From contig JBEKCB010000026.1 of the NCBI GenBank assembly GCA_050015075.1, positions 12,526 through 76,525 of the forward strand: a stretch of DNA of 64,000 nt. Direction: 5' to 3'. The DNA is from Candidatus Brocadiia bacterium (GTDB lineage: Bacteria > Planctomycetota > Brocadiia > CAIUPP01). Below are positions 1-64,000 of the stretch, piece by piece. A program made the position numbers and the translations under genes. The notes under the pieces are model-generated. The model was given only the letters and a program-made list of their open reading frames with translations. It was not told where the DNA came from and searched no databases. Positions within the stretch are counted from its first letter, which is position 1; each line of letters begins with the position of its first letter.

Positions 1-333
1 GCCGCGATCCTCAAGGGACGCAAGATCGCGCCGGGTCTCCGCGTCATCGTGATCCCGGCCACGCAGGAAATCTATCTCCAGGCGATGGAGGAAGGGCTGC
101 TGAAGATTTTCGTCGAGGCGGAAGCGGTCGTCTCGACGCCGACCTGCGGCCCGTGCCTCGGCGGCCACATGGGCATCCTCGCCGCGGGCGAGCGCGCCCT
201 GGCGACGACGAACCGCAACTTCGTCGGGCGCATGGGAAGTCCCAAGAGCGAGGTTTATCTCTGCGGTCCGGCCGTGGCGGCTGCCAGCGCGCTCACCGGA
301 CGCATTACCCATCCGGACGAGGTGATGAAATGA
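1..333 (+). CDS. leuC: 3-isopropylmalate dehydratase large subunit (LeuC/HacA family), 3' part
   Basis: Aconitase-family motifs [10 protein letters not shown] and [11 protein letters not shown]; runs off window start; ATGA overlap with small subunit. Confidence 0.9.
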
Positions 334-818
334 GAGGAAAATGCTGGAAGTTCGGCGACCACGTGGACACGGACCAGATTATCCCGGCGCGCTATCTCAA
401 CGTGAGCGACGCGGCTGAGCTCGCCAAACATTGCATGGAGGACGCCGACGCGGACTTCTCGAAGAAGGTCCGCCGCGGCGACCTGATCGTGGCCGGCGAG
501 AATTTCGGCTGCGGCTCGTCGCGCGAGCATGCCCCGCTGTGCATCAAGGAGTCCGGCGTCGCGTGCGTGATCGCGAAGTCCTTCGCGCGCATCTTCTTCC
601 GTAACGCCATCAACATCGGCCTGCCGATCCTCGAATGCCCGGATGCCGTCGAGGCGATCTCTGAGGGCGATCAGATCGAGGTGAACCTCGCCGCCGGGAC
701 GGTCCGGCATCTGGGCACCGGCAAGACGTACTCCACCGCGCCGTTCCCGCGCGAGTTGCAGGAGATCATCGCCGCCGGCGGCCTGATGAACTACGCCCGG
801 AAGACGGCGCGGAAATAA
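330..818 (+). CDS. leuD: 3-isopropylmalate dehydratase small subunit
   Basis: [40 protein letters not shown]; ATG at 330 overlaps leuC stop. Confidence 0.92.
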
Positions 819-840
819 GTATGCGGACGGTCGCCGCAGG

Positions 841-933
841 TTCACCACGACGAGACGACGGGCACAACGAATGTCAAAACAGCGAACTCTTGTAACAGTA
901 GTTCCGTCGTGATCGTCGCGCCGTCGTGGTGGA
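841..933. repeat. Imperfect inverted repeat (REP-like or terminator) after leuD
   Basis: caccacgacg at 843-852 pairs with cgtcgtggtg at 922-931, with further imperfect pairing inside. Confidence 0.5.
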
Positions 934-985
934 AGAGTGCGTTCCGTTGCTTTCGCGAACGTCAATGACAAACCCAGGAGGCCCG

Positions 986-1933
986 ATGGCCCACAAGCGC
1001 AAGACGATCCTCTCCTTCTACTGCGATGACACTGGTCCCTATCGCGTCGGGGCGAAGCCGTTCCAGACGTTCCTCGACTACTGCGCCGAGCAGAAGATCG
1101 CCGGCGAGTCGAGCGCCATCCTCGGCGGCGGCGGCCATTCCATGACCCGCGACCCGGGCCGCGAGGAGAAGGCGTTCCTCAAGCAGGTCGCGCGGGCCTG
1201 GGACTGCGGCATCGGCACGCACATGGAGGTGATGACGCACGGCGCGCTCTTCGACTTCAAGGCCAACCGTCCGCGCGAGGGCGCGGTCCACGAAGGCCTG
1301 TGGCTGCACGAGCCGGCGGTCGCCCAGGCCGCGTACGAGCGCTACTTCCGCAGCATCATCGCCGAAGGCGAGCGCGCGGGCATCCGGTTCACCGGCTTCA
1401 CGTGGCCCGGCTGCGGCTGCGATCCCTGCACGCGCCGGTACGCCGCGCTGCGGGCCAGGGGCTACACGACGCCCAATCCCGCCTTCTGGAAAGCCCTGCT
1501 CGCGCTGGCCAAGAAAGGGAAATTCCGCGGGCCGACGGTGCCGTGCTTCTTCGGCTCCGACGAGAAGAAGGGCGCCATCCATCGGAAGGCGTCTGGCGGG
1601 GGCTGCGGCGTCTACGACCTCATGCCCAACGCGAAGGACAAATTCGGCATCTGGGAAAACAATCCCGCGCATGTGGACCCGGACTACTACATCACCGCCG
1701 ACGGCAAATCGGGCATCCTCGTGCGTCACGTCAAGGCCGGCGCGCCGTACGCCATCTGGTATGCCCACTGGCAGGGCCTGAACCCCGCCAAAGGCGTCGG
1801 CTGGAAGGCGTTCACGACCGTGGTGAAAAGGATCGGCAAGCACCTGTCCGGCCGAGTCGTCTGGATGCGCCCGAGCGACATCACGGACCGCTATCACAAG
1901 GCCGGCGGCTGGGGGTTCGTGGACGAACTGTGA
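986..1933 (+). CDS. Hypothetical protein, possibly polysaccharide deacetylase-like fold
   Basis: AGGAGG RBS before ATG 986; N-terminal SFYCDD, HMEVMTH, FTWPG and YAHWQ motifs loosely resemble NodB-type barrels. Confidence 0.55.
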   Translation: MAHKRKTILSFYCDDTGPYRVGAKPFQTFLDYCAEQKIAGESSAILGGGGHSMTRDPGREEKAFLKQVARAWDCGIGTHMEVMTHGALFDFKANRPREGAVHEGLWLHEPAVAQAAYERYFRSIIAEGERAGIRFTGFTWPGCGCDPCTRRYAALRARGYTTPNPAFWKALLALAKKGKFRGPTVPCFFGSDEKKGAIHRKASGGGCGVYDLMPNAKDKFGIWENNPAHVDPDYYITADGKSGILVRHVKAGAPYAIWYAHWQGLNPAKGVGWKAFTTVVKRIGKHLSGRVVWMRPSDITDRYHKAGGWGFVDEL

Positions 1934-2080
1934 GGGCAGGAGGTCCGGTTGAAGACGAGGCCCGTCCCCATTTTGCCTGAATTCGCTTGCAGGATCGCTA
2001 TGGGGAGATACGATGCTGAAAACGGCTGACGGCGGTCGTCGGCAGGAAGTCATATGGGAAATGTCGGAGGAGAGCTTCTA

Positions 2081-4189
2081 ATGAAGAGCAGATTTGCAGC
2101 GGCAATTGCATCGGCGGCAGTCATCGGCGTCCTCGGCTCAGGTGCTTTGCTGGCCCAAGCCAGTCCGGCCGAGCCCGATCCGGCGGCGTTCCTGGCGGAC
2201 GTGATGAGGAACCCGAACCTGGCAAACAAAGGCACAGGCGAGTTGTACTGCTGGCATGCCTCCGCCGAGACGGAAACGTTCCTCAATGCCTACCTGACCT
2301 ACCAGGACACCAGGTGGCTCGACGCCGCCATCAAGGATTATGACGCTTTCATCGCGAAGCTGCACAAGGATCCCGACGGCTACGAGGGCTGGATCGGCGA
2401 TAACGGCGATGAACTGCTCGTCGCGAAGGGCCTTTCCACCGACGAGGTCGTGGGCGATGCGCTCCTCTGCGCACCGCTGGCCCGCTTCGCCGAGATCGTG
2501 ATGCACGATCCCAAGCTCAAGGAAGCCTACGGCAAGAAGGCCCGGCAGTACCTCGATCTGGCTACGAGAATCTGCTGGGAGAAGTACAACAAGCGCGGCT
2601 GTTACTACGAGGACTCTGCCGGCTGGGGCAGCTACCACACCTACCCCAAAGTCGTGGACCTGAAGGCCAACAAGTGGATCGCCGCCCCCAACCGGCTCAT
2701 CAGCGACAACCTCAACAAGCATTACCGCATGTCTCTGGTGATGCTGCGGCTATGGCGAGCCACGGGCAACGAAGAATATCGCCAGCGGGTCCTGAAGGTG
2801 TTCGGCCGGGCGAAGACGATGTGGCGGTATTTCCTCGAGGAAGACCGCATCACTTGGAACTTCTGGATGCCGCACGGCCCGTACGATATGGACGGACGCT
2901 CGCCCCGAAGCTGGGTGGCCGTCCATCCTGCCAACGCGGGCTACCAAGCCGGCGAGGTGGAGATGTTCGTGGAAGTCTATGACTCCGGCCTGGTCTTCGA
3001 GCAGTCCGACATGGAGAAACTAATCCACGCCAACCATTGGATGGCCGAAGGACCGGGCGGCTGGCGGAGCTCAGACGGCTCGACCAAGAGCGGCACGCTT
3101 TGGGACGCCCTGGCCCGATTCGACGACAAGATTCGCCAGAAACTGGAGGCCGAACTGGCCCGCAACGCCTCGGACGCAGGCTCGCAGATCGCCCAGGCCT
3201 ATCTCAAATACGAGATGGCCAAGGCGCCCGGCTGGACGCGCCTCTATGTGAGCGATCCGGCGAAAGTGCAGGTGGTGAAGGTTCCGCTTCAGCCCGGCCG
3301 GGCCATTTCCGCCTCGGTGATCGTGCTCGACGCGGTGGAACTGGCCAATAAAGGCCGGGTGCAATTCGTCACGCAGGCCCGCGAGAAAGGCAAGCTCAAG
3401 ATCGAGCTTCTCGACGCGGCGGGGAAGGACGTTCTAGGCACCCTGGCCGAGATCGAGGAGACCCAGGACGGGCAGCAGGACGCGCCGTACTGGGACGGCA
3501 CAAACCCCAAGACGGGCAAGAAGGAGTTAGGCGAATACCTGGTTCGCTGGACGCTGAACGGTCAGAGCCGCACCGCGCCGGTCTGGGTGAAACAGGGCGT
3601 TGCCCGCAAGACCGAAGGTCCCAAGGCGCTTCTGCCCGGCGAGACGATCAAGGCCGATTTCGAGGGGAATCTCGATCCACGATGGAAGCTTGACGCGGCC
3701 GCCACGAGCACGGAGCGGGCGCATTCCGGCAAGGCGTCACTGAAGGTGGAAGGCTCGGCCCAGCTTGTTTTTGGATCGAGCGAGGACCTGCCCGTGAAGG
3801 TCCGGATGTGGGTCTTTGACAGCGGCGCGAAGTTCGGCACGTCGGGCAAGAACGGCCCGGCGTGGGGCGTGGGGACGGCCGACGGCGACAAGCTGTGCCT
3901 GTGGCAGGTCTGGCGGCCCTACTTGGCCGGCGATGAGGAATACGGCTGGGTCAACACGGGCGAGAACGCCTGGTACTCACCGCACCCTGGCGCGGGGGCC
4001 CGCAAGAGCGGCTGGGTCGAATGCGTATTCGATTTCAGCGACAAGAAGAACATCAAAGTGACCGTCGGCGGCCAGCCGGCGAAGTTGTACGCCAACCTCA
4101 CGCCATCCGGCGCGGCAAGCGTTTACCTTCGCGGCGGCGACGGCCTGCCTCTGTACGTGGACGACATCACCGTGGAGTACGCGAAGTAG
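2081..4189 (+). CDS. Secreted protein: uncharacterised helical (alpha/alpha-toroid-like) domain plus C-terminal beta/CBM-like domains
   Basis: Signal peptide MKSRFAAAIASAAVIGVLGSGALLAQA; GGAGG RBS; N-terminal domain paralogous to 42266-43654. Confidence 0.7.
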   Translation: MKSRFAAAIASAAVIGVLGSGALLAQASPAEPDPAAFLADVMRNPNLANKGTGELYCWHASAETETFLNAYLTYQDTRWLDAAIKDYDAFIAKLHKDPDGYEGWIGDNGDELLVAKGLSTDEVVGDALLCAPLARFAEIVMHDPKLKEAYGKKARQYLDLATRICWEKYNKRGCYYEDSAGWGSYHTYPKVVDLKANKWIAAPNRLISDNLNKHYRMSLVMLRLWRATGNEEYRQRVLKVFGRAKTMWRYFLEEDRITWNFWMPHGPYDMDGRSPRSWVAVHPANAGYQAGEVEMFVEVYDSGLVFEQSDMEKLIHANHWMAEGPGGWRSSDGSTKSGTLWDALARFDDKIRQKLEAELARNASDAGSQIAQAYLKYEMAKAPGWTRLYVSDPAKVQVVKVPLQPGRAISASVIVLDAVELANKGRVQFVTQAREKGKLKIELLDAAGKDVLGTLAEIEETQDGQQDAPYWDGTNPKTGKKELGEYLVRWTLNGQSRTAPVWVKQGVARKTEGPKALLPGETIKADFEGNLDPRWKLDAAATSTERAHSGKASLKVEGSAQLVFGSSEDLPVKVRMWVFDSGAKFGTSGKNGPAWGVGTADGDKLCLWQVWRPYLAGDEEYGWVNTGENAWYSPHPGAGARKSGWVECVFDFSDKKNIKVTVGGQPAKLYANLTPSGAASVYLRGGDGLPLYVDDITVEYAK

Positions 4190-4223
4190 TTTCGCGGGAT
4201 GTTTCATTTTGTGCCTGGCGATA

Positions 4224-4258
4224 AAGAAGCCCACCGGAAAGCCTCCGGTGGGCTTCTT
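4224..4258. terminator. Rho-independent terminator
   Basis: 15-bp perfect stem aagaagcccaccgga / tccggtgggcttctt downstream of the 4189 stop. Confidence 0.75.
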
Positions 4259-4529
4259 GCGAGATCGTTCCCAGACGTCGCGAAGGCGGGTGCCGCTGGT
4301 TCTTGAGCCTTGAGCGCTCGGGGCGCAGATGAAAACCATGTTCATAGGCCTGATCGGCTCTCTGAGCGGCTTGACTCCTCGGGCTTCCGCCCACTTGCCG
4401 CCTCGGCGGCTAAGCGTGCGCCTTCTGACCGTGTGCCTCCAGTCCCTGGGAGGCTATTGCAGGCGCAGTGCTGGGAATCATAGTGGCAAGTGCCATTACA
4501 AGACAGCGGTCACTTAAGGCTGCATTAGC

Positions 4530-4742
4530 GTGGAAGCATGGCTTATAATCACTATTGTGTTAAGCACCGTCGGGGCGGCGTATTTCGTCTACGGGTGGAG
4601 GCAAAAGGAGGGGATCTTCCTGGCGGCAGGTGTAGCCCTCTCCGTCTTTCCCTTTGTGATCTCCAATCCCTATGCCTTGAGCGGCATTGGGGTTGCCCTG
4701 TTGGTTGCGCCCTTCGTCATCCGGCTCTGGGCGTACAGGTAA
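4530..4742 (+). CDS. Small membrane protein (about 3 TM segments)
   Basis: 70 aa, strongly hydrophobic; GAAYFVYGWRQK motif. Confidence 0.55.
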   Translation: MEAWLIITIVLSTVGAAYFVYGWRQKEGIFLAAGVALSVFPFVISNPYALSGIGVALLVAPFVIRLWAYR

Positions 4743-4782
4743 TCGTTCTGCCGGGGGAAAATAGGGATAGGCCGTTTTCCCC

Positions 4783-4892
4783 AAGACGATCCGCAAGCAT
4801 TTGTCCGACCGAGCAGTCTGGTCGCGCCCAAGCGACATCACCGACCGCTACTACAAAGCCGGCGGATGGGGGTTCGTGGACGAACTGTGAGG
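4783..4892 (+). pseudogene. Degenerate copy of the 3' end of the 986-1933 gene
   Basis: Aligns with 1826-1935 including ...gggttcgtggacgaactgtgagg and the stop codon. Confidence 0.85.
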
Positions 4893-4924
4893 CGGGGTTA
4901 TTCTGCGAACGTGATCCTCGTGGT

Positions 4925-4976
4925 AGTTGTGTATGGTGTCACCAGAATTCCTGGGACACCATTATGTCCCAGGAAT
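4925..4976. repeat. Cluster of three RAYT-type REP-like repeats (one full, two partial)
   Basis: agttgtgtatggtgtcaccagaatt, aattcctgggacaccat, tgtcccaggaat; same family as the repeats around 54453-55118. Confidence 0.75.
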
Positions 4977-5333
4977 GCTCTTCAACTCAGTTCTCCCGTC
5001 GCCGTATAAGTAATAGTACTCGTGCTTCCCTAAAGGCGTGTCATACGGGCGCACAATCAATAGAACTTGGGCGCGTTTGCCAAAGCTTGATGGCTCGTAA
5101 AGCATTACCCAGCCAATCTTCGAGAACTTCGTTTCGACGTCAGATCTTGAACTACTCTCACCGAGTTCATGCGTTACCACCTGCGCTTGTTCCCGGAACT
5201 CGGCATATTGCTCGGCACGTCTTGCGATAGCACGACTAATAGTCTGTTCGTGCACCAGCCAGATAAACCAAATGCCAACACAACCCGCGGCTAGCACCGC
5301 GAGGATTCGTGGGGCCATTTCTCTCAAGTGCAT
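4962..5333 (-). CDS. Hypothetical membrane-anchored cassette protein; its stop codon lies inside a REP-like repeat
   Basis: N-terminal TM (ILAVLAAGCVGIWFIWLV); ends ...KSIPGT* within attcctgggacataa; AT-richer than flanks. Confidence 0.55.
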   Translation of the reverse strand: MHLREMAPRILAVLAAGCVGIWFIWLVHEQTISRAIARRAEQYAEFREQAQVVTHELGESSSRSDVETKFSKIGWVMLYEPSSFGKRAQVLLIVRPYDTPLGKHEYYYLYGDGRTELKSIPGT

Positions 5334-5372
5334 TAGTTTCCAATCAAGGCAGGACGGTATGCATCCGCCGGC

Positions 5373-5442
5373 ATTCCTGGGACGCCATACATAACTAATG
5401 CTGCCGATGGTGCGAATCGTTATGTATGGCATCCCCGGAACT
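5373..5442. repeat. Inverted pair of RAYT-type REP-like repeats
   Basis: attcctgggacgccatacataact (5373-5396) and gttatgtatggcatccccggaact (5419-5442). Confidence 0.8.
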
Positions 5443-5493
5443 GGCACATTGAAAGTTGGCGGTCTTTTTCAATAGCCCCGCTATCTCCGTTTA

Positions 5494-5991
5494 TTACTTA
5501 TGGTGCCTTAGATTAGCGAAGAAGGGCGCCTTGGGAAATGGGGGACTTATGGGCTCGAGGGCGACAGCCCATTCCTTATGCTCCCAATCCAGAAACGCTA
5601 ATTCATCGAGTTTCTGGTTGTCTTTGTGGTTCCGTCTTTCCTGCTCAAACGAACATTGGAGACCCGATGCAGTTTCCTCGCAACGAACCTTCACCCTCCA
5701 GTCAGTCTTGTCAGGCGCCTTGAATCCCAGATATTCGGTCGGCTCGTAAATCTTGCCATTCTCGTCTTTCACAATCCATCTCGGGCCGGCACGCTTGTCC
5801 GCCTCTGTCAGCCATGCCACATACCTGAGGTCGTCCCATCCGATGATATGGATGGATTTCGATCGCCCTTCCTGCATGTCCTGCGCCGAGACCGCACCGC
5901 CCTGAAGCACGCCGAACATCGTGACGCAGGTCGCGAGCACACTGAACGCCACAGCCGATACGCTGGTCCGATCCGTCATTCTGCGGCTCAT
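5494..5991 (-). CDS. Hypothetical secreted protein (cassette gene, possible immunity protein)
   Basis: Signal-peptide-like N-terminus ending AVSA-Q; G-rich RBS; AT-richer codon usage. Confidence 0.6.
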   Translation of the reverse strand: MSRRMTDRTSVSAVAFSVLATCVTMFGVLQGGAVSAQDMQEGRSKSIHIIGWDDLRYVAWLTEADKRAGPRWIVKDENGKIYEPTEYLGFKAPDKTDWRVKVRCEETASGLQCSFEQERRNHKDNQKLDELAFLDWEHKEWAVALEPISPPFPKAPFFANLRHHK

Positions 5992-6190
5992 GTGGTTCCC
6001 CCCTTGATAAGAGATTTTTCAAAAGACTGCGGAGTGTTGGCATCGTGAATTCTGGTTTCGAATCTTGCCTCCTTTTCTAGCCCGGTTCGCCCCGGTTCAC
6101 TGCGCCCCTTGTGTTCCGAACGGAAGCAGCACCTTGTGCCGCATCTGCTCGAAGCTAGCACGGGTGCGTGGATGTGTCAAGGAGTTAATG

Positions 6191-7180
6191 CTACCGATTG
6201 ACGTGCTGCATCATCGCCTCCGGGTAGCGCGGGCCGCTGGCAGCGCCTTTGGGCATCACTTCGGCGAGCGCTTCGAGATCGGAGCGCGTGAGTTGAACCC
6301 GCAGCGCGGCGGCGTTCTCCGAGAGGTGCGCCCGGTGCGTGGTGCCCGGGATCGGGACGATGAATCGCTCCTGCGCCAGGACCCACGCCAGCGCCAGTTG
6401 CCCCGCCGTGATTCCCTTGCCCTTCGCGATCTCCTGGACCCGCTTGACGAGCCGGAGATTCTTCTGGAAGTTGTCGCCTTGGAAACGCGGAGAATTCCGG
6501 CGGTAGTCGTCGGGCGCCAGGTCGTCGAACTTCTGAAATCTCCCGGTCAGGAAGCCGCGCCCGAGCGGGCTGTACGCGACGAAGCCGATGCCCAGTTTCT
6601 TCACGAGCGGCAGGATCATGTCCTCCGGGTCGCGGCTCCAGAGGGAATACTCCGTCTGGAGGGCGCTGATCTGGTGCGTGCGATGGGCGCGCTTGATTGT
6701 TTCCGGAGCGGCCTCGGACAGCCCGAGGTAGCGCACCTTGCCATCGCTGACCAGGTCGGCCATCGCGCCGACGGTGTCCTGGATCGGCACGGTCGGATCA
6801 ACGCGGTGCTGGTAATAGAGGTCAATGTGGTCCACGCGCAGCCGCTTGAGCGAGGCGTCGCAGCACTGCTTGACGTACTCCGGCCGCCCGTTGATGCCGC
6901 GCGCGTTCGGGTCGGAGGGATTGCGGACGACGCCGAATTTCGTCGCCAGCACGACGCGGTTCCGGTTGCCACGGATCGCCTTGCCGACCAGTTCCTCATT
7001 GGTGAAGGGGCCGTAAATATCGGACGTGTCAATCAGGGTGATCCCCAGGTCGAGCGCCTGGTGAATCGTGGAGATGCACTCCTCCTCGTCCGCCTTCCCG
7101 TAGAACTCCGACATTCCCATGCAGCCGAGCCCCAGCGCTGAAACGACCAACCCCTGTGTCCCCAATGCGCGTTGCTCCAT
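6191..7180 (-). CDS. Aldo/keto reductase
   Basis: [42 protein letters not shown]. Confidence 0.95.
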
Positions 7181-7193
7181 CGTTCGCCCTCCT

Positions 7194-8705
7194 TTATGCC
7201 CTGGTTTCCGCGCGCGCGCCTACGGACTGATCCTCCCGGAGCAGGCTGGTGAGCGCGCCGAGAAAAACGAAGACGGCCCCGACGGCATAGCCGACGCTGG
7301 CGTCGTGGAAGATCTGCAGTTTCTCCATGTGCACGGCGGCTGCGACGCCGCTCGGGATCTCGATGCCGGCGACGGCCGAACTGACGGCGATGCCGAACGC
7401 CATGCCCAGGTTTCTCATGGTGGACAGGACGCCTCCGCCGATGCCCAGGTGCGTGCGCGGCACGCTGCCCATGATCGCGCTGTTGTTCGGCGACTGGAAC
7501 AGCCCGGTGCCGATCCCGACGAGCAGCATCATGCACAGGATGACCGGCAGCGCGCGCTCCTGCGCGATGCTTCCCGCGTGGACCCCGTGCAGGAGAACGG
7601 CCATGCCCGCCAGCCCGACCGCCACAACGGTCTCGCCGGCCGCGGCCAGGCCGCGCGTGCCGATGCGGTCGGAGAGCGACCCGCTGATCGGCGCCAGGAG
7701 CATCACTCCCGCCGGAACCGCCGCGATGATCCAGCCGGCCTTCGCCGTATTATAGCCGAATCCGTTCTCCAGCAACACGGGCGTCAGGAAAACCGCGCAG
7801 GATTGCCCGAGGAAGTTCATCATCGAGGCCAGGTTCGCCCCGGCGAAGACGCGGTTGCGGAAAAGGGAAAGGTCCAGCATCGGCGCCGGGTGGCGGCGCT
7901 CCTGCCGGATGAAGACGATCGCGCTCGCCAGCGACAGCGCCAGCAGAGCCAGGACAGCGGGCGAGACCCAGCCCCACGAACTGCCGTTGGTGATCGCCAG
8001 CAGCAGGGCGGTCAGCATGGCCACCGCGAGCAACCCGCCCGGCCAGTCCACCCGCGCCGGCCGCCCGAGGCGCAGCGGCGGCAGCATCCGCCAGCACCAC
8101 AGGCTGCCGAAGAGACCGATCGGCAGGTTGATGAAAAACACCCAGCGCCAGCTTCCCTGAAGGTGCGCGAGGAACCCGCCGAAGGTCGGCCCGATGACCA
8201 GCCCGATGGCCACGCACATCCCCACGACGCCCAGCGCCCGGCCGCGCTCCTCGGCGGGAAAGATCGCCGTGACGATGCCGGAACTCAGCGCCATCATCAT
8301 GCACGCCCCGACCGCCTGCAGCACCCGCGCGCCGATCAGCCAGCCGAGAGTCGGCGCCAGCCCGCAGAGTGCCGAGGAGACCGTGAACAGCGCCGCCCCG
8401 ACAAGATAGATGCGCCGGAAACCCCACAAGTCGCCCAGCCGTCCCATCGGCAGAATAAGTCCGCCGATGACGATCAGGTATGCCAACTGCACCCAGGCCA
8501 CCTTGGCCAGATGCGCGACGTGGAAATCCTGCTGGATGACCGGGATGATGATGTTGACGGCGCTGCCGTCCACCGGCGCCATAACCAGGACCGCCATCAC
8601 CGACGCCAGGATCCACCAGCGGTTCGGATACTGTCCGGATGTCAAGCGAGGTTCCCTTCCCTCTTGAGGCGGCATTCGGGATTTGCGGCACGTTCCGTCG
8701 GTCAT
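7194..8705 (-). CDS. MFS drug:H+ antiporter (DHA2, EmrB/QacA-like)
   Basis: [11 protein letters not shown] motif [13 protein letters not shown], about 14 TM segments; start codon uncertain. Confidence 0.9.
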
Positions 8706-8774
8706 TGTGCCTTCCCCCGGGAGATAAGGCAAATGCCGATCGGCACATGGCCATCGGCCATTTTGCGCATGCTC

Positions 8775-8803
8775 TTGACAGCCCGCGCCGGATACGGTAA
8801 AAA
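8775..8803 (+). promoter_or_regulatory. Sigma70-type promoter of tRNA-Glu
   Basis: TTGACA-17 bp-TAAAAA ending 22 bp upstream of the tRNA. Confidence 0.65.
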
Positions 8804-8825
8804 CAGGAGACCATCTGAAAACCGC

Positions 8826-8901
8826 GCCCCCTTCGTCCAGCGGCCCAGGATGCTAGATTCTCAGTCTAGAGACAAGGGTTCGAGTCCCTTAGGGGGTGCC
8901 A
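8826..8901 (+). tRNA. tRNA-Glu (anticodon CTC)
   Basis: Acceptor stem GCCCCCT/AGGGGGT, anticodon arm CTAGA-TTCTCAG-TCTAG, T-arm AAGGG-TTCGAGT-CCCTT, encoded CCA; 76 nt. Confidence 0.95.
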
Positions 8902-8909
8902 ATCATAGG

Positions 8910-8946
8910 TCAAGGCTCCTGAGCAGGTTATGCCCAGGAGCCTTGA
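8910..8946 (+). terminator. Hairpin downstream of tRNA
   Basis: 12-bp stem tcaaggctcctg / caggagccttga. Confidence 0.6.
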
Positions 8947-9148
8947 TTGTTATCAGGCCGCACAGAAAGTCCGCGGCGCCATGGCGGCACCATAGAATCA
9001 CTTCTTCTCGTCGTCGGCGCCCGTCGGGCTTGCGACTTCGGTGTTTTGAGCGGGAAGAACTGCCATCTGAACCATTCGTTGCCATATTCGTTGATGCTGA
9101 ACTCGCCGCTGTTCTGGTCAGCCTCAACAGGTTGATCGCCCGCGCCCG

Positions 9149-10195
9149 CTATCTCGGTGCAAGCGTCACTTCCTGGATCCAGGGGGCTTGGTCGTAGTCG
9201 GAGGTGTAGAAGACGACGAGAATGCGGCCCTCGTCAAGTTCCAGCGCGTCGCCCATGCCGTAGGAGCCTGCTTGGATGGCCTCGTTGTCGTCAAGTGACA
9301 TCTCGGGCGTCCAGGTGCGCCCGCCGTCAGCGGTGAGGCGGCAGCAGTACAGTCGGCCTTTGCGCGGCCAGGTGGGCACGCGCTGCTCAGGGGGCGGGCC
9401 GCCGTGGTGGATGCCACGATACGTCACCAGCAACTCGCCGCCACGGAGGATGATGCCCGCGCCGGCCATCCCCTCGAACGAAGGCGCTGGCGGTTCCCAC
9501 GTGCGTCCGTTGTCGGCCGAGCGCGACGAATAGAACGTGCCGTTCGTGCGGATGAGGACGAAGAGTTCGCTGCCGCCCAGATGGAAGATCAGCGGCTCGT
9601 TCAGCGGCAGCTTGCCGAGACAGCCGAACGTGCCGATCCACGCCCGTACCCGCCATGAACGGCCGCGGTCGGACGATTCCATGCAGGCGGCGCTGGCGCC
9701 CTCACCCTCGGCCCGCCGGCCGTACCCGCCCAGCAGCCATACGCCGCTGGGCAGTTCGATGATTTTGCCGTAGGGCACCCACCACTGGTGGAACCCGGCC
9801 GCGCTGACGGGAGTGCGCGGCGAGAACGTCTCGCCGCAGTCGGCGCTGAAGGCGACGTACACACCGGCCGTCCGGCTATTGACGTCGTCCCACTGCCGCG
9901 AGAAGAGGACGATCGTGCCGTCAGTCATCCGCGTGAGGTCGCCGCAGCCCATCTCCTCGACGGCGCCCTCGTGGGTATAGAGCGTCCGCGGAGCCGACCA
10001 TCGGCCGTTCTCACGGCGGATAAGGCACAGGTCGCCATCGGCGCCGTGCGAGTACGTGCCCGGGCGCGATTTGCCGTCGCGGTAGGCCATGAGGATGCGC
10101 CCCGGCCCCGCCGGCGCCAGCCCCGGGAAACTCAGGTACCGATCCAGCCGCTTGGCGATGACGTCCCGCCGGTCGGTAATCTCGAAGTTTCTCAT
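9149..10195 (-). CDS. Sialidase-like BNR-repeat beta-propeller protein
   Basis: YLSFPG start; Asp-boxes SADCGETF, SSDRGRSW, SADNGRTW, TADGGRTW. Confidence 0.85.
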   Translation of the reverse strand: MRNFEITDRRDVIAKRLDRYLSFPGLAPAGPGRILMAYRDGKSRPGTYSHGADGDLCLIRRENGRWSAPRTLYTHEGAVEEMGCGDLTRMTDGTIVLFSRQWDDVNSRTAGVYVAFSADCGETFSPRTPVSAAGFHQWWVPYGKIIELPSGVWLLGGYGRRAEGEGASAACMESSDRGRSWRVRAWIGTFGCLGKLPLNEPLIFHLGGSELFVLIRTNGTFYSSRSADNGRTWEPPAPSFEGMAGAGIILRGGELLVTYRGIHHGGPPPEQRVPTWPRKGRLYCCRLTADGGRTWTPEMSLDDNEAIQAGSYGMGDALELDEGRILVVFYTSDYDQAPWIQEVTLAPR

Positions 10196-10279
10196 ATCCC
10201 AATCTCCCGCGAAACGCCGGCCTGCGAACCTGTCGTGGCCGCTGCTCGTCCGTCATCAGCCCTGGCCGAGGGGCTCAGA

Positions 10280-11989
10280 TCACCGCAGGCCCTTCGGGCT
10301 GTCAGCATCCGCGGCGGCAGATCGTGAGGCTTTTTCGATCTCGAGCGGCACCCACCATTCAGCCCGGTCTCTGGGCCTGTCTCTTCGCTTCCAGCCGTCC
10401 GTGGGCGGCATTCCTTCCATGGTCCGGTACTTGTCCCAGTAGGGTTTCACCCAGGCGCCGCACCAGTGAACGTTCCCCTGGATGGAGATGTCGCCCTTCA
10501 CGTCATCCAGCAGGGCGGAGGCCTGCGGAAAACACCTCACAATCTCCTTGCGGTGTTCGAGGGTGTCTGGCTCATACATCCACCGGTCCACGTAGTCGAA
10601 GAAGGGATCGTGGTCCCACTGCTTCTCCAGCTTCAGGATCCGCAGGACGAGCGCCTCGCTGACCCAGGCGTTGCTGGTGCAATTGCGGCGATAGTTCTCG
10701 CCGACGGGCAGCCCGAAGTACTTGGCGTCCTGTTCGTTCACGGTCCACTGGGAAGGAGGAAGGTGCTCGTACGGCCCGTATCCGCCCTCGGCGCCCTTGT
10801 TGCTGTAGGGCTTGCCGGTCGCTGAGGAGATCCCATAGTGACCCGCGAACACCACGGTCGCTCCGGTCCAGCAGGCTCCGTAGCGCGTCTGGTTGTCTTC
10901 GCTGAACTCCGTCGCGGGAAACTTCCGGCTGGGCGACATCATGTCCTCGTCGTCCAGCATGAACCCGGCAAAGACAATAAGAAACTTGCGTGCGTGGCCG
11001 TGCCCGCCGAATCCCATCCAGCCGGGATGCCCGGACTTCACCGCGCCCCAGTAATCAATCCCGATCTGGGTCATGTTGATGAGGAGCGGCTCCTTGTGGT
11101 CGGCCGGGAAATCCAGGCACAATTTCAATCCGGCGCCTCCCGCGTAACCGGCGAGGTTCGCGCCATACCAGTGCATGTTCAGCCAGGGTGCGTCGAACCC
11201 GAAGAAGCCGGTGTTGACCCACGGCTTCTGGAAGTACACTGCGTCCTCCAGAGGATCGCGCGTGTCCTTCCGGTCGCCGAGAAGGGGCAGCCTCGGCAGC
11301 GCATCCCTGCGGAGATCCCGCGAGTAGTAGATCTTCGCGCTCCGGTCGCAGTAAGCCGGACGGAAGGCGTCGGGCGGGAGCGGCTTCTCCACGCAAGTCA
11401 GAATCGCCGCCACCTTCAGGGGGAAGTCGAACCCTCCTTCGCCCCGGCGAGACTTGTCGTGTGGGCCGTAGAACGGAGAGGGCACGTCTTCGCCGTGCTT
11501 GAGGCTGATGGTGGACACCAGCGAGTCCCCAGGCTTCATCCGGATCGGCGGCAGCGAAAGCCGGTTGCGCCGGAAGTAGTTCATGATGCCGCTGTCGTAC
11601 GCCACCTCCTTGATCGCCGGCGGGTTCAGCATGGAGCCGTTGCGGACGAAGTCCTCCTTCTTGACACCCTGCTCTTGCGTCTTGTCCTTCTCGCTCTCGG
11701 GCACCTCGTCGCCGACCAGCGTCTTGGGGTCCAGTTGGGTGATGGTGATCGGACCTACGATGTAATAGTCGCCGTTGACGAACCGGCCGACATGGGCCGG
11801 TTTCTCAAATGTCCATGTTATGCCGTAGTGCGAGACGCTGCTCTTTAATGGAAGCTCATCGAGTTTGGGCGCCGCGGGCGCGTTGTCCCTGGTATAAATC
11901 ACAACCGGTTTCTCCTGGCTCCAACATGGAGTCGCCAGGCAGCAGACTGCCGCTGCGGAGAGACCAAGCGCCAAGATCGTTCTCAGCAT
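10280..11989 (-). CDS. Uncharacterised secreted protein, paralog 1 of 3
   Basis: Signal peptide MLRTILALGLSAAAVCCLATPCWS; motifs YGITW, DAFRP, GGHG, WDHDPFFDYVDRWM. Confidence 0.8.
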   Translation of the reverse strand: MLRTILALGLSAAAVCCLATPCWSQEKPVVIYTRDNAPAAPKLDELPLKSSVSHYGITWTFEKPAHVGRFVNGDYYIVGPITITQLDPKTLVGDEVPESEKDKTQEQGVKKEDFVRNGSMLNPPAIKEVAYDSGIMNYFRRNRLSLPPIRMKPGDSLVSTISLKHGEDVPSPFYGPHDKSRRGEGGFDFPLKVAAILTCVEKPLPPDAFRPAYCDRSAKIYYSRDLRRDALPRLPLLGDRKDTRDPLEDAVYFQKPWVNTGFFGFDAPWLNMHWYGANLAGYAGGAGLKLCLDFPADHKEPLLINMTQIGIDYWGAVKSGHPGWMGFGGHGHARKFLIVFAGFMLDDEDMMSPSRKFPATEFSEDNQTRYGACWTGATVVFAGHYGISSATGKPYSNKGAEGGYGPYEHLPPSQWTVNEQDAKYFGLPVGENYRRNCTSNAWVSEALVLRILKLEKQWDHDPFFDYVDRWMYEPDTLEHRKEIVRCFPQASALLDDVKGDISIQGNVHWCGAWVKPYWDKYRTMEGMPPTDGWKRRDRPRDRAEWWVPLEIEKASRSAAADADSPKGLR

Positions 11990-12269
11990 AACGCGACTCC
12001 TTCTCGTTCTGCGGCCCAAGCTGGCCGGCTCCTCCGGTTGGGATCGGTTCCCACGCCCGGTATTGTAATGCAGGGACGCATGCCTGGCCAGATGTCTTTC
12101 CTGGAGATTCAGTAGAAGGCTCCAGAAGGGGAGGCCCGTTCGGAACATGCACTGAGTTTGGCCGTGGCAAGGCGAGTCCGGGATTTGCCAGATGGCCGCC
12201 GCCCACATAGCGGCTAGCCATCAAATCTCCGATTCCTGATCATCCCGAAGGTCGAAGGCGGCCGCTAGT

Positions 12270-12316
12270 AAAAAACAACCGGGAAGGCTGATGGCTATTT
12301 ACCGTCAGCCCTCCCG
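12270..12316 (-). terminator. Rho-independent terminator for paralogs 2-3
   Basis: Stem gggaaggctgatgg / ccgtcagccctccc followed by a T-run on the minus strand. Confidence 0.65.
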
Positions 12317-12379
12317 ACTACGTTGCACAACGTCAGAGGCCAAAGCCGCCCCTGGTCCGCGTTCGTTCTAACCGCTCGC

Positions 12380-13816
12380 CTACTTCCAGGTCTCTTCCGC
12401 CGGCGGAGTCTTTTCCCCATTCGGCCCGGGCGGAAGATTGTCGCGGTATTTCTTCCACATCTCGTTGACGAACGGATACCACGTCGCTCGTTGCAGCTGC
12501 CAATCTGCGGAGAAGTCCCATCCCGTCTGATCTTTGATCTGCTTGACGAATGCCGTGTCGTCCTCCGTCATCCAGCGATCCTCATAGGCAAAGAACGCGT
12601 CATGGTCCCAGTCTTTCTCAGCGTGCATAATCCTGGCCGCAAGAGCCTCGGCCACCCAGGCATTGCCGTTCAAACGACGGTAACTCTCGTTCATCTGGCT
12701 CGCCCACTCTTTCGGCGGGAGATGCTCGTACTGGCCCCAGCCCGGATCGGTCTTATTGATATCCTCGCCGTTCCGGTCAACGCCCTGATGCCCGGCGTAG
12801 ACCACCTTCGCTCCGGTCCAGGAGCGCTTGAACAGAGTCTGCATGTCCTCCCCGAACTGCACGTTGGGATAGGTCTTAGTGGGCGAGGCCATTTCGTCAT
12901 CGCCCAGCATCATCCCGGCGAACACGATCGGCCATTTCCGGCCCGATCCATGCCCGCCATGCGCCTGCCAGCCGTGGAAGCCGGCTCTCACGATGCCCCA
13001 AAGGTCAATCCCGTTCTGCACAAGACCGATCAGGAGCCTCTCCTTTTTCTCCGGCGGCAAATCCGTCATCAATGCCAGGCTGGCGACTCCGGGCGCTTCG
13101 GCCATTTCCCGTCCGTACTGCGGTTGATATTCCACGGGCGCGTCGAAGGAAAAGAATACCAGGTTGAACCAGACGCGGTTGTAGTGATCCGCCAGTTCGT
13201 CTGCCGAAATCGAGACGCCTAAGTCCAGGTCGAACGTATCTCGGCCATAAGGCAGATTCGGCAGGAGATTCCGCTTGAGGTTCCTGGCCAGGTAGGTCTT
13301 CTGCGACCGATCGCAGTACGAGGGACGGAAGGCATCCGCGGGCTGGGCGGCAGCCACACAGGTGAGCACACAGGCGCTTTTCACGGGGCACGGCGTAATG
13401 ACGCTCTTTCGAAGCCAGCGATGAAAGGCCTTGTTGTATTCCTCGTCGGTGACGCTGATGGTGGACATGAGCGCATCGCCGGGCTTCATCTGGATCGGCA
13501 ACGGCGTGCACATCTTGGCGTCGTAACGGTGTCCCTCCTCGCGGCTGTCATAGCCGCTGTGATTTTCATCCAGCGGCGGATTCACTTCGCATCCATTCCG
13601 GCCGTTCCCGGGCGGAGGCGTGATGGAGACGACTTCGCAATTCCCCACAACATAATAGTCGCCGTTTACGAACTGACCGACTTCGGCCGGTTTACTTAAC
13701 TTCCAAGTGATCCCGTATTGCGTGATGGTATCGGTTTTCACAGTAGGACCGCTCTCTGCGCATGCAGACAAGAGAACGAGAATAGCCGCCATGCAAACGC
13801 TCTTGCACACGTACAT
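12380..13816 (-). CDS. Uncharacterised secreted protein, possible lipoprotein, paralog 2 of 3
   Basis: LLSAC lipobox; ITQYGITW, GGHGSGRKWPIVFAG, WDHDAFFAYEDRWM. Confidence 0.85.
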   Translation of the reverse strand: MYVCKSVCMAAILVLLSACAESGPTVKTDTITQYGITWKLSKPAEVGQFVNGDYYVVGNCEVVSITPPPGNGRNGCEVNPPLDENHSGYDSREEGHRYDAKMCTPLPIQMKPGDALMSTISVTDEEYNKAFHRWLRKSVITPCPVKSACVLTCVAAAQPADAFRPSYCDRSQKTYLARNLKRNLLPNLPYGRDTFDLDLGVSISADELADHYNRVWFNLVFFSFDAPVEYQPQYGREMAEAPGVASLALMTDLPPEKKERLLIGLVQNGIDLWGIVRAGFHGWQAHGGHGSGRKWPIVFAGMMLGDDEMASPTKTYPNVQFGEDMQTLFKRSWTGAKVVYAGHQGVDRNGEDINKTDPGWGQYEHLPPKEWASQMNESYRRLNGNAWVAEALAARIMHAEKDWDHDAFFAYEDRWMTEDDTAFVKQIKDQTGWDFSADWQLQRATWYPFVNEMWKKYRDNLPPGPNGEKTPPAEETWK

Positions 13817-13864
13817 TGTTCCCTCCCTTCCATTTTAGCTTTCGATCGCTTCCCTGACCCAAAT

Positions 13865-15307
13865 CTATTTCCAGGTCGTCTCGGCCGGCGGGGTTTTCTC
13901 ACCATCCGGCCACGGGGGAATGTTGTTGCGGTATTTATGCCACATTTCCATTATGAATGGATCATATGTCTGTCTCTGCCAGCACCAGTCAGGATAGGTA
14001 AGTCCCGTCTGCGCCGTGATCGTTTTTAGAAATGCGGTATCATCTTCCGTCATCCAACGATCCACATAACTGAAAAAGGCGTCATGGTCCCAGTATTTTT
14101 CCGCATGCATAATCCGCGCCGCCAAGGCTTCGCCCACCCAGGCGAGGCTCGTGCAGGAACGGCGGTATCCTTCGTTCATGCCCGGCTCCTCCGGGTCAAT
14201 CGGCCAGTCCTTGGGCTGAAGATGTTCGTATTGGCCCCAGCCCGCCTTCTTATTGACGTCATTTCCGTTTTTGTCAACGCCCATGTGCCCTGCATAAACC
14301 ACCCCGGCGCCCGTCCAGCAGCGTTTGAACAAGGTCTGCATATCTTCCCCGAACTCGCATTTAGGATAGGTCTTGTTCGGCGACGCCATCTCGTCGTCGC
14401 CCAGCATGATGCCGGCGAACACGATCGGCCATTTCCGTCCCGTCCCGTGCCCTCCCCAGGCTTCCCAGCCGTGAAAATCGGCTCTCACAATGCCCCACAA
14501 ATCAATGCCGTTCTGCACAAAACCGATCAGGAGCTTTTCTTTTTTCGCCGGCGGCAAATCGGTCATCAGCGCCAGGCTGGCCACAGCCGCGGCCCTGCCT
14601 AACTCTCTTCCGTACTGGGGCTGGTATTCGACCGGAGTGTCCCACGAAAAGAAAACCAGGTCCAGCCAGACGCGGTTGTAGTGCTCTGCAAGCTCTTCGA
14701 CCGTCGGCGCGCCCTGTTCGATGGCGAAACTATCTTTGCCGTAGGGTAAACTCGGCAGAAGATTCCTTTTTAGATTCCCGGCCAGATATATTTTCTGCGA
14801 GCGGTCGCAATAGGACGGACGAAAGGCATCTGCCGGTGCAGCCGAAGCCAGGCAAGTGAGCACGCAAGCGCTCTTCACCGGACAGTCTGATTTGTCGCTC
14901 CTGCGAAACCAACTGGGGATTGTCCCGAGTTCCTTATCGGTCACACTGATCGTGGATATCAGCGCATCCCCGGGTTTCATATGAATCGGCAGTTGAGCGC
15001 ACATCTTGGCGTCATAGCGCTCGCCCCCTTCGCGGCTGTCATATCCGCTGTGATAGTCATTGAGCGGCGGATTCAACTCGCTTCCATTTCGCCCGTTTCC
15101 CGGCGGCGGAGTGATCGCCACGACCTCACAATTGCCCACAACATAGTAGTCGCCGGTCACAAACTGTCCAACCTCCGCCGGCTCGCTTAATTTCCATGTG
15201 ATCCCGTATTGGGTGATCGTATCGGTTTTCTCGGCTTGAACTCTCTGCGGGAATACACAAAAAAGAATGGCTATCACGACCGGGAGAACGTTTTTGGACG
15301 GGTACAT
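13865..15307 (-). CDS. Uncharacterised secreted protein, paralog 3 of 3
   Basis: Signal peptide ending RVQA; colinear with and closely similar to 12380-13816. Confidence 0.85.
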   Translation of the reverse strand: MYPSKNVLPVVIAILFCVFPQRVQAEKTDTITQYGITWKLSEPAEVGQFVTGDYYVVGNCEVVAITPPPGNGRNGSELNPPLNDYHSGYDSREGGERYDAKMCAQLPIHMKPGDALISTISVTDKELGTIPSWFRRSDKSDCPVKSACVLTCLASAAPADAFRPSYCDRSQKIYLAGNLKRNLLPSLPYGKDSFAIEQGAPTVEELAEHYNRVWLDLVFFSWDTPVEYQPQYGRELGRAAAVASLALMTDLPPAKKEKLLIGFVQNGIDLWGIVRADFHGWEAWGGHGTGRKWPIVFAGIMLGDDEMASPNKTYPKCEFGEDMQTLFKRCWTGAGVVYAGHMGVDKNGNDVNKKAGWGQYEHLQPKDWPIDPEEPGMNEGYRRSCTSLAWVGEALAARIMHAEKYWDHDAFFSYVDRWMTEDDTAFLKTITAQTGLTYPDWCWQRQTYDPFIMEMWHKYRNNIPPWPDGEKTPPAETTWK

Positions 15308-15412
15308 GTTCGCCTCCAGCTCTTGTGTTTGGTTTGCAGCATGTTAACGCGGACAAACGCTTCCCTGAGATACTTCACGGCTTGCTCACGCTATGCGGTC
15401 CAGGACCGATGA

Positions 15413-15826
15413 TCACCCCTTCACAGCGTATACCCCTCTGCGGACACGCCTGAACCGCTTGTCCTTCGAGAGCGTCATGCTGACGATGTTCTGAAAATCT
15501 TTGGATTTGCTCTTATAACCTGCCGCCAGAACTGCCTCAGCGGCTTCGGCAATGGTCAGCTTGCCCTTGGCTTTGATGGCTTCCGCCAATGTGCTGCTCA
15601 GGCTTCCTTCTCTCGCCGGTTTGACGGCTCTTCGCGCTGCCTTTCTCCTGGCCGCCTTCCTACGACCACGGACTGCCGCCTTCACATCGCCAAGACCTTC
15701 CAGCTCGGCAATCTGGCAATTCAGTGCATCCCGTGCAGCGAGGAGCTTCGGCAGTTTTCCTTGCCTACGACCGATTTCCTTCTTGAGGTCGTCTACGGAC
15801 ACCTTCGCCAGCTTCACTTTCGCCAT
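15413..15826 (-). CDS. Small basic DNA-binding protein (N-terminal coiled coil, K/R/A linker, C-terminal winged-helix-like domain), copy 1
   Basis: Highly basic; AEAAEAVLAAGYKSKSKDFQNIVSMTL...FRRVRRGVY. Confidence 0.75.
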   Translation of the reverse strand: MAKVKLAKVSVDDLKKEIGRRQGKLPKLLAARDALNCQIAELEGLGDVKAAVRGRRKAARRKAARRAVKPAREGSLSSTLAEAIKAKGKLTIAEAAEAVLAAGYKSKSKDFQNIVSMTLSKDKRFRRVRRGVYAVKG

Positions 15827-16029
15827 GTGCTGCCCTTTCTGTCAAACGAATTACCTCAGCCCCATGCTGATCTTCCCTCTTGCGCCGCCGTTCGCAGGAC
15901 TCTACCACGAGGGGCTGACAACCGCAAGGGGGCCCAAAGCTGTAACAGGGCCGCCGGCCGCCTTGCCCATTTCGGCAATTGCGTCCCTCAACGGGAGCCT
16001 TGTTTCGGTATCTGGGCTGACCGTCTTCG

Positions 16030-16929
16030 TCAGTCTATGCGGCAGGGTCCGTCTGCGGAGACGCAGTTCCTGCGGATGCCAAGATTCTCCATCCAGCCGC
16101 GCACTTCAAGTGTCTTCCACGGCCCGGAGCCCTTCCCGCCGCCGGAATCGTTATCCCAAAGCCAGCGGGGCGTGGGCCAGAGGCAGTAATCCGGTTTGAC
16201 GGCGCGATAGAAGAATTCATCGCAGCCTGACTGGCCATGGTGCGCCATCTGTACGTAATCGGCATGGAGGCGTTCTCTAAAGGGGCCGGCGAGCAGCTTC
16301 TCGCCTCCCTCGACTCCGAGGTCGCCTGTGAACAGGACCGACTTCCTCGCGTCAGAGACGCGGATGACCAGGCTGGAGTTGTTGATTGCGTTCCGCGTGA
16401 CCTCCGGGTTGTTGACACCCAAGACCTCGATTCGCACGCCGTCAATCTCCAGCACCTGTCCGACCTGAAGCGGCTCGCAGGAACGGCCGGAACGCTCCAG
16501 GGCCGCGCGAAAGGAACGCGTGTCTTCAAGGCGTTCCGGTTCATATTTTGCGATCCATACATCTTCGGGGAGAACGCCATAGATTCCGTCTATCTGCACG
16601 GCTGCGGGATCGTCGAGAATCGCGCTCAGGGCATCCACGTGGTCCGAATGTGGGTGCGTTATGAACCAGGCGTGGATACGATTCCCGAGCGCCGCGAGAG
16701 ATTCTCTGAGGTTGGGGGCATCTCCACGCGTTCCTCCGTCTATGACAATGACCTCGTCGTGGCTGGTCTTTAGAACATAGCACATCATCTGAGTGCGAGT
16801 CTGGGCCGGCAATTGCCATAACGTAAAATGCGTCTCTGCCGGCGGCTTACGGCCATCCGATAGCGTCTGGCAGCTTTGGAGGACGACAAATGGCAGCCCA
16901 AGGAGTGCCAGCGGGTGACTGGAACACAT
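16030..16929 (-). CDS. ComEC/Rec2-like metallo-beta-lactamase-fold hydrolase
   Basis: IDGG, THPHSDH, NNSSLV, LFTGD, QMAHHG. Confidence 0.85.
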   Translation of the reverse strand: MCSSHPLALLGLPFVVLQSCQTLSDGRKPPAETHFTLWQLPAQTRTQMMCYVLKTSHDEVIVIDGGTRGDAPNLRESLAALGNRIHAWFITHPHSDHVDALSAILDDPAAVQIDGIYGVLPEDVWIAKYEPERLEDTRSFRAALERSGRSCEPLQVGQVLEIDGVRIEVLGVNNPEVTRNAINNSSLVIRVSDARKSVLFTGDLGVEGGEKLLAGPFRERLHADYVQMAHHGQSGCDEFFYRAVKPDYCLWPTPRWLWDNDSGGGKGSGPWKTLEVRGWMENLGIRRNCVSADGPCRID

Positions 16930-16947
16930 TTGGCTCGACCTTCTTCT

Positions 16948-16997
16948 CAACCGGGATTTGCGATGTGGCCGCTCTCCACAGGACGGTCAGGCGTCAC
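16948..16997 (-). repeat. Leader-only copy of the shared cargo promoter/leader element
   Basis: Matches 49403-49452 (caaccgg...tggccgctctccacaggrcggtcag). Confidence 0.65.
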
Positions 16998-17001
16998 CTC
17001 C

Positions 17002-17406
17002 TCAGAGGTACACCCCTCTGCCGACCCGCTTGAATCGTTTGTCTTTCGAGAGCGTCATGCTGACAATCTTCCGCAAATTCTTGGATTTGCTCTTGTAACC
17101 AGCCGCCAGAACTGCGTCAATGGCTTCGGCAATGGTCAACTTCCCTCTGGTTTGGATGGCTTCCACCAACACGCTGCTCAGGCTGCCCTTTCTCGCCGGC
17201 TTCACGGCTCTTCGTGCTCCCTTCGGCCTGCCCGGCTTCCTGCGAGCAACGGCCACCGGCTTCACAGTGCCTAGAGCCTCCAACTCGGCAATTTGGCAAT
17301 TGAGCGCGTCCCGCGCAGCGATGAGCTTCGGAAGTGCTCTCTGACGCCGAACGATCTCCCTCTTCAGCTCCTCGACCGACACCTTCGCGAGCTTTGCTCT
17401 CGGCAT
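17002..17406 (-). CDS. Small basic DNA-binding protein, copy 2
   Basis: Colinear paralog of 15413-15826 from MPRAKLAKVSVEELKREI; GGAGG RBS. Confidence 0.75.
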   Translation of the reverse strand: MPRAKLAKVSVEELKREIVRRQRALPKLIAARDALNCQIAELEALGTVKPVAVARRKPGRPKGARRAVKPARKGSLSSVLVEAIQTRGKLTIAEAIDAVLAAGYKSKSKNLRKIVSMTLSKDKRFKRVGRGVYL

Positions 17407-17537
17407 AGGAGCGACCTCCAAAGGATGATAATCAGCGGCCCTCGCCCTTACTCCGGGCACTGACAGGGCACAATAGCCAGCCAAGGCAGAAAAAGCAACA
17501 ACGGCGAAGCGTCGCCTCGATCCCACCGTTGTGCCGG

Positions 17538-18221
17538 TCAGTCATGTTGGATCGCTTCCCAGAGTTCCTTGTTGAAAGCTGCATGCCGCGACGGGCAGTT
17601 CTCCCTATGGCAAACCTCGCAACTTCGAAAGTCCACCTCCGTAGGGAAAAGTACGCCCGAGACTGTCTTGTTCGGGATCATCAGGAATGAGTCCGTCAGC
17701 CTGACTCCAATCGCCTGCTCAACGTTACCCAGGAGAGCAAACAGCCCTCGCTGCTGTTCAATGGGCCACACCGATGCATCGCCGGAACCGGGCCGCATGA
17801 TTGCTGTCTTGCCCAGGCGGAACCTGCGGTGCAGATGATCGCTGAGCTGGCTGTTCGCAGCACCAAGCAAGTGGGTCTTGATCAAGTCCCACCAGAACTC
17901 CTTCAGCATGTCCCCTCGCGCGGGAGACTTCTCATCCATCTCGCGTCCGCAGGTCGCAACCATGGGAAAAATGCGTTCGCTGGACGCCAGGTTCCTGCTC
18001 AAGGTTCGGCTTGTGAAAGAGATGCCCCCGATTACCACGGTGTCGCCGGCTCTGCCATCCACAAACGACACGGTGTAGGCCGCTCTGGGTTTTCCGACTT
18101 CCATTGCCGCGGCCATTAAGGCTCTCAATTCCTTCGCATCGTCGGATCCTGGTTCAACATGCGCCTGCTTCATCAATTGGACGGCATCCAAAGAAAATGG
18201 AATCTCGTTCAGGATTTCCAT
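17538..18221 (-). CDS. Stand-alone B12-dependent methionine synthase activation-domain-like protein
   Basis: VATCG, MRPGS, WPIEQQ, IGVRLTDSFLMIPNKTVSG, C-terminal CEVC...CPSR. Confidence 0.8.
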   Translation of the reverse strand: MEILNEIPFSLDAVQLMKQAHVEPGSDDAKELRALMAAAMEVGKPRAAYTVSFVDGRAGDTVVIGGISFTSRTLSRNLASSERIFPMVATCGREMDEKSPARGDMLKEFWWDLIKTHLLGAANSQLSDHLHRRFRLGKTAIMRPGSGDASVWPIEQQRGLFALLGNVEQAIGVRLTDSFLMIPNKTVSGVLFPTEVDFRSCEVCHRENCPSRHAAFNKELWEAIQHD

Positions 18222-18772
18222 CTCATCTCCCTTAGCGCAACGATAGGGATCAGCGGCTTGAGCAATCGCTAGAAGGCCCGGAACGAGGCCGCAACTTTTC
18301 CATCGTTCAGATGCCGTGCTCATGGTATAGCGCCACTGCCGCTTTGTCAATGTCCGCTCTAAGGAACGCAGCGCGACCTATTGGAAAGGAGAACATTCTC
18401 ATGGACATTCGGCCTGTTCGATGAGGAAGATACCGCCGAAGTGAAGGCGGTTGGGGAAGAACCAGACACGCAGCAGTGGAACTCACTTTGCTGGTGAGGC
18501 ACGGTGAATCCGCTGTCCGCAGCGAGTGCAATGCCAGGCGGGGTCATCATCTGTACTGGTATAGTCCAATTACGCCAATCCGCCTCCTCTTCCCAAAAAG
18601 AGCGCCGCCACAAGTCGTTACCCGACTGGCAGGCCTGCCACGACTGACTTTCCGGGTAGGGGGCGGAGCGGAATGGCAGAGAGCGGAGGAGCAGCAGGCG
18701 GCGCGACGGCGCAGGGGAGAGGTTCGCCGGCGCGCGGCCTGCCCGGCCCCGACCGAACGAAGCGGGGGCTAA

Positions 18773-21700
18773 TTAATTGCCGAGGGGCGCTTGAATCGCA
18801 CCGGCCGTTCGTTGGGCAGACGTGGGCTTAACCCCGGCGAAGTCGCGCAGGAAAGGACCGTCGAATTCCCAGGCGTATAACTCTTCGATCGTGGTTTGCG
18901 CGTCGGCGAGGGTGCCCTGGGCGAGCCGAAGAAAATCGAGCGTGCCGTCGAACCAGCGGCCGGTCGGGGTGCCCGCGACGTAAAGATCGCCGTCGTTGGC
19001 GAGCGACACAGAGGCAGCGATGCCGCGGGCGCCGACGTCTTTTCGACCGTCGAGATAAATAGTCAGTTGGGGGATCGCGCGATCCAGTTCGGCGATGACG
19101 TGATGCCACTTTCCATCGCTGACTCTTGCGCGGCTTTCAACTGCAGCGGAAGCTCCGGGGCCTTGAACGCTGAAACGAATCCGGCCGGCGCTGCTGAGGG
19201 TCAGGCTGTAGCCGGCGCCCTGAAGCTTCTCGATCAGCACGCCGCCCGTGCACTCGGGCGCGGCTTTGAAATGGACTTCAATCAGCAGGTTGCCCGTGTA
19301 GATCTGCGGGTTCTTTAAGGCTGCGCCCTCGACCGTGCAGTCCTCGGGCTGCGCCCTTTCGTGCTGGCTTTTTTTCAGGTCACGAAACGAGAACGGTTTC
19401 ATAATCTCAGCATTGGCGAGGACGGCATATTGCTTCCTGGCGGCGGAGAAGTTGAGGGCGCCGGCGGTCCAATCTTGCAGCGGGCCGTTGGTGTAATCGG
19501 CGGCGGTGATATGAACTCCCTTCAGCGCGTACATGGGGCGGTCGCGGTAGGTGTCGCGCGAGACGAAGTAATCGGCCATGTACCAGTGCTCGTCCATAAG
19601 GTGGGTGGGGTCGTCTCCGGGGCGGCAGAAGTTCCATTCGCCGACGACGCCGAAGAGGGACCACGGGACGAACACCTTGGCGCCATGAAACGGGAAACGG
19701 AAAACGTGCTTCGTGCTGCGCGATTCGTCGGGCGTGACGTCCGGCGCGGGGCGGAAGTCGCCGTGGGCGGGATCGCGCAAAGGCGGCTGGCGAGCGACGA
19801 CGCCGAGATCGGTCAGGAGCGCGTCGTTTGCAACGAGGGTCGCCTTAAAGTCATCGAAGGAATGGAGCCAGCGACCGGATGGTTCAAGAACGCCCATTTC
19901 GGCGAAGTCGTAGAACACGTTGCCGCCATAGGCGTCGGAGGCGAGATCGAAGCGTTTTCGCGAAGGGCGCGCGGCTTGGGCTTCGCCTTCAGCGGCGGTC
20001 TTGGCCGGGTCGGCGTGGCGCAGGACAAACTGGCCGATCCCGCACCAGATATTGGCGAGATACTTGTTGCGGCCGGCCTCGGGTTCCTGGCGGCGCGAGC
20101 CGGTGTAGTAATTGTAGACGGTGTTGTTAAAAAAAGTGTTCTGATAACTGATGATTTCCTGGAAGGCGGAGCAATTCACGACGGGACTCTCGACGTCCTT
20201 CGCTTTGCCCCAGGCGATGTTGTTGAAGTGGTAATTTTTGAAAGCGCCGTCGAGGTAATAGGCGTGACCGAACCCCGCGCTATCATGGCTGTACCGCGCC
20301 CAGTTTTGATAGCCGAGCGCGTTATAGGAAATGTTGTCGAACACGTAGAATGGGCCGCCTTGCCAAGTCTCGATCCCGCCGTAATCGTTGCAGTTGAGCA
20401 TCGATTCCCAGACTTTGTTGTGATGAATCAGCAGGCGCGTGAACGGCACATCGCCCCAGCACCCGTTGACTTTCGAGCCGTGAACGTCAATCCCCTGCCC
20501 GTAACTGCGTTCGATGATATTGCCGGCGATCTCGAGGGTGCGCGCGCCGCTGACTTCCATGCCCGTGCCGGTGTTGTAGCGGGCGGGGCGGCGGCCGGTT
20601 TCGAGTGAGTGATTTCGATAGATACGCACGTCGCCCAGCCGGCCGCGAAGCTGGGCGTAGCCCCAGGCCGAGCCGTCGGAAACCGACAGGATGCCATCGT
20701 CGGTGAAGCGGAAATCGTTGTCCTCGATGCGGACATCGTCGACGCGCTGGCCGGCGAGGATGGAGCGGATGCGAATGGGGAAGAAGACGTGTTCGAAGAG
20801 ACAGTTGGCTATGCGGATATCTTTGCCTTCGCCCCAGACGCGGACAGCGCCGGGAAAGGCTTCGGGGCGGAAGGTCCAGGGTTCCGTGTTGAAATTCCAG
20901 GGAGCCGAGGTGATGTCCCATTCGGGCTGCGTGAAGCGAAAAGTGAGGCCGGTGATCTCGAGGTGTTCAACCTTTTCGCCGTCGATCAAATTCATTCGGC
21001 GGCCGGCTTCGATCTGCATCGTGTTCGGGTCTGCATCACCGGGGGGACGCAGATAAAGACGGCCGCCGGCGCCCTTCTTCTCGAACCAATACTCGCCTTC
21101 CGAATCGTCGAGGTACTGCGGTTTGTCTTCGAGGTAGTAGCGCATGTTGCGCATGACGACGTCGCCGGTACCGCCGCCCGTCCAGCCACCGAAGCCCAGC
21201 CCGTGATGCTCCAGGTCGACCACCTCGACTTCGGTCGGGTAAGGGGCGCTCATGACCCAGCCGTATTCGGGCCAGATTATGGCCCCTTTGAAATAGCTCG
21301 CCGGCTTGTCTTTGATGTGCTGCGTATCAATGCCCAGGTGCATTTCGGTGCCGCGGGCATCCTTGATCGTATTGCCGAACGGCTTGCCCGGATTGTCCCA
21401 GACCCACCATTCGCTTTTGACATCGTCGGGGTTGGAGACTTTCCATTTGGGCACGCGCGCGAGCGGCAGGCGGAGGATTTTGCCGTCCTGGCTGACACTC
21501 CAAACACAGCGTGGGGCGAAATCCAGGTCCGCCCACCAGACGAGTTGCGGCTCGGGAATGTCCGGGTGCGTGGCGCCCCGTTTCCAGCTCAGGACGCGTT
21601 CGGAACCACAGAGCACGGCTTCGCCCTTGCCCCACGACGGATCGCTCGTGAGGCGAACCGGCGCGCCGGAAACTCCGGGTTCCTTCACGCGGAGGGTACC

Positions 21701-22183
21701 GCGATAGGTGGCCCCGCGTTTAAAAATAAACGTCCGAATGCCGGAAGCAGAAGCGGCGTTCGCGGTGGCATTCGGGTCCCAGGGATGATGTTTCCATGGC
21801 CTGGCCGGGGCGTCGCCGGGGTTGGCATCGCTGCCGCCTTCGAAGTCAATGTAGCGAACCGGGTCGCTCTTCTGAAATACAAATGGGCGCGGCGCCCAAG
21901 TCAGGTCGCCTTTTGGATCCACGGCCGCGTAGCTGTCCTGCCAGCTCCAGTGATCCTGGTTTGCTGACGGTGAGGCTTCCGAGAATCCGCAATTGGAGAT
22001 AAGGGCCAGGACCAAAAGCAGACCAAGAGACTCGCTCCTCATCGGAGCGATTCTAGTTCTGGACCGCTGCCAGGCCAATCCGGAGAAACTGATAGATTGG
22101 GGAATCGCCATTTCTCCCCTTCGCCCGGTCAGTCCTGGTGTTTCACCCAGCGCGCTTCGGAGGCGTTGAAGTCGGAATTTCAT
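18773..22183 (-). CDS. Large secreted right-handed beta-helix protein with C-terminal LamG-like domain (putative polysaccharide-active enzyme)
   Basis: Parallel beta-helix repeats (IRIANCLF, NIIERSYG, DYGGIETWQ, YYLDG); C-terminal DGKWHHV...IYLDG; true start probably 22111 or 22042. Confidence 0.8.
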   Translation of the reverse strand: MKFRLQRLRSALGETPGLTGRRGEMAIPQSISFSGLAWQRSRTRIAPMRSESLGLLLVLALISNCGFSEASPSANQDHWSWQDSYAAVDPKGDLTWAPRPFVFQKSDPVRYIDFEGGSDANPGDAPARPWKHHPWDPNATANAASASGIRTFIFKRGATYRGTLRVKEPGVSGAPVRLTSDPSWGKGEAVLCGSERVLSWKRGATHPDIPEPQLVWWADLDFAPRCVWSVSQDGKILRLPLARVPKWKVSNPDDVKSEWWVWDNPGKPFGNTIKDARGTEMHLGIDTQHIKDKPASYFKGAIIWPEYGWVMSAPYPTEVEVVDLEHHGLGFGGWTGGGTGDVVMRNMRYYLEDKPQYLDDSEGEYWFEKKGAGGRLYLRPPGDADPNTMQIEAGRRMNLIDGEKVEHLEITGLTFRFTQPEWDITSAPWNFNTEPWTFRPEAFPGAVRVWGEGKDIRIANCLFEHVFFPIRIRSILAGQRVDDVRIEDNDFRFTDDGILSVSDGSAWGYAQLRGRLGDVRIYRNHSLETGRRPARYNTGTGMEVSGARTLEIAGNIIERSYGQGIDVHGSKVNGCWGDVPFTRLLIHHNKVWESMLNCNDYGGIETWQGGPFYVFDNISYNALGYQNWARYSHDSAGFGHAYYLDGAFKNYHFNNIAWGKAKDVESPVVNCSAFQEIISYQNTFFNNTVYNYYTGSRRQEPEAGRNKYLANIWCGIGQFVLRHADPAKTAAEGEAQAARPSRKRFDLASDAYGGNVFYDFAEMGVLEPSGRWLHSFDDFKATLVANDALLTDLGVVARQPPLRDPAHGDFRPAPDVTPDESRSTKHVFRFPFHGAKVFVPWSLFGVVGEWNFCRPGDDPTHLMDEHWYMADYFVSRDTYRDRPMYALKGVHITAADYTNGPLQDWTAGALNFSAARKQYAVLANAEIMKPFSFRDLKKSQHERAQPEDCTVEGAALKNPQIYTGNLLIEVHFKAAPECTGGVLIEKLQGAGYSLTLSSAGRIRFSVQGPGASAAVESRARVSDGKWHHVIAELDRAIPQLTIYLDGRKDVGARGIAASVSLANDGDLYVAGTPTGRWFDGTLDFLRLAQGTLADAQTTIEELYAWEFDGPFLRDFAGVKPTSAQRTAGAIQAPLGN

Positions 22184-22195
22184 TTATGCCCACCG

Positions 22196-22254
22196 TCCAC
22201 ATGACGTTCAGCCATCACGGGTCGCATTCTGGCTACCAGAAACCCGCTTGTCAA
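22196..22254 (-). promoter_or_regulatory. Shared cargo promoter/leader, copy upstream of the beta-helix gene
   Basis: TTGACA-17 bp-CAGAAT, then GCGAC..GTGATGGCTGAACGTCATGTGGA. Confidence 0.7.
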
Positions 22255-22395
22255 ACGGAAGTCGCGTGGCGAAGGGAATTTCCATGCTCTTCTTCCAGCC
22301 GTTCGGCTTGCCCCGTTGTAAGAATTACTCACTTTCAGCATCCGAGTAAAAGCTGACTTTCCTGTGACGCGCCCCTAATTCTTACAGGAAATAAT

Positions 22396-22556
22396 ATGGC
22401 CGAAAACACGAATCGTTTCCTCCGGCAGTTGGACATACTCCCGCCGGAGAAGATACAGTTCCCCATTGTTGTCATCGGAGCCGGGGCCATCGGGTCGGCC
22501 ACGGTCGTCACGCTGGCGAAAATGGGCTGCTCAAGCATCACTGTCTGGGACTACGA
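22396..22556 (+). pseudogene. ThiF/E1-like adenylyltransferase, N-terminal fragment
   Basis: RFLRQLDI...VVIGAGAIGSATVVTLAKMG...ITVWDY, after which the family pattern stops. Confidence 0.75.
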
Positions 22557-22688
22557 GAGGCGGACTCATCTCCTTCGGTCACGCCCACCTGCAAAGCGGC
22601 CGAAGAACGTGGTGCCTCCCTCAGGGTCAATCACGTCAATTGCACCCCCCGGCTTCGGTGATGAGCGAGTGAGTCACCGATATCCGCA

Positions 22689-24050
22689 CTATGATCGCTC
22701 GAGGCAAGCACCGTTGCCGGCGATGACCTTTCGGTACCACAGCGCCGAATCTTTGAGGATGCGCTTCTGGGTCGCATAGTCGAGGAAGATCAAACCGAAC
22801 CGCTCTTTTACGCCCTCCGCCCATTCGAAATTGTCCGTGAGCGACCACTGGAAGTAGCCGCGCACGTCGACGCCATCCGCGATAGCCCGGCGCAAACTCG
22901 ACAGGTAGCGCTGGAGGAAGTCAATTCGTTGCGGGTCGTGGACCTTGCCGTCGAGCGAAACCCAGTCGGCGCCGGACATGCCGTTCTCGGTCACGACGAG
23001 CGGCAGCTTATAGCGCTCCCAGTAAAACTTCGGTCCCCAGTAAAGAGAATCGGGGGTCACCGCCCATCGGTACGCTGTCAGGGCATGCCCCAAGGGAGGC
23101 GGGACCGTCTCGGGGCGGCCATCCTTTCCGGCGCGGACGGTCTGGCCCGAGTAGATGTTGACGCCGAAGAAGTCCAGCGGCTGGTGGATCGTCTCCATGT
23201 CGCCGGCACGGATGGGCGGCATCTCGGCTTCGAAGAGTTTCAGTCCGTCCTCAGGGTACTTTCCTTTCAGAACCGGCTCAAGCCACCAGGTGTTGGTCCA
23301 GATATCTTTGCCGACGATATGGAACATGGCTTCGTGGGCCGCGCGAATGTCTCGCATGCTTCGACTGGCGGGCATTGAAACGACGCCGACCGGAGCATAG
23401 CCGACCCGGGGCTCTTCCTTCGAGCGTGCGCGGATGGCCTTCACCGCTTTCCCGTGCGCCAGGAGGACATTATGCGCGATTCTCAGAATTTCGGCGAAAC
23501 CGAGCTTGTCTCCCGGCGCGTGAATCCCCGAAGAGTGACCAAAGCCGACGAAGCACTGCGGCTCATTCAGCGTCATCCAGTGCTTTACACGGTCCGAGAG
23601 CCTGTCCACAACAAGAGCCGTGTATTCAGCGAACCAGTCGGAGCTTGCAGAGTTGAGCCAGCCGCCACGGCAGTAAAGGCGGTACGGGTAGTCCCAATGA
23701 AACAGAGTGACCCAGGGCTGAACCTTCGCGGCGAGAAGTCCATCCACAAGTCGGTCGTAAAAGTCGAGGCCCTTCGCGTTTACCGGCCCGACGCCCTCAG
23801 GGAGCACTCGCGTCCATGAGATGGAGAACCGATATCCCTTCAGGCCGATCTCCCTCATCAAGGAGACGTCTTCTTTCCAGCGGTGATAGTAGTCGCAGGC
23901 GACGTCGCCATTCTGGTTTTTCCACACGGTCCCTTGCTTGCGACAGAACATGTCCCAGACGGACGGTCCTTTGCCATCCTCTCGCGCAGCGCCTTCGACC
24001 TGATATGAAGCGGAAGCGGCGCCCCAGACGAAGCTCTTTGGAAAGCGCAT
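22689..24050 (-). CDS. GH1 beta-glucosidase
   Basis: FVWGAASASYQVEG, YRFSISW, TLNEP (acid/base), VTENG (nucleophile), DNFEWAEG. Confidence 0.95.
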   Translation of the reverse strand: MRFPKSFVWGAASASYQVEGAAREDGKGPSVWDMFCRKQGTVWKNQNGDVACDYYHRWKEDVSLMREIGLKGYRFSISWTRVLPEGVGPVNAKGLDFYDRLVDGLLAAKVQPWVTLFHWDYPYRLYCRGGWLNSASSDWFAEYTALVVDRLSDRVKHWMTLNEPQCFVGFGHSSGIHAPGDKLGFAEILRIAHNVLLAHGKAVKAIRARSKEEPRVGYAPVGVVSMPASRSMRDIRAAHEAMFHIVGKDIWTNTWWLEPVLKGKYPEDGLKLFEAEMPPIRAGDMETIHQPLDFFGVNIYSGQTVRAGKDGRPETVPPPLGHALTAYRWAVTPDSLYWGPKFYWERYKLPLVVTENGMSGADWVSLDGKVHDPQRIDFLQRYLSSLRRAIADGVDVRGYFQWSLTDNFEWAEGVKERFGLIFLDYATQKRILKDSALWYRKVIAGNGACLERS

Positions 24051-24159
24051 GTCGTTCTCCTTTCCTGGAAGTCGCCAATTTCGTCGGTAATCCTTACGGC
24101 TTGGCCGAGGCACAACACGGCTGCGGCCATTCTTGACCGCAATGTGCCCTATGCCGTTT

Positions 24160-24218
24160 TCGACATGACGGTCAGCCATCAAGTGTCGCATTCTGCCTGT
24201 CAGAATCCAGCTTGTCAA
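24160..24218 (-). promoter_or_regulatory. Shared cargo promoter/leader, copy upstream of GH1
   Basis: TTGACA-17 bp-CAGAAT, then GCGACACTTGATGGCTGACCGTCATGTCGA. Confidence 0.7.
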
Positions 24219-24312
24219 GGAGAGGCCGCGTGTAAGAATCACTCGCTTTTAAAGTCCGAGTAAGCTTGCTGACTTTCCTGTCTCCCACCCCCGGTTCTTA
24301 CAAGGAGATGAA

Positions 24313-24388
24313 ATGGTTGAGAACACGAACCGTTTCCTTCGGCAGATGGACATCCTGCCGCCAGAGAAACTGCAGTTCCTCATCGTAG
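24313..24388 (+). pseudogene. Second, shorter ThiF N-terminal fragment
   Basis: MVENTNRFLRQMDILPPEKLQF, near-identical to the 22396 copy; AGGAG RBS. Confidence 0.75.
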
Positions 24389-24389
24389 C

Positions 24390-24545
24390 AAACTCGGCAG
24401 CCGGCGTTCACTGCGGCCGGCCGAGGAAGGGGGCTGAACATTGCCGAGGCTCTAAGGCTTCACGTTGAGGGGCTGAGGGCGCGCGGGATCGGGCAGAAGC
24501 TGGGTGTTTCCTACAGCACCGCTCGTCGGGCGCTGAAGGCTGTTT
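24390..24545 (+). pseudogene. C-terminal remnant of a serine resolvase/invertase (GRPRK plus HTH), frameshifted
   Basis: AAGVHCGRPRKG, frameshift in a G-run, then LNIAEALRLHVEGLRARGIGQKLGVSYSTARRALK. Confidence 0.6.
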
Positions 24546-24607
24546 CACGGGTCCCTGCTACGAAAACCCGTGCCTTTTCGATCGCAACAGGCGGCCGCGC
24601 TCTTTAG

Positions 24608-26122
24608 CTATCGAAACAAAATGTCTTTGGTGTGCCCGCTGATTTCCACCTCGGGGGAATCGTATCGCGCAATTCTGCCGTGGCGCACGACATTTTCAAA
24701 GAGGACGTTTTCGACGGGGTGTTCCGCGTCCGGACCGTGGACCCTGATTCTCCCGCAACTGCCCAGGAGATCTCCGGTCACAAAGACATTCCTGAATACG
24801 CAGTTCCGGATCATCCCGGGTGTCGGCTTCTTCGCCCACGGAGTCACCTTCGGCACGACCTCGATGACCCACTCCTGGCCTTCATGGTTGATCTGGATGT
24901 CCTCGAACAGAACGTTCTCGATCGGCATATCCTCGTCCGGTTGGAGGGAAATGCAAGTGGGGAGATCGTCGCCGCTGTTCCCGCTGCCGCTCCCGCTCCC
25001 GTAGCTCGTCATGTAATGGAGAACCTGGATGTCCTTGAACGTGAGATTGCGGAAGGCTTCGGCCCTGCATTCGGCTCCGATTCGCCACACGTGCGCGCGG
25101 TCGTTCCATAACAAGGTCCGCCTTACGAGAACGTTATCCACCGCCTGGTTCCCCGCGTAGCCGAGGCCCTTGATCGCAATGCAGTCGTCCTCACTCCGGA
25201 CGAAGCAGTCCTCCACGAGCACGTCGCGCGTGTTGCAGATGTCAATCCCGTCGTTGTTTTGGGAGCGCACCGCGACGATTTTGACGTTTCGAACCGTCAC
25301 GTTCCTGCCGCCCCTCATCCACAGGTTGTAGCCCCAACTGTCCTTAATGATGATTCCCTCGACGAGGACATTCTCGCAGGTGTCGAGATCAACCGGGGCG
25401 CGGGTCGGCCCCTTGTGCCGCTCGTAGTCCAATCCGTCCAGAATACCGCGGCCCAGGATCTTCACGTTCCTGCCTTTTGCGTGAACACCGCCTTTCACCA
25501 CGGCTCCGCCGGCGATGTACAGCGTCTCGTTGTCGCCAAGTTCTATGGCGCCCGCCTGGTGGACTCCCGGGCCGAAGTACTTCACCCCCGCGTCGCGCGG
25601 ACTCGGAGAGGAGGCTTCGATCGGATTGGCAAAGAGGAGCAGCGGACCGTGCTTTCCATCGGGCTCGATGGAGAGCTGGCACGGAGCAGCCTGAAGCATG
25701 AACCTCATCACGCCCCTGAGCGTGTTCGGGTTGGCGGGGACGGGATAGGGTCTGACTCCCTTTGATTCGGGCCGGATGACCACGTCCCTGAGCCACTGCC
25801 GCGACGATTCGACCTCGACCTCCACGCTTCCTGAGAAATCGAAGTACGCGAAGGAATAAGGACCGCCGAACGGGGGCGAGTAATTCTGCTCATAGACTTT
25901 CCCGCGGTAGACGGGCACCGGAGCGCCGTTGACCTTGATCAGATAGTCGTCCGAAAGCTCCACCCCTTCCGGAGCCTGATAGACCACGATGTTTCCGGTG
26001 GGCATTTTAGATGCCTCCCTTTTCTGTGGTTCTTCGCTGCCAGTCGTCGCGTCCGCCGCAGCGGACGGGCCCGCCGAGGCCGCCACGACGATGGCCGCCA
26101 GGAAAAGCCATGTTCTTCGCAT
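24608..26122 (-). CDS. GH28-like secreted beta-helix glycoside hydrolase
   Basis: Signal peptide MRRTWLFLAAIVVAASAG; YFGPGVH, NNDGID, SEDDCIAIK. Confidence 0.85.
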   Translation of the reverse strand: MRRTWLFLAAIVVAASAGPSAAADATTGSEEPQKREASKMPTGNIVVYQAPEGVELSDDYLIKVNGAPVPVYRGKVYEQNYSPPFGGPYSFAYFDFSGSVEVEVESSRQWLRDVVIRPESKGVRPYPVPANPNTLRGVMRFMLQAAPCQLSIEPDGKHGPLLLFANPIEASSPSPRDAGVKYFGPGVHQAGAIELGDNETLYIAGGAVVKGGVHAKGRNVKILGRGILDGLDYERHKGPTRAPVDLDTCENVLVEGIIIKDSWGYNLWMRGGRNVTVRNVKIVAVRSQNNDGIDICNTRDVLVEDCFVRSEDDCIAIKGLGYAGNQAVDNVLVRRTLLWNDRAHVWRIGAECRAEAFRNLTFKDIQVLHYMTSYGSGSGSGNSGDDLPTCISLQPDEDMPIENVLFEDIQINHEGQEWVIEVVPKVTPWAKKPTPGMIRNCVFRNVFVTGDLLGSCGRIRVHGPDAEHPVENVLFENVVRHGRIARYDSPEVEISGHTKDILFR

Positions 26123-26380
26123 TGCTCTGGCGCCTCCTGTTCCCATAAGCCCGCAAGCTGCCTCCGGTTCCCTTAATCGGCTGTTGCCTATAGAACAGTC
26201 CGTTCCCTGGGGTGGCATTCTATCCTTACTGTGGCTCCTGTCAAGGCCCTTTCCGGCGCCGAGCCGAACGGCAATTGGGCGATTGACTTTGACGTGCCGG
26301 GGTGGTAAAGCCATGCAGGCACAGCAACCGCAGCCTGACGCAGAGCCGGACGATTCCGGCGGCCCAAGGAGGAGAGCAGG

Positions 26381-27889
26381 ATGGAAAGGCTCATTATCCG
26401 CGCCAGACGCGGCGACGGTCAGCCGCTGGCCGCCGAGGGGTTGGATTCGCTCTACCTGACCGACCTGAAGCGAAACCCTCTCCGAAAGCCTTACGGCCCG
26501 GTCGAGTCCGGGCAGGCCGTCATCGAGACGGCGGCGGCGCCGTTCGTCATCGTGGCGGACGTCCCCGTGGCCGGGTTCGGCGCCGGCTTCTTTTTCGCCG
26601 ACAACGAGGGCCAGGGCTACCGGCTGGGCGGCGAGATTGACCTTTACGCGGAGCTGGCCCGGAGCCGTCTGCACGCGGTCCAAACTCGCCGCAGGGCGGC
26701 GGAAAAGGCCGGGGCCGTCACCCCTGCAGGCACCGCGCGGCGGCTGGAGCGCGCTGCCGAATCCCTGCGAAAAGCGGCCGGCCTCGCCGCAGGATCGGCC
26801 GCTGCCGCGCAACTCGCCGAGGAGTCTCTCTGCGAATCGCTCTGGGCCGGTGAGGAACTGGTGCTGGAAGCCGCCCGGCAGGCGATTTCCCGTCGCGGGC
26901 CGCGAAAAGGCTTCCTCTTCGGCTGCAATGCGTTCGGCCTGTCCCACGGGCCGAAATATACCCGGCCGTTCGAAGCGGTCTTCAACTTCGCGACCGTCCC
27001 GTTTTACCGGCGCGGGTTTGAGCCGGAAGAGGGACGCCCCGACCCCGCCCGCGCGGACGCGATCACCGCGTGGCTGAACGGAGCAGGCATCGCCGCCAAA
27101 GGACACCCGCTCACCTGGTTCCACGAGGCCGGGGTGACCGAGTGGATGAAGCGCAAGACCTTCGACGAGAACCTCGCGTCCGCGCGGGAACGCTGCCGGT
27201 CGCTCGCCCGCCAATACGCCGGGCGGATTGACCGGTGGGACGTCATCAACGAAGCCCACGACTGGGCGAACGAACTGGGCTATTCGCAGGAACAGCTTCT
27301 CGACCTGACGCGGGCCTCGTGCGAGGGCGCCAGGGAAGGGAACCCAAAAGCCCAGACCGTCGTGAACAACTGCTGCGTCTTCGGCGAGTACGCCGCCACG
27401 AGCAAGACCTACTTCCGACAGGAGCAGCGGCCGCTGCGCACGCCGCATCAGTATCTGCGCGCCTGCCTGTCGGCGGGGCTGGACTTCGACGTGATCGGCC
27501 TCCAGCTCTACTACCCCGGCTATGACCTGTTCGAAATCGCCCGCCTTCTGGACTCGTACGCGGACCTCGGCAAGCCGCTGCACATTACGGAGTTGGGCGT
27601 CTCCTCAGCGCCCGGTGCGGACGAGCGGGCCTATGTCAAGAAGATCAGTCCCTACTCGTGGCACGGCCCCTGGAGCGAGGCCGTTCAGGCTGACTGGGTG
27701 GAGCAGTTCTACACCCTCTGCTACAGCAAGCCCGCCATCGAGGCGATCACGTGGTGGGACTTTGCCGACGCCGGGCACTTCTGGCCGCACGGCGGGTTCC
27801 TCCGCCCCGACCTCAGGCCGAAGGAATCCTACCGGCGCCTCAAGGGCGTGATTGAACGATGGGGCGCGAACGAGAGGGCAGGCCGCTGA
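26381..27889 (+). CDS. GH10-like (endo-1,4-beta-xylanase family) protein
   Basis: KGHPLTW, WDVINE, IGLQLY, LHITELGV, ITWWDF; no signal peptide. Confidence 0.85.
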   Translation: MERLIIRARRGDGQPLAAEGLDSLYLTDLKRNPLRKPYGPVESGQAVIETAAAPFVIVADVPVAGFGAGFFFADNEGQGYRLGGEIDLYAELARSRLHAVQTRRRAAEKAGAVTPAGTARRLERAAESLRKAAGLAAGSAAAAQLAEESLCESLWAGEELVLEAARQAISRRGPRKGFLFGCNAFGLSHGPKYTRPFEAVFNFATVPFYRRGFEPEEGRPDPARADAITAWLNGAGIAAKGHPLTWFHEAGVTEWMKRKTFDENLASARERCRSLARQYAGRIDRWDVINEAHDWANELGYSQEQLLDLTRASCEGAREGNPKAQTVVNNCCVFGEYAATSKTYFRQEQRPLRTPHQYLRACLSAGLDFDVIGLQLYYPGYDLFEIARLLDSYADLGKPLHITELGVSSAPGADERAYVKKISPYSWHGPWSEAVQADWVEQFYTLCYSKPAIEAITWWDFADAGHFWPHGGFLRPDLRPKESYRRLKGVIERWGANERAGR

Positions 27890-27942
27890 ATCGGCCGGGG
27901 AATCGCAAACACCTCGCGCCATTTGGGAGGATAGTGACTGAC

Positions 27943-29034
27943 ATGACCAAATTTATTCCTCGCGGGCGGCTGGCAGAGGCTCTGCAACTGTTCGTTGACA
28001 AGCGCTGGATCGCCGGCGCCGTGATGCTCGTGGCCGACAAAGACAAAGTGCTGAGTCTGGAGACGGTCGGCTACGCTGATCTGGCGGCCGGCAAGCCGAT
28101 GCGACCCGACACGCTCTTCTGGGTCGCCTCGCAGTCCAAGCCGATCACCGCCGTGGCTTTCATGATGCTCGTGGATGAAGGCAAGGTGAGCCTGGATGAC
28201 CCGGTGGAAAAGCACCTGCCGGAATTCAAGGGCCAATGGCTCCGCGTCGAGCAGGATGCCGATCACGCGCTGCTGCGGAAGCCGCGGCACCCGATCACGG
28301 TTCGCAATATCCTCAGCCACACCGGCGGCTTGGCTTTTTCTTCGCCCGTGGAAACGCCGACGCGGGATATGCTCACGCTGCGCCAGGCGGCTGCGAGCTA
28401 TGCCATGATGCCGCTGGAATTCGAGCCGGACACCCGGTACCAATATTCCAACGCCGGGATCAACATCGCCGGCCGCATCATCGAGGTTCTCAGCGGCATG
28501 CCCTACGAGGAATTCCTGGACCGGCGCCTTCTCAAGCCGCTCGGGATGAAGGACACGACCTTCCGGCCGAACAAGCGCCAGTTGGCCCGCCTGACGAAAG
28601 CGTATAAGCCGAATGCCGCCGGCACCGACCTTGAGGAGACGCCCATCCCGGAGTTCCACTATCCGCTCGATGACCGCGCGAGGCAGCCCATCCCCGGCGG
28701 CGGCTTGTTCTCCACCGCCCGGGACTGCTGCCGCTTCTGCCAGATGATGCTCAACGGAGGGACTTTCAAGGGGACGCGGTATCTCTCCGAAAGCGCCGTC
28801 CGGGAAATGACCCGCCGCCAGACCGCCGATGGGCTCTCCGAGAGCTACGGCCTGGGCTGGATCGTGGGCGATGTCTGGTTCCGGCACGGCGGCGCGATGA
28901 GCACCATCATGATCATTGACGTGCGACTCGGGCTGATCCGGGTCTATCTCGTGCAGCACGCCGGCTACCTCGGCGATGGAGTCCAGGGGGTCACGGTCTT
29001 TAATGAACTGGTGGAACGTGAGTACGCCGGCTGA
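27943..29034 (+). CDS. Serine hydrolase, beta-lactamase class C/esterase family
   Basis: SxxK (SQSK), LSHTGG, YSN, GGGLFST, HGG. Confidence 0.9.
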   Translation: MTKFIPRGRLAEALQLFVDKRWIAGAVMLVADKDKVLSLETVGYADLAAGKPMRPDTLFWVASQSKPITAVAFMMLVDEGKVSLDDPVEKHLPEFKGQWLRVEQDADHALLRKPRHPITVRNILSHTGGLAFSSPVETPTRDMLTLRQAAASYAMMPLEFEPDTRYQYSNAGINIAGRIIEVLSGMPYEEFLDRRLLKPLGMKDTTFRPNKRQLARLTKAYKPNAAGTDLEETPIPEFHYPLDDRARQPIPGGGLFSTARDCCRFCQMMLNGGTFKGTRYLSESAVREMTRRQTADGLSESYGLGWIVGDVWFRHGGAMSTIMIIDVRLGLIRVYLVQHAGYLGDGVQGVTVFNELVEREYAG

Positions 29035-29274
29035 AGTCAGGGTTGTTGCGCCCGTAATCGCCCTCTAAAAAGACCGCGATCACCGCCCCGGGGCAGGCTG
29101 TTCGGCTTGCTCCGGGGCACTTTCTTTTCCCTCTTTTAGCTGAGGCGCAGGGCGCTGAGATGATCGAGAGTCTGGTACTCCAACATCGGCGTCTGCCTAC
29201 CCAAGCGTATTGTAAAAACCACCCGCTTGTGGATGCGAAGGCGGATCTGGCGAAGGCCGAGGCGAGAGGGCATG

Positions 29275-29808
29275 TCACGAGAGCTTCCGAAGCTTGGCGC
29301 ACTCCGACTTCTCGCGCTGTAGTTCCTCGGTGATGGCATTCAGCCTGGATGCTAGGCGCGTGACTTGAGCTTGGCAATGCGGGCAATGCGAAGAATATGC
29401 TCGCGCCTCGTAAATCTGACTGCGGTACCTGCGCTCCAATGCATCAAGTTGCGCGGCATGACCACTACGAACTGCGCTAAGCTCTTCCTCGTGCTTTCGT
29501 GTTGTCTCTCGGCGAACCTCGTCCATGATCTTCTGGATTTCGGCTGGTGCCCGAGACGTCGGCTCGTGAAGGGTGAAGCTCCCGTTCTCCAAGTTCTTTC
29601 TGAAGTGCTGGTTTGCCGCGTTGATCTCCTTGAAGACCTCCTCCGCCTTTCGCCGGAGCCGGGAATCCGCTGGATACCTGTCCGGATGCCACACGCGCGA
29701 CATATCTCGGTACGCCTCCTTCAACTCCTCTTCAGTGAAGGAACTTGGCAGACGGAGCAGATCCAGATATCGGCGCTGAGCGGGGACGTCAATCTCGTCT
29801 CTCCACAT
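29275..29808 (-). CDS. J-domain (DnaJ-like) protein
   Basis: LKEAYR...VWHPDR...FKEINAA; coiled-coil C-terminus with CPHC. Confidence 0.85.
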   Translation of the reverse strand: MWRDEIDVPAQRRYLDLLRLPSSFTEEELKEAYRDMSRVWHPDRYPADSRLRRKAEEVFKEINAANQHFRKNLENGSFTLHEPTSRAPAEIQKIMDEVRRETTRKHEEELSAVRSGHAAQLDALERRYRSQIYEARAYSSHCPHCQAQVTRLASRLNAITEELQREKSECAKLRKLS

Positions 29809-29840
29809 GGCCTATCCCTTCACGATGTTGCGGACCCGTT

Positions 29841-32267
29841 CTAATCCATCAACTGTCTAAGGCAGACGAAAAATTCCCCCAGTTTGCCTGGCTGAAATCC
29901 CTCGATCAGCGTTGCGATCAGCACACAGAGCAGGATCACACCACCGACGATTGCGGCGGTTCGGAACAACCTTCCTTTCCTCTTCGAGCTCGGCGCCATG
30001 AACACGCAGCCGAGGACCGCGACGCCAGACGCCGCGACGTCATTGAGGGCGGCGGCCACGACGTAGCGGGGGGTCTTTCCCAGTTCGGCGACGAGAATCA
30101 GGCCGTCGCTGTGCCTTCCGAAGGTCACAGCCAGGCTACCGGCCGGGACGGGCGGCGTGTCAATGATCACGTACGAGTAGTAGTTCCGCAGAAGCGCCAG
30201 CAAGTCCTTGCAGCGCTGGTACAAGGGGGCTTCAAAGCCCGCGTCGGGGCCGATTTCCAACGAAGGCAGAATGTCCACGTTGTGGATGGCCGTCTCATAA
30301 ACGCGGCCATCGAGCTTGAGTCCGTCCAGGAGCACCTCGCGCAGGCCGGACTGGACGCGGACATTCATCGCCAGATGCAGAGAGGGCTGGACGAAGTCGC
30401 CGTCCACGATGAGGATGCGTCCGATCTCCACCTCGCCGAGGGCGGCGGCCAGGTTGAGGGCAAAGCTCGTCTTCCCAAGCGATGGCACTGCTGACGAAAC
30501 CGTGATCACGCGTGGCGGCCGTCCGCCGTTCAGAGCCAGCAGCTTTGCGCGAAGATGACGAAACTCGTTGGCAATGCAGCCGGAAGGGCCGTGGACCATC
30601 GCGAGGTCGGGCGACGGAGGCCCCCAGTGTCCGGGAATCCGCACGAAGTCAGAGACAGCTAGTCGAGGGACGCCTTCAGTTGCCGGACCATCCGCACATG
30701 GGGCCGGATGCGCCGTGCCTCGGCCTTCGGGGCGAAGCATGGCCCGGGGCCGAATGGCGCCAAACGCGCCGATGTCGCCCAAGACTGGGACTCTGAGGAA
30801 TGCAGCCGCCTTTTCAACGGTCCGAAATGATCCGCGCTCCTGGAACGTCACAAGCGCCAGACCAATTATCAGCCCTCCCAACAGACATGCGAACGCGAGC
30901 GGCAGGCGGTTGCTATCGTAAGGCTCCGCCGGCTCGAGCGCGCGCGCGATGATCTCCACCTGCGCGCCGTTCGGCTCGAACTGCACCCGGCTGAGGTTCT
31001 GGAGCGCGAGCAGGCTCTTGTGATAATCCTCGTAGACCTCCTTGGCTTCATCGTGCTGCCGCAGAATGTCGTCGTACTGCTTCTCCTCGTCCACCACCTT
31101 CCGGATGGAGGCCTCATTCGCCATGATCAGCGCCTGGGTCTCGCGGAGCGAGGCCTCCTCGGCCTTGATTTCCTGTTCCGCCGTCATCCGGGACTGGAGG
31201 AGTGTCTGATACAGCGGGTTGATGGTCTCGTGAATGCCGTCAGGTACGCGTTCGGGCGTGTTTTTCAGTTGGGCCTCGAGCGCGGTGATCTCGTCTTGGA
31301 CGCCCCTCACCTGCGGGTCCTCCCGCGCGTGCGTCGCCAGCAGGGACACCAAAAACTTGTTCCGCGCGACGAGCACGTCCTGGAGTTCCTGTCGGGCGGG
31401 GTTGTCCACGGTCTGGACGTCACTCTTGATGGTCTTCTCCACCTCATTGATCTGCCGGTCTATTTCGGTGAGTCGGTTTGGACCGGCGCTCAGCAGAAGC
31501 AGATGCGCGCCCTCGCTGGTCCGCAGCGTCTGAAGCGTGGCCAGAATGCCGCGTTTGACCTCGGGCAGTTCGGTCCAATGCTCGCGAGTGTACTTATCCA
31601 GCTCGATGTTCATCTTCCGGATGATGGCGAGGTTGTCGTCGCACTGCGTCTTGAAGTAATCAATGGCCTGCAGGGTGTCGTCGCGCGAGTTTCGCTGGCT
31701 TTCCTCGACGTAGTTGTCGGCGATCGCGTTGGCGATCTTCTGCGAGGAGGAGGCGTCCTTGTCCATCACGGCGATTTCGATCAGGTCCACGCCGCGCCCT
31801 TGCGCGACCATTCTGATCATGATGGAGGTCTTCAGTTTCTCGTATTCGTCTTGCCAGTCGTCGGCGGTCTTGAGGTCCACGTCCAGCCTGAGCTGTTTGA
31901 TGACCCTGTCGAGGTTGGTCCAGGTGAGGATCTCCGCCCGCATCGTCTCGATAGGGACAGGACCGTTGTTGCGGATCATCATGCTCCCGGCGGCGGCGTT
32001 GGTGAGGGCCAGGTCTTTTCTTTTCACGAGCGCGGTAGCGCGGTATTTTTCGGGGACGGTCTTCCACATCGGGAGGATCAGCAGCACGCCCAGAGCCAAC
32101 GGCCCGAGCAGCGCGTACTTCCTGCGATGAATCATCCTGCGGATAGATACGCTCAGCGGCGGGGCTGTTGCGGACCTCCCGGCTTTCCTGGGAGCGCCGC
32201 ATTTCGGGCACGCTTTCGCGCGATCGGACAGATCGCCGCCGCACTCGATACACTGGATCAGCGCCAT
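29841..32267 (-). CDS. Wzz/GumC chain-length-determinant and CpsD/CapB tyrosine-kinase-like fusion with N-terminal zinc ribbon
   Basis: CIECGG...CPKCG; TM-periplasmic coiled coil-TM; Walker A SAVPSLGKT, LIVDGD, VIIDTPP. Confidence 0.8.
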   Translation of the reverse strand: MALIQCIECGGDLSDRAKACPKCGAPRKAGRSATAPPLSVSIRRMIHRRKYALLGPLALGVLLILPMWKTVPEKYRATALVKRKDLALTNAAAGSMMIRNNGPVPIETMRAEILTWTNLDRVIKQLRLDVDLKTADDWQDEYEKLKTSIMIRMVAQGRGVDLIEIAVMDKDASSSQKIANAIADNYVEESQRNSRDDTLQAIDYFKTQCDDNLAIIRKMNIELDKYTREHWTELPEVKRGILATLQTLRTSEGAHLLLLSAGPNRLTEIDRQINEVEKTIKSDVQTVDNPARQELQDVLVARNKFLVSLLATHAREDPQVRGVQDEITALEAQLKNTPERVPDGIHETINPLYQTLLQSRMTAEQEIKAEEASLRETQALIMANEASIRKVVDEEKQYDDILRQHDEAKEVYEDYHKSLLALQNLSRVQFEPNGAQVEIIARALEPAEPYDSNRLPLAFACLLGGLIIGLALVTFQERGSFRTVEKAAAFLRVPVLGDIGAFGAIRPRAMLRPEGRGTAHPAPCADGPATEGVPRLAVSDFVRIPGHWGPPSPDLAMVHGPSGCIANEFRHLRAKLLALNGGRPPRVITVSSAVPSLGKTSFALNLAAALGEVEIGRILIVDGDFVQPSLHLAMNVRVQSGLREVLLDGLKLDGRVYETAIHNVDILPSLEIGPDAGFEAPLYQRCKDLLALLRNYYSYVIIDTPPVPAGSLAVTFGRHSDGLILVAELGKTPRYVVAAALNDVAASGVAVLGCVFMAPSSKRKGRLFRTAAIVGGVILLCVLIATLIEGFQPGKLGEFFVCLRQLMD

Positions 32268-32327
32268 TCTGCCACGCTCCTTTCGTCCCCTCGGCCAGCC
32301 CTTCTGGCTCTCTCCGACCAACAGCGA

Positions 32328-34718
32328 TTAGTGGGAGGCATACGCGCCTATGTCCGCAGACGTGCCGGCAACATCAAGCCGTGGGTTGCCGTCTTCGTCG
32401 GCAGAAGGCGCGGCGGAAGCGCTCCCGGCAGCAATACATGGGGAACCGCCCGTAAGACGGAAGTCCTCACCCGCTTCGCTTACGAACAGCGGATCTGCGT
32501 TGAGGTTGCCTTGTCCCCACGTGAGCGTGCACCCAGGATCCTGTTCTACACCAGCCTGCCCGTGTTGCACGTCGTTGTAACTGATCGTAAGGCTGCTCGG
32601 CATCGAAGTGTCGCTGCCGAGATAGAGGGCAATCTCAGGCCCACTCGCAGCCCCATTCGTGGCAGTGTCGTTCCAGAGGATGCAGTTTGTGAGAGTGGCT
32701 TTGGAGCTTCGTTTAAGCGCGACACCGCCACCGATAGGCGCCTTGTTCCCAGTGATCGTGTTATTCACGAGATTCGCTGTGCTACGGAAGTCAACGGAGA
32801 TGCCGCCCGCTCGCCCGGCTGAGCTGTTTCCATAAACAACATTATTACTGATGGTTCCGGTGCTGTAGTCCGTCCATGTGATGCCGCCCCCGTCAAAAAA
32901 AGCGGTGTTTTCCGCTATAACGTTGCAATCAATTATCCTGGGTCCTGGATTTCCCGCGTAGCATGAACTGGTAATGCCTGCACCTCTTTCTCTGGCGGCG
33001 TTCCTTTGGATGATGTTCCTCACGACCATAACGGCAGAAGCGTCCAGCATGATGCCGGCGCCGGAATGGGTCGTGATATTGCCCGTAATCGTGTTGTCGG
33101 AGATCGTTGCGGACGACGACAAAAGGCACAGGATTCCGCCGCCATTGGTACTAATGCCATTGCCGTTTTGGACGGTAAAACCACTGACGGTCACACCCGT
33201 GACTTTGTTGAGCGTGATGCAAATCCCGATCTTATTGCCGTCAATGATGCTCTTGCCTGCTCCCGCGCCCTGGAGCGTCAAGCCGCTATGTGTGTTTCCT
33301 ATGGTGATATTCTCCTGGTAGATTCCAGGATCAGCCCACAATGTTACTCCCGTACCGATGTCGGGATACTTATTCAGCAGCGCCTGAATGTGCCGCATCG
33401 GTGTTCCCGCTGTCAGACCATCGTTCGAATCGTTGCCGGGTGCCGTGCACTGGCCCTCCGAATCTACGGAGTCGCCGTTGACATAACAGGTCTGGGACTG
33501 GGCAAATACGGCCTTGGGTGTCGTGACGACAGTCGAGGGGCCGCTCGGGACCGCCGGCATTTCAGGAACGAGAGCCGAGTTGTCCGCGGGCGGTTGGCTG
33601 ATGCTCTTTGAGGCCGACGGCGTCGCAGGAATCTGCTTCTTGTTTGACTGGGATACCAAATGATTGAGGACGAGGGCCAAAACAACGATGCAGAGCGTTG
33701 CCGCGATGATGGCGACCGGACGCCGGCGCTTCCGGCGGATTCCGCCGTGCGGCCCGACGGGAGACGATCCCGCGGCGATGCGGTGAAGGTCGGCAACCAC
33801 GTCATTCATGCTCGCGTACCGGTCGCGATGCTCCCGCGCCATGCATCCTTCGGCTATCGTCACAAGGCCGGGCGGGCCTTTCGGATTCAGCCTGGTGATC
33901 GGTTCGGGTGGACCGGCCAGTATCTGCTTGATGATCATCTCAGGCGTGCGGCCGACGTACGGCGGCCGGCCGGTCAGCATTTCATAGAGTATCGCCCCCA
34001 GGGAATAGATGTCGCAACGCGTGTCTTCCGCTTCGCCTGCAGCCACGGCCGGGGACATGTATGCAGGCGTGCCCACAGACTGGTTTTGCCGCACGTCCAG
34101 GACAGAGTCATTGAATACCGTGCGCGCAAGGCCGAAGTCGGCCAGACATGCGCGACCGTCTTGGCAGAGCAAGACGTTCCCAGGCTTCAAGTCGCGATGG
34201 ATGATCCCTTTCGAGTGGGCATAGGCGAGGGCCTCAGCGATGCCGCTCACGATCTCAAGCGTCGCGTCGTAACCCAGGGGCGTTTTCTGGGCGAGCCGTT
34301 TGGCGAGACTGCCTTCCGCAATCAGCGGCATCACGAAATAGGGTTGCCGGGAGGCCTCAGAGACTTCGAGCACGGGTAGGATATTCGGGTGGCTCATTCG
34401 TCGCTGATGCTGCGCCTCGACCAGGAAACGATGGACCAATTCGGGCGCGTCGAGAAGATCAGGTCGGAGCACTTTGATCGCGAACAGGTTGCCGTTCTTG
34501 GCATCCCTGGCCAGAAACACGATCCCCATTCCGCCGATGCCCAGAATATCGATCAACTCGAAATGCCCGACCACTCCCATGATCCCAGGATGGGGCGGTG
34601 GCCCGATCACTCGCCGCCGCAATAGCCCTTGAACAGGGTCGAGCGATTCCGACATCGGCAACTGCCGGCCTGGTTCAACCGATGGGTCGGGTTGGTCCGC
34701 CACTTCGTCTTTCCTCAA
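32328..34718 (-). CDS. Ser/Thr protein kinase with TM helix and extracellular parallel beta-helix domain
   Basis: GIGGMG, AIK, HRDLKPGN, DFG, GTPAYMSP; C-terminal GGGI...NTITGN repeats ending DIGAY. Confidence 0.92.
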   Translation of the reverse strand: MRKDEVADQPDPSVEPGRQLPMSESLDPVQGLLRRRVIGPPPHPGIMGVVGHFELIDILGIGGMGIVFLARDAKNGNLFAIKVLRPDLLDAPELVHRFLVEAQHQRRMSHPNILPVLEVSEASRQPYFVMPLIAEGSLAKRLAQKTPLGYDATLEIVSGIAEALAYAHSKGIIHRDLKPGNVLLCQDGRACLADFGLARTVFNDSVLDVRQNQSVGTPAYMSPAVAAGEAEDTRCDIYSLGAILYEMLTGRPPYVGRTPEMIIKQILAGPPEPITRLNPKGPPGLVTIAEGCMAREHRDRYASMNDVVADLHRIAAGSSPVGPHGGIRRKRRRPVAIIAATLCIVVLALVLNHLVSQSNKKQIPATPSASKSISQPPADNSALVPEMPAVPSGPSTVVTTPKAVFAQSQTCYVNGDSVDSEGQCTAPGNDSNDGLTAGTPMRHIQALLNKYPDIGTGVTLWADPGIYQENITIGNTHSGLTLQGAGAGKSIIDGNKIGICITLNKVTGVTVSGFTVQNGNGISTNGGGILCLLSSSATISDNTITGNITTHSGAGIMLDASAVMVVRNIIQRNAARERGAGITSSCYAGNPGPRIIDCNVIAENTAFFDGGGITWTDYSTGTISNNVVYGNSSAGRAGGISVDFRSTANLVNNTITGNKAPIGGGVALKRSSKATLTNCILWNDTATNGAASGPEIALYLGSDTSMPSSLTISYNDVQHGQAGVEQDPGCTLTWGQGNLNADPLFVSEAGEDFRLTGGSPCIAAGSASAAPSADEDGNPRLDVAGTSADIGAYASH

Positions 34719-35223
34719 AGTGTAACGACTCTGTGCCCTCTTGCATCAGGCGTCGCGTTGGCTCGTCCACCCACTTCTGAGTCTGTGTCCATTCGAACCC
34801 TTCCAGCAGGGCGCTGTCCTCCAGATTGGAGATCCGGCGCCCGCATCGCACGAGGGCGGCCGCAATGCTGGCGAAATAGAGGACCGTAGCCACTGGCTGG
34901 GGCAGAGCGCTGTCCGGGTGACTGCGGTTTCTCTTGGCGAACTCTTTCGTGAGCTGGAGCAGTTCCACGGGCGGGTTCGGATGTTGAAGCAGATCTTGAA
35001 AGCTTCGCAGCACAAGCCCCTCAGCTTCGGCTAACGCTTTGAGTTTCGGTGTTATGGCAGCGTCGAGCGTCGCGAGGTCAAACCGAACCGGCGCGGACAT
35101 CTGGTGCCGGTAGATAGACGCCAGTTCCTCCGGCCGCCACGCCCTCAGTGGAGGGTCAGCAACGTCGAACAACTTCGCCAGCGAGGCGGGCGTGGCTGAG
35201 CTGATGCGGTCCGGGTAACTCAA
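34675..35223 (-). CDS. Hypothetical helical protein between ECF sigma factor and kinase
   Basis: GGAGGAG RBS; 182-aa ORF overlapping the kinase start. Confidence 0.7.
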   Translation of the reverse strand: MSYPDRISSATPASLAKLFDVADPPLRAWRPEELASIYRHQMSAPVRFDLATLDAAITPKLKALAEAEGLVLRSFQDLLQHPNPPVELLQLTKEFAKRNRSHPDSALPQPVATVLYFASIAAALVRCGRRISNLEDSALLEGFEWTQTQKWVDEPTRRLMQEGTESLHFEERRSGGPTRPIG

Positions 35224-35280
35224 CGCCTTGGTCTCCTCCGCTGAACGCTTTCATACGTAGATACGCAATATCGGTCGCCA

Positions 35281-36015
35281 TCATGCGTGGGCCCGCGAAA
35301 AAATCTGACGAAGCTCCTGCAATTCCTGCTCGACCTCCTCCTCCGCATATTCGCTCATGATTCCACGCAGAATCCGCGCAAACATGCGCTTCGCAGTAAT
35401 AAGCAGATTTCCCGCCTGCGTCGGCGATTCCAGCCCCAGTTTCTGGACCAGCGTCTCATATGGAAGAGGCTCGACTTCGTCGAGGATGGGCTGGACAATG
35501 CGACTCTCGAAGATGATCCACAGGTCGTCGCGGCCGCCTGCCTTGCATTCGGCCTGCATGTCGCGCAGCGCACGAGCGAGAATCTGCCGGCCCCATTCCA
35601 CGTCGAAAGCCTCGGAAGGCCCGTCCGCAGGGAAGGCTTCGTCCGGATGCTCTTGGATGTCCAGCAGCCGGGCGGGGGATCGTCTTCCGGTCTTTTCGCG
35701 TCGTATCTCGCTACGGACGTAATTATTGAGCGCAGTCAACAGAAACGTCCGGAACTTGCCGCGCTGCGCGTCGGCGCGAGCCACCAATTGCCGCTCCAGA
35801 ACTTTGCTCGATATAAACCCCTGAAGGAGGTCTTCGGCTCTCTCGGGATCCGTGCCTTTTTGAACCAGGTGGGCTTTAAGAGCCGGCATATACTGCAGGA
35901 GCAGTTGTTCCAGCGCAGCCGTTCGGTCTTCGGGCTGGCCCTTTCCGGCCCGCAGGACGAGCGACCATCGAGTAGCCGGGAAGAACCGTTGAGGCGTCCC
36001 CTCACGGCCGTTCAT
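35281..36015 (-). CDS. ECF sigma factor of the kinase-associated type
   Basis: FPATRWSLVLRA, AEDLLQGF, RGKFRTFLLTAL, FDVEW. Confidence 0.88.
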   Translation of the reverse strand: MNGREGTPQRFFPATRWSLVLRAGKGQPEDRTAALEQLLLQYMPALKAHLVQKGTDPERAEDLLQGFISSKVLERQLVARADAQRGKFRTFLLTALNNYVRSEIRREKTGRRSPARLLDIQEHPDEAFPADGPSEAFDVEWGRQILARALRDMQAECKAGGRDDLWIIFESRIVQPILDEVEPLPYETLVQKLGLESPTQAGNLLITAKRMFARILRGIMSEYAEEEVEQELQELRQIFSRAHA

Positions 36016-36270
36016 AGCGTCCCCTCACTTGCGCGGCGCAGCAGATTATCACCGGTGCCCCCGCGATTTGCAAGCAAAAAGATCTGCGCAGGATTTGGTC
36101 GGTCGCTGCGTAAATATCGGTGAGAACCGGCATCATCTCCGGTTTTTGAAAGAATAAGAAAGGCAATGAAGGCGTCATCGAGACGGTCGGCGATTGTCGC
36201 GGCAGGGGTGCTTAACTTCCGCAGGTAAAGTACCATTAAAAGTATTATAAGAACAGGAAATCGGCGATTC

Positions 36271-36395
36271 GTGATAATCGGTGGAGGAGCCGCCGGCCTC
36301 GCCGCAGCTTACGAGCTCGTGGGAAACGGCTGCACTCCCATTATCCTTGAGAAGACAGGCAGCCTCGGCGGCCTTGCCCGGACGGAAAGCTATAT
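36271..36395 (+). pseudogene. FAD-dependent oxidoreductase N-terminal fragment
   Basis: IIGGGAAGLAAAYEL...ILEK...GGLARTESY, after which the family pattern stops. Confidence 0.65.
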
Positions 36396-36745
36396 CGCCC
36401 GCATCGCCGCCGCTCATTTCACGGGCCCCGCCTGGCGTACTACCGGTAGTGCAAGAGCTGAGTCATTTGTCGGCGTCGCGTTATCAAAAGTGCGCTGCTC
36501 CGCCTGCTTGTCTGGCACGCCAATTGCGCTTGTGCTGAATAAGGCCAACGCAGCGCGATCGGCGGACATTGGCTCTCAGAAGCTTGGCTTCTCAACGGGT
36601 TATGGATGAACGAGTTACGACTTGCGATCGGCCGTTGCATCAGCCAGGGGATTGTTGCAGCATGGAACAAGAAATGCATCACAGTGTGTTTTTTCGAGCC
36701 GGATCACGATCCACCTGAGATATTCGATTTTTTCTGGAGCAAAGC

Positions 36746-39700
36746 ATGGCGCATCTCAGTGATTCTGCGCTGATGGTTCGGCCGGAGCCAGTGCCGGCGC
36801 CCGCAAAGACGCCGCAGCCTGCCGCCTCGCCTGTCCAAGATCAGTCCGCCCTTGAAGGACTGCTCTATCCGATCGTGATCATCAAGCGGCAGGCATGCAT
36901 CTGCTTCATGAACGACGCGGCCCGGCGCCTGCTCGTCGAAGGGCTCGACCGGCGGCTGGCGGCTCATATCCACGACAATCCGGATATGGGAGCGATCACG
37001 CAGGTGCGCTTCACCCTCCAGAACGGGCACGACCTGTTCCTGGAGATTCGACTGGGGGAGATCGAATGGCGCGGCGAAAAGGCGACGCAGGTCTCGATCT
37101 CGGACGTGACGCCCTACCAGGGCATGATCCAGGGGTTGCTGAAAAAACTGGAGACGCAGAAGGAGGCGCTCGAGGAACTCACTGCTCGCCGGTCTGAGGC
37201 TGAGCAGCAACTCGGCGCGCACAGCGAGGCGCTGGCGAAGCTTCAAGCGGAACTCGAGGCCGAGTCCGCGGCCCGCACTAAAACGCAGGAAAGCGCCGGC
37301 CTGCGCGAGGAACTGGATCTCGCCACGCAGGAAAAAGCGCGGCTGCGATCGGACGTGACCGCACTCATCCGCGTGCGCGAGGAATTGAAAGAGTCCCGTC
37401 TGCGGCTGCAAAAACAGGTCGAGGAGCTTCAGGCCGCGGCGCCCCGGCCGCAGGAACAGGACACCGCCGGACACGCGGAACTCGAAGAGCGCGCAAGGTC
37501 GCTGGCCGCGGAGCTGGAGAAGACCCGCTCGGAACTCGAACTGGAAGCGCGCAAGTCGGCTGAAGCCGGCCGGACATGGGAAACGGAGCGCGCCGGGTTC
37601 TCATCGCAAGCCGCCGCGCTTGCCGCGTCGCTCGAACAGGCCCGCCGGCAAACCGATGAGGAAACCTCGCAGCGCCGGCAAGCGCAGGTGGATTTCGAGA
37701 AGGCCCGCGAGGCGGCCTCGGCATCCGAAGAGATCCAATCCAAGTTGCGGCAGGAACTGGAGGCGCTCCGGCGCGACCGGGCGCAGATCAGCTCCCACGG
37801 AGAGGAGAAATCCGCGGAGGTCGCAGAACTCCTCGAAGAGAATAAGCGCCTGGCGCACGACCTTGCCGATCGCGCCGTCAGCGAAGCTGGCGCGCATGAG
37901 TCGGAAGCCGGCCGAGCCAACGAGAAGCTCGCTGCACAGGTCGAGGCGCTCCAGTCCGAACTCTCCGCCGCCGCGGCCGAGCGCGCCGGACTCGAGTCGA
38001 GCGCCGCTGCGCTTGCCGCAGCGCTCGAACAGGCCCGGCAGCAGACCGAGGCGGAAGCCTCGCGGCGTCGGCAAGCGCAGGCCGATCTCGAGAAGGGCCA
38101 CGCCGCCGCGGCCACATCCGAGAAGACGCGTTCCGAGTTGGGCCAGGAATCGGAGTTGCTCTGGCGCAACCTGGAGCACCTCAGCGCCCTCGGAGAAGTG
38201 CAATCCCTGGAGGGCGTGGCACTCCTCGAAGAGAATAAACGCCTGGCGCGGGATCTGGCCGAGCATACCCCGCGCGAAAGCGTATTGGCCGCGGTGTGCG
38301 ATGCGCTTCAGGAGAAGGCCGAGGCGCTCGCCCGCGAACTCGCGGCCGCACGGCAGGAAACCGAGCGCGCCGTCAGCGAAGCTCACGCGCGCGAGTTGGA
38401 GTCCGGCCAAGTCAACGAGAAGCTCGCCGCGAAGATCGAGACGCTCCAATCCGAACTCTCCGCCACCGCGACCGACCGCGAGGAACTGCAGCGCGAGATC
38501 GTCAATCGGCTTGCCGATGACTCCTCCGTACGCGACGAGATGCAGGCGGAGGTTGCCCAACGGCAATCGCTGGAGAAAGAAATCGCAGCGTTGCGGCATG
38601 ACTTGGCCGCCTCAGAGCGGGCCCGGGCCGAAGCGGCCGCGATATTCGAAACGCTGAAAGCCGAAGCCCGAAGCCACGCCGACGTACTGGCCTGCGCTCG
38701 CGAGGAAGTGGCCGAGGCGGTCACGCTCGCCAAAGCGCAGCAGAAAAAAGCCGCCCAAGCGGAAGCGGAAGCCGCCTCGTTCGCTCGCGAACTGCAACAG
38801 GTGAAATCCGAATCGGCCAAGACCATGGAGACGTTGAAGGCCGGAAGCGAAAGCTACGCCGACGCGCTGGCCCGCGCTCGCGAGGAACTGGCCGAGGCCG
38901 CCACGCTTGCCAAAGCTCAGCAGGAAAAAGCCGCCGGCGCGGAAGCGGAAGCCGCCTCACTTGCAGACGAACTGCAAACGCTGAAATCTGAATCGGCCAA
39001 GGTGATCGAGACTCTGAAGGACGAAAGCGCAAGCCACGCCGATGCGGCAGCTCGCGCGCGGGAGGAGCTGGCCGAGGCCGCCACGCTCGCCAAAGCTCAG
39101 CAGGAAAAAGCCGCCCAAGCAGAAGCGGAGGCCGCTTCTGTCGCGCACGAACTGCAAACGCTCAAGTCCAAATCGGCCAAGACGATTGAGACGCTGAAGG
39201 CCGGAAGCGAAAGTCACGCCGACGCGCTGGCCCGCGCTCGCGAGGAACTGGCCGAAGCCGTAACGCTCGCCAAAGCTGAGCAGAAGAAAGTCGCCAAGGC
39301 GGAAGCGGAAGCCGCCTCGCTCGCTCGTGAACTGCAAACCGTGAAGTCTGAATCGGCCAAGACGATGGAGACGTTGAAGGCCGGAAGCGGAAGCCAGGCC
39401 GACGCACTGGCGCGCGCTCGCGAGGAACTGGCCGAGGCTGCCCAGTTGGCGAAAGTTCAGCAAGATCGGCTCGCTCAAGGGGAAGCGGAAGCCGCCTCAC
39501 TCGCTAGCGAATTGCAAACGGTGAAGTCCGAATCGGCCAAGATGATGGAGACGTTGAAGGCCGGAAGCGGAAGCCAGGCCGACGCACTGGCGCGCGCGCG
39601 CGAGGAACTGGCCGAGGCTGCGCAACTCGCGAAAGTTCAGCAAGACCGGGTTGCCAAAGCGGAAACGGACGCCGCTTCTGTCGCGCACGAATTGCAAACG

Positions 39701-41584
39701 CTGAAGTCTAAATCGGCCAAGACGATCGAGACTCTGAAGGGCGAAAGCGAAAGCCACGCCGACGCGCTGGCCCGCGCTCGCGAGGAACTGGCCGAGTCGG
39801 TCACGCTCGCCAAAGCACAGCAGAAGAAAGCCGCCAAGGCGGAAGCGGAAGCCGCCTCACTCGCTCGCGAACTGCAAACCGTGAAGTCCGAATCGGCCAA
39901 GACGATGGAGAAGTTGAAGGCCGGAAGCGAAAGCCACGCCGACGCACTGGCTCGCGCTCGCGAGGAACTGGCCCAAGCCGAAACGCTCGCCAAAGCTCAG
40001 CAGAAGAAAGCCGCCCAAGCGGAAGCGGAAGCTGCGTCACTCACTCGCGAACTGGAAACGGTGAAGTCCGAATCGGCCAAGGCGTTGGAGACGTTGAAGG
40101 CCGGAAGCGAAAGCCACGCCGACGCGCTGGCCCGCGCTCGCGAGGAACTGGCCGAGTCGGTCACGCTTGCCAAAGCTCAGCAGAAGAAAGCCGCCAAGGC
40201 AGAAGCGGAAGCCGCGTCACTCGCTCGCGAACTGCAAACCGTGAAGTCCGAATCGGCCAAGACGATGGAGAAGTTGAAGGCCGGAAGCGAAAGCCACGCC
40301 GACGCGCTGGCTCGCGCTCGCGAGGAACTGGCCCAAGCCGAAACGCTCGCCAAATCGCAGCAGAAGAAAGCCGCCCAAGCGGAAGCGGAAGCCGCGTCGC
40401 TCGCTCGCGAACTGCAAACCGTGAAGTCCGAATCGGCCAAGACGGTGGAGACGTTGAAGGCCGGAAGCGAAAGCCACGCCGACGCGCTGGCTCGCGCTCG
40501 CGAGGAACTGGCTTCGGCTGCCCAACTCGCAAAAGTTCAGCAAGACCGGCTCGCCAAAGTCGAAGCGAACGCCGCCTCTGTCGCGAACGAACTGCAAACA
40601 GTGAAGTCTGAATCGGCCAAGGCGATCGAGACGCTGAAGGGCGAAAGCTCGCGGCACGCCGACGCGGTAGCTCGCGCGCGTGAGGAACTGGCCCAAGTCG
40701 CCACGCTCGCCAAAGCTGAGCAGGAGAAAGCCGCCTCACTCGCTCACGAACTGCAACAGGTGAAGTCTGAATCAGCCAAGACGATCGAGACGCTGAAGGG
40801 CGAAAGCACAAGCCACGCCGACGCGGTAGCTCGCGCGCGTGAGGAACTGACCCAAGCTGTCGCGCTCGCCAAGGCTGAGCAGGAGAAAGCCGCCTCACTC
40901 GCTCACGCACTGCAACAGGTGAAGTCTGAATCAGCCAAGACGATGGAGACGCTGAAGGGCGAAAGCACAAGCCACGCCGACGCGGTAGCTCGCGCGCGTG
41001 AGGAACTGACCCAAGCCGTCGCGCTCGCGAAAGCCCAGCAGGAAAGAACCGCCCGCGCGGAAGCGGAGGCGGCCGCAATCGCTCGCGAATTGCAAACGGT
41101 GAAGTCTGAATCGGCCAAGATGACGGAGACGTTGAAGGGCGAAACCGGCGGCCAGGCCGACGCGCTCGCCCAGGCGCGCCACGAAGCGACCGAGTCCGCC
41201 AAGTTCGCGAATGCGCAGCAGGCCAAAGCCGCAGAGGCGGAGAAACGGGCGGCTTCGGCAGCGCAGGAACTGGAACTGGAAGTGAAAAAGTCGGCTGAAG
41301 CCCGCCGGGCATGGGAAAAGGAGCGGGCCGGGTTCGTGTCGCGCGGCGGGTTTGCCGCGGCGATCGAACAGGCCCGCCGGCAGCTCGAGAATGAAACCTC
41401 GGGGCGCAAGCAGGCGGAGGCCGATCTCGAGAAGGCCCGCGCCGACGCGACCGCGTCCGAAAAGATCCAATCCCAGATGCGCCTGGAATTGGAGGCGCTT
41501 CGGCGCGAACGGGAGCAGTCCAGCGCCCCCAGAAAAGAGGAATCCCAGCAAGTCACAGAAGTTGCTGAAAAGAAGGCGCCTTGA
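36746..41584 (+). CDS. 1612-aa protein: N-terminal PAS-like domain plus very long tandem-repeat coiled coil
   Basis: LEGLLYPIVII...FMNDAARRLL...EIEWRGEKATQVSISDVT; Ala/Glu/Lys-rich rod with 60-aa repeats. Confidence 0.8.
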   Translation: MAHLSDSALMVRPEPVPAPAKTPQPAASPVQDQSALEGLLYPIVIIKRQACICFMNDAARRLLVEGLDRRLAAHIHDNPDMGAITQVRFTLQNGHDLFLEIRLGEIEWRGEKATQVSISDVTPYQGMIQGLLKKLETQKEALEELTARRSEAEQQLGAHSEALAKLQAELEAESAARTKTQESAGLREELDLATQEKARLRSDVTALIRVREELKESRLRLQKQVEELQAAAPRPQEQDTAGHAELEERARSLAAELEKTRSELELEARKSAEAGRTWETERAGFSSQAAALAASLEQARRQTDEETSQRRQAQVDFEKAREAASASEEIQSKLRQELEALRRDRAQISSHGEEKSAEVAELLEENKRLAHDLADRAVSEAGAHESEAGRANEKLAAQVEALQSELSAAAAERAGLESSAAALAAALEQARQQTEAEASRRRQAQADLEKGHAAAATSEKTRSELGQESELLWRNLEHLSALGEVQSLEGVALLEENKRLARDLAEHTPRESVLAAVCDALQEKAEALARELAAARQETERAVSEAHARELESGQVNEKLAAKIETLQSELSATATDREELQREIVNRLADDSSVRDEMQAEVAQRQSLEKEIAALRHDLAASERARAEAAAIFETLKAEARSHADVLACAREEVAEAVTLAKAQQKKAAQAEAEAASFARELQQVKSESAKTMETLKAGSESYADALARAREELAEAATLAKAQQEKAAGAEAEAASLADELQTLKSESAKVIETLKDESASHADAAARAREELAEAATLAKAQQEKAAQAEAEAASVAHELQTLKSKSAKTIETLKAGSESHADALARAREELAEAVTLAKAEQKKVAKAEAEAASLARELQTVKSESAKTMETLKAGSGSQADALARAREELAEAAQLAKVQQDRLAQGEAEAASLASELQTVKSESAKMMETLKAGSGSQADALARAREELAEAAQLAKVQQDRVAKAETDAASVAHELQTLKSKSAKTIETLKGESESHADALARAREELAESVTLAKAQQKKAAKAEAEAASLARELQTVKSESAKTMEKLKAGSESHADALARAREELAQAETLAKAQQKKAAQAEAEAASLTRELETVKSESAKALETLKAGSESHADALARAREELAESVTLAKAQQKKAAKAEAEAASLARELQTVKSESAKTMEKLKAGSESHADALARAREELAQAETLAKSQQKKAAQAEAEAASLARELQTVKSESAKTVETLKAGSESHADALARAREELASAAQLAKVQQDRLAKVEANAASVANELQTVKSESAKAIETLKGESSRHADAVARAREELAQVATLAKAEQEKAASLAHELQQVKSESAKTIETLKGESTSHADAVARAREELTQAVALAKAEQEKAASLAHALQQVKSESAKTMETLKGESTSHADAVARAREELTQAVALAKAQQERTARAEAEAAAIARELQTVKSESAKMTETLKGETGGQADALAQARHEATESAKFANAQQAKAAEAEKRAASAAQELELEVKKSAEARRAWEKERAGFVSRGGFAAAIEQARRQLENETSGRKQAEADLEKARADATASEKIQSQMRLELEALRREREQSSAPRKEESQQVTEVAEKKAP
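38651..41180 (+). repeat. Intragenic tandem repeat: 12 x 180 bp, 2 x 159 bp, plus a partial unit
   Basis: Unit starts at 38651, 38831, ... 40631 (180-bp spacing), 40790 and 40949 (159), 41129 (180). Confidence 0.95.
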
Positions 41585-41683
41585 ACCTGGCCCCGGCCGA
41601 CCACGGGAACTGCGGCGTGAAAACGCCAAGCGGCCCGCTGGCGAGGCATTCGTCCGCGCTGAAGTGAAGGCGCGGCATGGCTT

Positions 41684-42193
41684 TCACCAGCGCTCTTGCA
41701 GGACCAGGTCCGAAAGCGGCTTGCGCTTCTTGGGGCGCGCCGCGTCGGCGGGATAACCGACAGGCGTGAAGGCGATGGGCTCGACGCCCTGCGGCGTGCG
41801 CAGCACTTCGCGCGCGGCGGCGGCATCGAAGGCGCCGACCCAGCAGGTGCCCAGTCCCAGGTCGGCGGCGGCCAGGATCAGGTGATCCATGGCAATTGTC
41901 GCGTCCACGTCGGCATAGTTCTTTCCGTCTGAACGCTTCCAGGCCTGCGCCGGGACGGCGCAGATGCAAACGACGATGGGGGCCTGGGAAAACCATGCCT
42001 GCGGGTAGATGCGCTTGAGTTCCGCTTCGCGGCCCCGGGTGCGCATGACGATGATTTGAAACGGCTGCTTGTTCGCCGCCGTCGGCGCAAGCCGCGCGGC
42101 TTCCAGAACCGCCTGCAGCTTCTCCTCCTCGACGTTGTCCGGCTTGTATGCGCGCACGCTGTATCTTTTTGCGGCCAGTTCCAGAAAGCTCAT
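41684..42193 (-). CDS. Nitroreductase family protein
   Basis: RYSVRAY, APTAANKQP, LGLGTCWVG, VGYP. Confidence 0.92.
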   Translation of the reverse strand: MSFLELAAKRYSVRAYKPDNVEEEKLQAVLEAARLAPTAANKQPFQIIVMRTRGREAELKRIYPQAWFSQAPIVVCICAVPAQAWKRSDGKNYADVDATIAMDHLILAAADLGLGTCWVGAFDAAAAREVLRTPQGVEPIAFTPVGYPADAARPKKRKPLSDLVLQERW

Positions 42194-42265
42194 GCGATCC
42201 TCCTCTCTGACGAGACCCAACCCTGCGCACTGTCAACTTCATCCGCGCCGATCAGCCTTCGCTTT

Positions 42266-43654
42266 CTACCGGTCGCGCAATTTCGCTTGCAGCATAAGGT
42301 AGTGCGGCACGCTTCTCAGACCGGATCGCGCATCCGGCTTTTCGCCGGCCTCGTAGGATTTCTGGATCTCGAGATCATAAGGGACCAGCGCGCTCCACAT
42401 TCGCAGCAACCAAATCGTCGTATTCGCGTCGGTGCCGACCGTCACCTGGGTTCCCGGAGCGCTGTCGGGTTCAATCACGATATTGCCGGTGCCCTCATTC
42501 CACGTCCTGCTCAGAATCGTGCCGTTCAAGGCGCCGTCGCCCGCGGAGATCGGCCGCGAGGTCAACGAGTTCGGAACGCAGGCGCAAATGTTCGTCGCCG
42601 TGCCGCCGGCCGGACACACCGAGATTCGCATCCCGGCCCTGAGAATGGAAGGATTGAAATAGTACTGCTTCGACTGCCCCGGCCATTCCGACCCGGTCCA
42701 ACTGGTCTTGGCGGTGGCGATCAGGCGGTCAATCTCCGCCTTCGTGAAGACCAGGCCATGCTCGTACGCGGCGACGATGCCCTGTGTGTCGAGATGGTAA
42801 TAACCGCCGTTGGGATGCACGCCCACCCAGTGCTTGGGCGTGCCGTCGGGCTTGTAATCCCAGGGGCCGCCCGGCTGATTGTAATTCCAGATTTCGTAAG
42901 TGCCGTCAGGCTTGGGCTTCATGCGGCTCTTCATCACCTTGAACCACCGCTCCGCGCGGTCCTTGTATTCCGGCTTGCCCGTCACGTCCCACATCGCGAG
43001 CATCCAGCGGGCGATCTCGTTGCATTTGTTGTCCGGGTGCGAGGCGCCGTGGCCGGGGTCGTTCCGGGTGTCGAAGTCAATCCACTGCCGGTTGGCCGGG
43101 TCCAGCCCGTACGGCAGCACGACGGAGATCAGCCCGCCGTCGCCGGTCTCGCGCCAGCCGCCGCGCGCCACCCATTTCCGGTAGAGCTGCTCCACGAACT
43201 GGATATAGCTCTGGCCCTTCACGCCGTACTTCTTCTTCAGCGCGGGGTTCTTCGCTATCTCGCCGGCCATCAGGACGACCGGGCGGAAGGCCATCGCCTC
43301 GCTGAGCATGCTGTCGGTATTGTAGTCCTCCATGTGATCCACCCAGGTGCCGGTTCCATCCTTCCCGGGCCAGCCCAGGCAGCCGTCCGGCTCCTTGATA
43401 GCGCGCTTGATGACCGAGTCGGTCCAGTCCACCAGCATGTCCACGTACTTGGCGTCGCGGGTGGCCATGTAGCCGTAGTAGAAGCCATCCATGGCGGGCG
43501 CCACGCGCCAGGCGATGTCCTCACCCATCATGGTGTCGCACGTGCGCCGCTCCCTGGCCTCGGTGGTGATCTCCTTGTCCCAGAGGGCGAGCCATGATTT
43601 CTGCTTTGCCGCGTCCATCCTCGCGAGCGTCATGGCCGGATTCAACTTCTTCAC
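42266..43654 (-). CDS. Uncharacterised alpha/alpha-toroid-like protein, paralog of the 2081-4189 N-terminal domain
   Basis: EPDGCLGWPG, HPDNK, WVGVHPNGGYY, AYEHGLVF; GAGGAG RBS before GTG. Confidence 0.75.
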   Translation of the reverse strand: MKKLNPAMTLARMDAAKQKSWLALWDKEITTEARERRTCDTMMGEDIAWRVAPAMDGFYYGYMATRDAKYVDMLVDWTDSVIKRAIKEPDGCLGWPGKDGTGTWVDHMEDYNTDSMLSEAMAFRPVVLMAGEIAKNPALKKKYGVKGQSYIQFVEQLYRKWVARGGWRETGDGGLISVVLPYGLDPANRQWIDFDTRNDPGHGASHPDNKCNEIARWMLAMWDVTGKPEYKDRAERWFKVMKSRMKPKPDGTYEIWNYNQPGGPWDYKPDGTPKHWVGVHPNGGYYHLDTQGIVAAYEHGLVFTKAEIDRLIATAKTSWTGSEWPGQSKQYYFNPSILRAGMRISVCPAGGTATNICACVPNSLTSRPISAGDGALNGTILSRTWNEGTGNIVIEPDSAPGTQVTVGTDANTTIWLLRMWSALVPYDLEIQKSYEAGEKPDARSGLRSVPHYLMLQAKLRDR

Positions 43655-43777
43655 GACTTCTCCTCCTCTTATTCAATGACCGCTCTTGCGGGCCTGCCGG
43701 TTGAGTTGAGGCATCGTATCAAGTCTGCAAACACCGGACAATCGCCTGTCGCTGCTCGAGGGCGACCGCGCGGCGAA

Positions 43778-44467
43778 TCAATCGCCCTCGATCGCCACGG
43801 CCCGGACAGGGAAGGATTCCAGCCCGCCCATCCTGGCGGGGAATGCAAAGAACAGGAACCGCGTTTTCCGAAGCTGGTCCAGGCTGCTCAGCGCCTCGAT
43901 GATGGGGATCTCGTTGGAGAGCAGGAGGTCATGGAGATAGTACTTCTCAATCTCTTTCCCGAGGACCTGGGGATCTTCCGGGAAAACAGTGTCATCCACA
44001 CCCACCAGCTTGATCTTCTTCTCAAGGAGATATTCGACACCCTCCTTATCCATGTAGCACCGGTTCTCTCCCGGGTGCGGGCACTTGCCGATAAGGACGA
44101 TGTCGTCTTGCCGGACCTGAGCCCGGCGCAGCACCTCGGCCCCGATCGGTGTCTTCGGCGCCAGGTCCTTGCAGTCCACGAGCACCGCCATGCCGAAGAA
44201 CCGGTCGAGCGCGATTTCGCTGACGTCGTGCGCGGGCCTGCCGTGGAGCACGGGGACGAAGTGCGAAGGGGCCTCGACGTGCGTGGAGATATGGCTCTCC
44301 ATGTCAATGAAGTGCATGATCTCTCCGGGCGGGTAACGGAATTCCCGAATCTCGTATTTCCGTTTCCCCGTGCCGACCGGACCTTCCGCGTTGCCGGGCG
44401 ATGCCTTCTTGGTGAGATCAACAATCCTTCCGTTCGTCAGCCAGCGGCAGACTTGTTCCAGCTTCAT
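43778..44467 (-). CDS. Cyclase family (kynurenine formamidase-like) metallohydrolase
   Basis: HISTHVEAPSHF, VGVD, H...IIEAL, FPVRAVA. Confidence 0.88.
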   Translation of the reverse strand: MKLEQVCRWLTNGRIVDLTKKASPGNAEGPVGTGKRKYEIREFRYPPGEIMHFIDMESHISTHVEAPSHFVPVLHGRPAHDVSEIALDRFFGMAVLVDCKDLAPKTPIGAEVLRRAQVRQDDIVLIGKCPHPGENRCYMDKEGVEYLLEKKIKLVGVDDTVFPEDPQVLGKEIEKYYLHDLLLSNEIPIIEALSSLDQLRKTRFLFFAFPARMGGLESFPVRAVAIEGD

Positions 44468-44665
44468 CGGAGTGTCTCCCGGAATTGAATCCCTCCGCAA
44501 ATCGAGGTGACCGCAGGGTGCGACAACGGACTGTAGCTTGGCGGTTTTTCGCTGTCAAGGCGGATGCGGACACTCGTTGACGATGGTGGGAGTGCGTGTT
44601 AGAGTATGCGAGCGCAGGTGGGGCGCTCCAGTCTTGCCGGGTTTGCGGAATGGAGATCTGAGCCC

Positions 44666-45694
44666 ATGGCCAAGTCGCGATTTGCGTTCTTCGGCGCGGG
44701 ATACTTTGCGCGCCTCCAGATGGCCGCCTGGAAGGAACTCCAGGACGCCGAGTGTGTCGCGCTGTTCAACCGCACGCCCGCGAAGGGAGCGGCGTTCGCC
44801 CGCGAATTCGGCATTTCAAAAGTATACGACGACCCTGAAGAACTTCTGCGCCGCGAGACGGTGGACTTCGTGGACGTCTGCACCAACCCATTCAGCCTGC
44901 CCGATTTTGTCAGAATGATGGCCGCTCACAAGGTTCCGGTCATCAGCCAGAAGCCCATGGCGCCGTCGGTGGCCATAGCGGAAGAACTGGTCCGGACGTG
45001 CGCGCAGGCGGGAATCCGCTACCTGATTCACGAGAATTGGCGCTGGCAAGAGCCCATCCGGCAGTTGAAGGGGGTGCTGGATTCAGGCATCATCGGCACG
45101 CCGTTCCGCGCGCGCATATCCATGGTCTCCGGCTTCCCGGTGTTTGTCAACGAACCCACGCTGAACGATTTGGAGAACTTCATCCTCACGGACATGGGGA
45201 CGCACCTTTTCGACATCGCACGCTTCTACTTCGGCGAGCCGCGGAGCGTGTACTGTCAGAACCAGAGAATTCACAAGAACATCAAGGGTGAGGACGTTTC
45301 CACGATCCTCATGACCATGGGGGAGAACCGGACGTCCGTCTTCGTCGAGATGGGCTACCCGGAGATTCCGTACGAAAACGACGTTTTCCCACAGACGCTC
45401 ATTTTCGTCGAAGGAGAGAAAGGGACGGCCGAGATCACCGCCAACTACTGGGTGCGAGTCACGACGCGGACCGGCACGGAGGCCAGGCGATATCTCCCGG
45501 CCATCTTCAAGTGGTCCAGCCCGAATCATCTAATCGTGGATGCCAGCATCGTCACCTGCAACGATCATCTGCTGCGGGCCATGCGCGGGGAAGTCCAGGC
45601 GGAGACGCCGGGCGAAGACAACGTGAAGACGATTCGGCTGGTGTGGGCCTGCTATGAATCGGCCCGCGACGGCAAGGTCGTCCACCTGAAATGA
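44666..45694 (+). CDS. Gfo/Idh/MocA oxidoreductase (D-apiose dehydrogenase-like)
   Basis: GAGYFA, QKPMAP, HENWRWQ, DMGTHLFD. Confidence 0.85.
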   Translation: MAKSRFAFFGAGYFARLQMAAWKELQDAECVALFNRTPAKGAAFAREFGISKVYDDPEELLRRETVDFVDVCTNPFSLPDFVRMMAAHKVPVISQKPMAPSVAIAEELVRTCAQAGIRYLIHENWRWQEPIRQLKGVLDSGIIGTPFRARISMVSGFPVFVNEPTLNDLENFILTDMGTHLFDIARFYFGEPRSVYCQNQRIHKNIKGEDVSTILMTMGENRTSVFVEMGYPEIPYENDVFPQTLIFVEGEKGTAEITANYWVRVTTRTGTEARRYLPAIFKWSSPNHLIVDASIVTCNDHLLRAMRGEVQAETPGEDNVKTIRLVWACYESARDGKVVHLK

Positions 45695-46845
45695 GGAGCC
45701 CTGACATAACAGCCAGCTGGCGCCGGAGAATACGCGACGCGTACAAGTCGGCCATCGGCAAGAGGCGGAATGAGCTGGTGACGCCCGCCCTCATCCTGGA
45801 TCTGGACGTGGCCAGACGGAATATTGACTTTATGATGGGCAAGCTCAAAGGGCTGCCGGCCAAACTTCGCCCGCACGTCAAGGGGCAAAAGTGCGTGGAA
45901 CTGGCGCTGCTGCAGCTCGATGCCGGCGCGATCGGCATCTGCGCCGCCACGGTCTGGGAAGCCATCGTCATGGGCCGCGCCGGAATTGAAGACATCCTGA
46001 TCGCCAACCAGGTCGGCGGGACGGAAAAGATCCGCGCGCTGGCGGCTGCGGCTCGAAAGGGAAGCCTTGCCGTGGCCGTGGATGACCCTCGCAATGCGAC
46101 GGACCTGTCGGAAGCGGTCTGCGCGCAGAAGAGCACGCTGGGCGTTCTGATTGAGATAGACGTGGGCATGGGCCGCGGCGGCGTGCGCTCGCCGGAGGAC
46201 GCGGTCACGCTTGCCCGGCATATCAGCCGCCTCAAGGGGCTGCGGCTGCGCGGCGTGCAGGGCTACGAAGGCCACTGCATGCACGAACCGGACCGAACCG
46301 TGCGCGCCGGAAAGGTGAAAGCGGCCATGGCTTACGTGGCGGAGGTCGTGGACCGGCTGGCCCAAGCGGGATTCCCGTGCGAGGTGGTTTCCTGCGGCGG
46401 CACCGGCACGTATGACATCACGGCCGCGATCCCGATCGTTACGGAGATACAAGCCGGATCGTATGTCTTCATGGACAATTTCCACGGGAACCTTGTTCCC
46501 GGATTCTCCCGCTCCCTCACGGTGCTGGGCACGGTGGTCATCCAACACGGAAAGACGATCGTTTTCGATTCCGGCCGGAAGTCCATCGGGATTGACTTTG
46601 TCCAGCCTACGCTGGCGAAATACCCGCAGTACCAGGCGCGCTATTTCGCTGAGGAGCACGCGCTCTTTGACGTGGACGACCGGTGCGATCTCCACCTGGG
46701 CGACACGGCGGAGTTCATTCCGGGATACGCGCCCACCACCGTCAACCTGTACGACGCCTATCACGTGGTGGAGAAGGACGTAGTGGTGGACGTATGGCCC
46801 ATCATCCCGCGCGGGCCCGGGCATGCCGGCATGCTGTCGGCATAA
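45691..46845 (+). CDS. PLP-dependent D-threonine aldolase/D-serine dehydratase (DSD1) family
   Basis: TPALILD, RPHVK, GYEGH, GGTGT, QAGSYVFMD. Confidence 0.9.
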   Translation: MRSPDITASWRRRIRDAYKSAIGKRRNELVTPALILDLDVARRNIDFMMGKLKGLPAKLRPHVKGQKCVELALLQLDAGAIGICAATVWEAIVMGRAGIEDILIANQVGGTEKIRALAAAARKGSLAVAVDDPRNATDLSEAVCAQKSTLGVLIEIDVGMGRGGVRSPEDAVTLARHISRLKGLRLRGVQGYEGHCMHEPDRTVRAGKVKAAMAYVAEVVDRLAQAGFPCEVVSCGGTGTYDITAAIPIVTEIQAGSYVFMDNFHGNLVPGFSRSLTVLGTVVIQHGKTIVFDSGRKSIGIDFVQPTLAKYPQYQARYFAEEHALFDVDDRCDLHLGDTAEFIPGYAPTTVNLYDAYHVVEKDVVVDVWPIIPRGPGHAGMLSA

Positions 46846-46864
46846 GGTTCAACAGGAGAACGCC

Positions 46865-47809
46865 GTGAAGACTCCGCCGGCCCGAATGTCGAAGGAAGAA
46901 TTCGAGCAACTGTTCCGGAAGGTCTGCAATTGGGGAAAGTGGGGGCCGGATGACGAGCGGGGCACGCTCAACTACATCACGCCGGAGCATGTTCGCCGCG
47001 CCGCCGGGCTGGTGAAATCCGGGCGGAGCGTGTCGTTGGCCATACCGATCAACAAAACGGCGGGGCCCGACAACCCGGCGCCGCCGGCGCATTACATGGT
47101 CCGCAATCACGACCTGGCCGTGCCGCAAGGCGAACCGCGCTTCGCCGTGGACTACTTCGCCAGCATCTTCCACGGCGATTGCCACACGCACATGGACGCG
47201 CTCTGCCATATCAGCTACAAGGGGAAACTGTACAACGGCAAGCCCGCCGCGAGTGTGACTTCGCAGGGTCCCACAACGCTGGATGTTACGGCGTATGCGC
47301 AGGGAATCGTCGGCCGCGGCGTTCTCCTGGATATTCCGAAACTGCGCGGCGTCAAGTGGCTCGAACCGGGCGAGGCCGTGACGGGCGAAGAGCTGGAGGC
47401 GGCGGAAAAGGCCCAGGGCGTCAGTCTGGGCCAGGGCGATATGCTCGTCTTTCGTACGGGGCATCACCGCCGCAGGCTTGAGCTGGGGCCGTGGGACAAC
47501 AACTACGAGGGCGAAGGCAAGGCCGGACTGCACGCAAAAGCCATGGGCCTGCTGCACGAGAGAAAGGTCGCCGTGTTCCTTCCCGACGGCGACGGCGAGA
47601 CCGTGCCCTGCAACGTCGAGGGGATGTCCTTTCCGGTTCACGCGCTTCAGGTCGCGGCCATGGGAATGTGCGTGGCCGACAGCCTGCAGTTCGAGGAACT
47701 GGTCAAAGTCGTGGAGGAAGAGAAACGGCAGGAGTTCATGGTGGTCCTGGCGCCGCTGCGGTTGCCGAGAGGCACCGGGTCGCTGTTCAACCCGATTGCC
47801 GTCTTCTAG
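46865..47809 (+). CDS. Cyclase family protein
   Basis: NWGKWGPDDERGTLN, THMDALCH, GRGVLLD, GTGSLFNPIAVF; AGGAG RBS. Confidence 0.9.
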   Translation: MKTPPARMSKEEFEQLFRKVCNWGKWGPDDERGTLNYITPEHVRRAAGLVKSGRSVSLAIPINKTAGPDNPAPPAHYMVRNHDLAVPQGEPRFAVDYFASIFHGDCHTHMDALCHISYKGKLYNGKPAASVTSQGPTTLDVTAYAQGIVGRGVLLDIPKLRGVKWLEPGEAVTGEELEAAEKAQGVSLGQGDMLVFRTGHHRRRLELGPWDNNYEGEGKAGLHAKAMGLLHERKVAVFLPDGDGETVPCNVEGMSFPVHALQVAAMGMCVADSLQFEELVKVVEEEKRQEFMVVLAPLRLPRGTGSLFNPIAVF

Positions 47810-47951
47810 TGCTTCCTTGCGGAAATAGGCGTCCTATTTCCGCAAAGAAGCATGACCGCAATAAGTCGCGTCGTTAGACCGAGTTATACGTTCCGTTGGG
47901 CCGTGTTTAGTTGCGTAAATTGGTACGCCAATTTACGCAACTAAACACTAG
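47806..47951. mobile_element. 146-bp MITE-like element bounded by CTAG
   Basis: CTAG at both ends; 24-bp imperfect terminal inverted repeats, each part of its own hairpin (21-bp perfect stem at 47903-47948). Confidence 0.7.
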
Positions 47952-47985
47952 TTCCGCGCGGAAGGCATGCGCCCCTGCGCCGCGG

Positions 47986-49383
47986 CTATTCCGGGTCCGC
48001 GACCGGCAGGTTTCGCGCGGCGTCGTCGAGCACCAGCGCCCAGTCCATCTGATCGCCGGTGTATGGCGGGACGAAGACCTGGACGCCGGTGTTGGGGTAC
48101 TCGCCGATGAATTTCCAGCGGCCCGTCCGCGGGTCATACCAGTGCGCTTTGACCTTCGCGCCGGCGAGCCGGTCCATCCGCACGGTGAAGGGATGGCCGA
48201 ACGGCGTGTACGCCAGCGCGAAGGCGCCGTCCGCCGCGCGCGCGGACTGGATGTGGTCCTCGAGAATCCCCTGGCCGAAGTGGATGAGGCCCTGGTCCGG
48301 CACGAGTTGGTGCCAGGGCCGCATCTCCAGCAGGCGTCGCAGCAGGCCCATGCAGTACGAGCCTTCATAGTTGATCGCCTCGCGCCAATTGTACGTTGCC
48401 GTCTGCTCCTTCATGAACAGCGAATAATCGGCGTAGGACAGCCTGGGGTTGCCGGCCTCGAAGAACTGCCAGATGTCCTGCGCGCCGTAGCCCAGCCCCG
48501 CCGCCCCGGCGAGCATGTTCCAGTACCCCGCCTCGCGGATCTGGTGCGCGTTGATGCGCGGCTGCTTGCTGTTCGCCGAAGGGATGTGGTTCTCATACCG
48601 GAACTCCATGTCAATCGTCGGCTTCGGCGGCTGCATCAGGTAGTCATGCGTCACGAACTCGTAGCACAGCGTGCCCCACTGCCATGAGGACTGGATCGTG
48701 TTGAAATCGAGCCAGTCCATGTTGTGAAGCCAGAAGGAAGAGGAATATCCCTGAAAACCCGCGGAAGGACCGTGACCGTGATAGGAGACCAGTTGCCGTC
48801 CTTCGCTGCCTTCCTTCAGCCCTCGCGCCATCGCGGTCCAGACGGGGAAGTCATCCATCGGCGACCGGTCCCCGCCCAGGTACCAGATCACCGCATTGTC
48901 CTTATACCGGCTTCCCAGAAACTTTCCGAAGGCGAATGCGTTGGATTCGGTGAAGACCTGCTCGTCATACCCGACCTTGCGCACGTGCTCGCCGACGCAG
49001 GTGACGATGCCCATCACCAGCCCGAGTTCGTTCGCGCGGTTCACGATGTAGTCAATATTCCGGAAGAAAGCCTCGTTGGGCTTGGTCGGGTCGCGGTCGA
49101 GCAGCGGATAATCCCCGTAGAGGTTCGCCGCCTTCAACCCGCGCAGGCAATACGCCTGGATCGCCGTGAAACCGCGCGCGACGCGGTTCTCAAAATAGAC
49201 GTCCACCTCTTCGTGGTTCAGCCGCTTGAACAGCGTCCATGCGGTGTCGGCCAGGTAATAGAACGGCCTGCCCTCCGTGGTCATCAGATACCGATGATTG
49301 GGCGACACCTTGAATCGCAGGCTCTTCACAGAACCCGGCGACGGAAACAGCGGCTTGCTCAGCCTGACGAACGACATGGCCAT
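47986..49383 (-). CDS. DUF4038 / GH140 (apiosidase-like) glycoside hydrolase with C-terminal beta domain
   Basis: PFYYLADTAW, IWYLGGD, WLDFNTIQS, PKPTIDMEFRYE, WYDPRTG, DWALVL. Confidence 0.85.
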   Translation of the reverse strand: MAMSFVRLSKPLFPSPGSVKSLRFKVSPNHRYLMTTEGRPFYYLADTAWTLFKRLNHEEVDVYFENRVARGFTAIQAYCLRGLKAANLYGDYPLLDRDPTKPNEAFFRNIDYIVNRANELGLVMGIVTCVGEHVRKVGYDEQVFTESNAFAFGKFLGSRYKDNAVIWYLGGDRSPMDDFPVWTAMARGLKEGSEGRQLVSYHGHGPSAGFQGYSSSFWLHNMDWLDFNTIQSSWQWGTLCYEFVTHDYLMQPPKPTIDMEFRYENHIPSANSKQPRINAHQIREAGYWNMLAGAAGLGYGAQDIWQFFEAGNPRLSYADYSLFMKEQTATYNWREAINYEGSYCMGLLRRLLEMRPWHQLVPDQGLIHFGQGILEDHIQSARAADGAFALAYTPFGHPFTVRMDRLAGAKVKAHWYDPRTGRWKFIGEYPNTGVQVFVPPYTGDQMDWALVLDDAARNLPVADPE

Positions 49384-49402
49384 GAGAGACTCCTGCCTGA
49401 CC

Positions 49403-49488
49403 CAACCGGAATTTCCCGGATGGCCGCTCTCCACAGGGCGGTCAGCCTTCACATGTCGCAGTCTGACCATCCGAATCCAGCCTGTCAA
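49403..49488 (-). promoter_or_regulatory. Shared cargo promoter/leader, copy next to the island right end
   Basis: TTGACA-17 bp-CAGACT, then GCGACATGTGAAGGCTGACCGCCCTGTGGAGAGCGGCCA. Confidence 0.7.
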
Positions 49489-49549
49489 GTGAAGACGCGC
49501 GGCGAAAGTTGCGGCTTGGCGATGAGCTGCGGTAAAATATGCCGGCTGA

Positions 49550-49594
49550 ATTCTCAGTCTGGAGATAAGGGTTCGAGTCCTTCAGGACGCGCCA
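49550..49594 (+). repeat. tRNA 3'-half fragment (attR-like)
   Basis: attctcagtctggagataagggttcgagtcc matches tRNA-Glu 8857-8887; continues ttcaggacgcgcca. Confidence 0.8.
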
Positions 49595-49684
49595 TTCGAC
49601 TTGCTTCGCTCGCTCGTGGCAAGCCATCGCCGGAGCGAACGATTCCGCTTAGAGGATCTCATTGAGGTGGAAGAAGTGAATGCG

Positions 49685-50440
49685 ATGAAGGGCCGTGTCG
49701 CTCTGATTACCGGCGGCGCGCAGGGGATCGGCAAGGCGATAGGCCGCCGATTCCTGGCGGAAGGCGCGCGTGTGGCGCTGGTGGACGTGGACGCTGAGGC
49801 GGGCGAGGAGACTCGAAAAGAGTTCGCCGCGCTCGGCGAGGCGGTGTTCCTGCCCGGCGACGTGGGCCTCGAGGCGCCCGCTCGCCGTGCCGTGAGGAAG
49901 GCCGCCGGCTTGTTCGGGCGGCTGGACGTCCTGGTCAATAACGCCGGCATCGGGATCGGCAAGCCGATCACCGAACTGACCCTGAAGGAGTGGAACCGCG
50001 TGCTCGCGGTGAACCTGACGGGCGCGTTCCTCTTCGCCCGGCACGCCGCGCCGCACCTGCGGAAGAGCCGCGGGGCGATCGTCAATATCGCTTCCACTCG
50101 CGCGCTCATGTCGGAGCCGAACACGGAGGCGTACTCGGCCTCGAAAGGGGGCATCGTGGCGCTGACGCACGCGCTGGCGGTTTCCCTGGGGCCGGAGGTG
50201 CGGGTGAACTGCATTTCTCCGGGCTGGATCGAGGTGGGCGCGTGGCGCAAGCGTCGCGCGAGAAAGCAGCCGGCGCACTCCGAGGCGGACCGCGCGCAGC
50301 ATCCCGTTGGCCGGGTGGGCACGCCGGAAGATATCGCCGCGCTCGCGGCGTACCTGGTCTCGTCCGAGGCGGGCTTCATCACAGGCGCGAACTTCGTGGC
50401 CGACGGCGGGATGACGCGGAAGATGATTTACGTGGAGTAG
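49685..50440 (+). CDS. SDR family oxidoreductase
   Basis: TGGAQGIG, NNAG, YSASK, VNCISPG. Confidence 0.95.
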   Translation: MKGRVALITGGAQGIGKAIGRRFLAEGARVALVDVDAEAGEETRKEFAALGEAVFLPGDVGLEAPARRAVRKAAGLFGRLDVLVNNAGIGIGKPITELTLKEWNRVLAVNLTGAFLFARHAAPHLRKSRGAIVNIASTRALMSEPNTEAYSASKGGIVALTHALAVSLGPEVRVNCISPGWIEVGAWRKRRARKQPAHSEADRAQHPVGRVGTPEDIAALAAYLVSSEAGFITGANFVADGGMTRKMIYVE

Positions 50441-50458
50441 AACGTTCCGCGGAAACGA

Positions 50459-50499
50459 AATGACCGCTCCGGGCATTGCATCGCGCCGGAGCGGTCATT
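50459..50499. terminator. Hairpin between convergent genes
   Basis: 14-bp stem aatgaccgctccgg / ccggagcggtcatt. Confidence 0.7.
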
Positions 50500-50546
50500 C
50501 CGTTCCCGCGATGCGGGAACGGCGCGCTATAATTGGGTTCGCTGGA

Positions 50547-50756
50547 TTATGACGTAGCCTTGACGACGTTCGCCGCGCGGGGGCCTTTCTCGCCTTTTTC
50601 GACATCGAAGGTGACGATGTCGTTCTCCGCCAAGCTCTTGAAGCCGCTTCCCTGGATTGCGGAATGATGGACGAACACGTCCGGCGTGCCGTCATCCGGG
50701 GTAATGAAGCCGTACCCCTTCTGATCGCTGAACCACTTCACCTTGCCCTGGGCCAT
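50547..50756 (-). CDS. Cold-shock protein (Csp family)
   Basis: GKVKWF, KGYGFI (RNP1), DVFVH (RNP2), KGPRAANV. Confidence 0.97.
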
Positions 50757-51038
50757 ACCGGCTTCCTCACAACCAAACGGGGCGGCGCGAACCCCGCAAA
50801 CGGCGGGCCGCCACACTGGGGCCCCGCTTCCGTCATCGGGTCAATCCGCCGTCCGCTGCCGCCCTTGCGCGGCGGCATTTCGTATAACGGCGCCGAGTAT
50901 ACTTTTCGCTATAACCCCAGTCAAGGAATTTCCGATGGCCGATTTGCTTGCGGCTTGAACGATCTGTCGGATTCTGGTACAGTCGCACCGCTGGATGGAC
51001 GCGCAATGCGGATTCCTTCAAGCCCACTGGAGGGAGCG

Positions 51039-52442
51039 ATGGCATCTTCCGAGCAATCCCTCATCCTCGTCGTATCCTGCGAGGGAAAGGATCTCCCGAG
51101 TTTGACCGGCGCGCTGAGCGCGGGCGGTTTTCGCGTGGAGGCGGCCGGGTCGTCGGCCGAAGCGGAGACGCTCTTCCGCGAGCACCGGCACGCCCTGGCG
51201 CTGGTGGATCTGTCCAGCCCGCCCGAGGCGCTCGCCGTTGTGCAGGCGCTGCGGGGCATTGATTCTGCGCTGCCGGTGGTGATCCTGGCGGACCGGAGCC
51301 AGACGAAGGACGTGGCCCGCGCGATCGAGAAGGGGGCTTTCGACTGGATCGCGAAACCGGTGGATTCGCCGAAGCTGGTGGGATTGATCTCGTCGCTCAT
51401 CGCTCGGCGCGGGAACCTGGTGAGGCCGGTCTCGCTGGAAGGCGGGCTGCGCGAGGAGCCGAATTTCCGCAAGATCGTCGGTTCTTCCGAGAAGATCGGC
51501 AATGTCTTCGGGAACATCGAGATCGTCAAGGGCAGCGACGTGCCGGTGCTGATCCAGGGCGAGACGGGCACGGGCAAGGAACTCGTCGCGATGGCCATTC
51601 ACTATCGAGGGCCGCGGCGGAAGAACCCGTTCTTCCCGGTCAACTGCGCGGCGATCCCGGAGACGCTCCTCGAAAGCGAACTGTTCGGCCACGAGCGCGG
51701 CTCGTTCACCGGCGCCGTCGAGCGCCGCAAGGGCAAGTTCGAGATGGCCGACGGCGGCACGCTGTTCCTCGATGAGATCGGCGAAATGCCCCCGGCGACG
51801 CAGGCGAAGATCCTGCGCGTGATCGAGGACCACACGTTCCGCCGCATCGGGGGCAATGAACTGATCCAGGTGGACGTGCGGATCATCTCGGCGACCAACA
51901 AGGACCTCACCAAGGAGGTGGCCGCCGGGCGGTTCCGCGAGGACCTTTTTTACCGGCTGAGCGTGTTCCCGATCCAACTGCCCGCGCTGCGCGAGCGCGT
52001 GAAGGACATCGAGGAACTGGCGCTCTACTTCCTGCAAAAGTCGGTCGCCGAGACCGGCAAGGAGGCCCCGAAGCTTTCCGCGGCCGCGCTGGCGGCGATG
52101 CGCGCCTATGCGTGGCCGGGGAACGTGCGCGAACTGCAGAACACGCTCAAGCGCGCCGCGCTGCTCGCCGCGGAGGGAACCATCGAACCGGCGCACCTCG
52201 GCCTGAAGGATGCCGCCGCAGCGGAGCCCGGCGCAGGCGGCGGAGTGGACCAGGAAATCGGGCAGTTGCTGGACGCTCTGCAGAAGGGCCAGATCGTCCC
52301 GCTCGAACGCATCGAGCAGATCTTTATCCGGCAGGCGCTGCACGTCACGGACGGCAATATCACCGAAGCCGCGAACCGCTTAGGGGTTTCGCGTTCGACC
52401 GTCTACCGCAAGCTAGAGGAATACGGCCTTGAAAAGCCGTGA
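51039..52442 (+). CDS. Sigma54-dependent NtrC-family regulator (receiver-AAA+-Fis HTH)
   Basis: GETGTGKE, ESELFGHERGSFTGA, LFLDEIGE, WPGNVREL, AANRLGVSRSTVYRKL. Confidence 0.93.
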   Translation: MASSEQSLILVVSCEGKDLPSLTGALSAGGFRVEAAGSSAEAETLFREHRHALALVDLSSPPEALAVVQALRGIDSALPVVILADRSQTKDVARAIEKGAFDWIAKPVDSPKLVGLISSLIARRGNLVRPVSLEGGLREEPNFRKIVGSSEKIGNVFGNIEIVKGSDVPVLIQGETGTGKELVAMAIHYRGPRRKNPFFPVNCAAIPETLLESELFGHERGSFTGAVERRKGKFEMADGGTLFLDEIGEMPPATQAKILRVIEDHTFRRIGGNELIQVDVRIISATNKDLTKEVAAGRFREDLFYRLSVFPIQLPALRERVKDIEELALYFLQKSVAETGKEAPKLSAAALAAMRAYAWPGNVRELQNTLKRAALLAAEGTIEPAHLGLKDAAAAEPGAGGGVDQEIGQLLDALQKGQIVPLERIEQIFIRQALHVTDGNITEAANRLGVSRSTVYRKLEEYGLEKP

Positions 52443-52544
52443 GCAGGCGACCGATGCGCCTTCGCCGTTCTTTCACCCCGTAGCTTCCATCTCGTGTCGC
52501 CCCCAACCACACGCGGCGCCTACGCCCGCCGACGGACGAAACGA

Positions 52545-52682
52545 AATTGGAGAGCCTTCGGGCGCACAAGCGGACCGGCCGGCCGCTGGGAGACGAGCGG
52601 TTCATCGCAAAGCTGGAAGGACTCGCCGGCCCTCTCCTGCACAGGCAAAAATCCGGACCCAAGAGTCCGGGTAAGGAAATAG
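52545..52682 (+). pseudogene. 3' fragment of a second RAYT transposase copy
   Basis: LESLRAHKRTGRPLGDERFIAKLE; DNA match to 54982-55118 continuing into the REP-like repeat. Confidence 0.85.
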
Positions 52683-52704
52683 TTATGTATGGTGTCCCCG
52701 GAAC
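52681..52704 (+). repeat. RAYT-type REP-like repeat
   Basis: agttatgtatggtgtccccggaac, identical to 55117-55140. Confidence 0.9.
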
Positions 52705-52716
52705 CCTGCAGGAGAC

Positions 52717-53100
52717 GTGGTGGTGGGAGGAGAGGAAGTCGGGGTAAGCGTACTCGAAGTGGTAGCCGCCGCTCTCGGAATATCCGTTGGCGCTTTATTG
52801 GCCATTCTCGTTTTGGGCGGGATAGCGGCTTACCTACTGTGGAGGCTAATCAGAAAGTGGTCAAGAAAGGCCCGCTGTCTCCCGTGTCAACCTCCTGTTG
52901 GCACTATCGCGTATCGCGTTGATTGTGATGGAAGAGCGCATGCCGGTATTCCGACGCCGCATTCACATGCGTATGAAATGCAGCAGAGCCCTCCATCATT
53001 TGGTTGCGTTTGCTTTTGGCACCCCACGGGCGTAACGTTGCCGGGGGTTGTTGGCCCACCGATTCTGCCAGCGGGTGGCGGCGGAGTTGTATTTGATTAG
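52717..53100 (+). CDS. Headless polymorphic-toxin (Rhs-type) C-terminal fragment
   Basis: Hydrophobic segment then CLPCQPPVGTIAYRVD...H...HSH.YEMQQSP...GCVCFW; frame stays open back into the repeat; family recalled, not searched. Confidence 0.55.
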   Translation: MVVGGEEVGVSVLEVVAAALGISVGALLAILVLGGIAAYLLWRLIRKWSRKARCLPCQPPVGTIAYRVDCDGRAHAGIPTPHSHAYEMQQSPPSFGCVCFWHPTGVTLPGVVGPPILPAGGGGVVFD

Positions 53101-53103
53101 GAC

Positions 53104-53373
53104 ATGGCCGAGGTGCTGAACGAGAAATATGCAGGGTCATCGGAACTGATCAAAAAGGGAGACTGGATTTACCTGGAAGGTGAAGAATGGGGCGGACAAG
53201 TCAAGGAGGTGTGTTTGCCCCATACCGAATTGGCCCGAGCTTACAACTGCGAGGAGACAGGCGGAATACTCGTTCTTTTCGATGATGGTATTTTAGCACT
53301 GCTGGATTTCGGTTCCGATCATTGCATCAAACGCCGTCGTGCCGGAAGTTCCGGGGACACCATACGTAATTAG
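53104..53373 (+). CDS. Probable immunity protein; C-terminus and stop supplied by the REP-like repeat
   Basis: Starts 3 bp after the toxin-fragment stop; ends ...GSSGDTIRN* in agttccggggacaccatacgtaattag. Confidence 0.55.
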   Translation: MAEVLNEKYAGSSELIKKGDWIYLEGEEWGGQVKEVCLPHTELARAYNCEETGGILVLFDDGILALLDFGSDHCIKRRRAGSSGDTIRN

Positions 53374-53405
53374 GAGAATGAGTTACGTATGGTGTCCCCG
53401 GAACT
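53347..53405. repeat. Inverted pair of REP-like repeats
   Basis: agttccggggacaccatacgtaatt - 9 bp - agttacgtatggtgtccccggaact. Confidence 0.9.
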
Positions 53406-53568
53406 CGAACAAACTCCCGGTGTGAACGGACAGAATTATCGGCCAAGATGGTCTACGCAATTCCCGCAAGTGAATACACCTCAGATTCCCCCGAGGTTTG
53501 GCAAGTTCTATGTTGCGCCGGGTATCGGGCCGGTTCGGTAGGCCTAAAGTGTGTCAAGGAGGGGTCAA

Positions 53569-54210
53569 ATGAATCGGTTGGGATTTCTATTACTACGGTA
53601 TATTCCGGTCACAATTATGGCACTGTTGTGCGCAGGTTGTGTTTCAACCTCTAATATGCCTCACGGTGAACACTCTCACGGACCTCTGAAGCGGCGCGTC
53701 TTAGGCGATGAATCAGACGTTTCCCAAAGGCACTGGGAAGTTAGGTCGGACTTGGACTGCGAGACCATCGGAAGGTGGGAGGCGCTGGTGCGGAAGATGG
53801 CTGTCGAGCATTACGAAGAGATTCGCACCAATGTGTTGGAGTTGGGCAACGGAGCACTTACGTTTCAGAAGTTCATTGTGTGCGAATGGAAGCCAAGCGG
53901 AGACAGGGTGCTTTGTGTTGGGCAAACGTTTTACTGGACAATCGTCTGCTTGCTAGGCAAACGCGATGGTAGTTGGACGTGTGATGATGGAAGGTTCTAT
54001 TCATCCCGTGCAGGAAGCTTTGGGTTGGCGTTCATCGATGCAGGTGATCGCGGAGAAGACGACGAGGATCGCGGTGAGGAAGACATTGTCCTTCGCATTA
54101 CAAATCACCCCGGAACGGACATGTGGGTTTCAACGCTACATATTGTGAGAATGGAGAATGGGGCGCTTATAGAGTTGCTCAATTCCGCTCTGGATACTGT
54201 GGACAAGTGA
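53569..54210 (+). CDS. Hypothetical lipoprotein (cassette gene)
   Basis: AGGAGG RBS; LLCAGC lipobox-like signal; AT-richer than host genes. Confidence 0.65.
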   Translation: MNRLGFLLLRYIPVTIMALLCAGCVSTSNMPHGEHSHGPLKRRVLGDESDVSQRHWEVRSDLDCETIGRWEALVRKMAVEHYEEIRTNVLELGNGALTFQKFIVCEWKPSGDRVLCVGQTFYWTIVCLLGKRDGSWTCDDGRFYSSRAGSFGLAFIDAGDRGEDDEDRGEEDIVLRITNHPGTDMWVSTLHIVRMENGALIELLNSALDTVDK

Positions 54211-54296
54211 ATCGAAAATAGGGACAGGAAAATAGGGTATTCCGGCGGAGATAAACCGTATTTCCTGGGTTAGGGATCGCGATCGGGAACGGGATC

Positions 54297-54415
54297 GGGA
54301 CGCCATAGGTAATTATTGACTCGGGCTTGCCAGGGATTATCAGGTTGCTGCTGCTATTATGAAACGGTCGCGGGCGTTGATCAGTAGGATAGTTCCGGGG
54401 ACACCATACATAAGT
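54297..54415 (-). repeat. Two REP-like repeats upstream of RAYT
   Basis: gggacgccataggtaatt (54297-54314) and agttccggggacaccatacataagt (54391-54415). Confidence 0.8.
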
Positions 54416-54452
54416 ATTGAGAGGGGCGGCGGCATTGTGATAGGGTGCAGTC

Positions 54453-55118
54453 ATGGCTCGATTGGCGCGCGTAGTGATTGCCGGCGTACCGCACCATCTG
54501 ACGCAGAGAGGGAACCGGCGTCAGAAGGTGTTCTTCAGCGCGGAGGACCCTGCGGCGTACCTGGAACTGCTGCGGCAGTGGTGCGCGGAACGCAGCGTCG
54601 AGGTCTGGGCCTACTGCTTGATGCCGAACCACGTTCACCTGATTGTGCTCCCGGAGAGCGAAGACGGTCTGCGTCGGGCTGTGGGCGAGGCGCACCGGCG
54701 ACACACTCGAATGATCAACTTCCGCGAAGGCTGGCGCGGGCACCTCTGGCAAGGACGATTCGCGTCGTACCCGATGGACGAGACGCATCTGATGGCGGCG
54801 GCGCGGTACATCGAGCGGAATCCGGTGCGCGCGCGGCTGGTCCGCAGGGCATGGGACTACCGCTGGTCGAGCGCGAAGGCGCATGTCGAGGGGCGCGATG
54901 ACGCGGTGGCGAAGGTGAAGCCGCTGCTGGAACGGATGGAGGACTGGAAGGAATTCCTGCGCCTGCCGGAGGATGAAAGGCAATTGGAGAGCCTTCGGGC
55001 GCACGAGCGGACCGGACGGCCGCTGGGAGACGAGCGGTTCATCGCAAGGCTGGAACGGCTCGCTGGCCTTCTCCTGCACAGGCAGAAACCCGGAGCGAGG
55101 GGGCCGGGAAAGGAATAG
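54453..55118 (+). mobile_element. REP-associated tyrosine transposase (RAYT; Y1 HUH, IS200-like fold)
   Basis: HHLTQRGNRRQ, YCLMPNHVHLI (HUH), LWQGRF, RYIERNPVRA (catalytic Tyr), YRWSSA. Confidence 0.92.
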
Positions 55119-55161
55119 TTATGTATGGTGTCCCCGGAACCCACGGGGACACCCATAACCG
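55117..55161. repeat. REP-like repeat plus partial inverted copy at RAYT 3' end
   Basis: agttatgtatggtgtccccggaac overlaps the stop codon; cggggacaccc follows at 55145. Confidence 0.85.
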
Positions 55162-55236
55162 TCTTCAAGTCATGAGGGGTCCGTAGCCGAACCCGTTCAT
55201 CCTAAAGGCGCCGTTCGTGTGCCTGTCAGGCACCCA

Positions 55237-55262
55237 TCTGCCTTCGCTGAAGCTACGGCAGA
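55237..55262. repeat. Short palindromic element
   Basis: tctgccttcgctgaagctacggcaga hairpin in intergenic DNA. Confidence 0.45.
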
Positions 55263-55642
55263 CAGGTTCGCACCGCCTCCGAATTCCATCCTCGGACCGT
55301 GCATGATTCTCGTCGCGCGGCGTCAGCCCAATCATAAACGCGGCGCATCCGGTCCGGCTTTCGCAGGACCGCTCGCCAGTCCTCGGGATCGGGCCTCGGA
55401 CGCCGCCATGGGCACGCGATCTATCTTTGCTTACGCGACGGCTTGCGCGCGATTGGGTTCGTTTTTTCAGATGGATTTGTCGAGCCAGGCGCTCCTTCAG
55501 CGGACGCTACGCGAGGGCGTCAAGAGAGAGGGCATTTGGTCGGCATGCAAGGACCACTCGACATCATTCCGGCCCGTCACGGGGTCGTCACGGTGTCATT
55601 GCGACGGCATGAAAGCGGCATGAATATCATGAATAGTCTGAT

Positions 55643-55658
55643 TGTTCCACGTGGAACA
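55643..55658. promoter_or_regulatory. parS site (ParB binding)
   Basis: TGTTCCACGTGGAACA fits the TGTTNCACGTGNAACA consensus; palindrome extends to 55641-55660. Confidence 0.85.
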
Positions 55659-56063
55659 ATTTAGAAAACATCTTATCGTCCTGCGGGCGCAATCGTTTCA
55701 GGAGTACGGAATCGAGGCGCAATCGGTCGGGCAGGGATCAGCCAACACAGCATCGTAACCGCGCGCGCCAAACTGCGATGGCACTGTATCACAATCGGAC
55801 GATACTAACCGAAAACGCCGGCTCTTTCCGGTTTTTCGGTGTTGCAAATGGGGCCGCATCTCGATGATACTGACCCAGGTCTGAGGGCCATCTTGACTTT
55901 ATAAGTCGTTGCCATTCAGTCGCTTGTGGCTATGCCCAGCAACTGGGTGCGCTGGGTGCATCCCTATCCCGCCTGCTACATCGTTGCACGTCGAAATCCA
56001 ACGGCACAGTCTTTGCTTTTTCTAAGTCAGCCACCAGGCATATTCTCAGGAGGAAGAAGAGTC

Positions 56064-56720
56064 ATGTCGTTCACTTTACCCATCGAGAGGGCCACTATGC
56101 CCTTGCCCGAGGCGGTGTCGCGCCGGAGGCAGAACTGGATTCTGCCGAACCTTCGCGGGCGCAGGGCGCTATGGCTGGTCGCCGCGCCGGCCCTTGTGGG
56201 GACGGCCGCGGCATGGGCGGCGCTGTTCCTGCTCTGGTCGCCGATCCTGGACCGGGCCGTCTGGTCCATGCGCGGCGCGAGCCCGGACGGAATGTTCTGG
56301 GGCGTGTGCGTGCGCATTTTCCTGACGACCGGAGCGCTGGCGCTGATCCTGGGCATCGTCGCGCTCGTCGCGGCGCGCATCGTGTCGCACCGCGTGGCGG
56401 GCCCGCTGCACCGCCTGGGCGAGGTGGCCGTGCAGGTTTCGCAAGGGCGCCAGCACGAGCGAGTCCGGCTGCGGGACGGAGACTACATCGAGGATTTCTC
56501 CGAGAAGTTCAACGACATGCTGGACAACATCGAGGCGCGTTCCCGCTTTCGCCGCAACCGGATGAAGGCTGTGCAAAAGAACCTGTCGGAGATCGAGACG
56601 GACCTGATGAACGGCACGCTCGGCACCGCGGAATTGGAGGAGCGGCTGAGGCAGGCCCTGCGCATCGTCCAGGACGCGCGCGTGGGCAACCCGGAAGACG
56701 AAACGCCGGTGCTGTACTAG
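56064..56720 (+). CDS. Membrane protein with two TM helices and a HAMP domain
   Basis: SHRVAGPLHRL...VRLRDGDYIEDFSEKFNDML; AGGAGG RBS. Confidence 0.8.
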   Translation: MSFTLPIERATMPLPEAVSRRRQNWILPNLRGRRALWLVAAPALVGTAAAWAALFLLWSPILDRAVWSMRGASPDGMFWGVCVRIFLTTGALALILGIVALVAARIVSHRVAGPLHRLGEVAVQVSQGRQHERVRLRDGDYIEDFSEKFNDMLDNIEARSRFRRNRMKAVQKNLSEIETDLMNGTLGTAELEERLRQALRIVQDARVGNPEDETPVLY

Positions 56721-56737
56721 AGTCCGCTCATGTTCGT

Positions 56738-56820
56738 AATCGTCCTCGTCGTCGTCCTCCTCGAACAGCTCATCTGAACGACCGAGGACGATGACGAGAA
56801 CGTCGAGGACGAGGACGATT
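56738..56820. repeat. Inverted repeat of (cgtcct)n/(gacgag)n units between convergent genes
   Basis: aatcgtcctcgtc ... gacgaggacgatt. Confidence 0.6.
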
Positions 56821-56844
56821 GGTTGCGTGAAGCCACGACCAACT

Positions 56845-59283
56845 TCAGCCGGTCACGATGTTCACCATCCGCCCGGGCACGAAGATCACCTTCCTGACCG
56901 GCTTGCCGGCCAGCGAGATTTGCGTGCGCTCATCGGCCAGGGCGATCTCCTGGACTTTTTCACGGTCTGCGCCGGCCGGCACCCGCACCTTGGAGCGGAG
57001 CTTGCCGTTGACCTGGATGGGGATCTCGATCTCGTCTTCCAGCAGCATGGCCGGATCGAACCGGGGCCAGGGCTCATGCGCCAGGCTTCGGTCATGCCCA
57101 AGCGTCTGCCAAAGTTCCTCGCAGATGTGCGGCGCGAAGGGCGCCAGCAGCGTCAGGAACGTCTGCCAATGAGCCTTCCGAATGCGCTCCTGTGACCCGA
57201 ACTGGTTCGCCAGCGTCATCAGCGCGGCAATGGCGGTATTGAACTTCATCGCCTCGACGCGCTCGCCGACCTGCTTGATCGTCTGATGGAGCAGGCGCTC
57301 GGCGGCCTCGTCCGCAGGGGCATCGGCTTCGACCTTGTCCTTGAGTTCCCAGACCCGGTACAGAAAGCGCGACATCCCGTTCAGACCGCTCGTGGACCAG
57401 GGAATCGGCTGGTCGAAGGCGCCCATGAACATCTCGTAGAGCCGGAAAGCATCCGCGCCGTGTTTCTCCACCATCTCGTCCGGGTTGACGACGTTCCCGC
57501 GCGACTTGGACATCTTCTCGCCGTTCTCGCCGAGGACGAGACCGTGCGAGGTGCGCCTCTTGTACGGCTCCGAGGTCGGCACGACGCCGATGTCGTAGAG
57601 GAACTTGTGCCAGAACCGCGAGTACAGCAGGTGGAGCGTGGTGTGCTCCATGCCGCCGTTGTACCAGTCCACGGGCGTCCAATAATTCAGCCGCTCGCGG
57701 CTCGCCAGCGCCCGGTCGTTCTGCGGATCGGTGTAGCGGAGGAAGTACCACGACGATCCGGCCCACTGCGGCATGGTGTCGGTCTCGCGCTTTGCCGGGC
57801 CGCCGCACTTCGGGCAGGTGGTGTTGACCCAGTCGGTGATGAGGGCCAGCGGCGACTCGCCCGTCTCGCTGGTCTGATATTGCTCGACCTGCGGCAGCAT
57901 GAGCGGCAGCTCGCTTTCCGGCAGCGGCGTCCAGCCGCATTTCGGGCAATCCACGACCGGGATCGGCTCGCCCCAATACCGCTGGCGCGAGAAAACCCAG
58001 TCGCGCAGCTTATACTGCACGGAGGCGGCGCCGTATCCCGCGCGCTCGACGATCTCGGTCATCTTCACGATGGCCTGGTCGGGCCGCAGGCCGTTGAGCG
58101 GGCCGGAGTTCACGAGCATGCCCTTCTCGATCTCCACGAACGCCGCCTCGGCGACGTTGCCGCCGGAGATGACCTCGACGACGGGCAGGCCGTACTTGCG
58201 CGCGAAGCGCCAGTCGCGCTCGTCGTGGCCGGGCACGGCCATGATCGCGCCGGTGCCGTAGGAGATCAGGACGTAGTCGGCCACCCAGACGGGCACTTCA
58301 GCCCGTGTGGCCGGGTTGAGGACGCGGACGCCCTTGATCTCGACGCCGGTGACTTCTTTGGCGACCTCGGTACGCTCGAAGTCGGACTTGCGCGCCGCAG
58401 CCTCGACGTAGGCGCGGACTTCCGCCGCGTTCGCGCAGCGGGGCAGCAGCTTGCCGACGAGCGGGTGCTCCGGCGCGAGGACCATGTACGTCACCCCGAA
58501 GAGCGTGTCCGGGCGCGTCGTGAAGATCCGCATCGAACAGCCCGGCTCGCCCACGACCGGGAACTCCACCTCCGCGCCGGTCGAGCGGCCGATCCAGTTG
58601 CGTTGCTGCATCTTGATCTTCTCGAGGTAGTCCACCGTATCCAGGTCGGCGAGCAGCCGCTCGGCGTAGGCGGTGATCCGCAGCATCCACTGCTTGCGCA
58701 TGCGCCGGACGACCGTGCCGCCGCAGCGCTCGCACGCGCCGCCGACGACCTCCTCGTTCGCCAGCCCGACCTTGCATGAGCTGCACCAGTTGATCGGGAT
58801 CTCCGCCTTGTACGCGAGGCTCTTTTCGAAGAGCCGGAGGAAGATCCACTGCGTCCACTTGTAGTACGCCGGATCGGTCGTATCCACCTCGCGCGACCAG
58901 TCGAAGGAGAAGCCGATGCGCTTGAGTTGGCGGCGGAAATTGGCCACGTTCTTGATCGTCACGTCGCGCGGGTGCTGGCCGGTCTTAATCGCGTAGTTCT
59001 CCGTCGGCAGCCCGAACGCGTCCCAGCCGATCGGGTACAGGACGTTGTATCCTTCCATGCGTCGCTTACGGGCGACGACGTCGAGCGCGGTGTAGCTGCG
59101 CGGGTGGCCGACGTGGAGCCCTTCGCCTGAGGGATACGGGAATTCGATCAGCACATAGTACTTTGGCTTGTCCGGACCGAAACCCGGATCGCCCGGCCCG
59201 GCGGCTTGGAAAGTCTGCTCCTCTTCCCAGTGCCGCTGCCATTTCCGCTCAATCTCGCTGAAATCGTAAGTCGTGGATGGCAT
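56845..59283 (-). CDS. leuS: Leucine--tRNA ligase
   Basis: FPYPSGEGLHVGH (HIGH), FTTRPDT editing domain, SRQRYWG, KMSKS. Confidence 0.98.
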   Translation of the reverse strand: MPSTTYDFSEIERKWQRHWEEEQTFQAAGPGDPGFGPDKPKYYVLIEFPYPSGEGLHVGHPRSYTALDVVARKRRMEGYNVLYPIGWDAFGLPTENYAIKTGQHPRDVTIKNVANFRRQLKRIGFSFDWSREVDTTDPAYYKWTQWIFLRLFEKSLAYKAEIPINWCSSCKVGLANEEVVGGACERCGGTVVRRMRKQWMLRITAYAERLLADLDTVDYLEKIKMQQRNWIGRSTGAEVEFPVVGEPGCSMRIFTTRPDTLFGVTYMVLAPEHPLVGKLLPRCANAAEVRAYVEAAARKSDFERTEVAKEVTGVEIKGVRVLNPATRAEVPVWVADYVLISYGTGAIMAVPGHDERDWRFARKYGLPVVEVISGGNVAEAAFVEIEKGMLVNSGPLNGLRPDQAIVKMTEIVERAGYGAASVQYKLRDWVFSRQRYWGEPIPVVDCPKCGWTPLPESELPLMLPQVEQYQTSETGESPLALITDWVNTTCPKCGGPAKRETDTMPQWAGSSWYFLRYTDPQNDRALASRERLNYWTPVDWYNGGMEHTTLHLLYSRFWHKFLYDIGVVPTSEPYKRRTSHGLVLGENGEKMSKSRGNVVNPDEMVEKHGADAFRLYEMFMGAFDQPIPWSTSGLNGMSRFLYRVWELKDKVEADAPADEAAERLLHQTIKQVGERVEAMKFNTAIAALMTLANQFGSQERIRKAHWQTFLTLLAPFAPHICEELWQTLGHDRSLAHEPWPRFDPAMLLEDEIEIPIQVNGKLRSKVRVPAGADREKVQEIALADERTQISLAGKPVRKVIFVPGRMVNIVTG

Positions 59284-59494
59284 TTCTCATCTCCGCTTCG
59301 CCTGGGAACGGTCAAGTGGAGGATTATATCGGTAAGCGCGCAGTTTGCCAAATCGCCGAGGAACGTGGGATTCGTCGCGCAAGGGCCGAAGACAGCATAA
59401 GATCAATGCAGGCCGAATCCTACGCTCCGCGCCGCCGCCTAATCTTGACTTTTGTGGATACACTCCATGAGAATGTGACGGCTCAAAGAATTGT

Positions 59495-60748
59495 ATGGCT
59501 TCGAGTAAGGACAACCCCTTGCTATTCGGGCGGCGTTCGCTGTGTCTTCTTTTTCTGGCGGCACTCGCTGTGCGGGCGGCGTTTGTGGCTTTCGCGGCGC
59601 CGCGCGGCGAGGATCTGATTTTTCCTGACGCGGCGAGTTACGATTCCATCGCTCGCAATTGGCTGGCCGGCAAGGGCTTCCGAGAGGACTCAACCCGGCA
59701 GGCGTCGCGCGCGCCGGGCTATCCGGTTTTCCTGGCGGCTTGCCACTCGATCGGGCTGCAACGGCCGCAGGGGATTTACCTGGTCCAAGCTATTGCGGAC
59801 TCGGCCATGTGCGTGCTGCTGGCATTGCTCGGGCGCAGGCTCTACGGCGACGCGGCAGGAATCGTGGCCGGGTGCATCGCGGCGATCTATCCGTTCTTCG
59901 TCTATTTCACCGGACTGCTGCTGGCCGAGACGTTGTTCACGCTGGGGCTCGTGGCGCTGATGCTGTTCCTGTTCGAATGCAGGGACGCGCTGGAGAAATC
60001 CACATCGCGGGCGCTGCTCGTCTCAGCGGTCGCAGGCGCGTTGCTCGGTCTGCTCGTCCTTCTGAGGAGCTCGCTGCTTCTCTTCCCGCTTTTCCTGTTG
60101 CCGATCTGGCTGGCTCGGCGCGGACATCGGCTCGGGGCGATGGCGGCGTGGGGAACGATGATCGCCGCGATGGCGCTGGTGATGCTGCCTTGGATTGTGC
60201 GGAACTACGGAATCTTCGGGCGATTCATCCCGACCACCTTGCAGGTCGGCGAGTCGCTCTACGAAGCGAATTCGCCTTACGCCGACGGCGGGCCGGCGAT
60301 GGACCGCATTGACTGGGTCAAGGAACGGGGCGGCCGGCCGATGGGCGAATACGAGAATAACCAGTTCTTCAGGAACGCCGCGCTTCGGTATATCCGCGAG
60401 CATCCGGACCGGTTCTGCGCGCTGGCCGTCGAGAAATTCGCGCGGTTCTGGAACCCTCTGCCCAACTACGGTCCGTATCGGCGACCGCTCGGCGTTGCGG
60501 TCAATATTTGCGCCTGGGCGCCGATAATTCTTCTGGCCTGCGTGGGCATCCTGCAGCGAAAACAGCAAATCGCATCGCTGTTGCTGTTGCTCTCGCCGGT
60601 CGCGTACTTTACACTGCTGCACATGGTCTTTGTCGGCTCGGTCAGATATCGCACGCCCGTAATGCCTTTTGTGATCCTGTTAGCTGCATCAGGCGCGGAG
60701 TCGGTCCGGGCCTGGCGGCGGCGAAGCGCCCCCGCTCGGGAGACATGA
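59495..60748 (+). CDS. GT39/ArnT-like polyprenyl-linked glycosyltransferase
   Basis: PDAASY, RAPGYP, LLAETLF, PWIVRNY, RYRTP; multiple TM segments. Confidence 0.85.
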   Translation: MASSKDNPLLFGRRSLCLLFLAALAVRAAFVAFAAPRGEDLIFPDAASYDSIARNWLAGKGFREDSTRQASRAPGYPVFLAACHSIGLQRPQGIYLVQAIADSAMCVLLALLGRRLYGDAAGIVAGCIAAIYPFFVYFTGLLLAETLFTLGLVALMLFLFECRDALEKSTSRALLVSAVAGALLGLLVLLRSSLLLFPLFLLPIWLARRGHRLGAMAAWGTMIAAMALVMLPWIVRNYGIFGRFIPTTLQVGESLYEANSPYADGGPAMDRIDWVKERGGRPMGEYENNQFFRNAALRYIREHPDRFCALAVEKFARFWNPLPNYGPYRRPLGVAVNICAWAPIILLACVGILQRKQQIASLLLLLSPVAYFTLLHMVFVGSVRYRTPVMPFVILLAASGAESVRAWRRRSAPARET

Positions 60749-60752
60749 GACA

Positions 60753-63575
60753 GTGGCGGACGAGGTCCGAAAGCGCCGTTTCAGGTGGGCCCGCTGGGTG
60801 ATCTGGGGACTGGTCGTCCTCGCGATCGCCGCCACCGTCGCCTGGCACATTTTCCTGTCTCCGGCGCGTCTGCGCGCCATGGTCGAATCGAGCCTGTCCG
60901 AGATGATCGAGGGCCGGGTCTCCGTCGCCGACGCGCAATTCGCGCTGGAGCGTGGCATCGTTGTGAAGGGAATCCGGATCGAGGACTCCAGCGCCGAGAC
61001 TGCGCCGCCGGCCGCGGTGATTGAAACGGTCATGCTGCTTCCAAGGTGGGACGCGTTGCTGGGCGGTTCCTTCGTGCTGAGAGTGATCCAAGTCGAGCAT
61101 CCGCAAATCAACCTGGAGTTGGACGAAGCGGGCCACTGGCCTTTCCTGAGCCGGCTCCATCCGCCGAAGCCGACGGGCTGGCCGATGCCGCGGGTGGACG
61201 TCGTCCGCGGCGAGATCCAGATCAGCAGCGTTGGGCCTCAGAAACGCATTCCCGACATGAAGTTCACCGGCATCGAGGGCGACCTTCGCGCCTGGAGCGT
61301 GAATTCGGACGCGTGGTGGTCGGATATCAGTGTGCCCGAGAGCCGCCTGGGAAAGATTCATGTCCAGGTTCATAGTTCCGGCTTGAACGGCCAGGTTCAG
61401 GCGAACCTGCGGCTGCTGGGCGTCAAGCTCGGCCCGGAAATCCGGGACCTGCTTCCGCCGCCGGCGGTTCCGACCTGGGACTCGTTTGCGCCCGACGGGA
61501 CGATGGACGTGGACGCCAACCTGGCCTGGGACCCGGCCCAGGATCCGCCGCTGCAAGTCGAAGGCGACGCGCAACTCCACAATGCGAGCGTCAAGCTTCC
61601 GATGCTGCACGTTTCAGGGCCGACGGCGCTGACGAACATCCGCGGGCGCGTGACTTTCAACCTGAAGGAAATCAACGCCCAGGGCGTCTCGGGCAGCTAC
61701 GGCGAGGCGCCCTTCGTCATCACCTCGGGGCTGGCCTCGCTCGAGAAGGACGGGCCTTTCGAGCTGGCCGGCAGCGCCTACGGGTGCGAGGTCGAGGGCC
61801 TCTTTAAGGAGATGGTCCCGCAGGAGGGCCTCGACCAGGTTCCGGCGTGGCTGAAGGAATACCTGCTGGACGCGAAGATCAGCGGGCAGGTGGATGGCTC
61901 GTTCAAACTGTCCCGTGCGAAGGGGGAGAAGGAAGTTCAATCAAGCGTGGAGGTGAGCGCGCGGGACTTGACGCTCTCGCACAGCCGATTCGGCTACCCG
62001 CTGATCCTGAACGTAAGCTTCCGCTGCGCGGACAACACGCTCTCGTTCTCGCAGGCGTCGGCCCGGTGGGGCGGCGCGAGCATCGAGATGCCGCCCACGA
62101 CGTTCGACTTCGCCGAAGGCGCGGCGAGGGATTTCTCGCTGCGCGTCTCCAATCTGCAACTGGAGCCGAAGCTGTACGCCCTGCTGCCGGCCGAGATTAC
62201 GCAGCAACTGAATGAAAGCGCCGTCGGCGGGATCGTGGATGTTGACTTCCACGCGGAACGCGCCGAGGGCGCCGCCGCCGAAACGCATTCCCGGACGCTG
62301 GTGTACCTGCGCGACGGCCACATGGCTTACGTGGATTTCCCTTACCCGGTCGAACACCTGTTCGGCCGGGCGGAAATCAGGGACGACGAACTGAAGAGCG
62401 CCGAATTCAGCGGCATGAACGGGCCGACGCAGATCGGCGTGACGATCGAGAAGGGCAAGTACAAGGGGATGCCTGGCCGGCTCACGATCGTTCGCGCCAT
62501 GGCCGGCGTGCTCAATCAGGACGTCCGCAAGGCGATGCCGCCCTCGTTTCTGAAACTCTGGGATACGCTCAAGCCCGAGGGAACGATCAACCTGAACCTG
62601 GCCATTCAATTCTATGATGACCCGAAGCTTGGCCCGGAACAGTCCGTTTTCACGTTCGACGCCACGCTCCCGAAGTTTTCCCTGCAAGCCGGGATTCCGC
62701 TGCAGCTCACCGTGGCGAATATCGCGGTGGAAGAACCGATGGAAGACGAACCCGGGAAGCTTTCCATTCGGGGCCGGTTCAACGTGGCCCAGGCGAACCT
62801 GGAGGGCGTGCAGACGGAAGGCCTTCGCGGGACTTTCTTCTCGCGCGGCGGCGTGCTGCGGCTTGAAGACGTCGCGGCGGACTGTTTCGGCGGGCGCCTG
62901 GCGGGCAGCCTGGCGATCCGCGGCGACACGGACGAAGCTTATGTGACCGCCGACGAGTTCCGGGGCGAACTCTTCCTCACGGATGCCAGCGTGCGCGACA
63001 TCATTCAGGGGACGGATATCAAGGGAATCAGCGGGCGGCTGAGCGCCGCGAGCGGGTTCTCCGGCAGTTTGTCGAATCCCCAGAACTTTCGCGCGACCGG
63101 CGCCATGACGATCCGCGACGGGCAAATCGGCGCGCTGCCCGGCATCCTGTCCGTCCTGAATCTCCTTCAACTCAAGAGGCTCGGCGCGGCGGCGTTCCAC
63201 GACATGGAACTCTCGTACCAGATCAAAGGCTCCACGCTGGTCGCGAATGAACTCAACTTCATCGGCAGTCTCCTGTCGTTGTACGGCAGCGGGACCATGG
63301 AGAAAGACGGCAAGCAGATGGACTTCAAATTCAGGGTGGAGGTGGGCCCCAAACTGCCGAGGATCCCGCTCGTCTCGCAACTCTTCGATCTGCTCAATTG
63401 GATCAAGGGAAACGTGTTCCCGGTCAAGGTCAGCGGCGACTACAGCGACCCGGTGTGGAGACTGAATCCGGCGCTGTCGCTCACGCGCTCGATTCAATCG
63501 GCGATCGCTCAACTGGTTCCACTGGACTTCCTGAAACCGAAGAAGCCGGGGAACGGAACCGCCCCGGCGAAATAG
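60753..63575 (+). CDS. AsmA-like family protein
   Basis: N-terminal TM anchor followed by long beta-rich repeats; C-terminal VKVSGDYSDPVW. Confidence 0.75.
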   Translation: MADEVRKRRFRWARWVIWGLVVLAIAATVAWHIFLSPARLRAMVESSLSEMIEGRVSVADAQFALERGIVVKGIRIEDSSAETAPPAAVIETVMLLPRWDALLGGSFVLRVIQVEHPQINLELDEAGHWPFLSRLHPPKPTGWPMPRVDVVRGEIQISSVGPQKRIPDMKFTGIEGDLRAWSVNSDAWWSDISVPESRLGKIHVQVHSSGLNGQVQANLRLLGVKLGPEIRDLLPPPAVPTWDSFAPDGTMDVDANLAWDPAQDPPLQVEGDAQLHNASVKLPMLHVSGPTALTNIRGRVTFNLKEINAQGVSGSYGEAPFVITSGLASLEKDGPFELAGSAYGCEVEGLFKEMVPQEGLDQVPAWLKEYLLDAKISGQVDGSFKLSRAKGEKEVQSSVEVSARDLTLSHSRFGYPLILNVSFRCADNTLSFSQASARWGGASIEMPPTTFDFAEGAARDFSLRVSNLQLEPKLYALLPAEITQQLNESAVGGIVDVDFHAERAEGAAAETHSRTLVYLRDGHMAYVDFPYPVEHLFGRAEIRDDELKSAEFSGMNGPTQIGVTIEKGKYKGMPGRLTIVRAMAGVLNQDVRKAMPPSFLKLWDTLKPEGTINLNLAIQFYDDPKLGPEQSVFTFDATLPKFSLQAGIPLQLTVANIAVEEPMEDEPGKLSIRGRFNVAQANLEGVQTEGLRGTFFSRGGVLRLEDVAADCFGGRLAGSLAIRGDTDEAYVTADEFRGELFLTDASVRDIIQGTDIKGISGRLSAASGFSGSLSNPQNFRATGAMTIRDGQIGALPGILSVLNLLQLKRLGAAAFHDMELSYQIKGSTLVANELNFIGSLLSLYGSGTMEKDGKQMDFKFRVEVGPKLPRIPLVSQLFDLLNWIKGNVFPVKVSGDYSDPVWRLNPALSLTRSIQSAIAQLVPLDFLKPKKPGNGTAPAK

Positions 63576-63594
63576 AAAAGGAGAAAAGCAAGCG

Positions 63595-64000
63595 ATGGAC
63601 ATTGCTGAACTGTTCGGATTCGCGCAAGCTCGGAGCGCGTCGGACCTGATCCTGACAGCGGACTCGCCGCCGATCCTGCGCATTGACGGTGAGATGCGGC
63701 TCGTGGCCGCGGACCCGTTGACGGCGGAGCAGACCAAGCAGCTCATCTACGGGATTCTCGACGACAGCCAGATCGCGCGGTTCGAGGCGGAGCACGAGCT
63801 GGATTTTTCGCTCTTCGTCAAAGGCACGCAGCATTTTCGCGGGAACATCTTTCTCCAGCGCGGGTTCGTCGGGGCGGCGTTCCGGCTGATCCCGGAGCAT
63901 CTGCCCAAGCTGTCCGAACTGGGCCTGCCGCCGGTCATCGAGCAGCTCTGCATGGCGCAGCAGGGGCTCATCCTCGTCACCGGGCCGACCGGCCACGGCA
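63595..64000 (+). CDS. pilT: PilT/PilU retraction ATPase, 5' part
   Basis: ASDLILTADSPPILRIDGEM, ELDFS, FRGNIFLQRG, GLILVTGPTGHG; truncated by window end. Confidence 0.88.
   Translation, partial: MDIAELFGFAQARSASDLILTADSPPILRIDGEMRLVAADPLTAEQTKQLIYGILDDSQIARFEAEHELDFSLFVKGTQHFRGNIFLQRGFVGAAFRLIPEHLPKLSELGLPPVIEQLCMAQQGLILVTGPTGHG

Follow-up and report, generated by a model that had tools for sequence, protein, structure and literature searches.

Why do several unrelated genes in this stretch of Candidatus Brocadiia DNA stand behind one and the same promoter and leader? In the window, by which we mean the whole stretch of 64,000 nucleotides that was analysed, a repeat of about 100 bases, made of a promoter and a leader, precedes five different genes, and it occurs in at least one other bacterial genome as well. 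The initial annotation had described four of these sites, all of which were recovered at their positions on the minus strand, and had seen in them the inward-facing, Pc-like promoter of a tRNA-integrated island end, the internal copies being left by earlier tandem insertions. We favour a different account, to which we give a rough probability of 0.55: the repeat would be an old, discrete module of a sigma-70-type promoter and a 5'-UTR, reused through duplication and recombination, whose leader could act without the promoter.

Copies of the repeat and the genes behind them

Full copies, in which TTGACA-N17-CAGA(A/C)T is followed by a leader of about 60 nt, lie on the minus strand before the LamG, GH1 and GH140 genes (c22, c24 and c49; Table 1), and the leader reported to stand without a promoter before the MBL gene was found as well (c16; nhmmer E=8.7e-9). 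At up to 3 mismatches, the leader core GGCTGACCGTCATGTGGA is matched 4 times in the window (16992-16975, 22213-22196, 24177-24160 and 49447-49430), the mean in shuffled sequences being 0.09 with 0/100 reaching 4 matches. Similarly, TTGACA-N17-CAGAATGCGAC is matched 3 times at the same tolerance (at 22254, 24218 and 49488), with a mean of 0.14 in shuffles and 0/100 reaching 3. Chance repetition is excluded. When the three full copies were made into an nhmmer profile and this was run on the window, a fifth copy, c12, came to light that had been missed before, at 12242-12167, or 12226-12170 when drawn more narrowly, upstream of ORF 10280-12208 (E=5.3e-8); a match at 4821-4770 is doubtful (E=0.0084), and all remaining matches in the window have E>1.

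Table 1. Positions of the repeat copies and associated features in the window
Feature	Position	Strand	Remarks
tRNA-Glu(CTC)	8826..8901	+	left boundary of the proposed island
c12, leader and degenerate promoter region	12170..12242	-	upstream of secreted-protein ORF 10280-12208 (642 aa)
Terminator-like hairpin	12269..12315	-	14-position stem (12 Watson-Crick, 1 G-U, 1 mismatch), then T run
c16, leader only	16944..16997	-	begins 5-7 nt past TGA (17004-17002) of ORF 17002-17526
Second promoter-like site	22050..22078	-	TTGGCC-17-TAGAAT; -10 ends 7 nt before ATG 22042
c22, full element	22166..22274	-	upstream of LamG-containing ORF 18773-22183; -35 TTGACA 22254-22249; 17-nt spacer; -10 CAGAAT 22231-22226; GCGAC discriminator; leader to ~22166
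Extra homology, c22 side	22255..22480	-	divergent intergenic region and 5' end of plus-strand ThiF-like fragment
ThiF-like gene fragment at c22	22396..22575	+	MAENTNRFLRQLDILPPEK..IGAGAIGS
c24, full element	24131..24238	-	-35 24218-24213; -10 CAGAAT 24195-24190; leader to ~24131
Extra homology, c24 side	24231..24386	-	77.6% over 156 nt
ThiF-like remnant at c24	24313..24408	+	32 codons
HTH_23 fragment	24389..24607	+	next to the ThiF-like remnant
c49, full element	49399..49508	-	-35 49488-49483; -10 CAGACT 49465-49460; leader to 49401
tRNA 3'-half remnant, putative right att	~49550..49595	+	38/45 identical to tRNA-Glu positions 32-76
IS200-like Y1_Tnp gene	54453..55118		outside the tRNA-bounded stretch

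The genes behind the copies are indeed unrelated, as had been claimed, their Pfam families being different (LamG-containing, GH1, MBL and GH140/apiosidase-like). Their functions are heterogeneous and a neighbouring GH28 gene has a different promoter and no leader; therefore, a substrate-specific regulon is not evident. The label of beta-helix gene for ORF 18773-22183 (1136 aa) could not be confirmed, since Pfam gives Laminin_G domains only. This ORF likely starts at ATG 22042 (MRSESLGLLLVLALIS, signal-peptide-like), directly behind the second promoter-like site, which may make c22 redundant for it; a leaderless transcript independent of c22 is possible for this gene. The true start of the GH1 gene is given as ATG 24050 (MRFPKSFVWGAASASYQVEG), with a predicted 5' UTR of about 130 nt. 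At c49, the leader is followed by AGGAG and, 17 nt past its end, by ATG 49383 of the GH140-like gene, and the MBL start, ATG 16929, lies about 16 nt past the end of the c16 leader. A paralogous ORF at 15413-15826 has no leader, and the paralog similarity stops at the 5' edge of the leader in c16. In c12, the promoter region is degenerate with no acceptable -35/-10 pair, although a terminator-like hairpin closing the upstream paralog gene directly precedes it; comparison with its paralogs puts the likely true start of ORF 10280-12208 at ATG 11989.

TTGACA and the 17-nt spacer are present in 5/5 full copies from the two genomes, all of which carry C, A and T at positions 1, 2 and 6 of the -10 hexamer. 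Compared with TATAAT, this hexamer agrees at 4/6 positions in four full copies including c22 and c24, and at 3/6 in c49 (CAGACT). The full copies have the form of sigma-70-type promoters, their 17-nt spacing lying within the 16-18 nt that define this type, and transcription would presumably start at these sites. Behind the promoter, the leader is conserved over its ~60 nt as TGATGGCTGACCGTCATGTGGA ... GCGGCCA ... GAAATTCCGGTTGRG. Every copy, 5/5 in the window and 3/3 at the locus of the second genome, aims at the next ORF of the same strand, and in three of them (c49, c16 and L41b of the second genome) 16-20 nt separate the end of the leader from the start codon, the leader stopping just upstream of the Shine-Dalgarno sequence.

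An old family in two genomes

The second genome is labelled as a Candidatus Brocadiia bacterium MAG, and its locus L041 holds three copies, L41a, L41b and L41c, within 4 kb. The profile, made solely from window copies, matched L041 1954-2046 at E=3.5e-17 over profile positions 3-95, and the best of the other 118 loci among the matches listed had E=0.0022. Those other matches listed start at profile positions between 36 and 52, where the scanned 24-mer lies, and five of them extend to profile positions 93-105 (L044, L066, L060 and L107). L41c consists of the leader only and lies in tandem, directly against the -35 of L41b.

The whole family comparison covers two genomes and eight copies. Window copies are 61-67% identical to one another and 61-65% identical to L41a, and identity over the full element is 48-67% for most pairs. 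As identity within a genome is about that between genomes, the family is taken to be old, with no recent burst. Moreover, c49 and L41a both stop resembling c22 at the same query positions, 207/208 and 308. Common descent rather than convergence, as had been argued before, is borne out by the similarity of spacer, discriminator and leader alike and by these boundaries that c49 and L41a share against c22. That the family is not only old but has also been under selection is suggested by the identity matrix together with the shared boundaries.

Only c22 and c24 have a further 156 nt upstream in common, at 77.6% identity, which at each side includes part of a ThiF-like pseudogene fragment (Table 1); this points to segmental duplication or recombination as the way in which they spread. 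The c22 side holds a 50-nt stretch that is missing at c24 and that includes CATGGAAATTCCC, which resembles the 3' end of the leader. Within this pair, conservation of the element itself (84.7% over 59 nt) hardly exceeds that of the pseudogene region beside it, so that the pair alone does not demonstrate selection.

A proposed module of promoter and leader

In our proposal, the repeat would be a discrete cis-regulatory cassette, about 100-110 nt long, with two parts: a promoter of the sigma-70 type, made of TTGACA, a spacer fixed at 17 nt, a -10 of the form CAnnAT and a discriminator rich in GC, and some 60 nt of conserved 5'-UTR behind it. The cassette would belong to an old family that at least two genomes have retained, and segmental duplication and recombination would have placed its copies before unrelated genes, mostly for secreted or hydrolytic proteins; this would be promoter reuse or capture rather than site-specific cassette insertion. 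The effect would be a common transcription start and a common leader for those genes. The leader would be a separable unit that may also work between cistrons without a promoter, and its separability points to an action on the transcript, where the leader might be bound by a trans-acting protein or RNA, or might form a weak structure beside the ribosome-binding site.

For the leader, no known RNA family and, with 7-8 sequences, no conserved structure could be demonstrated. With Rfam 15, only the tRNA reaches a gathering threshold in the whole window; at E<=10, positions 49330-49520 give three chance-level hits (11-13 bits, with thresholds of 35-49) and positions 24000-24260 give none. RNAalifold on 7 sequences returned 5 pairs at -2.58 kcal/mol, with one pair showing a double change, and the folds of single sequences vary among copies, with z below -2 in 2/7. 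Two hand-drawn helices pair in 78.9% and 78.6% of the cells, values equalled by 30/500 and 500/500 shuffles respectively. Covariance analysis of the leader, which the initial annotation had suggested, showed no significant covariation in 7-8 sequences.

A bolder form of this idea, which we hold only tentatively and consider unlikely, makes the leader an undescribed lineage-specific riboregulatory element and the unit of promoter and leader at the same time a portable homology, a "docking cassette", at which foreign genes are captured by recombination. If this is true, a Campbell-type crossover would have brought the GH1 gene in between two diverged copies of one 300-nt segment, and the beginning of c16 would all but coincide with the predicted start of transcription. 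New genes could then be recruited and regulated without a dedicated recombinase, and the leader would define a large regulon of secreted and hydrolytic proteins that is controlled post-transcriptionally.

Transposition, relics and translation as alternatives

The repeat could also be a small mobile element of the MITE or Correia kind, non-autonomous and equipped with an outward-facing promoter, that transposes to sites before genes; promoter-bearing elements of such kind are on record in a survey of promoter reuse (PMC3575422). Discrete boundaries common to three independent contexts, the occurrence in two genomes and the tandem leader-promoter-leader arrangements in L041, possibly also upstream of c22, would suit such an element. 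In addition, there is a resemblance between the 3' end of the leader (TTCCGGTTGAG) and the 12 nt ahead of the -35 (TTCC-S-Y-TTGACA), which would amount to short terminal direct repeats, and an IS200-like Y1 transposase gene lies in the window, the only transposase family found among 66 ORFs scanned with Pfam. Yet consistent terminal inverted repeats are missing: the best flank-to-flank inverted match was reached by 130-263/300 shuffles in 4/5 copies and stands out in c22 only (3/300 shuffles). Target-site duplications were looked for in the copy flanks and none was seen, the copies are highly diverged, the leader-only copies break at internal points and what spread in the c22/c24 pair was a larger segment of ragged content. 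We therefore hold transposition of such an element to be improbable.

Slightly less credit is due, in our opinion, to the view that the copies are neutral relics, left by segmental duplications of long ago and now without function except for surviving promoter activity. The slight gap between 84.7% for the c22/c24 element and 77.6% for the adjacent pseudogene fragment would agree with it, as would the loss of the promoter in c12 and the richness of the region in gene fragments (ThiF-like, HTH_23 and an NAD/FAD-binding stub). However, random duplication end points would not be expected to give the same ~100-nt boundaries in c49 and in another genome; TTGACA, the 17-nt spacing and the leader blocks stayed invariant while overall identity fell to 48-67%, and 8/8 copies are oriented toward the downstream ORF.

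It is doubtful, more so than the readings above, that the leader is translated as a very short or leaderless upstream ORF controlling the downstream gene (frame A, M-A-D/E-R-H/P-V-E/D-x-G-H ...). A start codon (ATG; GTG in c49 and c16) does stand 8-11 nt past the -10 in 5/5 full copies, and is found in c12 and c16 as well; a number of the differences between copies (CGT/CGC, GTG/GTC, GGG/GGC and CAT/CAC) would be silent in this frame, and in c22 the stop of the upstream ORF overlaps a candidate ATG (ATGA). Nonetheless, the variability of alignment columns among the eight copies gives no sign of coding periodicity, with mean entropies of 0.59, 0.85 and 0.84 at codon positions 1, 2 and 3, so that the third is not the most variable, and the T/C difference in AAAT(T/C)CCGG changes the residue encoded in frame A. 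The end of the ORF is not conserved (11, 15, 16 and 25 codons, and 122 in c12), it reads through in frame into GH1 and GH140, L41c has no start codon and a protein search with the leader-encoded N-terminus gave no matches.

The tRNA-bounded stretch

Least probable is the island model of the initial annotation, and no new gene-capture machine is revealed here. A tRNA gene whose 3' part recurs as a direct repeat at the opposite end (38/45), the hallmark of a tRNA-anchored island, is indeed present, with 40.7 kb between the intact tRNA-Glu and the remnant, the acceptor arm of the remnant differing from that of the intact tRNA and misfitting its 5' arm. The copy said to lie about 60 bp from the right att site is c49, whose -35 stands ~57-62 nt from the remnant. 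All 5/5 window copies fall between tRNA and remnant, yet this is expected by chance with p ~0.10, (40.7/64)^5. GC content is 57-61% at 12-26 kb versus 63-66% in parts, not all, of the flanks, and 59-66% elsewhere inside the stretch, which overlaps the outside values. The tRNA-fragment core AAGGGTTCGAGTCC has just two exact copies, at 8874 and 49567, and at up to 3 mismatches its 8 matches compare with 7.05 expected by chance.

Moreover, 0/4 internal copies adjoin an att remnant; c22 and c24 are flanked by the duplicated ThiF-like pseudogene fragment instead, and L041 has its three copies in 4 kb with no tRNA in the locus. Copies as diverged as those of different genomes make recent serial insertion unlikely, and the proposal that internal copies mark earlier tandem insertions is not supported in view of this 61-67% identity and of the lack of att remnants. 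No integrase or recombinase family was found in 66 ORFs (26+18+22, Pfam; ~200 short or overlapping frames fell outside the scan). The other possibility raised at the outset, a shared operator or leader RNA, fits better than the integron-like reading, which is not supported.

Comparison with known systems

An integron platform consists of intI, attI, the Pc promoter and attC-flanked cassettes. As in an integron, one promoter type serves unrelated, probably acquired genes here, and one copy lies near a recombination-site-like repeat. Unlike in an integron, where a single Pc serves the array, each gene has its own copy of promoter or leader, with a promoter-like copy before three of them, the copies are diverged and in at least one pair a pseudogene fragment spread along with the element. 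No IntI-type tyrosine recombinase beside the promoter or attI was seen among the 66 scanned ORFs, and the internal copies show no att-like repeats, attC-like sites or promoterless cassette array with one Pc, so that the analogy with integron Pc is not borne out.

Promoter-bearing miniature repeats include Correia elements, ERIC and REPIN, as cited in the survey mentioned above (PMC3575422). Like these, the present repeat is short, dispersed, intergenic and able to supply promoters or to affect the transcripts of its neighbours. Unlike them, it has no detected terminal inverted repeats or strong palindromic hairpin, is strictly oriented toward the downstream gene and is highly diverged.

A conserved, oriented 5'-UTR block by the ribosome-binding site of several genes also recalls regulon-defining 5' leaders and cis-regulatory RNAs, and the block occurs between cistrons as these do. 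The difference is that no Rfam family is reached at gathering score, and no consensus fold or covariation was seen among 7-8 sequences. If functional, the module would mark a co-controlled gene set in a poorly studied lineage, and geneticists working on such organisms would have at hand a native, probably strong promoter together with a 5'-UTR. To our knowledge, almost nothing is known on promoters or leaders in this lineage.

As a phenomenon, the family corresponds to the putative mobile promoters (PMPs) that Nijveen, Matus-Garcia and van Passel surveyed in 2012 in their study of promoter reuse in prokaryotes (PMC3575422), which are closely similar upstream non-coding sequences before non-homologous genes of one genome. 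According to the survey's description, some PMPs are common to several taxa and regulatory RNA motifs occur in some; for most of them no mechanism of mobilisation is known and Rfam gives no match (PMC3575422). The survey asked for an identity of 80% or more across 50 nt or more upstream of non-paralogous genes, in the region from -150 to -50; with the sequence part of this definition alone, the region not being applied, c22 and c24 agree at 84.7% over 59 nt and c16 and c49 at 82% over 50 nt. Unlike PMPs as described there, most pairs of the present family show 48-67% over the full element, far under that threshold, which makes the family older than typical PMPs; moreover, the -10 and a long leader are part of the element, some copies of which consist of the leader only. 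It is an old and clean case of promoter reuse, in which promoter and leader can be distinguished as separate units.

Copies of the element

The initial annotation had described four minus-strand sites at which one promoter and leader stand in front of unrelated genes, and reading the sequence bore these out, with the full pattern at three of them (c22, c24 and c49) and the leader alone at the fourth (c16). The three full copies read TTGACA, 17 nt, CAGAAT (in the third, CAGACT), GCGAC and then TGA(T/A)GGCTGA(A/C)CG(T/C)C(A/C)TGT(G/C)GA. With up to 3 mismatches, the leader core has 4 matches in the window against a shuffle mean of 0.09, and the promoter pattern has 3 against 0.14; neither count was reached in any of 100 shuffles. 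Within the window, a profile of the three full copies picked up the leader before MBL (E=8.7e-9) as well as a fifth copy, c12 (E=5.3e-8); a match at 4821-4770, with E=0.0084, is doubtful, and all remaining ones had E>1.

Genome contigs were scanned with the degenerate 24-mer GSCTGAMCGYCMTGTSGANNNNGG, a pattern that proved too permissive (at least 119 loci); judged by the window-only profile, 118 of the 119 loci listed are chance matches and one, L041, is a true relative. L041 lies on contig JBKQWE010000014.1, titled “MAG: Candidatus Brocadiia bacterium”, and matches profile positions 3-95 with E=3.5e-17; among the remaining 118 loci listed, none did better than E=0.0022. The listed matches of those loci start at profile positions 36-52, the part holding the scanned motif, and five extend to 93-105. 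The window's own genome was absent among the matches listed for the 24-mer. L041 has a GC content of 61.7% (61.8% in the window) and carries three copies in 4 kb, L41a, L41b and L41c; the region of the last (3968-4024, minus strand) extends to the edge of the fetched locus. No tRNA was found in L041, and the window contains no homolog of any of its ORFs. A distant blastn search of a plasmid collection with the c49 element gave a single match, which is 32 nt long, due to chance (E=0.09) and from a Streptomyces record. The family sample is eight copies from two genomes, and a profile of the eight leaders added no copy in the window (best non-member E=0.93).

Copies of the element and other features (coordinates of the window unless L041, the locus in the other genome, is named)
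Feature	Coordinates	Strand	Description
c12	12242-12167	minus	leader, degenerate promoter; before ORF 10280-12208
c16	16997-16944	minus	leader only; before MBL
c22	from 22254	minus	full; before LamG gene
c24	from 24218	minus	full; before GH1
c49	from 49488	minus	full; before GH140
L41a	L041, TTGACA at 1961	plus	full, -10 CATGAT; precedes signal-peptide ORF 2141-3097
L41b	L041, TTGACA at 3973	minus	full, -10 CACAAT; leader end 20 nt before lipoprotein-like ORF 3864-3364
L41c	L041, 4016-3968	minus	leader only; last bases CCCGGTTGA abut -35 of L41b
Secreted-protein ORF	10280-12208	minus	no family (Pfam)
MBL	16030-16950	minus	Pfam
LamG gene	18773-22183	minus	Laminin_G domains only (Pfam)
GH1	22689-24242	minus	Pfam
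Apiosidase-like (GH140)	47986-49488	minus	with Collagen_bind_2 (Pfam)
Terminator hairpin	12315-12281	minus	before c12; arms contain GGCTGACGG / CCATCAGCC
Small paralogous ORFs	15413-15826; 17002-17526	minus	no family; 81% DNA identity over 300 nt
Second promoter-like site	22078-22050	minus	TTGGCC-17-TAGAAT
Promoter-like site, GH28	26244-26217	minus	TTGACA-16-TAGAAT (11/12)
ThiF-like fragment	22396-22575	plus	MAENTNRFLRQLDILPPEK..IGAGAIGS
ThiF-like remnant	24313-24408	plus	32 codons, 69% identity
HTH_23 fragment	24389-24607	plus	transposase-type helix-turn-helix
Kinase cluster	29841-36015	minus	see text
Rossmann stub	36229-36606	plus	NAD/FAD-binding
1612-aa ORF	36746-41584	plus	no Pfam family
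tRNA-Glu	8826-8901
tRNA 3'-half remnant	~49550-49595
Y1 transposase gene	54453-55118	plus	IS200-like
Partial Y1 copy	52519-52678		160 nt

When the five full copies are aligned, TTGACA is invariant, the spacer is always 17 nt, the -10 hexamer has C, A and T at positions 1, 2 and 6 in 5/5, and conserved leader blocks follow. Identity over the element is 61-67% among window copies, 61-65% between these and L41a and 48-54% to L41b, so that, by the first two ranges, identity within the window is no higher than identity to the copy from the other genome. Even so, c49 and L41a share the limits of their similarity to c22, at query positions 207/208 and 308; the shared part begins ~20-26 nt 5' of the -35 and extends to CCGGTTG, where the leader ends. 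The low overall identity together with the shared boundaries argues for an old, discrete unit, and against serial insertions of recent date as well as against debris of random duplications.

Downstream genes

The LamG gene had been taken for a beta-helix gene, a name not borne out by its Pfam domains. The ORF behind c12 is one of three tandem paralogs (with 12380-13816 and 13865-15307; 42-43% identity to the longest), encoding on the minus strand, over 10280-15307, a secreted protein of ~480 aa of no known family, and paralog alignment places its real start at ~11989, with the signal-peptide-like MLRTILALGLSAAAV. The true starts are well downstream of the element: ATG 24050 for GH1 (MRFPKSFVWG), ATG 49383, preceded by AGGAG, for GH140, ATG 16929 for MBL and, probably, ATG 22042 for the LamG gene. 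The -10 of the second promoter-like site ends 7 nt before the last of these codons, suggesting a leaderless transcript from that site.

Another near-consensus promoter-like site, without the conserved leader, lies ~100 nt upstream of the real GH28 start, which is marked by a signal peptide at ~26120. The long ORF 24608-27583 is likely real only in its 3' two-thirds, since it overlaps the opposite-strand GH10 gene at 26381-27889. In the terminator hairpin that precedes c12, the sequences GGCTGACGG and CCATCAGCC within the arms are close to the leader's GGCTGACCG, a likeness that may be coincidence. The kinase cluster, none of whose genes is preceded by the element, comprises a Wzc/XrtA-type chain-length determinant tyrosine kinase, a Ser/Thr kinase with a NosD-like beta-helix and a weak ECF sigma-like ORF. 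In the 1612-aa ORF, especially at 38572-41349, a 180-nt (60-aa) unit is repeated in tandem 13-15 times, with 61-86% identity to reference copies, and the strand here is markedly A-rich (AT skew 0.36-0.38).

Action of the leader

The leader block is asymmetric and directed at the next ORF in 8/8 copies, in three of them 16-20 nt separate its end from the start codon, and it is present without a promoter between cistrons. This layout favours a leader that would act on the transcript.

As to structure, no Rfam family matches the element. RNAalifold gave 5 pairs for the leader (-2.58 kcal/mol), and the single-copy folds differ (z = -0.15, -3.98, 0.00, 0.53, -2.08, -0.78, -1.37). Two hand-drawn RNA models, a long-range helix CUGACCG/CGGUUGG with an inner hairpin and a 5' hairpin UGAUGG/CCGUCA, showed pairing in ~79% of cells; the covariance check proposed initially, run on few copies, gave no covariation beyond shuffles for either, and both were set aside. 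A palindromic operator was likewise rejected, the partial dyad in TGATGGCTGACCGTCA not being kept in c49, c16, c12 and L41b, as was a sigma-54 or ECF-type promoter within the leader, for which the GG/GC and GAAC/CGTC boxes are wrongly spaced.

Coding by the leader was also rejected, with codon periodicity absent from all three frames (column entropy 0.59, 0.85 and 0.84 at codon positions 1, 2 and 3) and a conserved TGA in frame C. Frame A reads M-A-D/E-R-H/P-V-E/D-x-G-H, and several differences between copies look synonymous; as an upstream ORF, its end is not conserved, and in two copies it stays open into the main gene. Relative to the element, the main ORFs occupy three frames, so the leader is not a shared N-terminal coding segment either. 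A protein database search with residues 1-40 of the GTG-extended GH140 ORF returned 1 candidate, and none scored at E up to 10.

Spread within the window

Upstream of the element, c22 and c24 share a further 156 nt (77.6% identical), the plus strand of which holds the start of a ThiF-like gene. The fragment at c22 matches Pfam ThiF with E=2.5e-6 and so narrowly misses the cut-off; both fragments are preceded by an extended -10-like TGTAAGAAT box, and the HTH_23 fragment follows the c24 remnant. With two ThiF-like 5' remnants, an HTH_23 stub and a Rossmann stub, the region is a repeatedly rearranged one. GH1 is flanked by two diverged copies of one ~300-nt segment (pseudogene 5' end, divergent intergenic region and element), which points to segmental duplication or recombination through homology. 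The c22/c24 arrangement is the signature of such events, and not one expected of a small element with fixed ends.

At c16, the two small paralogous ORFs are at least 85% identical up to the stop codon, and the similarity stops exactly at the leader start; ORF 15413-15826, unlike its paralog, has no leader. The full element is predicted to start transcription close to this junction. The 12 nt 5' of the -35 resemble the leader 3' end (read from the alignment), and a possible degenerate leader lies within the 50 nt that are present in c22 and absent from c24. Together with the L41c/L41b tandem, these likenesses suggest units that may sit in tandem and recombine.

The tRNA-bounded stretch

In the initial annotation, the end of a tRNA-bounded island carried an inward promoter comparable to integron Pc, and the internal copies were earlier insertions. 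The tRNA-Glu gene and its 3'-half remnant are real (38/45 identical), and c49 does lie near the right repeat, ~57-62 nt from the remnant. Nonetheless, the model is not supported: the acceptor bases of the remnant misfit the intact tRNA, a scan of 66 ORFs, with ~200 frames left aside as short or overlapping, gave no integrase, and reduced GC is limited to 12-26 kb. Exact matches to the tRNA-fragment core occur in the window only at the two known places, 0/4 internal copies have an att remnant beside them, and the presence of 5/5 copies inside the 40.7-kb stretch has a chance p of ~0.10. The repeat itself stands, and is extended; the integron-like interpretation lacks support, and we favour over it the alternative that the initial annotation had offered, a shared operator or leader RNA.

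Just outside this stretch lies the IS200-like Y1 transposase gene; 2.4 kb upstream of it is a copy of its 3' part with 86% identity.

Comparison with known systems

The element was not described in the literature searched on Planctomycetes transcription starts, promoters and leaders, conserved upstream sequences, glycoside hydrolase regulons and mobile promoters. A “Rhodopirellula-1” motif, unaccessioned, appears in a table of Weinberg 2010 (PMC2864571). The element differs from an integron in integrase (none among the ORFs scanned), attC sites and the single-Pc layout, and from a MITE in its termini, no consistent terminal inverted repeats being found at the copies. The closest published concept is that of putative mobile promoters, described as similar upstream sequences before non-homologous genes, some of them cross-taxon and some with regulatory RNAs, their function and mobility being mostly unknown (PMC3575422). 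By the sequence criterion given there, two pairs of copies of the element qualify, and the remaining pairs are more diverged.

Follow-up and report, generated by a model that had tools for sequence, protein, structure and literature searches.

What is the DNA that lies between the repeats surrounding a Y1-HUH transposase in this genome, and how did it come to lie there? The stretch that was analysed (64,000 nucleotides) is referred to as the window; the locus comprises positions 52545..55161 together with a direct repeat that starts at 52519. A preliminary description interpreted the transposase as a RAYT, the repeats as REP sequences, and the DNA between them as two cassettes of toxin/immunity-type genes forming an integron-like array.

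The repeat consensus is matched 7 times in the window at ≤3 mismatches, compared with 0 matches expected from 100 shuffles, and 5 of the 7 matches fall inside the locus. These five consensus copies and two partial copies (54290-54315 and 55134-55160) bear out the earlier count of at least seven full or partial copies of a ~25-bp repeat. Across the genome (4.64 Mb), the 18-nt core of the repeat gives 20 matches at ≤3 mismatches, of which 5 are exact and all at the locus. In the locus, a single complete unit and a single 5'-truncated unit are accompanied by a gene-less doublet of terminal inverted repeats (TIRs) and by a decayed TIR, all of them in direct order. Read from left to right, the arrangement is 5'-truncated unit, toxin tip and immunity gene, TIR doublet, lipoprotein gene, decayed TIR, and complete unit, with the following features:

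52519..52678, + strand: 5'-truncated second transposase copy, last ~53 codons left; remnant of a second unit in direct orientation
52675..53100, + strand: predicted orphan Rhs C-terminal toxin tip, no Rhs core; frame open through the TIR
52681-52704, + strand: right-end TIR of the truncated unit, 0 mismatches to consensus; its GGAAC end adjoins the toxin tip
53104..53373, + strand: predicted cognate immunity gene of a family of ~80 aa; native part to ~53340, last ~10 codons and stop TIR-derived
53347..53405, no strand: gene-less TIR doublet (left TIR, 13 nt, right TIR), a REPIN/MITE-like derivative of the unit
53348-53371, - strand: left TIR of the doublet, consensus match
53381-53404, + strand: right TIR of the doublet, consensus match
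53405..53541, + strand: 46-codon open frame running from the TIR, candidate gene fragment only
53569..54210, + strand: orphan lipoprotein gene, lipobox LCAGC, strong AGGAGG upstream
54290-54315, - strand: decayed left TIR copy, 69% identity to a 26-nt reference copy
54392-54415, - strand: left TIR of the complete unit, 1 mismatch
54453-55118, + strand: intact Y1-HUH transposase of TIRYT type, 221 aa, PF01797 at E 4e-14, motifs NHVH and YIERNP
55117-55140, + strand: right TIR of the complete unit, 0 mismatches
55134-55160: partial repeat copy, inverted arm at 55144-55160
55144..55418, no strand: remnant of another repeat family, opening with a TIR-like arm

The repeat, GTTCCGGGGACACC, includes GGGGACAC, and its GGAAC end faces away from the transposase gene in the canonical unit. 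A single copy is not palindromic, and the TIR at 52681-52704 showed no self-folding on fold prediction. The arms of the complete unit (54392-54418 and 55114-55140) constitute a 27-nt inverted repeat that is 96% complementary, while the doublet is an inverted repeat of 23 nt (I4) with 100% complementarity that, as single-stranded DNA, is predicted to form a strong hairpin (-27.9 kcal/mol, z -9.3). A compact hairpin is also predicted to form between the right TIR at 55117-55140 and the partial inverted arm at 55144-55160 (-15.5 kcal/mol, z -4.05). Judged from these sequence features, the "REP" of the preliminary description is the 24-bp TIR of a TIRtron element. Because the repeat is a TIR with its GGAAC end outward, the "cassettes" correspond to DNA lying between complete, truncated, or gene-less copies of the unit.

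The earlier identification of the gene as an intact Y1-HUH transposase stands, given its match to PF01797 and to E. coli TnpA-REP (PDB 4er8; E 1e-3), with which its HUH and tyrosine motifs align (pnHvHli and rYiernP). Its assignment to the RAYTs gives way to TIRYT, since the gene is flanked by TIRs and the NCBI model REP_Tyr_transpos (NF047646) scores 73.1 bits, below its cut-off of 80. TIRYT proteins are characterized by a C-terminal extension bearing an HTH (similar to Bac_DnaA_C, HTH_23, or HTH_28). The protein here is longer than E. coli TnpA-REP (221 versus 165 aa), and the C-terminal extension, in which a Pfam scan detected no HTH family at E 0.1, is kept in its relatives. Among the 498 relatives found, the best 80 share 56-66% identity with the transposase; in 63 of the 80 homologous loci defined by these best relatives, which span many phyla, a similar TIR lies ~60 bp upstream of the gene (- strand) and another 20-40 bp downstream (+ strand). 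RAYT sensu stricto (REPtron) was rejected on the lack of GTAG-headed palindromic REPs, the 20 matches in 4.64 Mb, and the NF047646 score. IS200/IS605 elements lack TIRs and have sub-terminal hairpins at each end, on one strand; this class was also rejected, with TIRs present and NF033573 scoring 19.7 bits against a cut-off of 55.

Di Nocera et al. 2013 (PMC3733652) described TIRtrons and their TIR-associated tyrosine transposase, TIRYT, which corresponds to what Quentin et al. 2018 (PMC6006769) classify as TnpA-Y1 family subclass 2.1. As far as the available sections of these papers go, the likeness is close: a Y1-HUH protein related to TnpA-REP and longer than it, a gene between TIRs rather than self-folding REP hairpins, the published TIR consensus GGGGWSAS (PMC3733652), present here as GGGGACAC, the class-2 tyrosine motif Y---NP (PMC6006769), and a low to moderate number of TIR copies, which stand alone, in dimers, or in groups. 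RAYT/REPIN systems, according to the available sections of the published accounts (Bertels & Rainey 2011; Bertels et al. 2017, PMC5581495), combine a single-copy-type Y1 transposase with repeats scattered over the genome. The inverted doublet resembles a REPIN in being a non-autonomous unit, whereas the single repeat has no GTAG head, copies number 20 rather than hundreds, and the TIR sequence is common to several phyla, which suggests horizontal spread.

The second transposase copy at 52519-52678 was overlooked in the preliminary description. It adjoins the first repeat on the left; this direct repeat (D1) spans 160 nt and matches 54956-55115 at 86% identity, and tblastn gives 77% amino acid identity across residues 169-221. 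Among the 80 loci examined, the second copy is in direct orientation in all 7 that carry two transposase copies. The strand bias of single-strand transposition, known from work on IS608, also predicts direct orientation of neighboring copies, so direct brackets need no composite movement.

Segment 1 (52705-53346) carries the toxin tip and the immunity gene. The tip consists of a hydrophobic helix followed by a ~75-aa Cys/His-rich domain that is weakly Ntox24-like (20 bits, under the cut-off of 24); its earliest possible starts are GTG codons at 52717, 52720, and 52723, downstream of AGGAG. A phmmer search against 1.84 billion representatives returned 183 matches at E ≤1e-3, the best of them at the C-terminus of Rhs/YD proteins, and 99 of the 149 matches listed finish ≤5 aa from the C-terminus. 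Identity to P0003 reaches 53% over residues 2-138. In the alignment, the tip begins right at the DPxG end of the Rhs core or no more than ~10 codons from it, with RNPAGDVVVGG at the junction here and DPDG/RNPAVIVVGGG in P0014. RHS_repeat and TIGR03696 are present in the tip-bearing L092, L093, P0004, and P0105. Upstream of the tip in this genome there is no Rhs core, and a transposase fragment and a TIR stand there instead; the sole Rhs core of the genome is on contig C48. The immunity gene has 6 homologues of 78-83 aa that are 57-84% identical, and tip and immunity gene are colinear behind complete Rhs cores in L092 (74% nucleotide identity) and L093 (71%), separated by a gap of ~30 bp or less. 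Judging by these homologues, segment 1 is a genuine clipped toxin-tip/immunity module, flush at both ends with TIRs, and the gene at 53104 is the immunity gene cognate to the tip. The earlier claim that this gene is clipped at its 3' end by the next repeat is upheld: ~2 codons and the stop have been lost and replaced by the repeat. A clip of this size is also expected from ordinary insertion just behind a gene.

Segment 2 (53406-54290) is of another kind. Its 46-codon frame has no homologue in a sensitive "longer" search, and a frame like it arises with P ~0.24 in composition-matched shuffles; the notion that each cassette opens mid-gene is thus borne out for segment 1, which opens in an Rhs C-terminus, and not for segment 2. 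The lipoprotein recovered only its own sequence among 5.8 billion proteins, belongs to no Pfam or NCBIfam family, and gave Atlas matches that were all <0.9. An origin of the cargo at toxin-tip/immunity junctions is supported for segment 1 only. Just upstream of the decayed TIR at the end of the segment, the end motif is reiterated.

With GC contents of 0.547 in segment 1 and 0.513 in segment 2, compared with 0.659 in the transposase gene and 0.647 in the genome, both segments are AT-richer, as had been reported. The passenger DNA is foreign in composition and lineage-specific. At the same site in a sister species of the same genus (G001), flanks of 94% and 87% identity enclose a different 1.7-kb insert (GC 0.514) that begins at a TIR-like copy and lacks the cargo of this locus; in a member of the same family (G002), the slot has neither island nor TIR. 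We found no trace of an Rhs core at this site in these two genomes or in the present one (G000). In the genome as a whole, 12 of the 20 TIR-like matches have a flank with GC <0.57, compared with 9.8% of random positions. On contig C37, a TIR lies ~14 nt from a boundary between conserved and lineage-specific DNA, its GGAAC end toward the specific DNA; on C33, doublets at 52966/53009 and 56623/56656 enclose 3.6 kb with a GC of ~0.54; and C44 has a unit-segment-unit bracket from a second TIRtron family.

We tentatively favor a model in which the passenger DNA was delimited, and probably moved, by the cluster of TIRtron units. Insertion or joining would have placed a unit at the tip boundary of an Rhs gene in some donor or ancestor, and the module would then have moved or integrated as unit-bracketed DNA. 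Candidate routes include composite transposition, read-through of an end, and recombination of an incoming unit with a resident landing-pad unit; the left unit may have been shortened by later decay. As in composite transposons, two direct copies bracket the passenger DNA and one of them is decayed. Composite or IS-mediated movement of cargo is a property of DDE elements and of rolling-circle HUH-Y2 elements such as IS91 and ISCR; we know of no such movement by Y1 enzymes, nor of any documented composite or one-ended transposition by them. A second genomic context with the same cargo was not found. An Rhs tip requires its own core/shell for encapsulation and delivery. The tip at this locus would probably be undeliverable today, and the near-intact immunity gene could still guard against neighbors that fire the same toxin family.

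The main alternative, somewhat less probable, is passive insertion followed by decay. A foreign islet carrying an orphaned Rhs remnant plus a lipoprotein gene would have arrived independently at a variable intergenic hot spot; the units and the doublet would have hopped in later, and element-adjacent deletions would have cost the locus its Rhs core and half of one of the units. The repeats would mark tolerated insertion sites and have no role in acquisition. The outward GGAAC ends are consistent with this account, by which the "cassettes" are merely inter-element DNA, and strand-biased local hopping would yield the direct neighboring copies (7/7). Low-GC islands commonly gather insertion sequences, which would also explain the 12/20 flank result, and the slot carries two further repeat families, a form of mobile debris. 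What this account leaves as an unexplained coincidence is that foreign DNA begins exactly at the outer end of a TIR in both G000 and G001 despite different cargo. The flush ends of module 1 and the lack of any Rhs-core trace in G000, G001, and G002 also argue against it. The earlier claim that the repeats bound captured foreign DNA holds insofar as lower-GC, lineage-specific DNA is bounded; its integron-like mechanism of capture is unsupported, with no excision joints seen in contigs of 4 other sequencing runs, a single verified clipped gene, and repeats that are transposon ends.

Loci in other bacteria bear on both accounts. An Rhs core is present at 4 of the 80 transposase loci. The outer end of a TIR is fused to a 5'-truncated Rhs gene in L024, L025, L029, and L107. 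Two of these, L024 and L107, belong to another phylum and are also bracketed by unit remnants, a recurrence of the same bracket around 5'-clipped Rhs modules that counts against passive insertion. Both orphans retain a short, highly conserved piece of core. The L107 bracket consists of two unit remnants, 7 nt and 72 nt long; the core piece that L107 retains shares 93-96% identity with four further cores in that genome, and the homology ends 6 nt from the TIR. In G031, two orphans joined to different TIR subfamilies begin at model positions 13 and 15 in Rhs_assc_core, whose model has 76 positions. L032 carries a transposase 3' fragment and TIR, then a segment, then a full unit. In a hand tally of four genomes picked because they already showed the link, 19 of 63 TIR matches lie ≤5 kb from an Rhs core, compared with ≤~1.5 expected; the 19 matches represent 10 loci, and the 6 loci beyond the 4 index loci again speak against passive insertion. 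On the other side, the Rhs link occurs at 0 of 23 loci (±1.5 kb) in a sample of 200 genomes from the window's own phylum, as passive insertion would have it. The Rhs link is a minority trait of these transposase loci. Open frames of ≥100 codons abut the repeat at 21 of 111 ends in other genomes, compared with 46% of random positions; such frames are rarer at repeats, contrary to the enrichment for clipped genes that the array reading implied. TIR ends elsewhere are mostly extragenic, again in keeping with passive insertion. The HUH enzyme may take an active part in DNA acquisition, with some support from the recurrent TIR-Rhs junctions, and recurrence in a few other bacteria hints that the TIRtron family may help to cut out and shuffle toxin modules.

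It is tempting to speculate that TIRtron units are dedicated carriers of polymorphic-toxin modules, although we consider this unlikely. TIR ends may be joined to Rhs genes at set positions, either where the Rhs-associated core begins or at the boundary between core and tip, severing tip-plus-immunity modules that may then be carried as unit-module-unit arrays within and between genomes. New Rhs tips and stand-alone immunity genes are usually credited to homologous recombination on the conserved core, and the vehicle is rarely identified. Classical Rhs orphans open with core sequence and are located directly downstream of the main rhs gene. Orphan modules of an Rhs-CT and its immunity gene, and "C-terminal displacement" at Rhs/CDI loci, were reportedly described by Poole et al. 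in 2011 and Jackson et al. in 2009. The present module resembles classical orphans in that a low-GC tip and its cognate immunity gene are detached from an Rhs gene of full length, and the L024 and L107 orphans resemble them in keeping a conserved core piece; unlike classical orphans, the module here is far from the sole Rhs gene of the genome, coreless, and cut flush by a transposon end. If true, dedicated carriage would provide an HUH-driven, primitive-cassette-like path to C-terminal displacement and the gain of stand-alone immunity. To our knowledge, TIRYT/TIRtron elements have so far been treated as oddities among the Y1 transposases, and neither a cargo nor a biological effect is known for them. 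A repeatable link between TIRs and clipped Rhs genes, with unit-bracketed modules in at least two phyla, would give TIRtrons a role; if the link reflects insertion preference only, the locus is an ordinary decayed mobile-element patch. Rhs is mentioned 0 times in the main text of either PMC3733652 or PMC6006769, and the available sections of their TIRtron descriptions include neither passenger DNA between units nor TIR-clipped gene fusions.

The integron-like array, in which TIR doublets serve as the specific sites where the HUH enzyme adds and removes cassettes to build an ordered toxin/immunity array, now appears very improbable. Its appeal lies in the doublet-cargo-doublet layout, here and on C33, which is expected when a circle with a doublet recombines into a chromosomal doublet, and in the strong hairpin that the doublet forms, as attC does. 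Like integron cassettes (attC/IntI), the locus has short folded repeats between promoter-less foreign segments; unlike them, it has no tyrosine recombinase, attI-like site, or common promoter (promoter-like sites occur at chance level only), and its repeats terminate a transposon that is also found by itself. Just two segments are present, one clipped gene is verified, the toxin/immunity pair is confined to one segment, the cargos of C33 and C44 have no toxin signature by eye, the bracket of L107 ends in unit remnants rather than doublets, and genome copies are few (20 matches in all). Nor did precise gain or loss of cassettes at repeats emerge, since G001 differs by the whole region and not by individual cassettes. 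Contigs of 4 other runs contained no excision joints, alternative joints, or empty forms at the repeats, an observation that also accords with passive insertion and that is weak evidence, because contigs drop rare forms. Misjoining of low-GC DNA and repeats in the metagenome assembly, for which the draft state of the genome (66 contigs, 3.8% estimated contamination) and the tendency of assemblies to break at repeats might be cited, is highly improbable given that two independent metagenome contigs (one of 76.9 kb) are 100% identical across 4,001 bp and that contigs of the 4 further runs span every TIR junction with 0 differences.

At the right edge of the locus, the repeat at 55144..55418 has blastn copies on contigs C7, C8, and C48 with 77-86% identity. 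The copy on C48 adjoins the 3' end of a transposase gene that appears IS110-like from its translation, and lies just after the genome's sole Rhs gene and its putative immunity gene.

The locus is built around an intact gene for a Y1-HUH transposase whose HUH and Tyr motifs align with those of E. coli TnpA-REP (PDB 4er8). The repeat around it, AGTTAYGTATGGTGTCCCCGGAAC, matches seven times in the window at ≤3 mismatches, against 0 expected. As reported in the preliminary description, seven copies surround the transposase gene, five with ≤3 mismatches and two partial. The features are as follows:

52519–52678: copy of the transposase 3′ end (160 nt, 86% identical) that borders the first repeat on its left, overlooked in the preliminary description
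52681 (+), 53348 (-), 53381 (+), 54392 (-) and 55117 (+): five repeat copies
54290–54315 and 55134–55160: partial repeat copies
52675 to 53100: toxin-tip frame, open through the repeat, with homology to Rhs/YD C-termini
53104: start of an immunity gene whose stop and last ~2 codons are lost to the following repeat
54453–55118: Y1-HUH transposase gene (221 aa, intact; PF01797, E 4e-14)
Neighbors: sigma-54 activator; HAMP-type membrane protein, then leuS

The genome studied (G000) is a 4.64-Mb draft of 66 contigs with 64.7% GC, and the window covers positions 12526–76525 of its contig C26. Across it, the 18-nt core of the repeat has 20 matches at ≤3 mismatches, and the exact ones, five in number, all lie at this locus. 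A genome of the same genus (G001) has 13 matches, none exact; a genome of the same family (G002) and another genome (G003) stay at control level. We took the 80 best of 498 transposase relatives, which are 56–66% identical and come from many phyla (loci L001–L080). At 63 of these 80 loci, the repeat (≤3 mismatches in 18 nt) lies on the minus strand ~60 bp upstream of the gene and on the plus strand 20–40 bp downstream, with its GGAAC ends facing outward. By our criterion, a self-folding REP hairpin was rejected, since the repeat has its own complement within 45 nt in 0 of 128 copies; a single imperfect repeat hairpin was spotted by eye, at L026. The doublet at 53347–53405 folds (−27.9 kcal/mol, z −9.3), whereas single copies do not. 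This folding behavior and the inverted flanking layout identify the repeat as a terminal inverted repeat (TIR). Di Nocera et al. 2013 (PMC3733652) describe the same layout for TIRtrons, with a TIRYT transposase and the TIR motif GGGGWSAS, and TIRtrons correspond to subclass 2.1 of Quentin et al. 2018 (PMC6006769). In the window TIR, the motif reads GGGGACAC. The element is a TIRtron, a kind already known. It is not the classical REP/RAYT system assumed at the outset; the transposase scores 73.1 bits against NF047646, under the cut-off of 80. At L001–L080, 46 of 124 TIR copies have their terminal 6-mer (CGGAAY or a local variant) reiterated within 30 nt on the outside, versus 2/124 and 1/124 in control windows. 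The tandem motif may be a target motif, a cleavage motif, or the footprint of repeated insertion.

With the repeat identified as a TIR, the locus can be read as a truncated unit, segment 1 (52705–53346), a gene-less TIR doublet, segment 2 (53406–54290), a decayed TIR, and a complete unit, all units being in direct order. The two segments are indeed AT-richer, with GC contents of 0.547 and 0.513 versus 0.659 for the transposase gene. A second copy or fragment of the transposase occurs nearby at 7 of the 80 homologous loci, in direct orientation in 7/7 cases, and L032 repeats the window layout of 3′ fragment with TIR, segment, and full unit. The strand bias of single-strand transposition, known from IS608 work, would also yield direct orientation of copies.

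The Rhs kinship suspected for the cargo was borne out in segment 1, whose toxin tip matched 183 of 1.84 billion representative proteins at E ≤ 1e-3; those whose sequences were fetched are Rhs/YD proteins. Among 149 listed non-self matches, 99 lie within 5 residues of their own C-terminus and 101 are at least 200 aa. In pairwise alignments, homology to the Rhs/YD protein P0014 begins immediately past the end of the DPxG core (RNPAGDVVVGG versus DPDG/RNPAVIVVGGG), and homology to a second such protein, P0003, begins ~9 codons earlier than this core end. The DPxG motif itself is not present in the window tip. The tip domain is weakly Ntox24-like with a score below the cut-off. Its AlphaFold model has a mean pLDDT of 71, and Foldseek searches of the PDB with this model returned nothing at E ≤ 0.001 (best, 1.4).

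The immunity gene belongs to a family of 78–83 aa with six homologues that are 57–84% identical. In two other metagenome contigs (L092 and L093), a complete Rhs core precedes this tip and this small gene in colinear order, in low-GC DNA; segment 2-like DNA was not found downstream of the module in either. Segment 1 is therefore a genuine orphan Rhs module of tip and immunity gene, with either end cut flush by a TIR. Since the doublet measures 57 nt and the immunity gene is in frame with a 46-codon frame that opens segment 2, we considered the two as halves of one gene. This candidate was rejected, as 6/6 homologues are 78–83 aa and end where the window gene reaches the TIR.

The claim of clipped toxin and immunity genes was verified for segment 1 but not for the frame in segment 2. 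This 46-codon frame has a chance probability of ~0.24 of running from the TIR, and it was rejected as a toxin end because a search among longer proteins, a weak test with so short a query, gave no homologue. The lipoprotein gene of segment 2 (53569–54210) found only itself in a search of 5.8 billion proteins and matched neither a Pfam nor an NCBIfam family; Atlas scores reach ≤0.89 and structural TM scores ≤0.53.

The flanks in G001 are 94% and 87% identical to those of the window, and between window positions 52449 and 55762 this genome carries a different insert of 1.7 kb (GC 0.514) that opens with a diverged copy of the TIR and lacks a transposase. In G002, the slot holds ordinary high-GC DNA and TIRs are absent. 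Elsewhere in the genome studied, flank GC falls below 0.57 at 12 of 20 TIR matches versus 9.8% of random positions. On contig C37, a TIR with its GGAAC end toward lineage-specific low-GC DNA lies ~14 nt from the border between that DNA and DNA shared with G001; on C9, the repeats lie inside a variable block, not at its borders. A tRNA or ncRNA as integration site was rejected, as no tRNA was found. Promoters and terminators were predicted at chance level only. The sole Rfam match was a sub-threshold cspA thermoregulator RNA at 50496–50815 (-) (49 bits, gathering score 78; E 2e-10), located upstream of the gene for a cold-shock protein.

By tblastn with Rhs core pieces, four of the 80 transposase loci contain Rhs cores (L024, L025, L029, and L035), and TIGR03696 confirms those of L025 and L029. 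At L029, L025, and L024, the outer end of a TIR is fused straight to a 5′-truncated Rhs gene reading away from it. L024 comprises a unit, an orphan Rhs gene with an inserted transposase gene, two TIRs, and a transposase remnant. We searched the four source genomes, picked for showing the link, for Rhs cores, transposase copies, and TIRs; in these genomes 19 of 63 TIR matches lie within 5 kb of a Rhs core versus ≤~1.5 expected (hand tally). The 19 matches represent 10 loci, 6 of them beyond the four index loci. A reversed control pattern gave 11 matches in total, so part of the 63 is due to chance.

In genome G031, TIRs occur at 3/3 Rhs arrays, and two orphans beside TIRs of different subfamilies start at positions 13 and 15 of a 76-position core model. 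One of its loci, L107, has a perfect TIR pair around a 1.63-kb low-GC cassette with a clipped Rhs gene and a downstream gene. These TIRs are the ends of decayed units, of whose internal sequence 7 nt and 72 nt are left, and the retained core piece is 93–96% identical to four other cores of the same genome. Among 25 relatives compared at the G031 cassette site, the neighboring transporter gene alone is conserved. Orphan modules at L098 and L107 also share a 140–170-nt 3′-end sequence that is 88–95% identical between arrays; together with the conserved 5′ core piece, this points to modules with defined repeat borders of their own. In the genome studied, its own Rhs gene on C48 is followed by a putative immunity gene and then a TIR-like arm. 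Two explanations of the junctions were rejected: the TIR ATG is in frame as a start codon of the Rhs fragment at L025 only, and microhomology between CGGAAC and RN codons fits the window but fails at L024 and L107. The peptide VWCPRN, from another frame that lacks a start, is common to 4 of 5 TIR-Rhs junctions (for the shared frame alone, P ~0.14). A literature link of RAYT, TIRYT, or IS200-type elements with Rhs was not found. The term Rhs occurs 0 times in the main text of PMC3733652 or PMC6006769, and where RAYT-type and Rhs terms do occur in one paper, they are treated separately.

We tentatively favor a reading in which TIRtron units delimit the passenger DNA and probably also delivered it; the association of TIRtrons with Rhs arrays to which this case would belong recurs, but in a minority of loci. 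Several results speak against an active or integron-like role. The TIR family is normally extragenic, and open frames of at least 100 codons abut the TIR at 21 of 111 ends in other genomes versus 46% at random positions. Among 200 genomes sampled independently from the phylum of the window, 13 others carry the transposase, and a Rhs core was found within ±1.5 kb at 0 of 23 transposase loci. The chief alternative, in which units inserted locally and passively into an acquired islet and then decayed, strikes us as somewhat less likely. Integron-like capture, the analogy drawn in the preliminary description, is improbable in view of the mostly extragenic TIR ends, the phylum loci, and contigs from four runs, which contained neither joints at TIRs nor excision products; a second context for this cargo was not found. 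That description was mostly right in what it observed, but its integron analogy is unsupported. The stretch is present in 24 peat or wetland sequencing runs, of which those aligned to it serve as evidence. An assembly artefact does not account for the arrangement and has next to no probability, given 4,001 bp identical in two metagenome contigs and the contigs from these four runs, which span all junctions.

Other repeats and TIR-bounded segments were observed. A ~275-bp repeat at 55144–55418 begins with a TIR-like arm, CGGGGACACCCATAAC, and has copies on C7, C8, and C48 that are 77–86% identical. The C48 copy sits just past the only Rhs gene of the genome and next to the 3′ end of a transposase gene that looks IS110-like in translation; the repeat may be an insertion sequence targeting the TIR. 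A ~240-bp repeat family at 55445–55688, which contains the palindrome ATTGTTCCACGTGGAACAAT and has no match in Rfam, has at least 8 copies in the genome (C2, C6, C24, C31, C37, and others) and several in G001, 72–84% identical. The TIR contains an internal ATG (GT ATG GTG TCC CC). At L001–L080, its frame gives 7 outward frames of at least 200 codons versus 2 and 2 in the other two frames, and 11 versus 3 and 6 at 120 codons or more; at L012 a response-regulator gene seems to take its start from the TIR.

Another small TIR-bounded segment, at 4931–5441 (C26:17456–17966; GC ~0.51), has diverged TIR copies, one compact hairpin and one doublet, around a gene for a ~120-aa membrane protein. A second TIRtron family lies at C44:9855–13111, with a transposase 45% identical and the TIR GTATTATGTCCCGGGAATAC, whose 5 exact copies are all there. 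A full unit is followed by 2 kb of DNA that is lower in GC and carries a 612-aa ORF, and then by a truncated unit in which the TIR is fused to transposase codon ~90, the same layout as in the window. At C33:52966–56672, two TIR doublets surround a 3.6-kb block (GC ~0.54) whose counterpart is absent from G001; by eye, its four same-strand genes include secreted or lipoprotein-like, zinc-ribbon/membrane, and FHA-like types.
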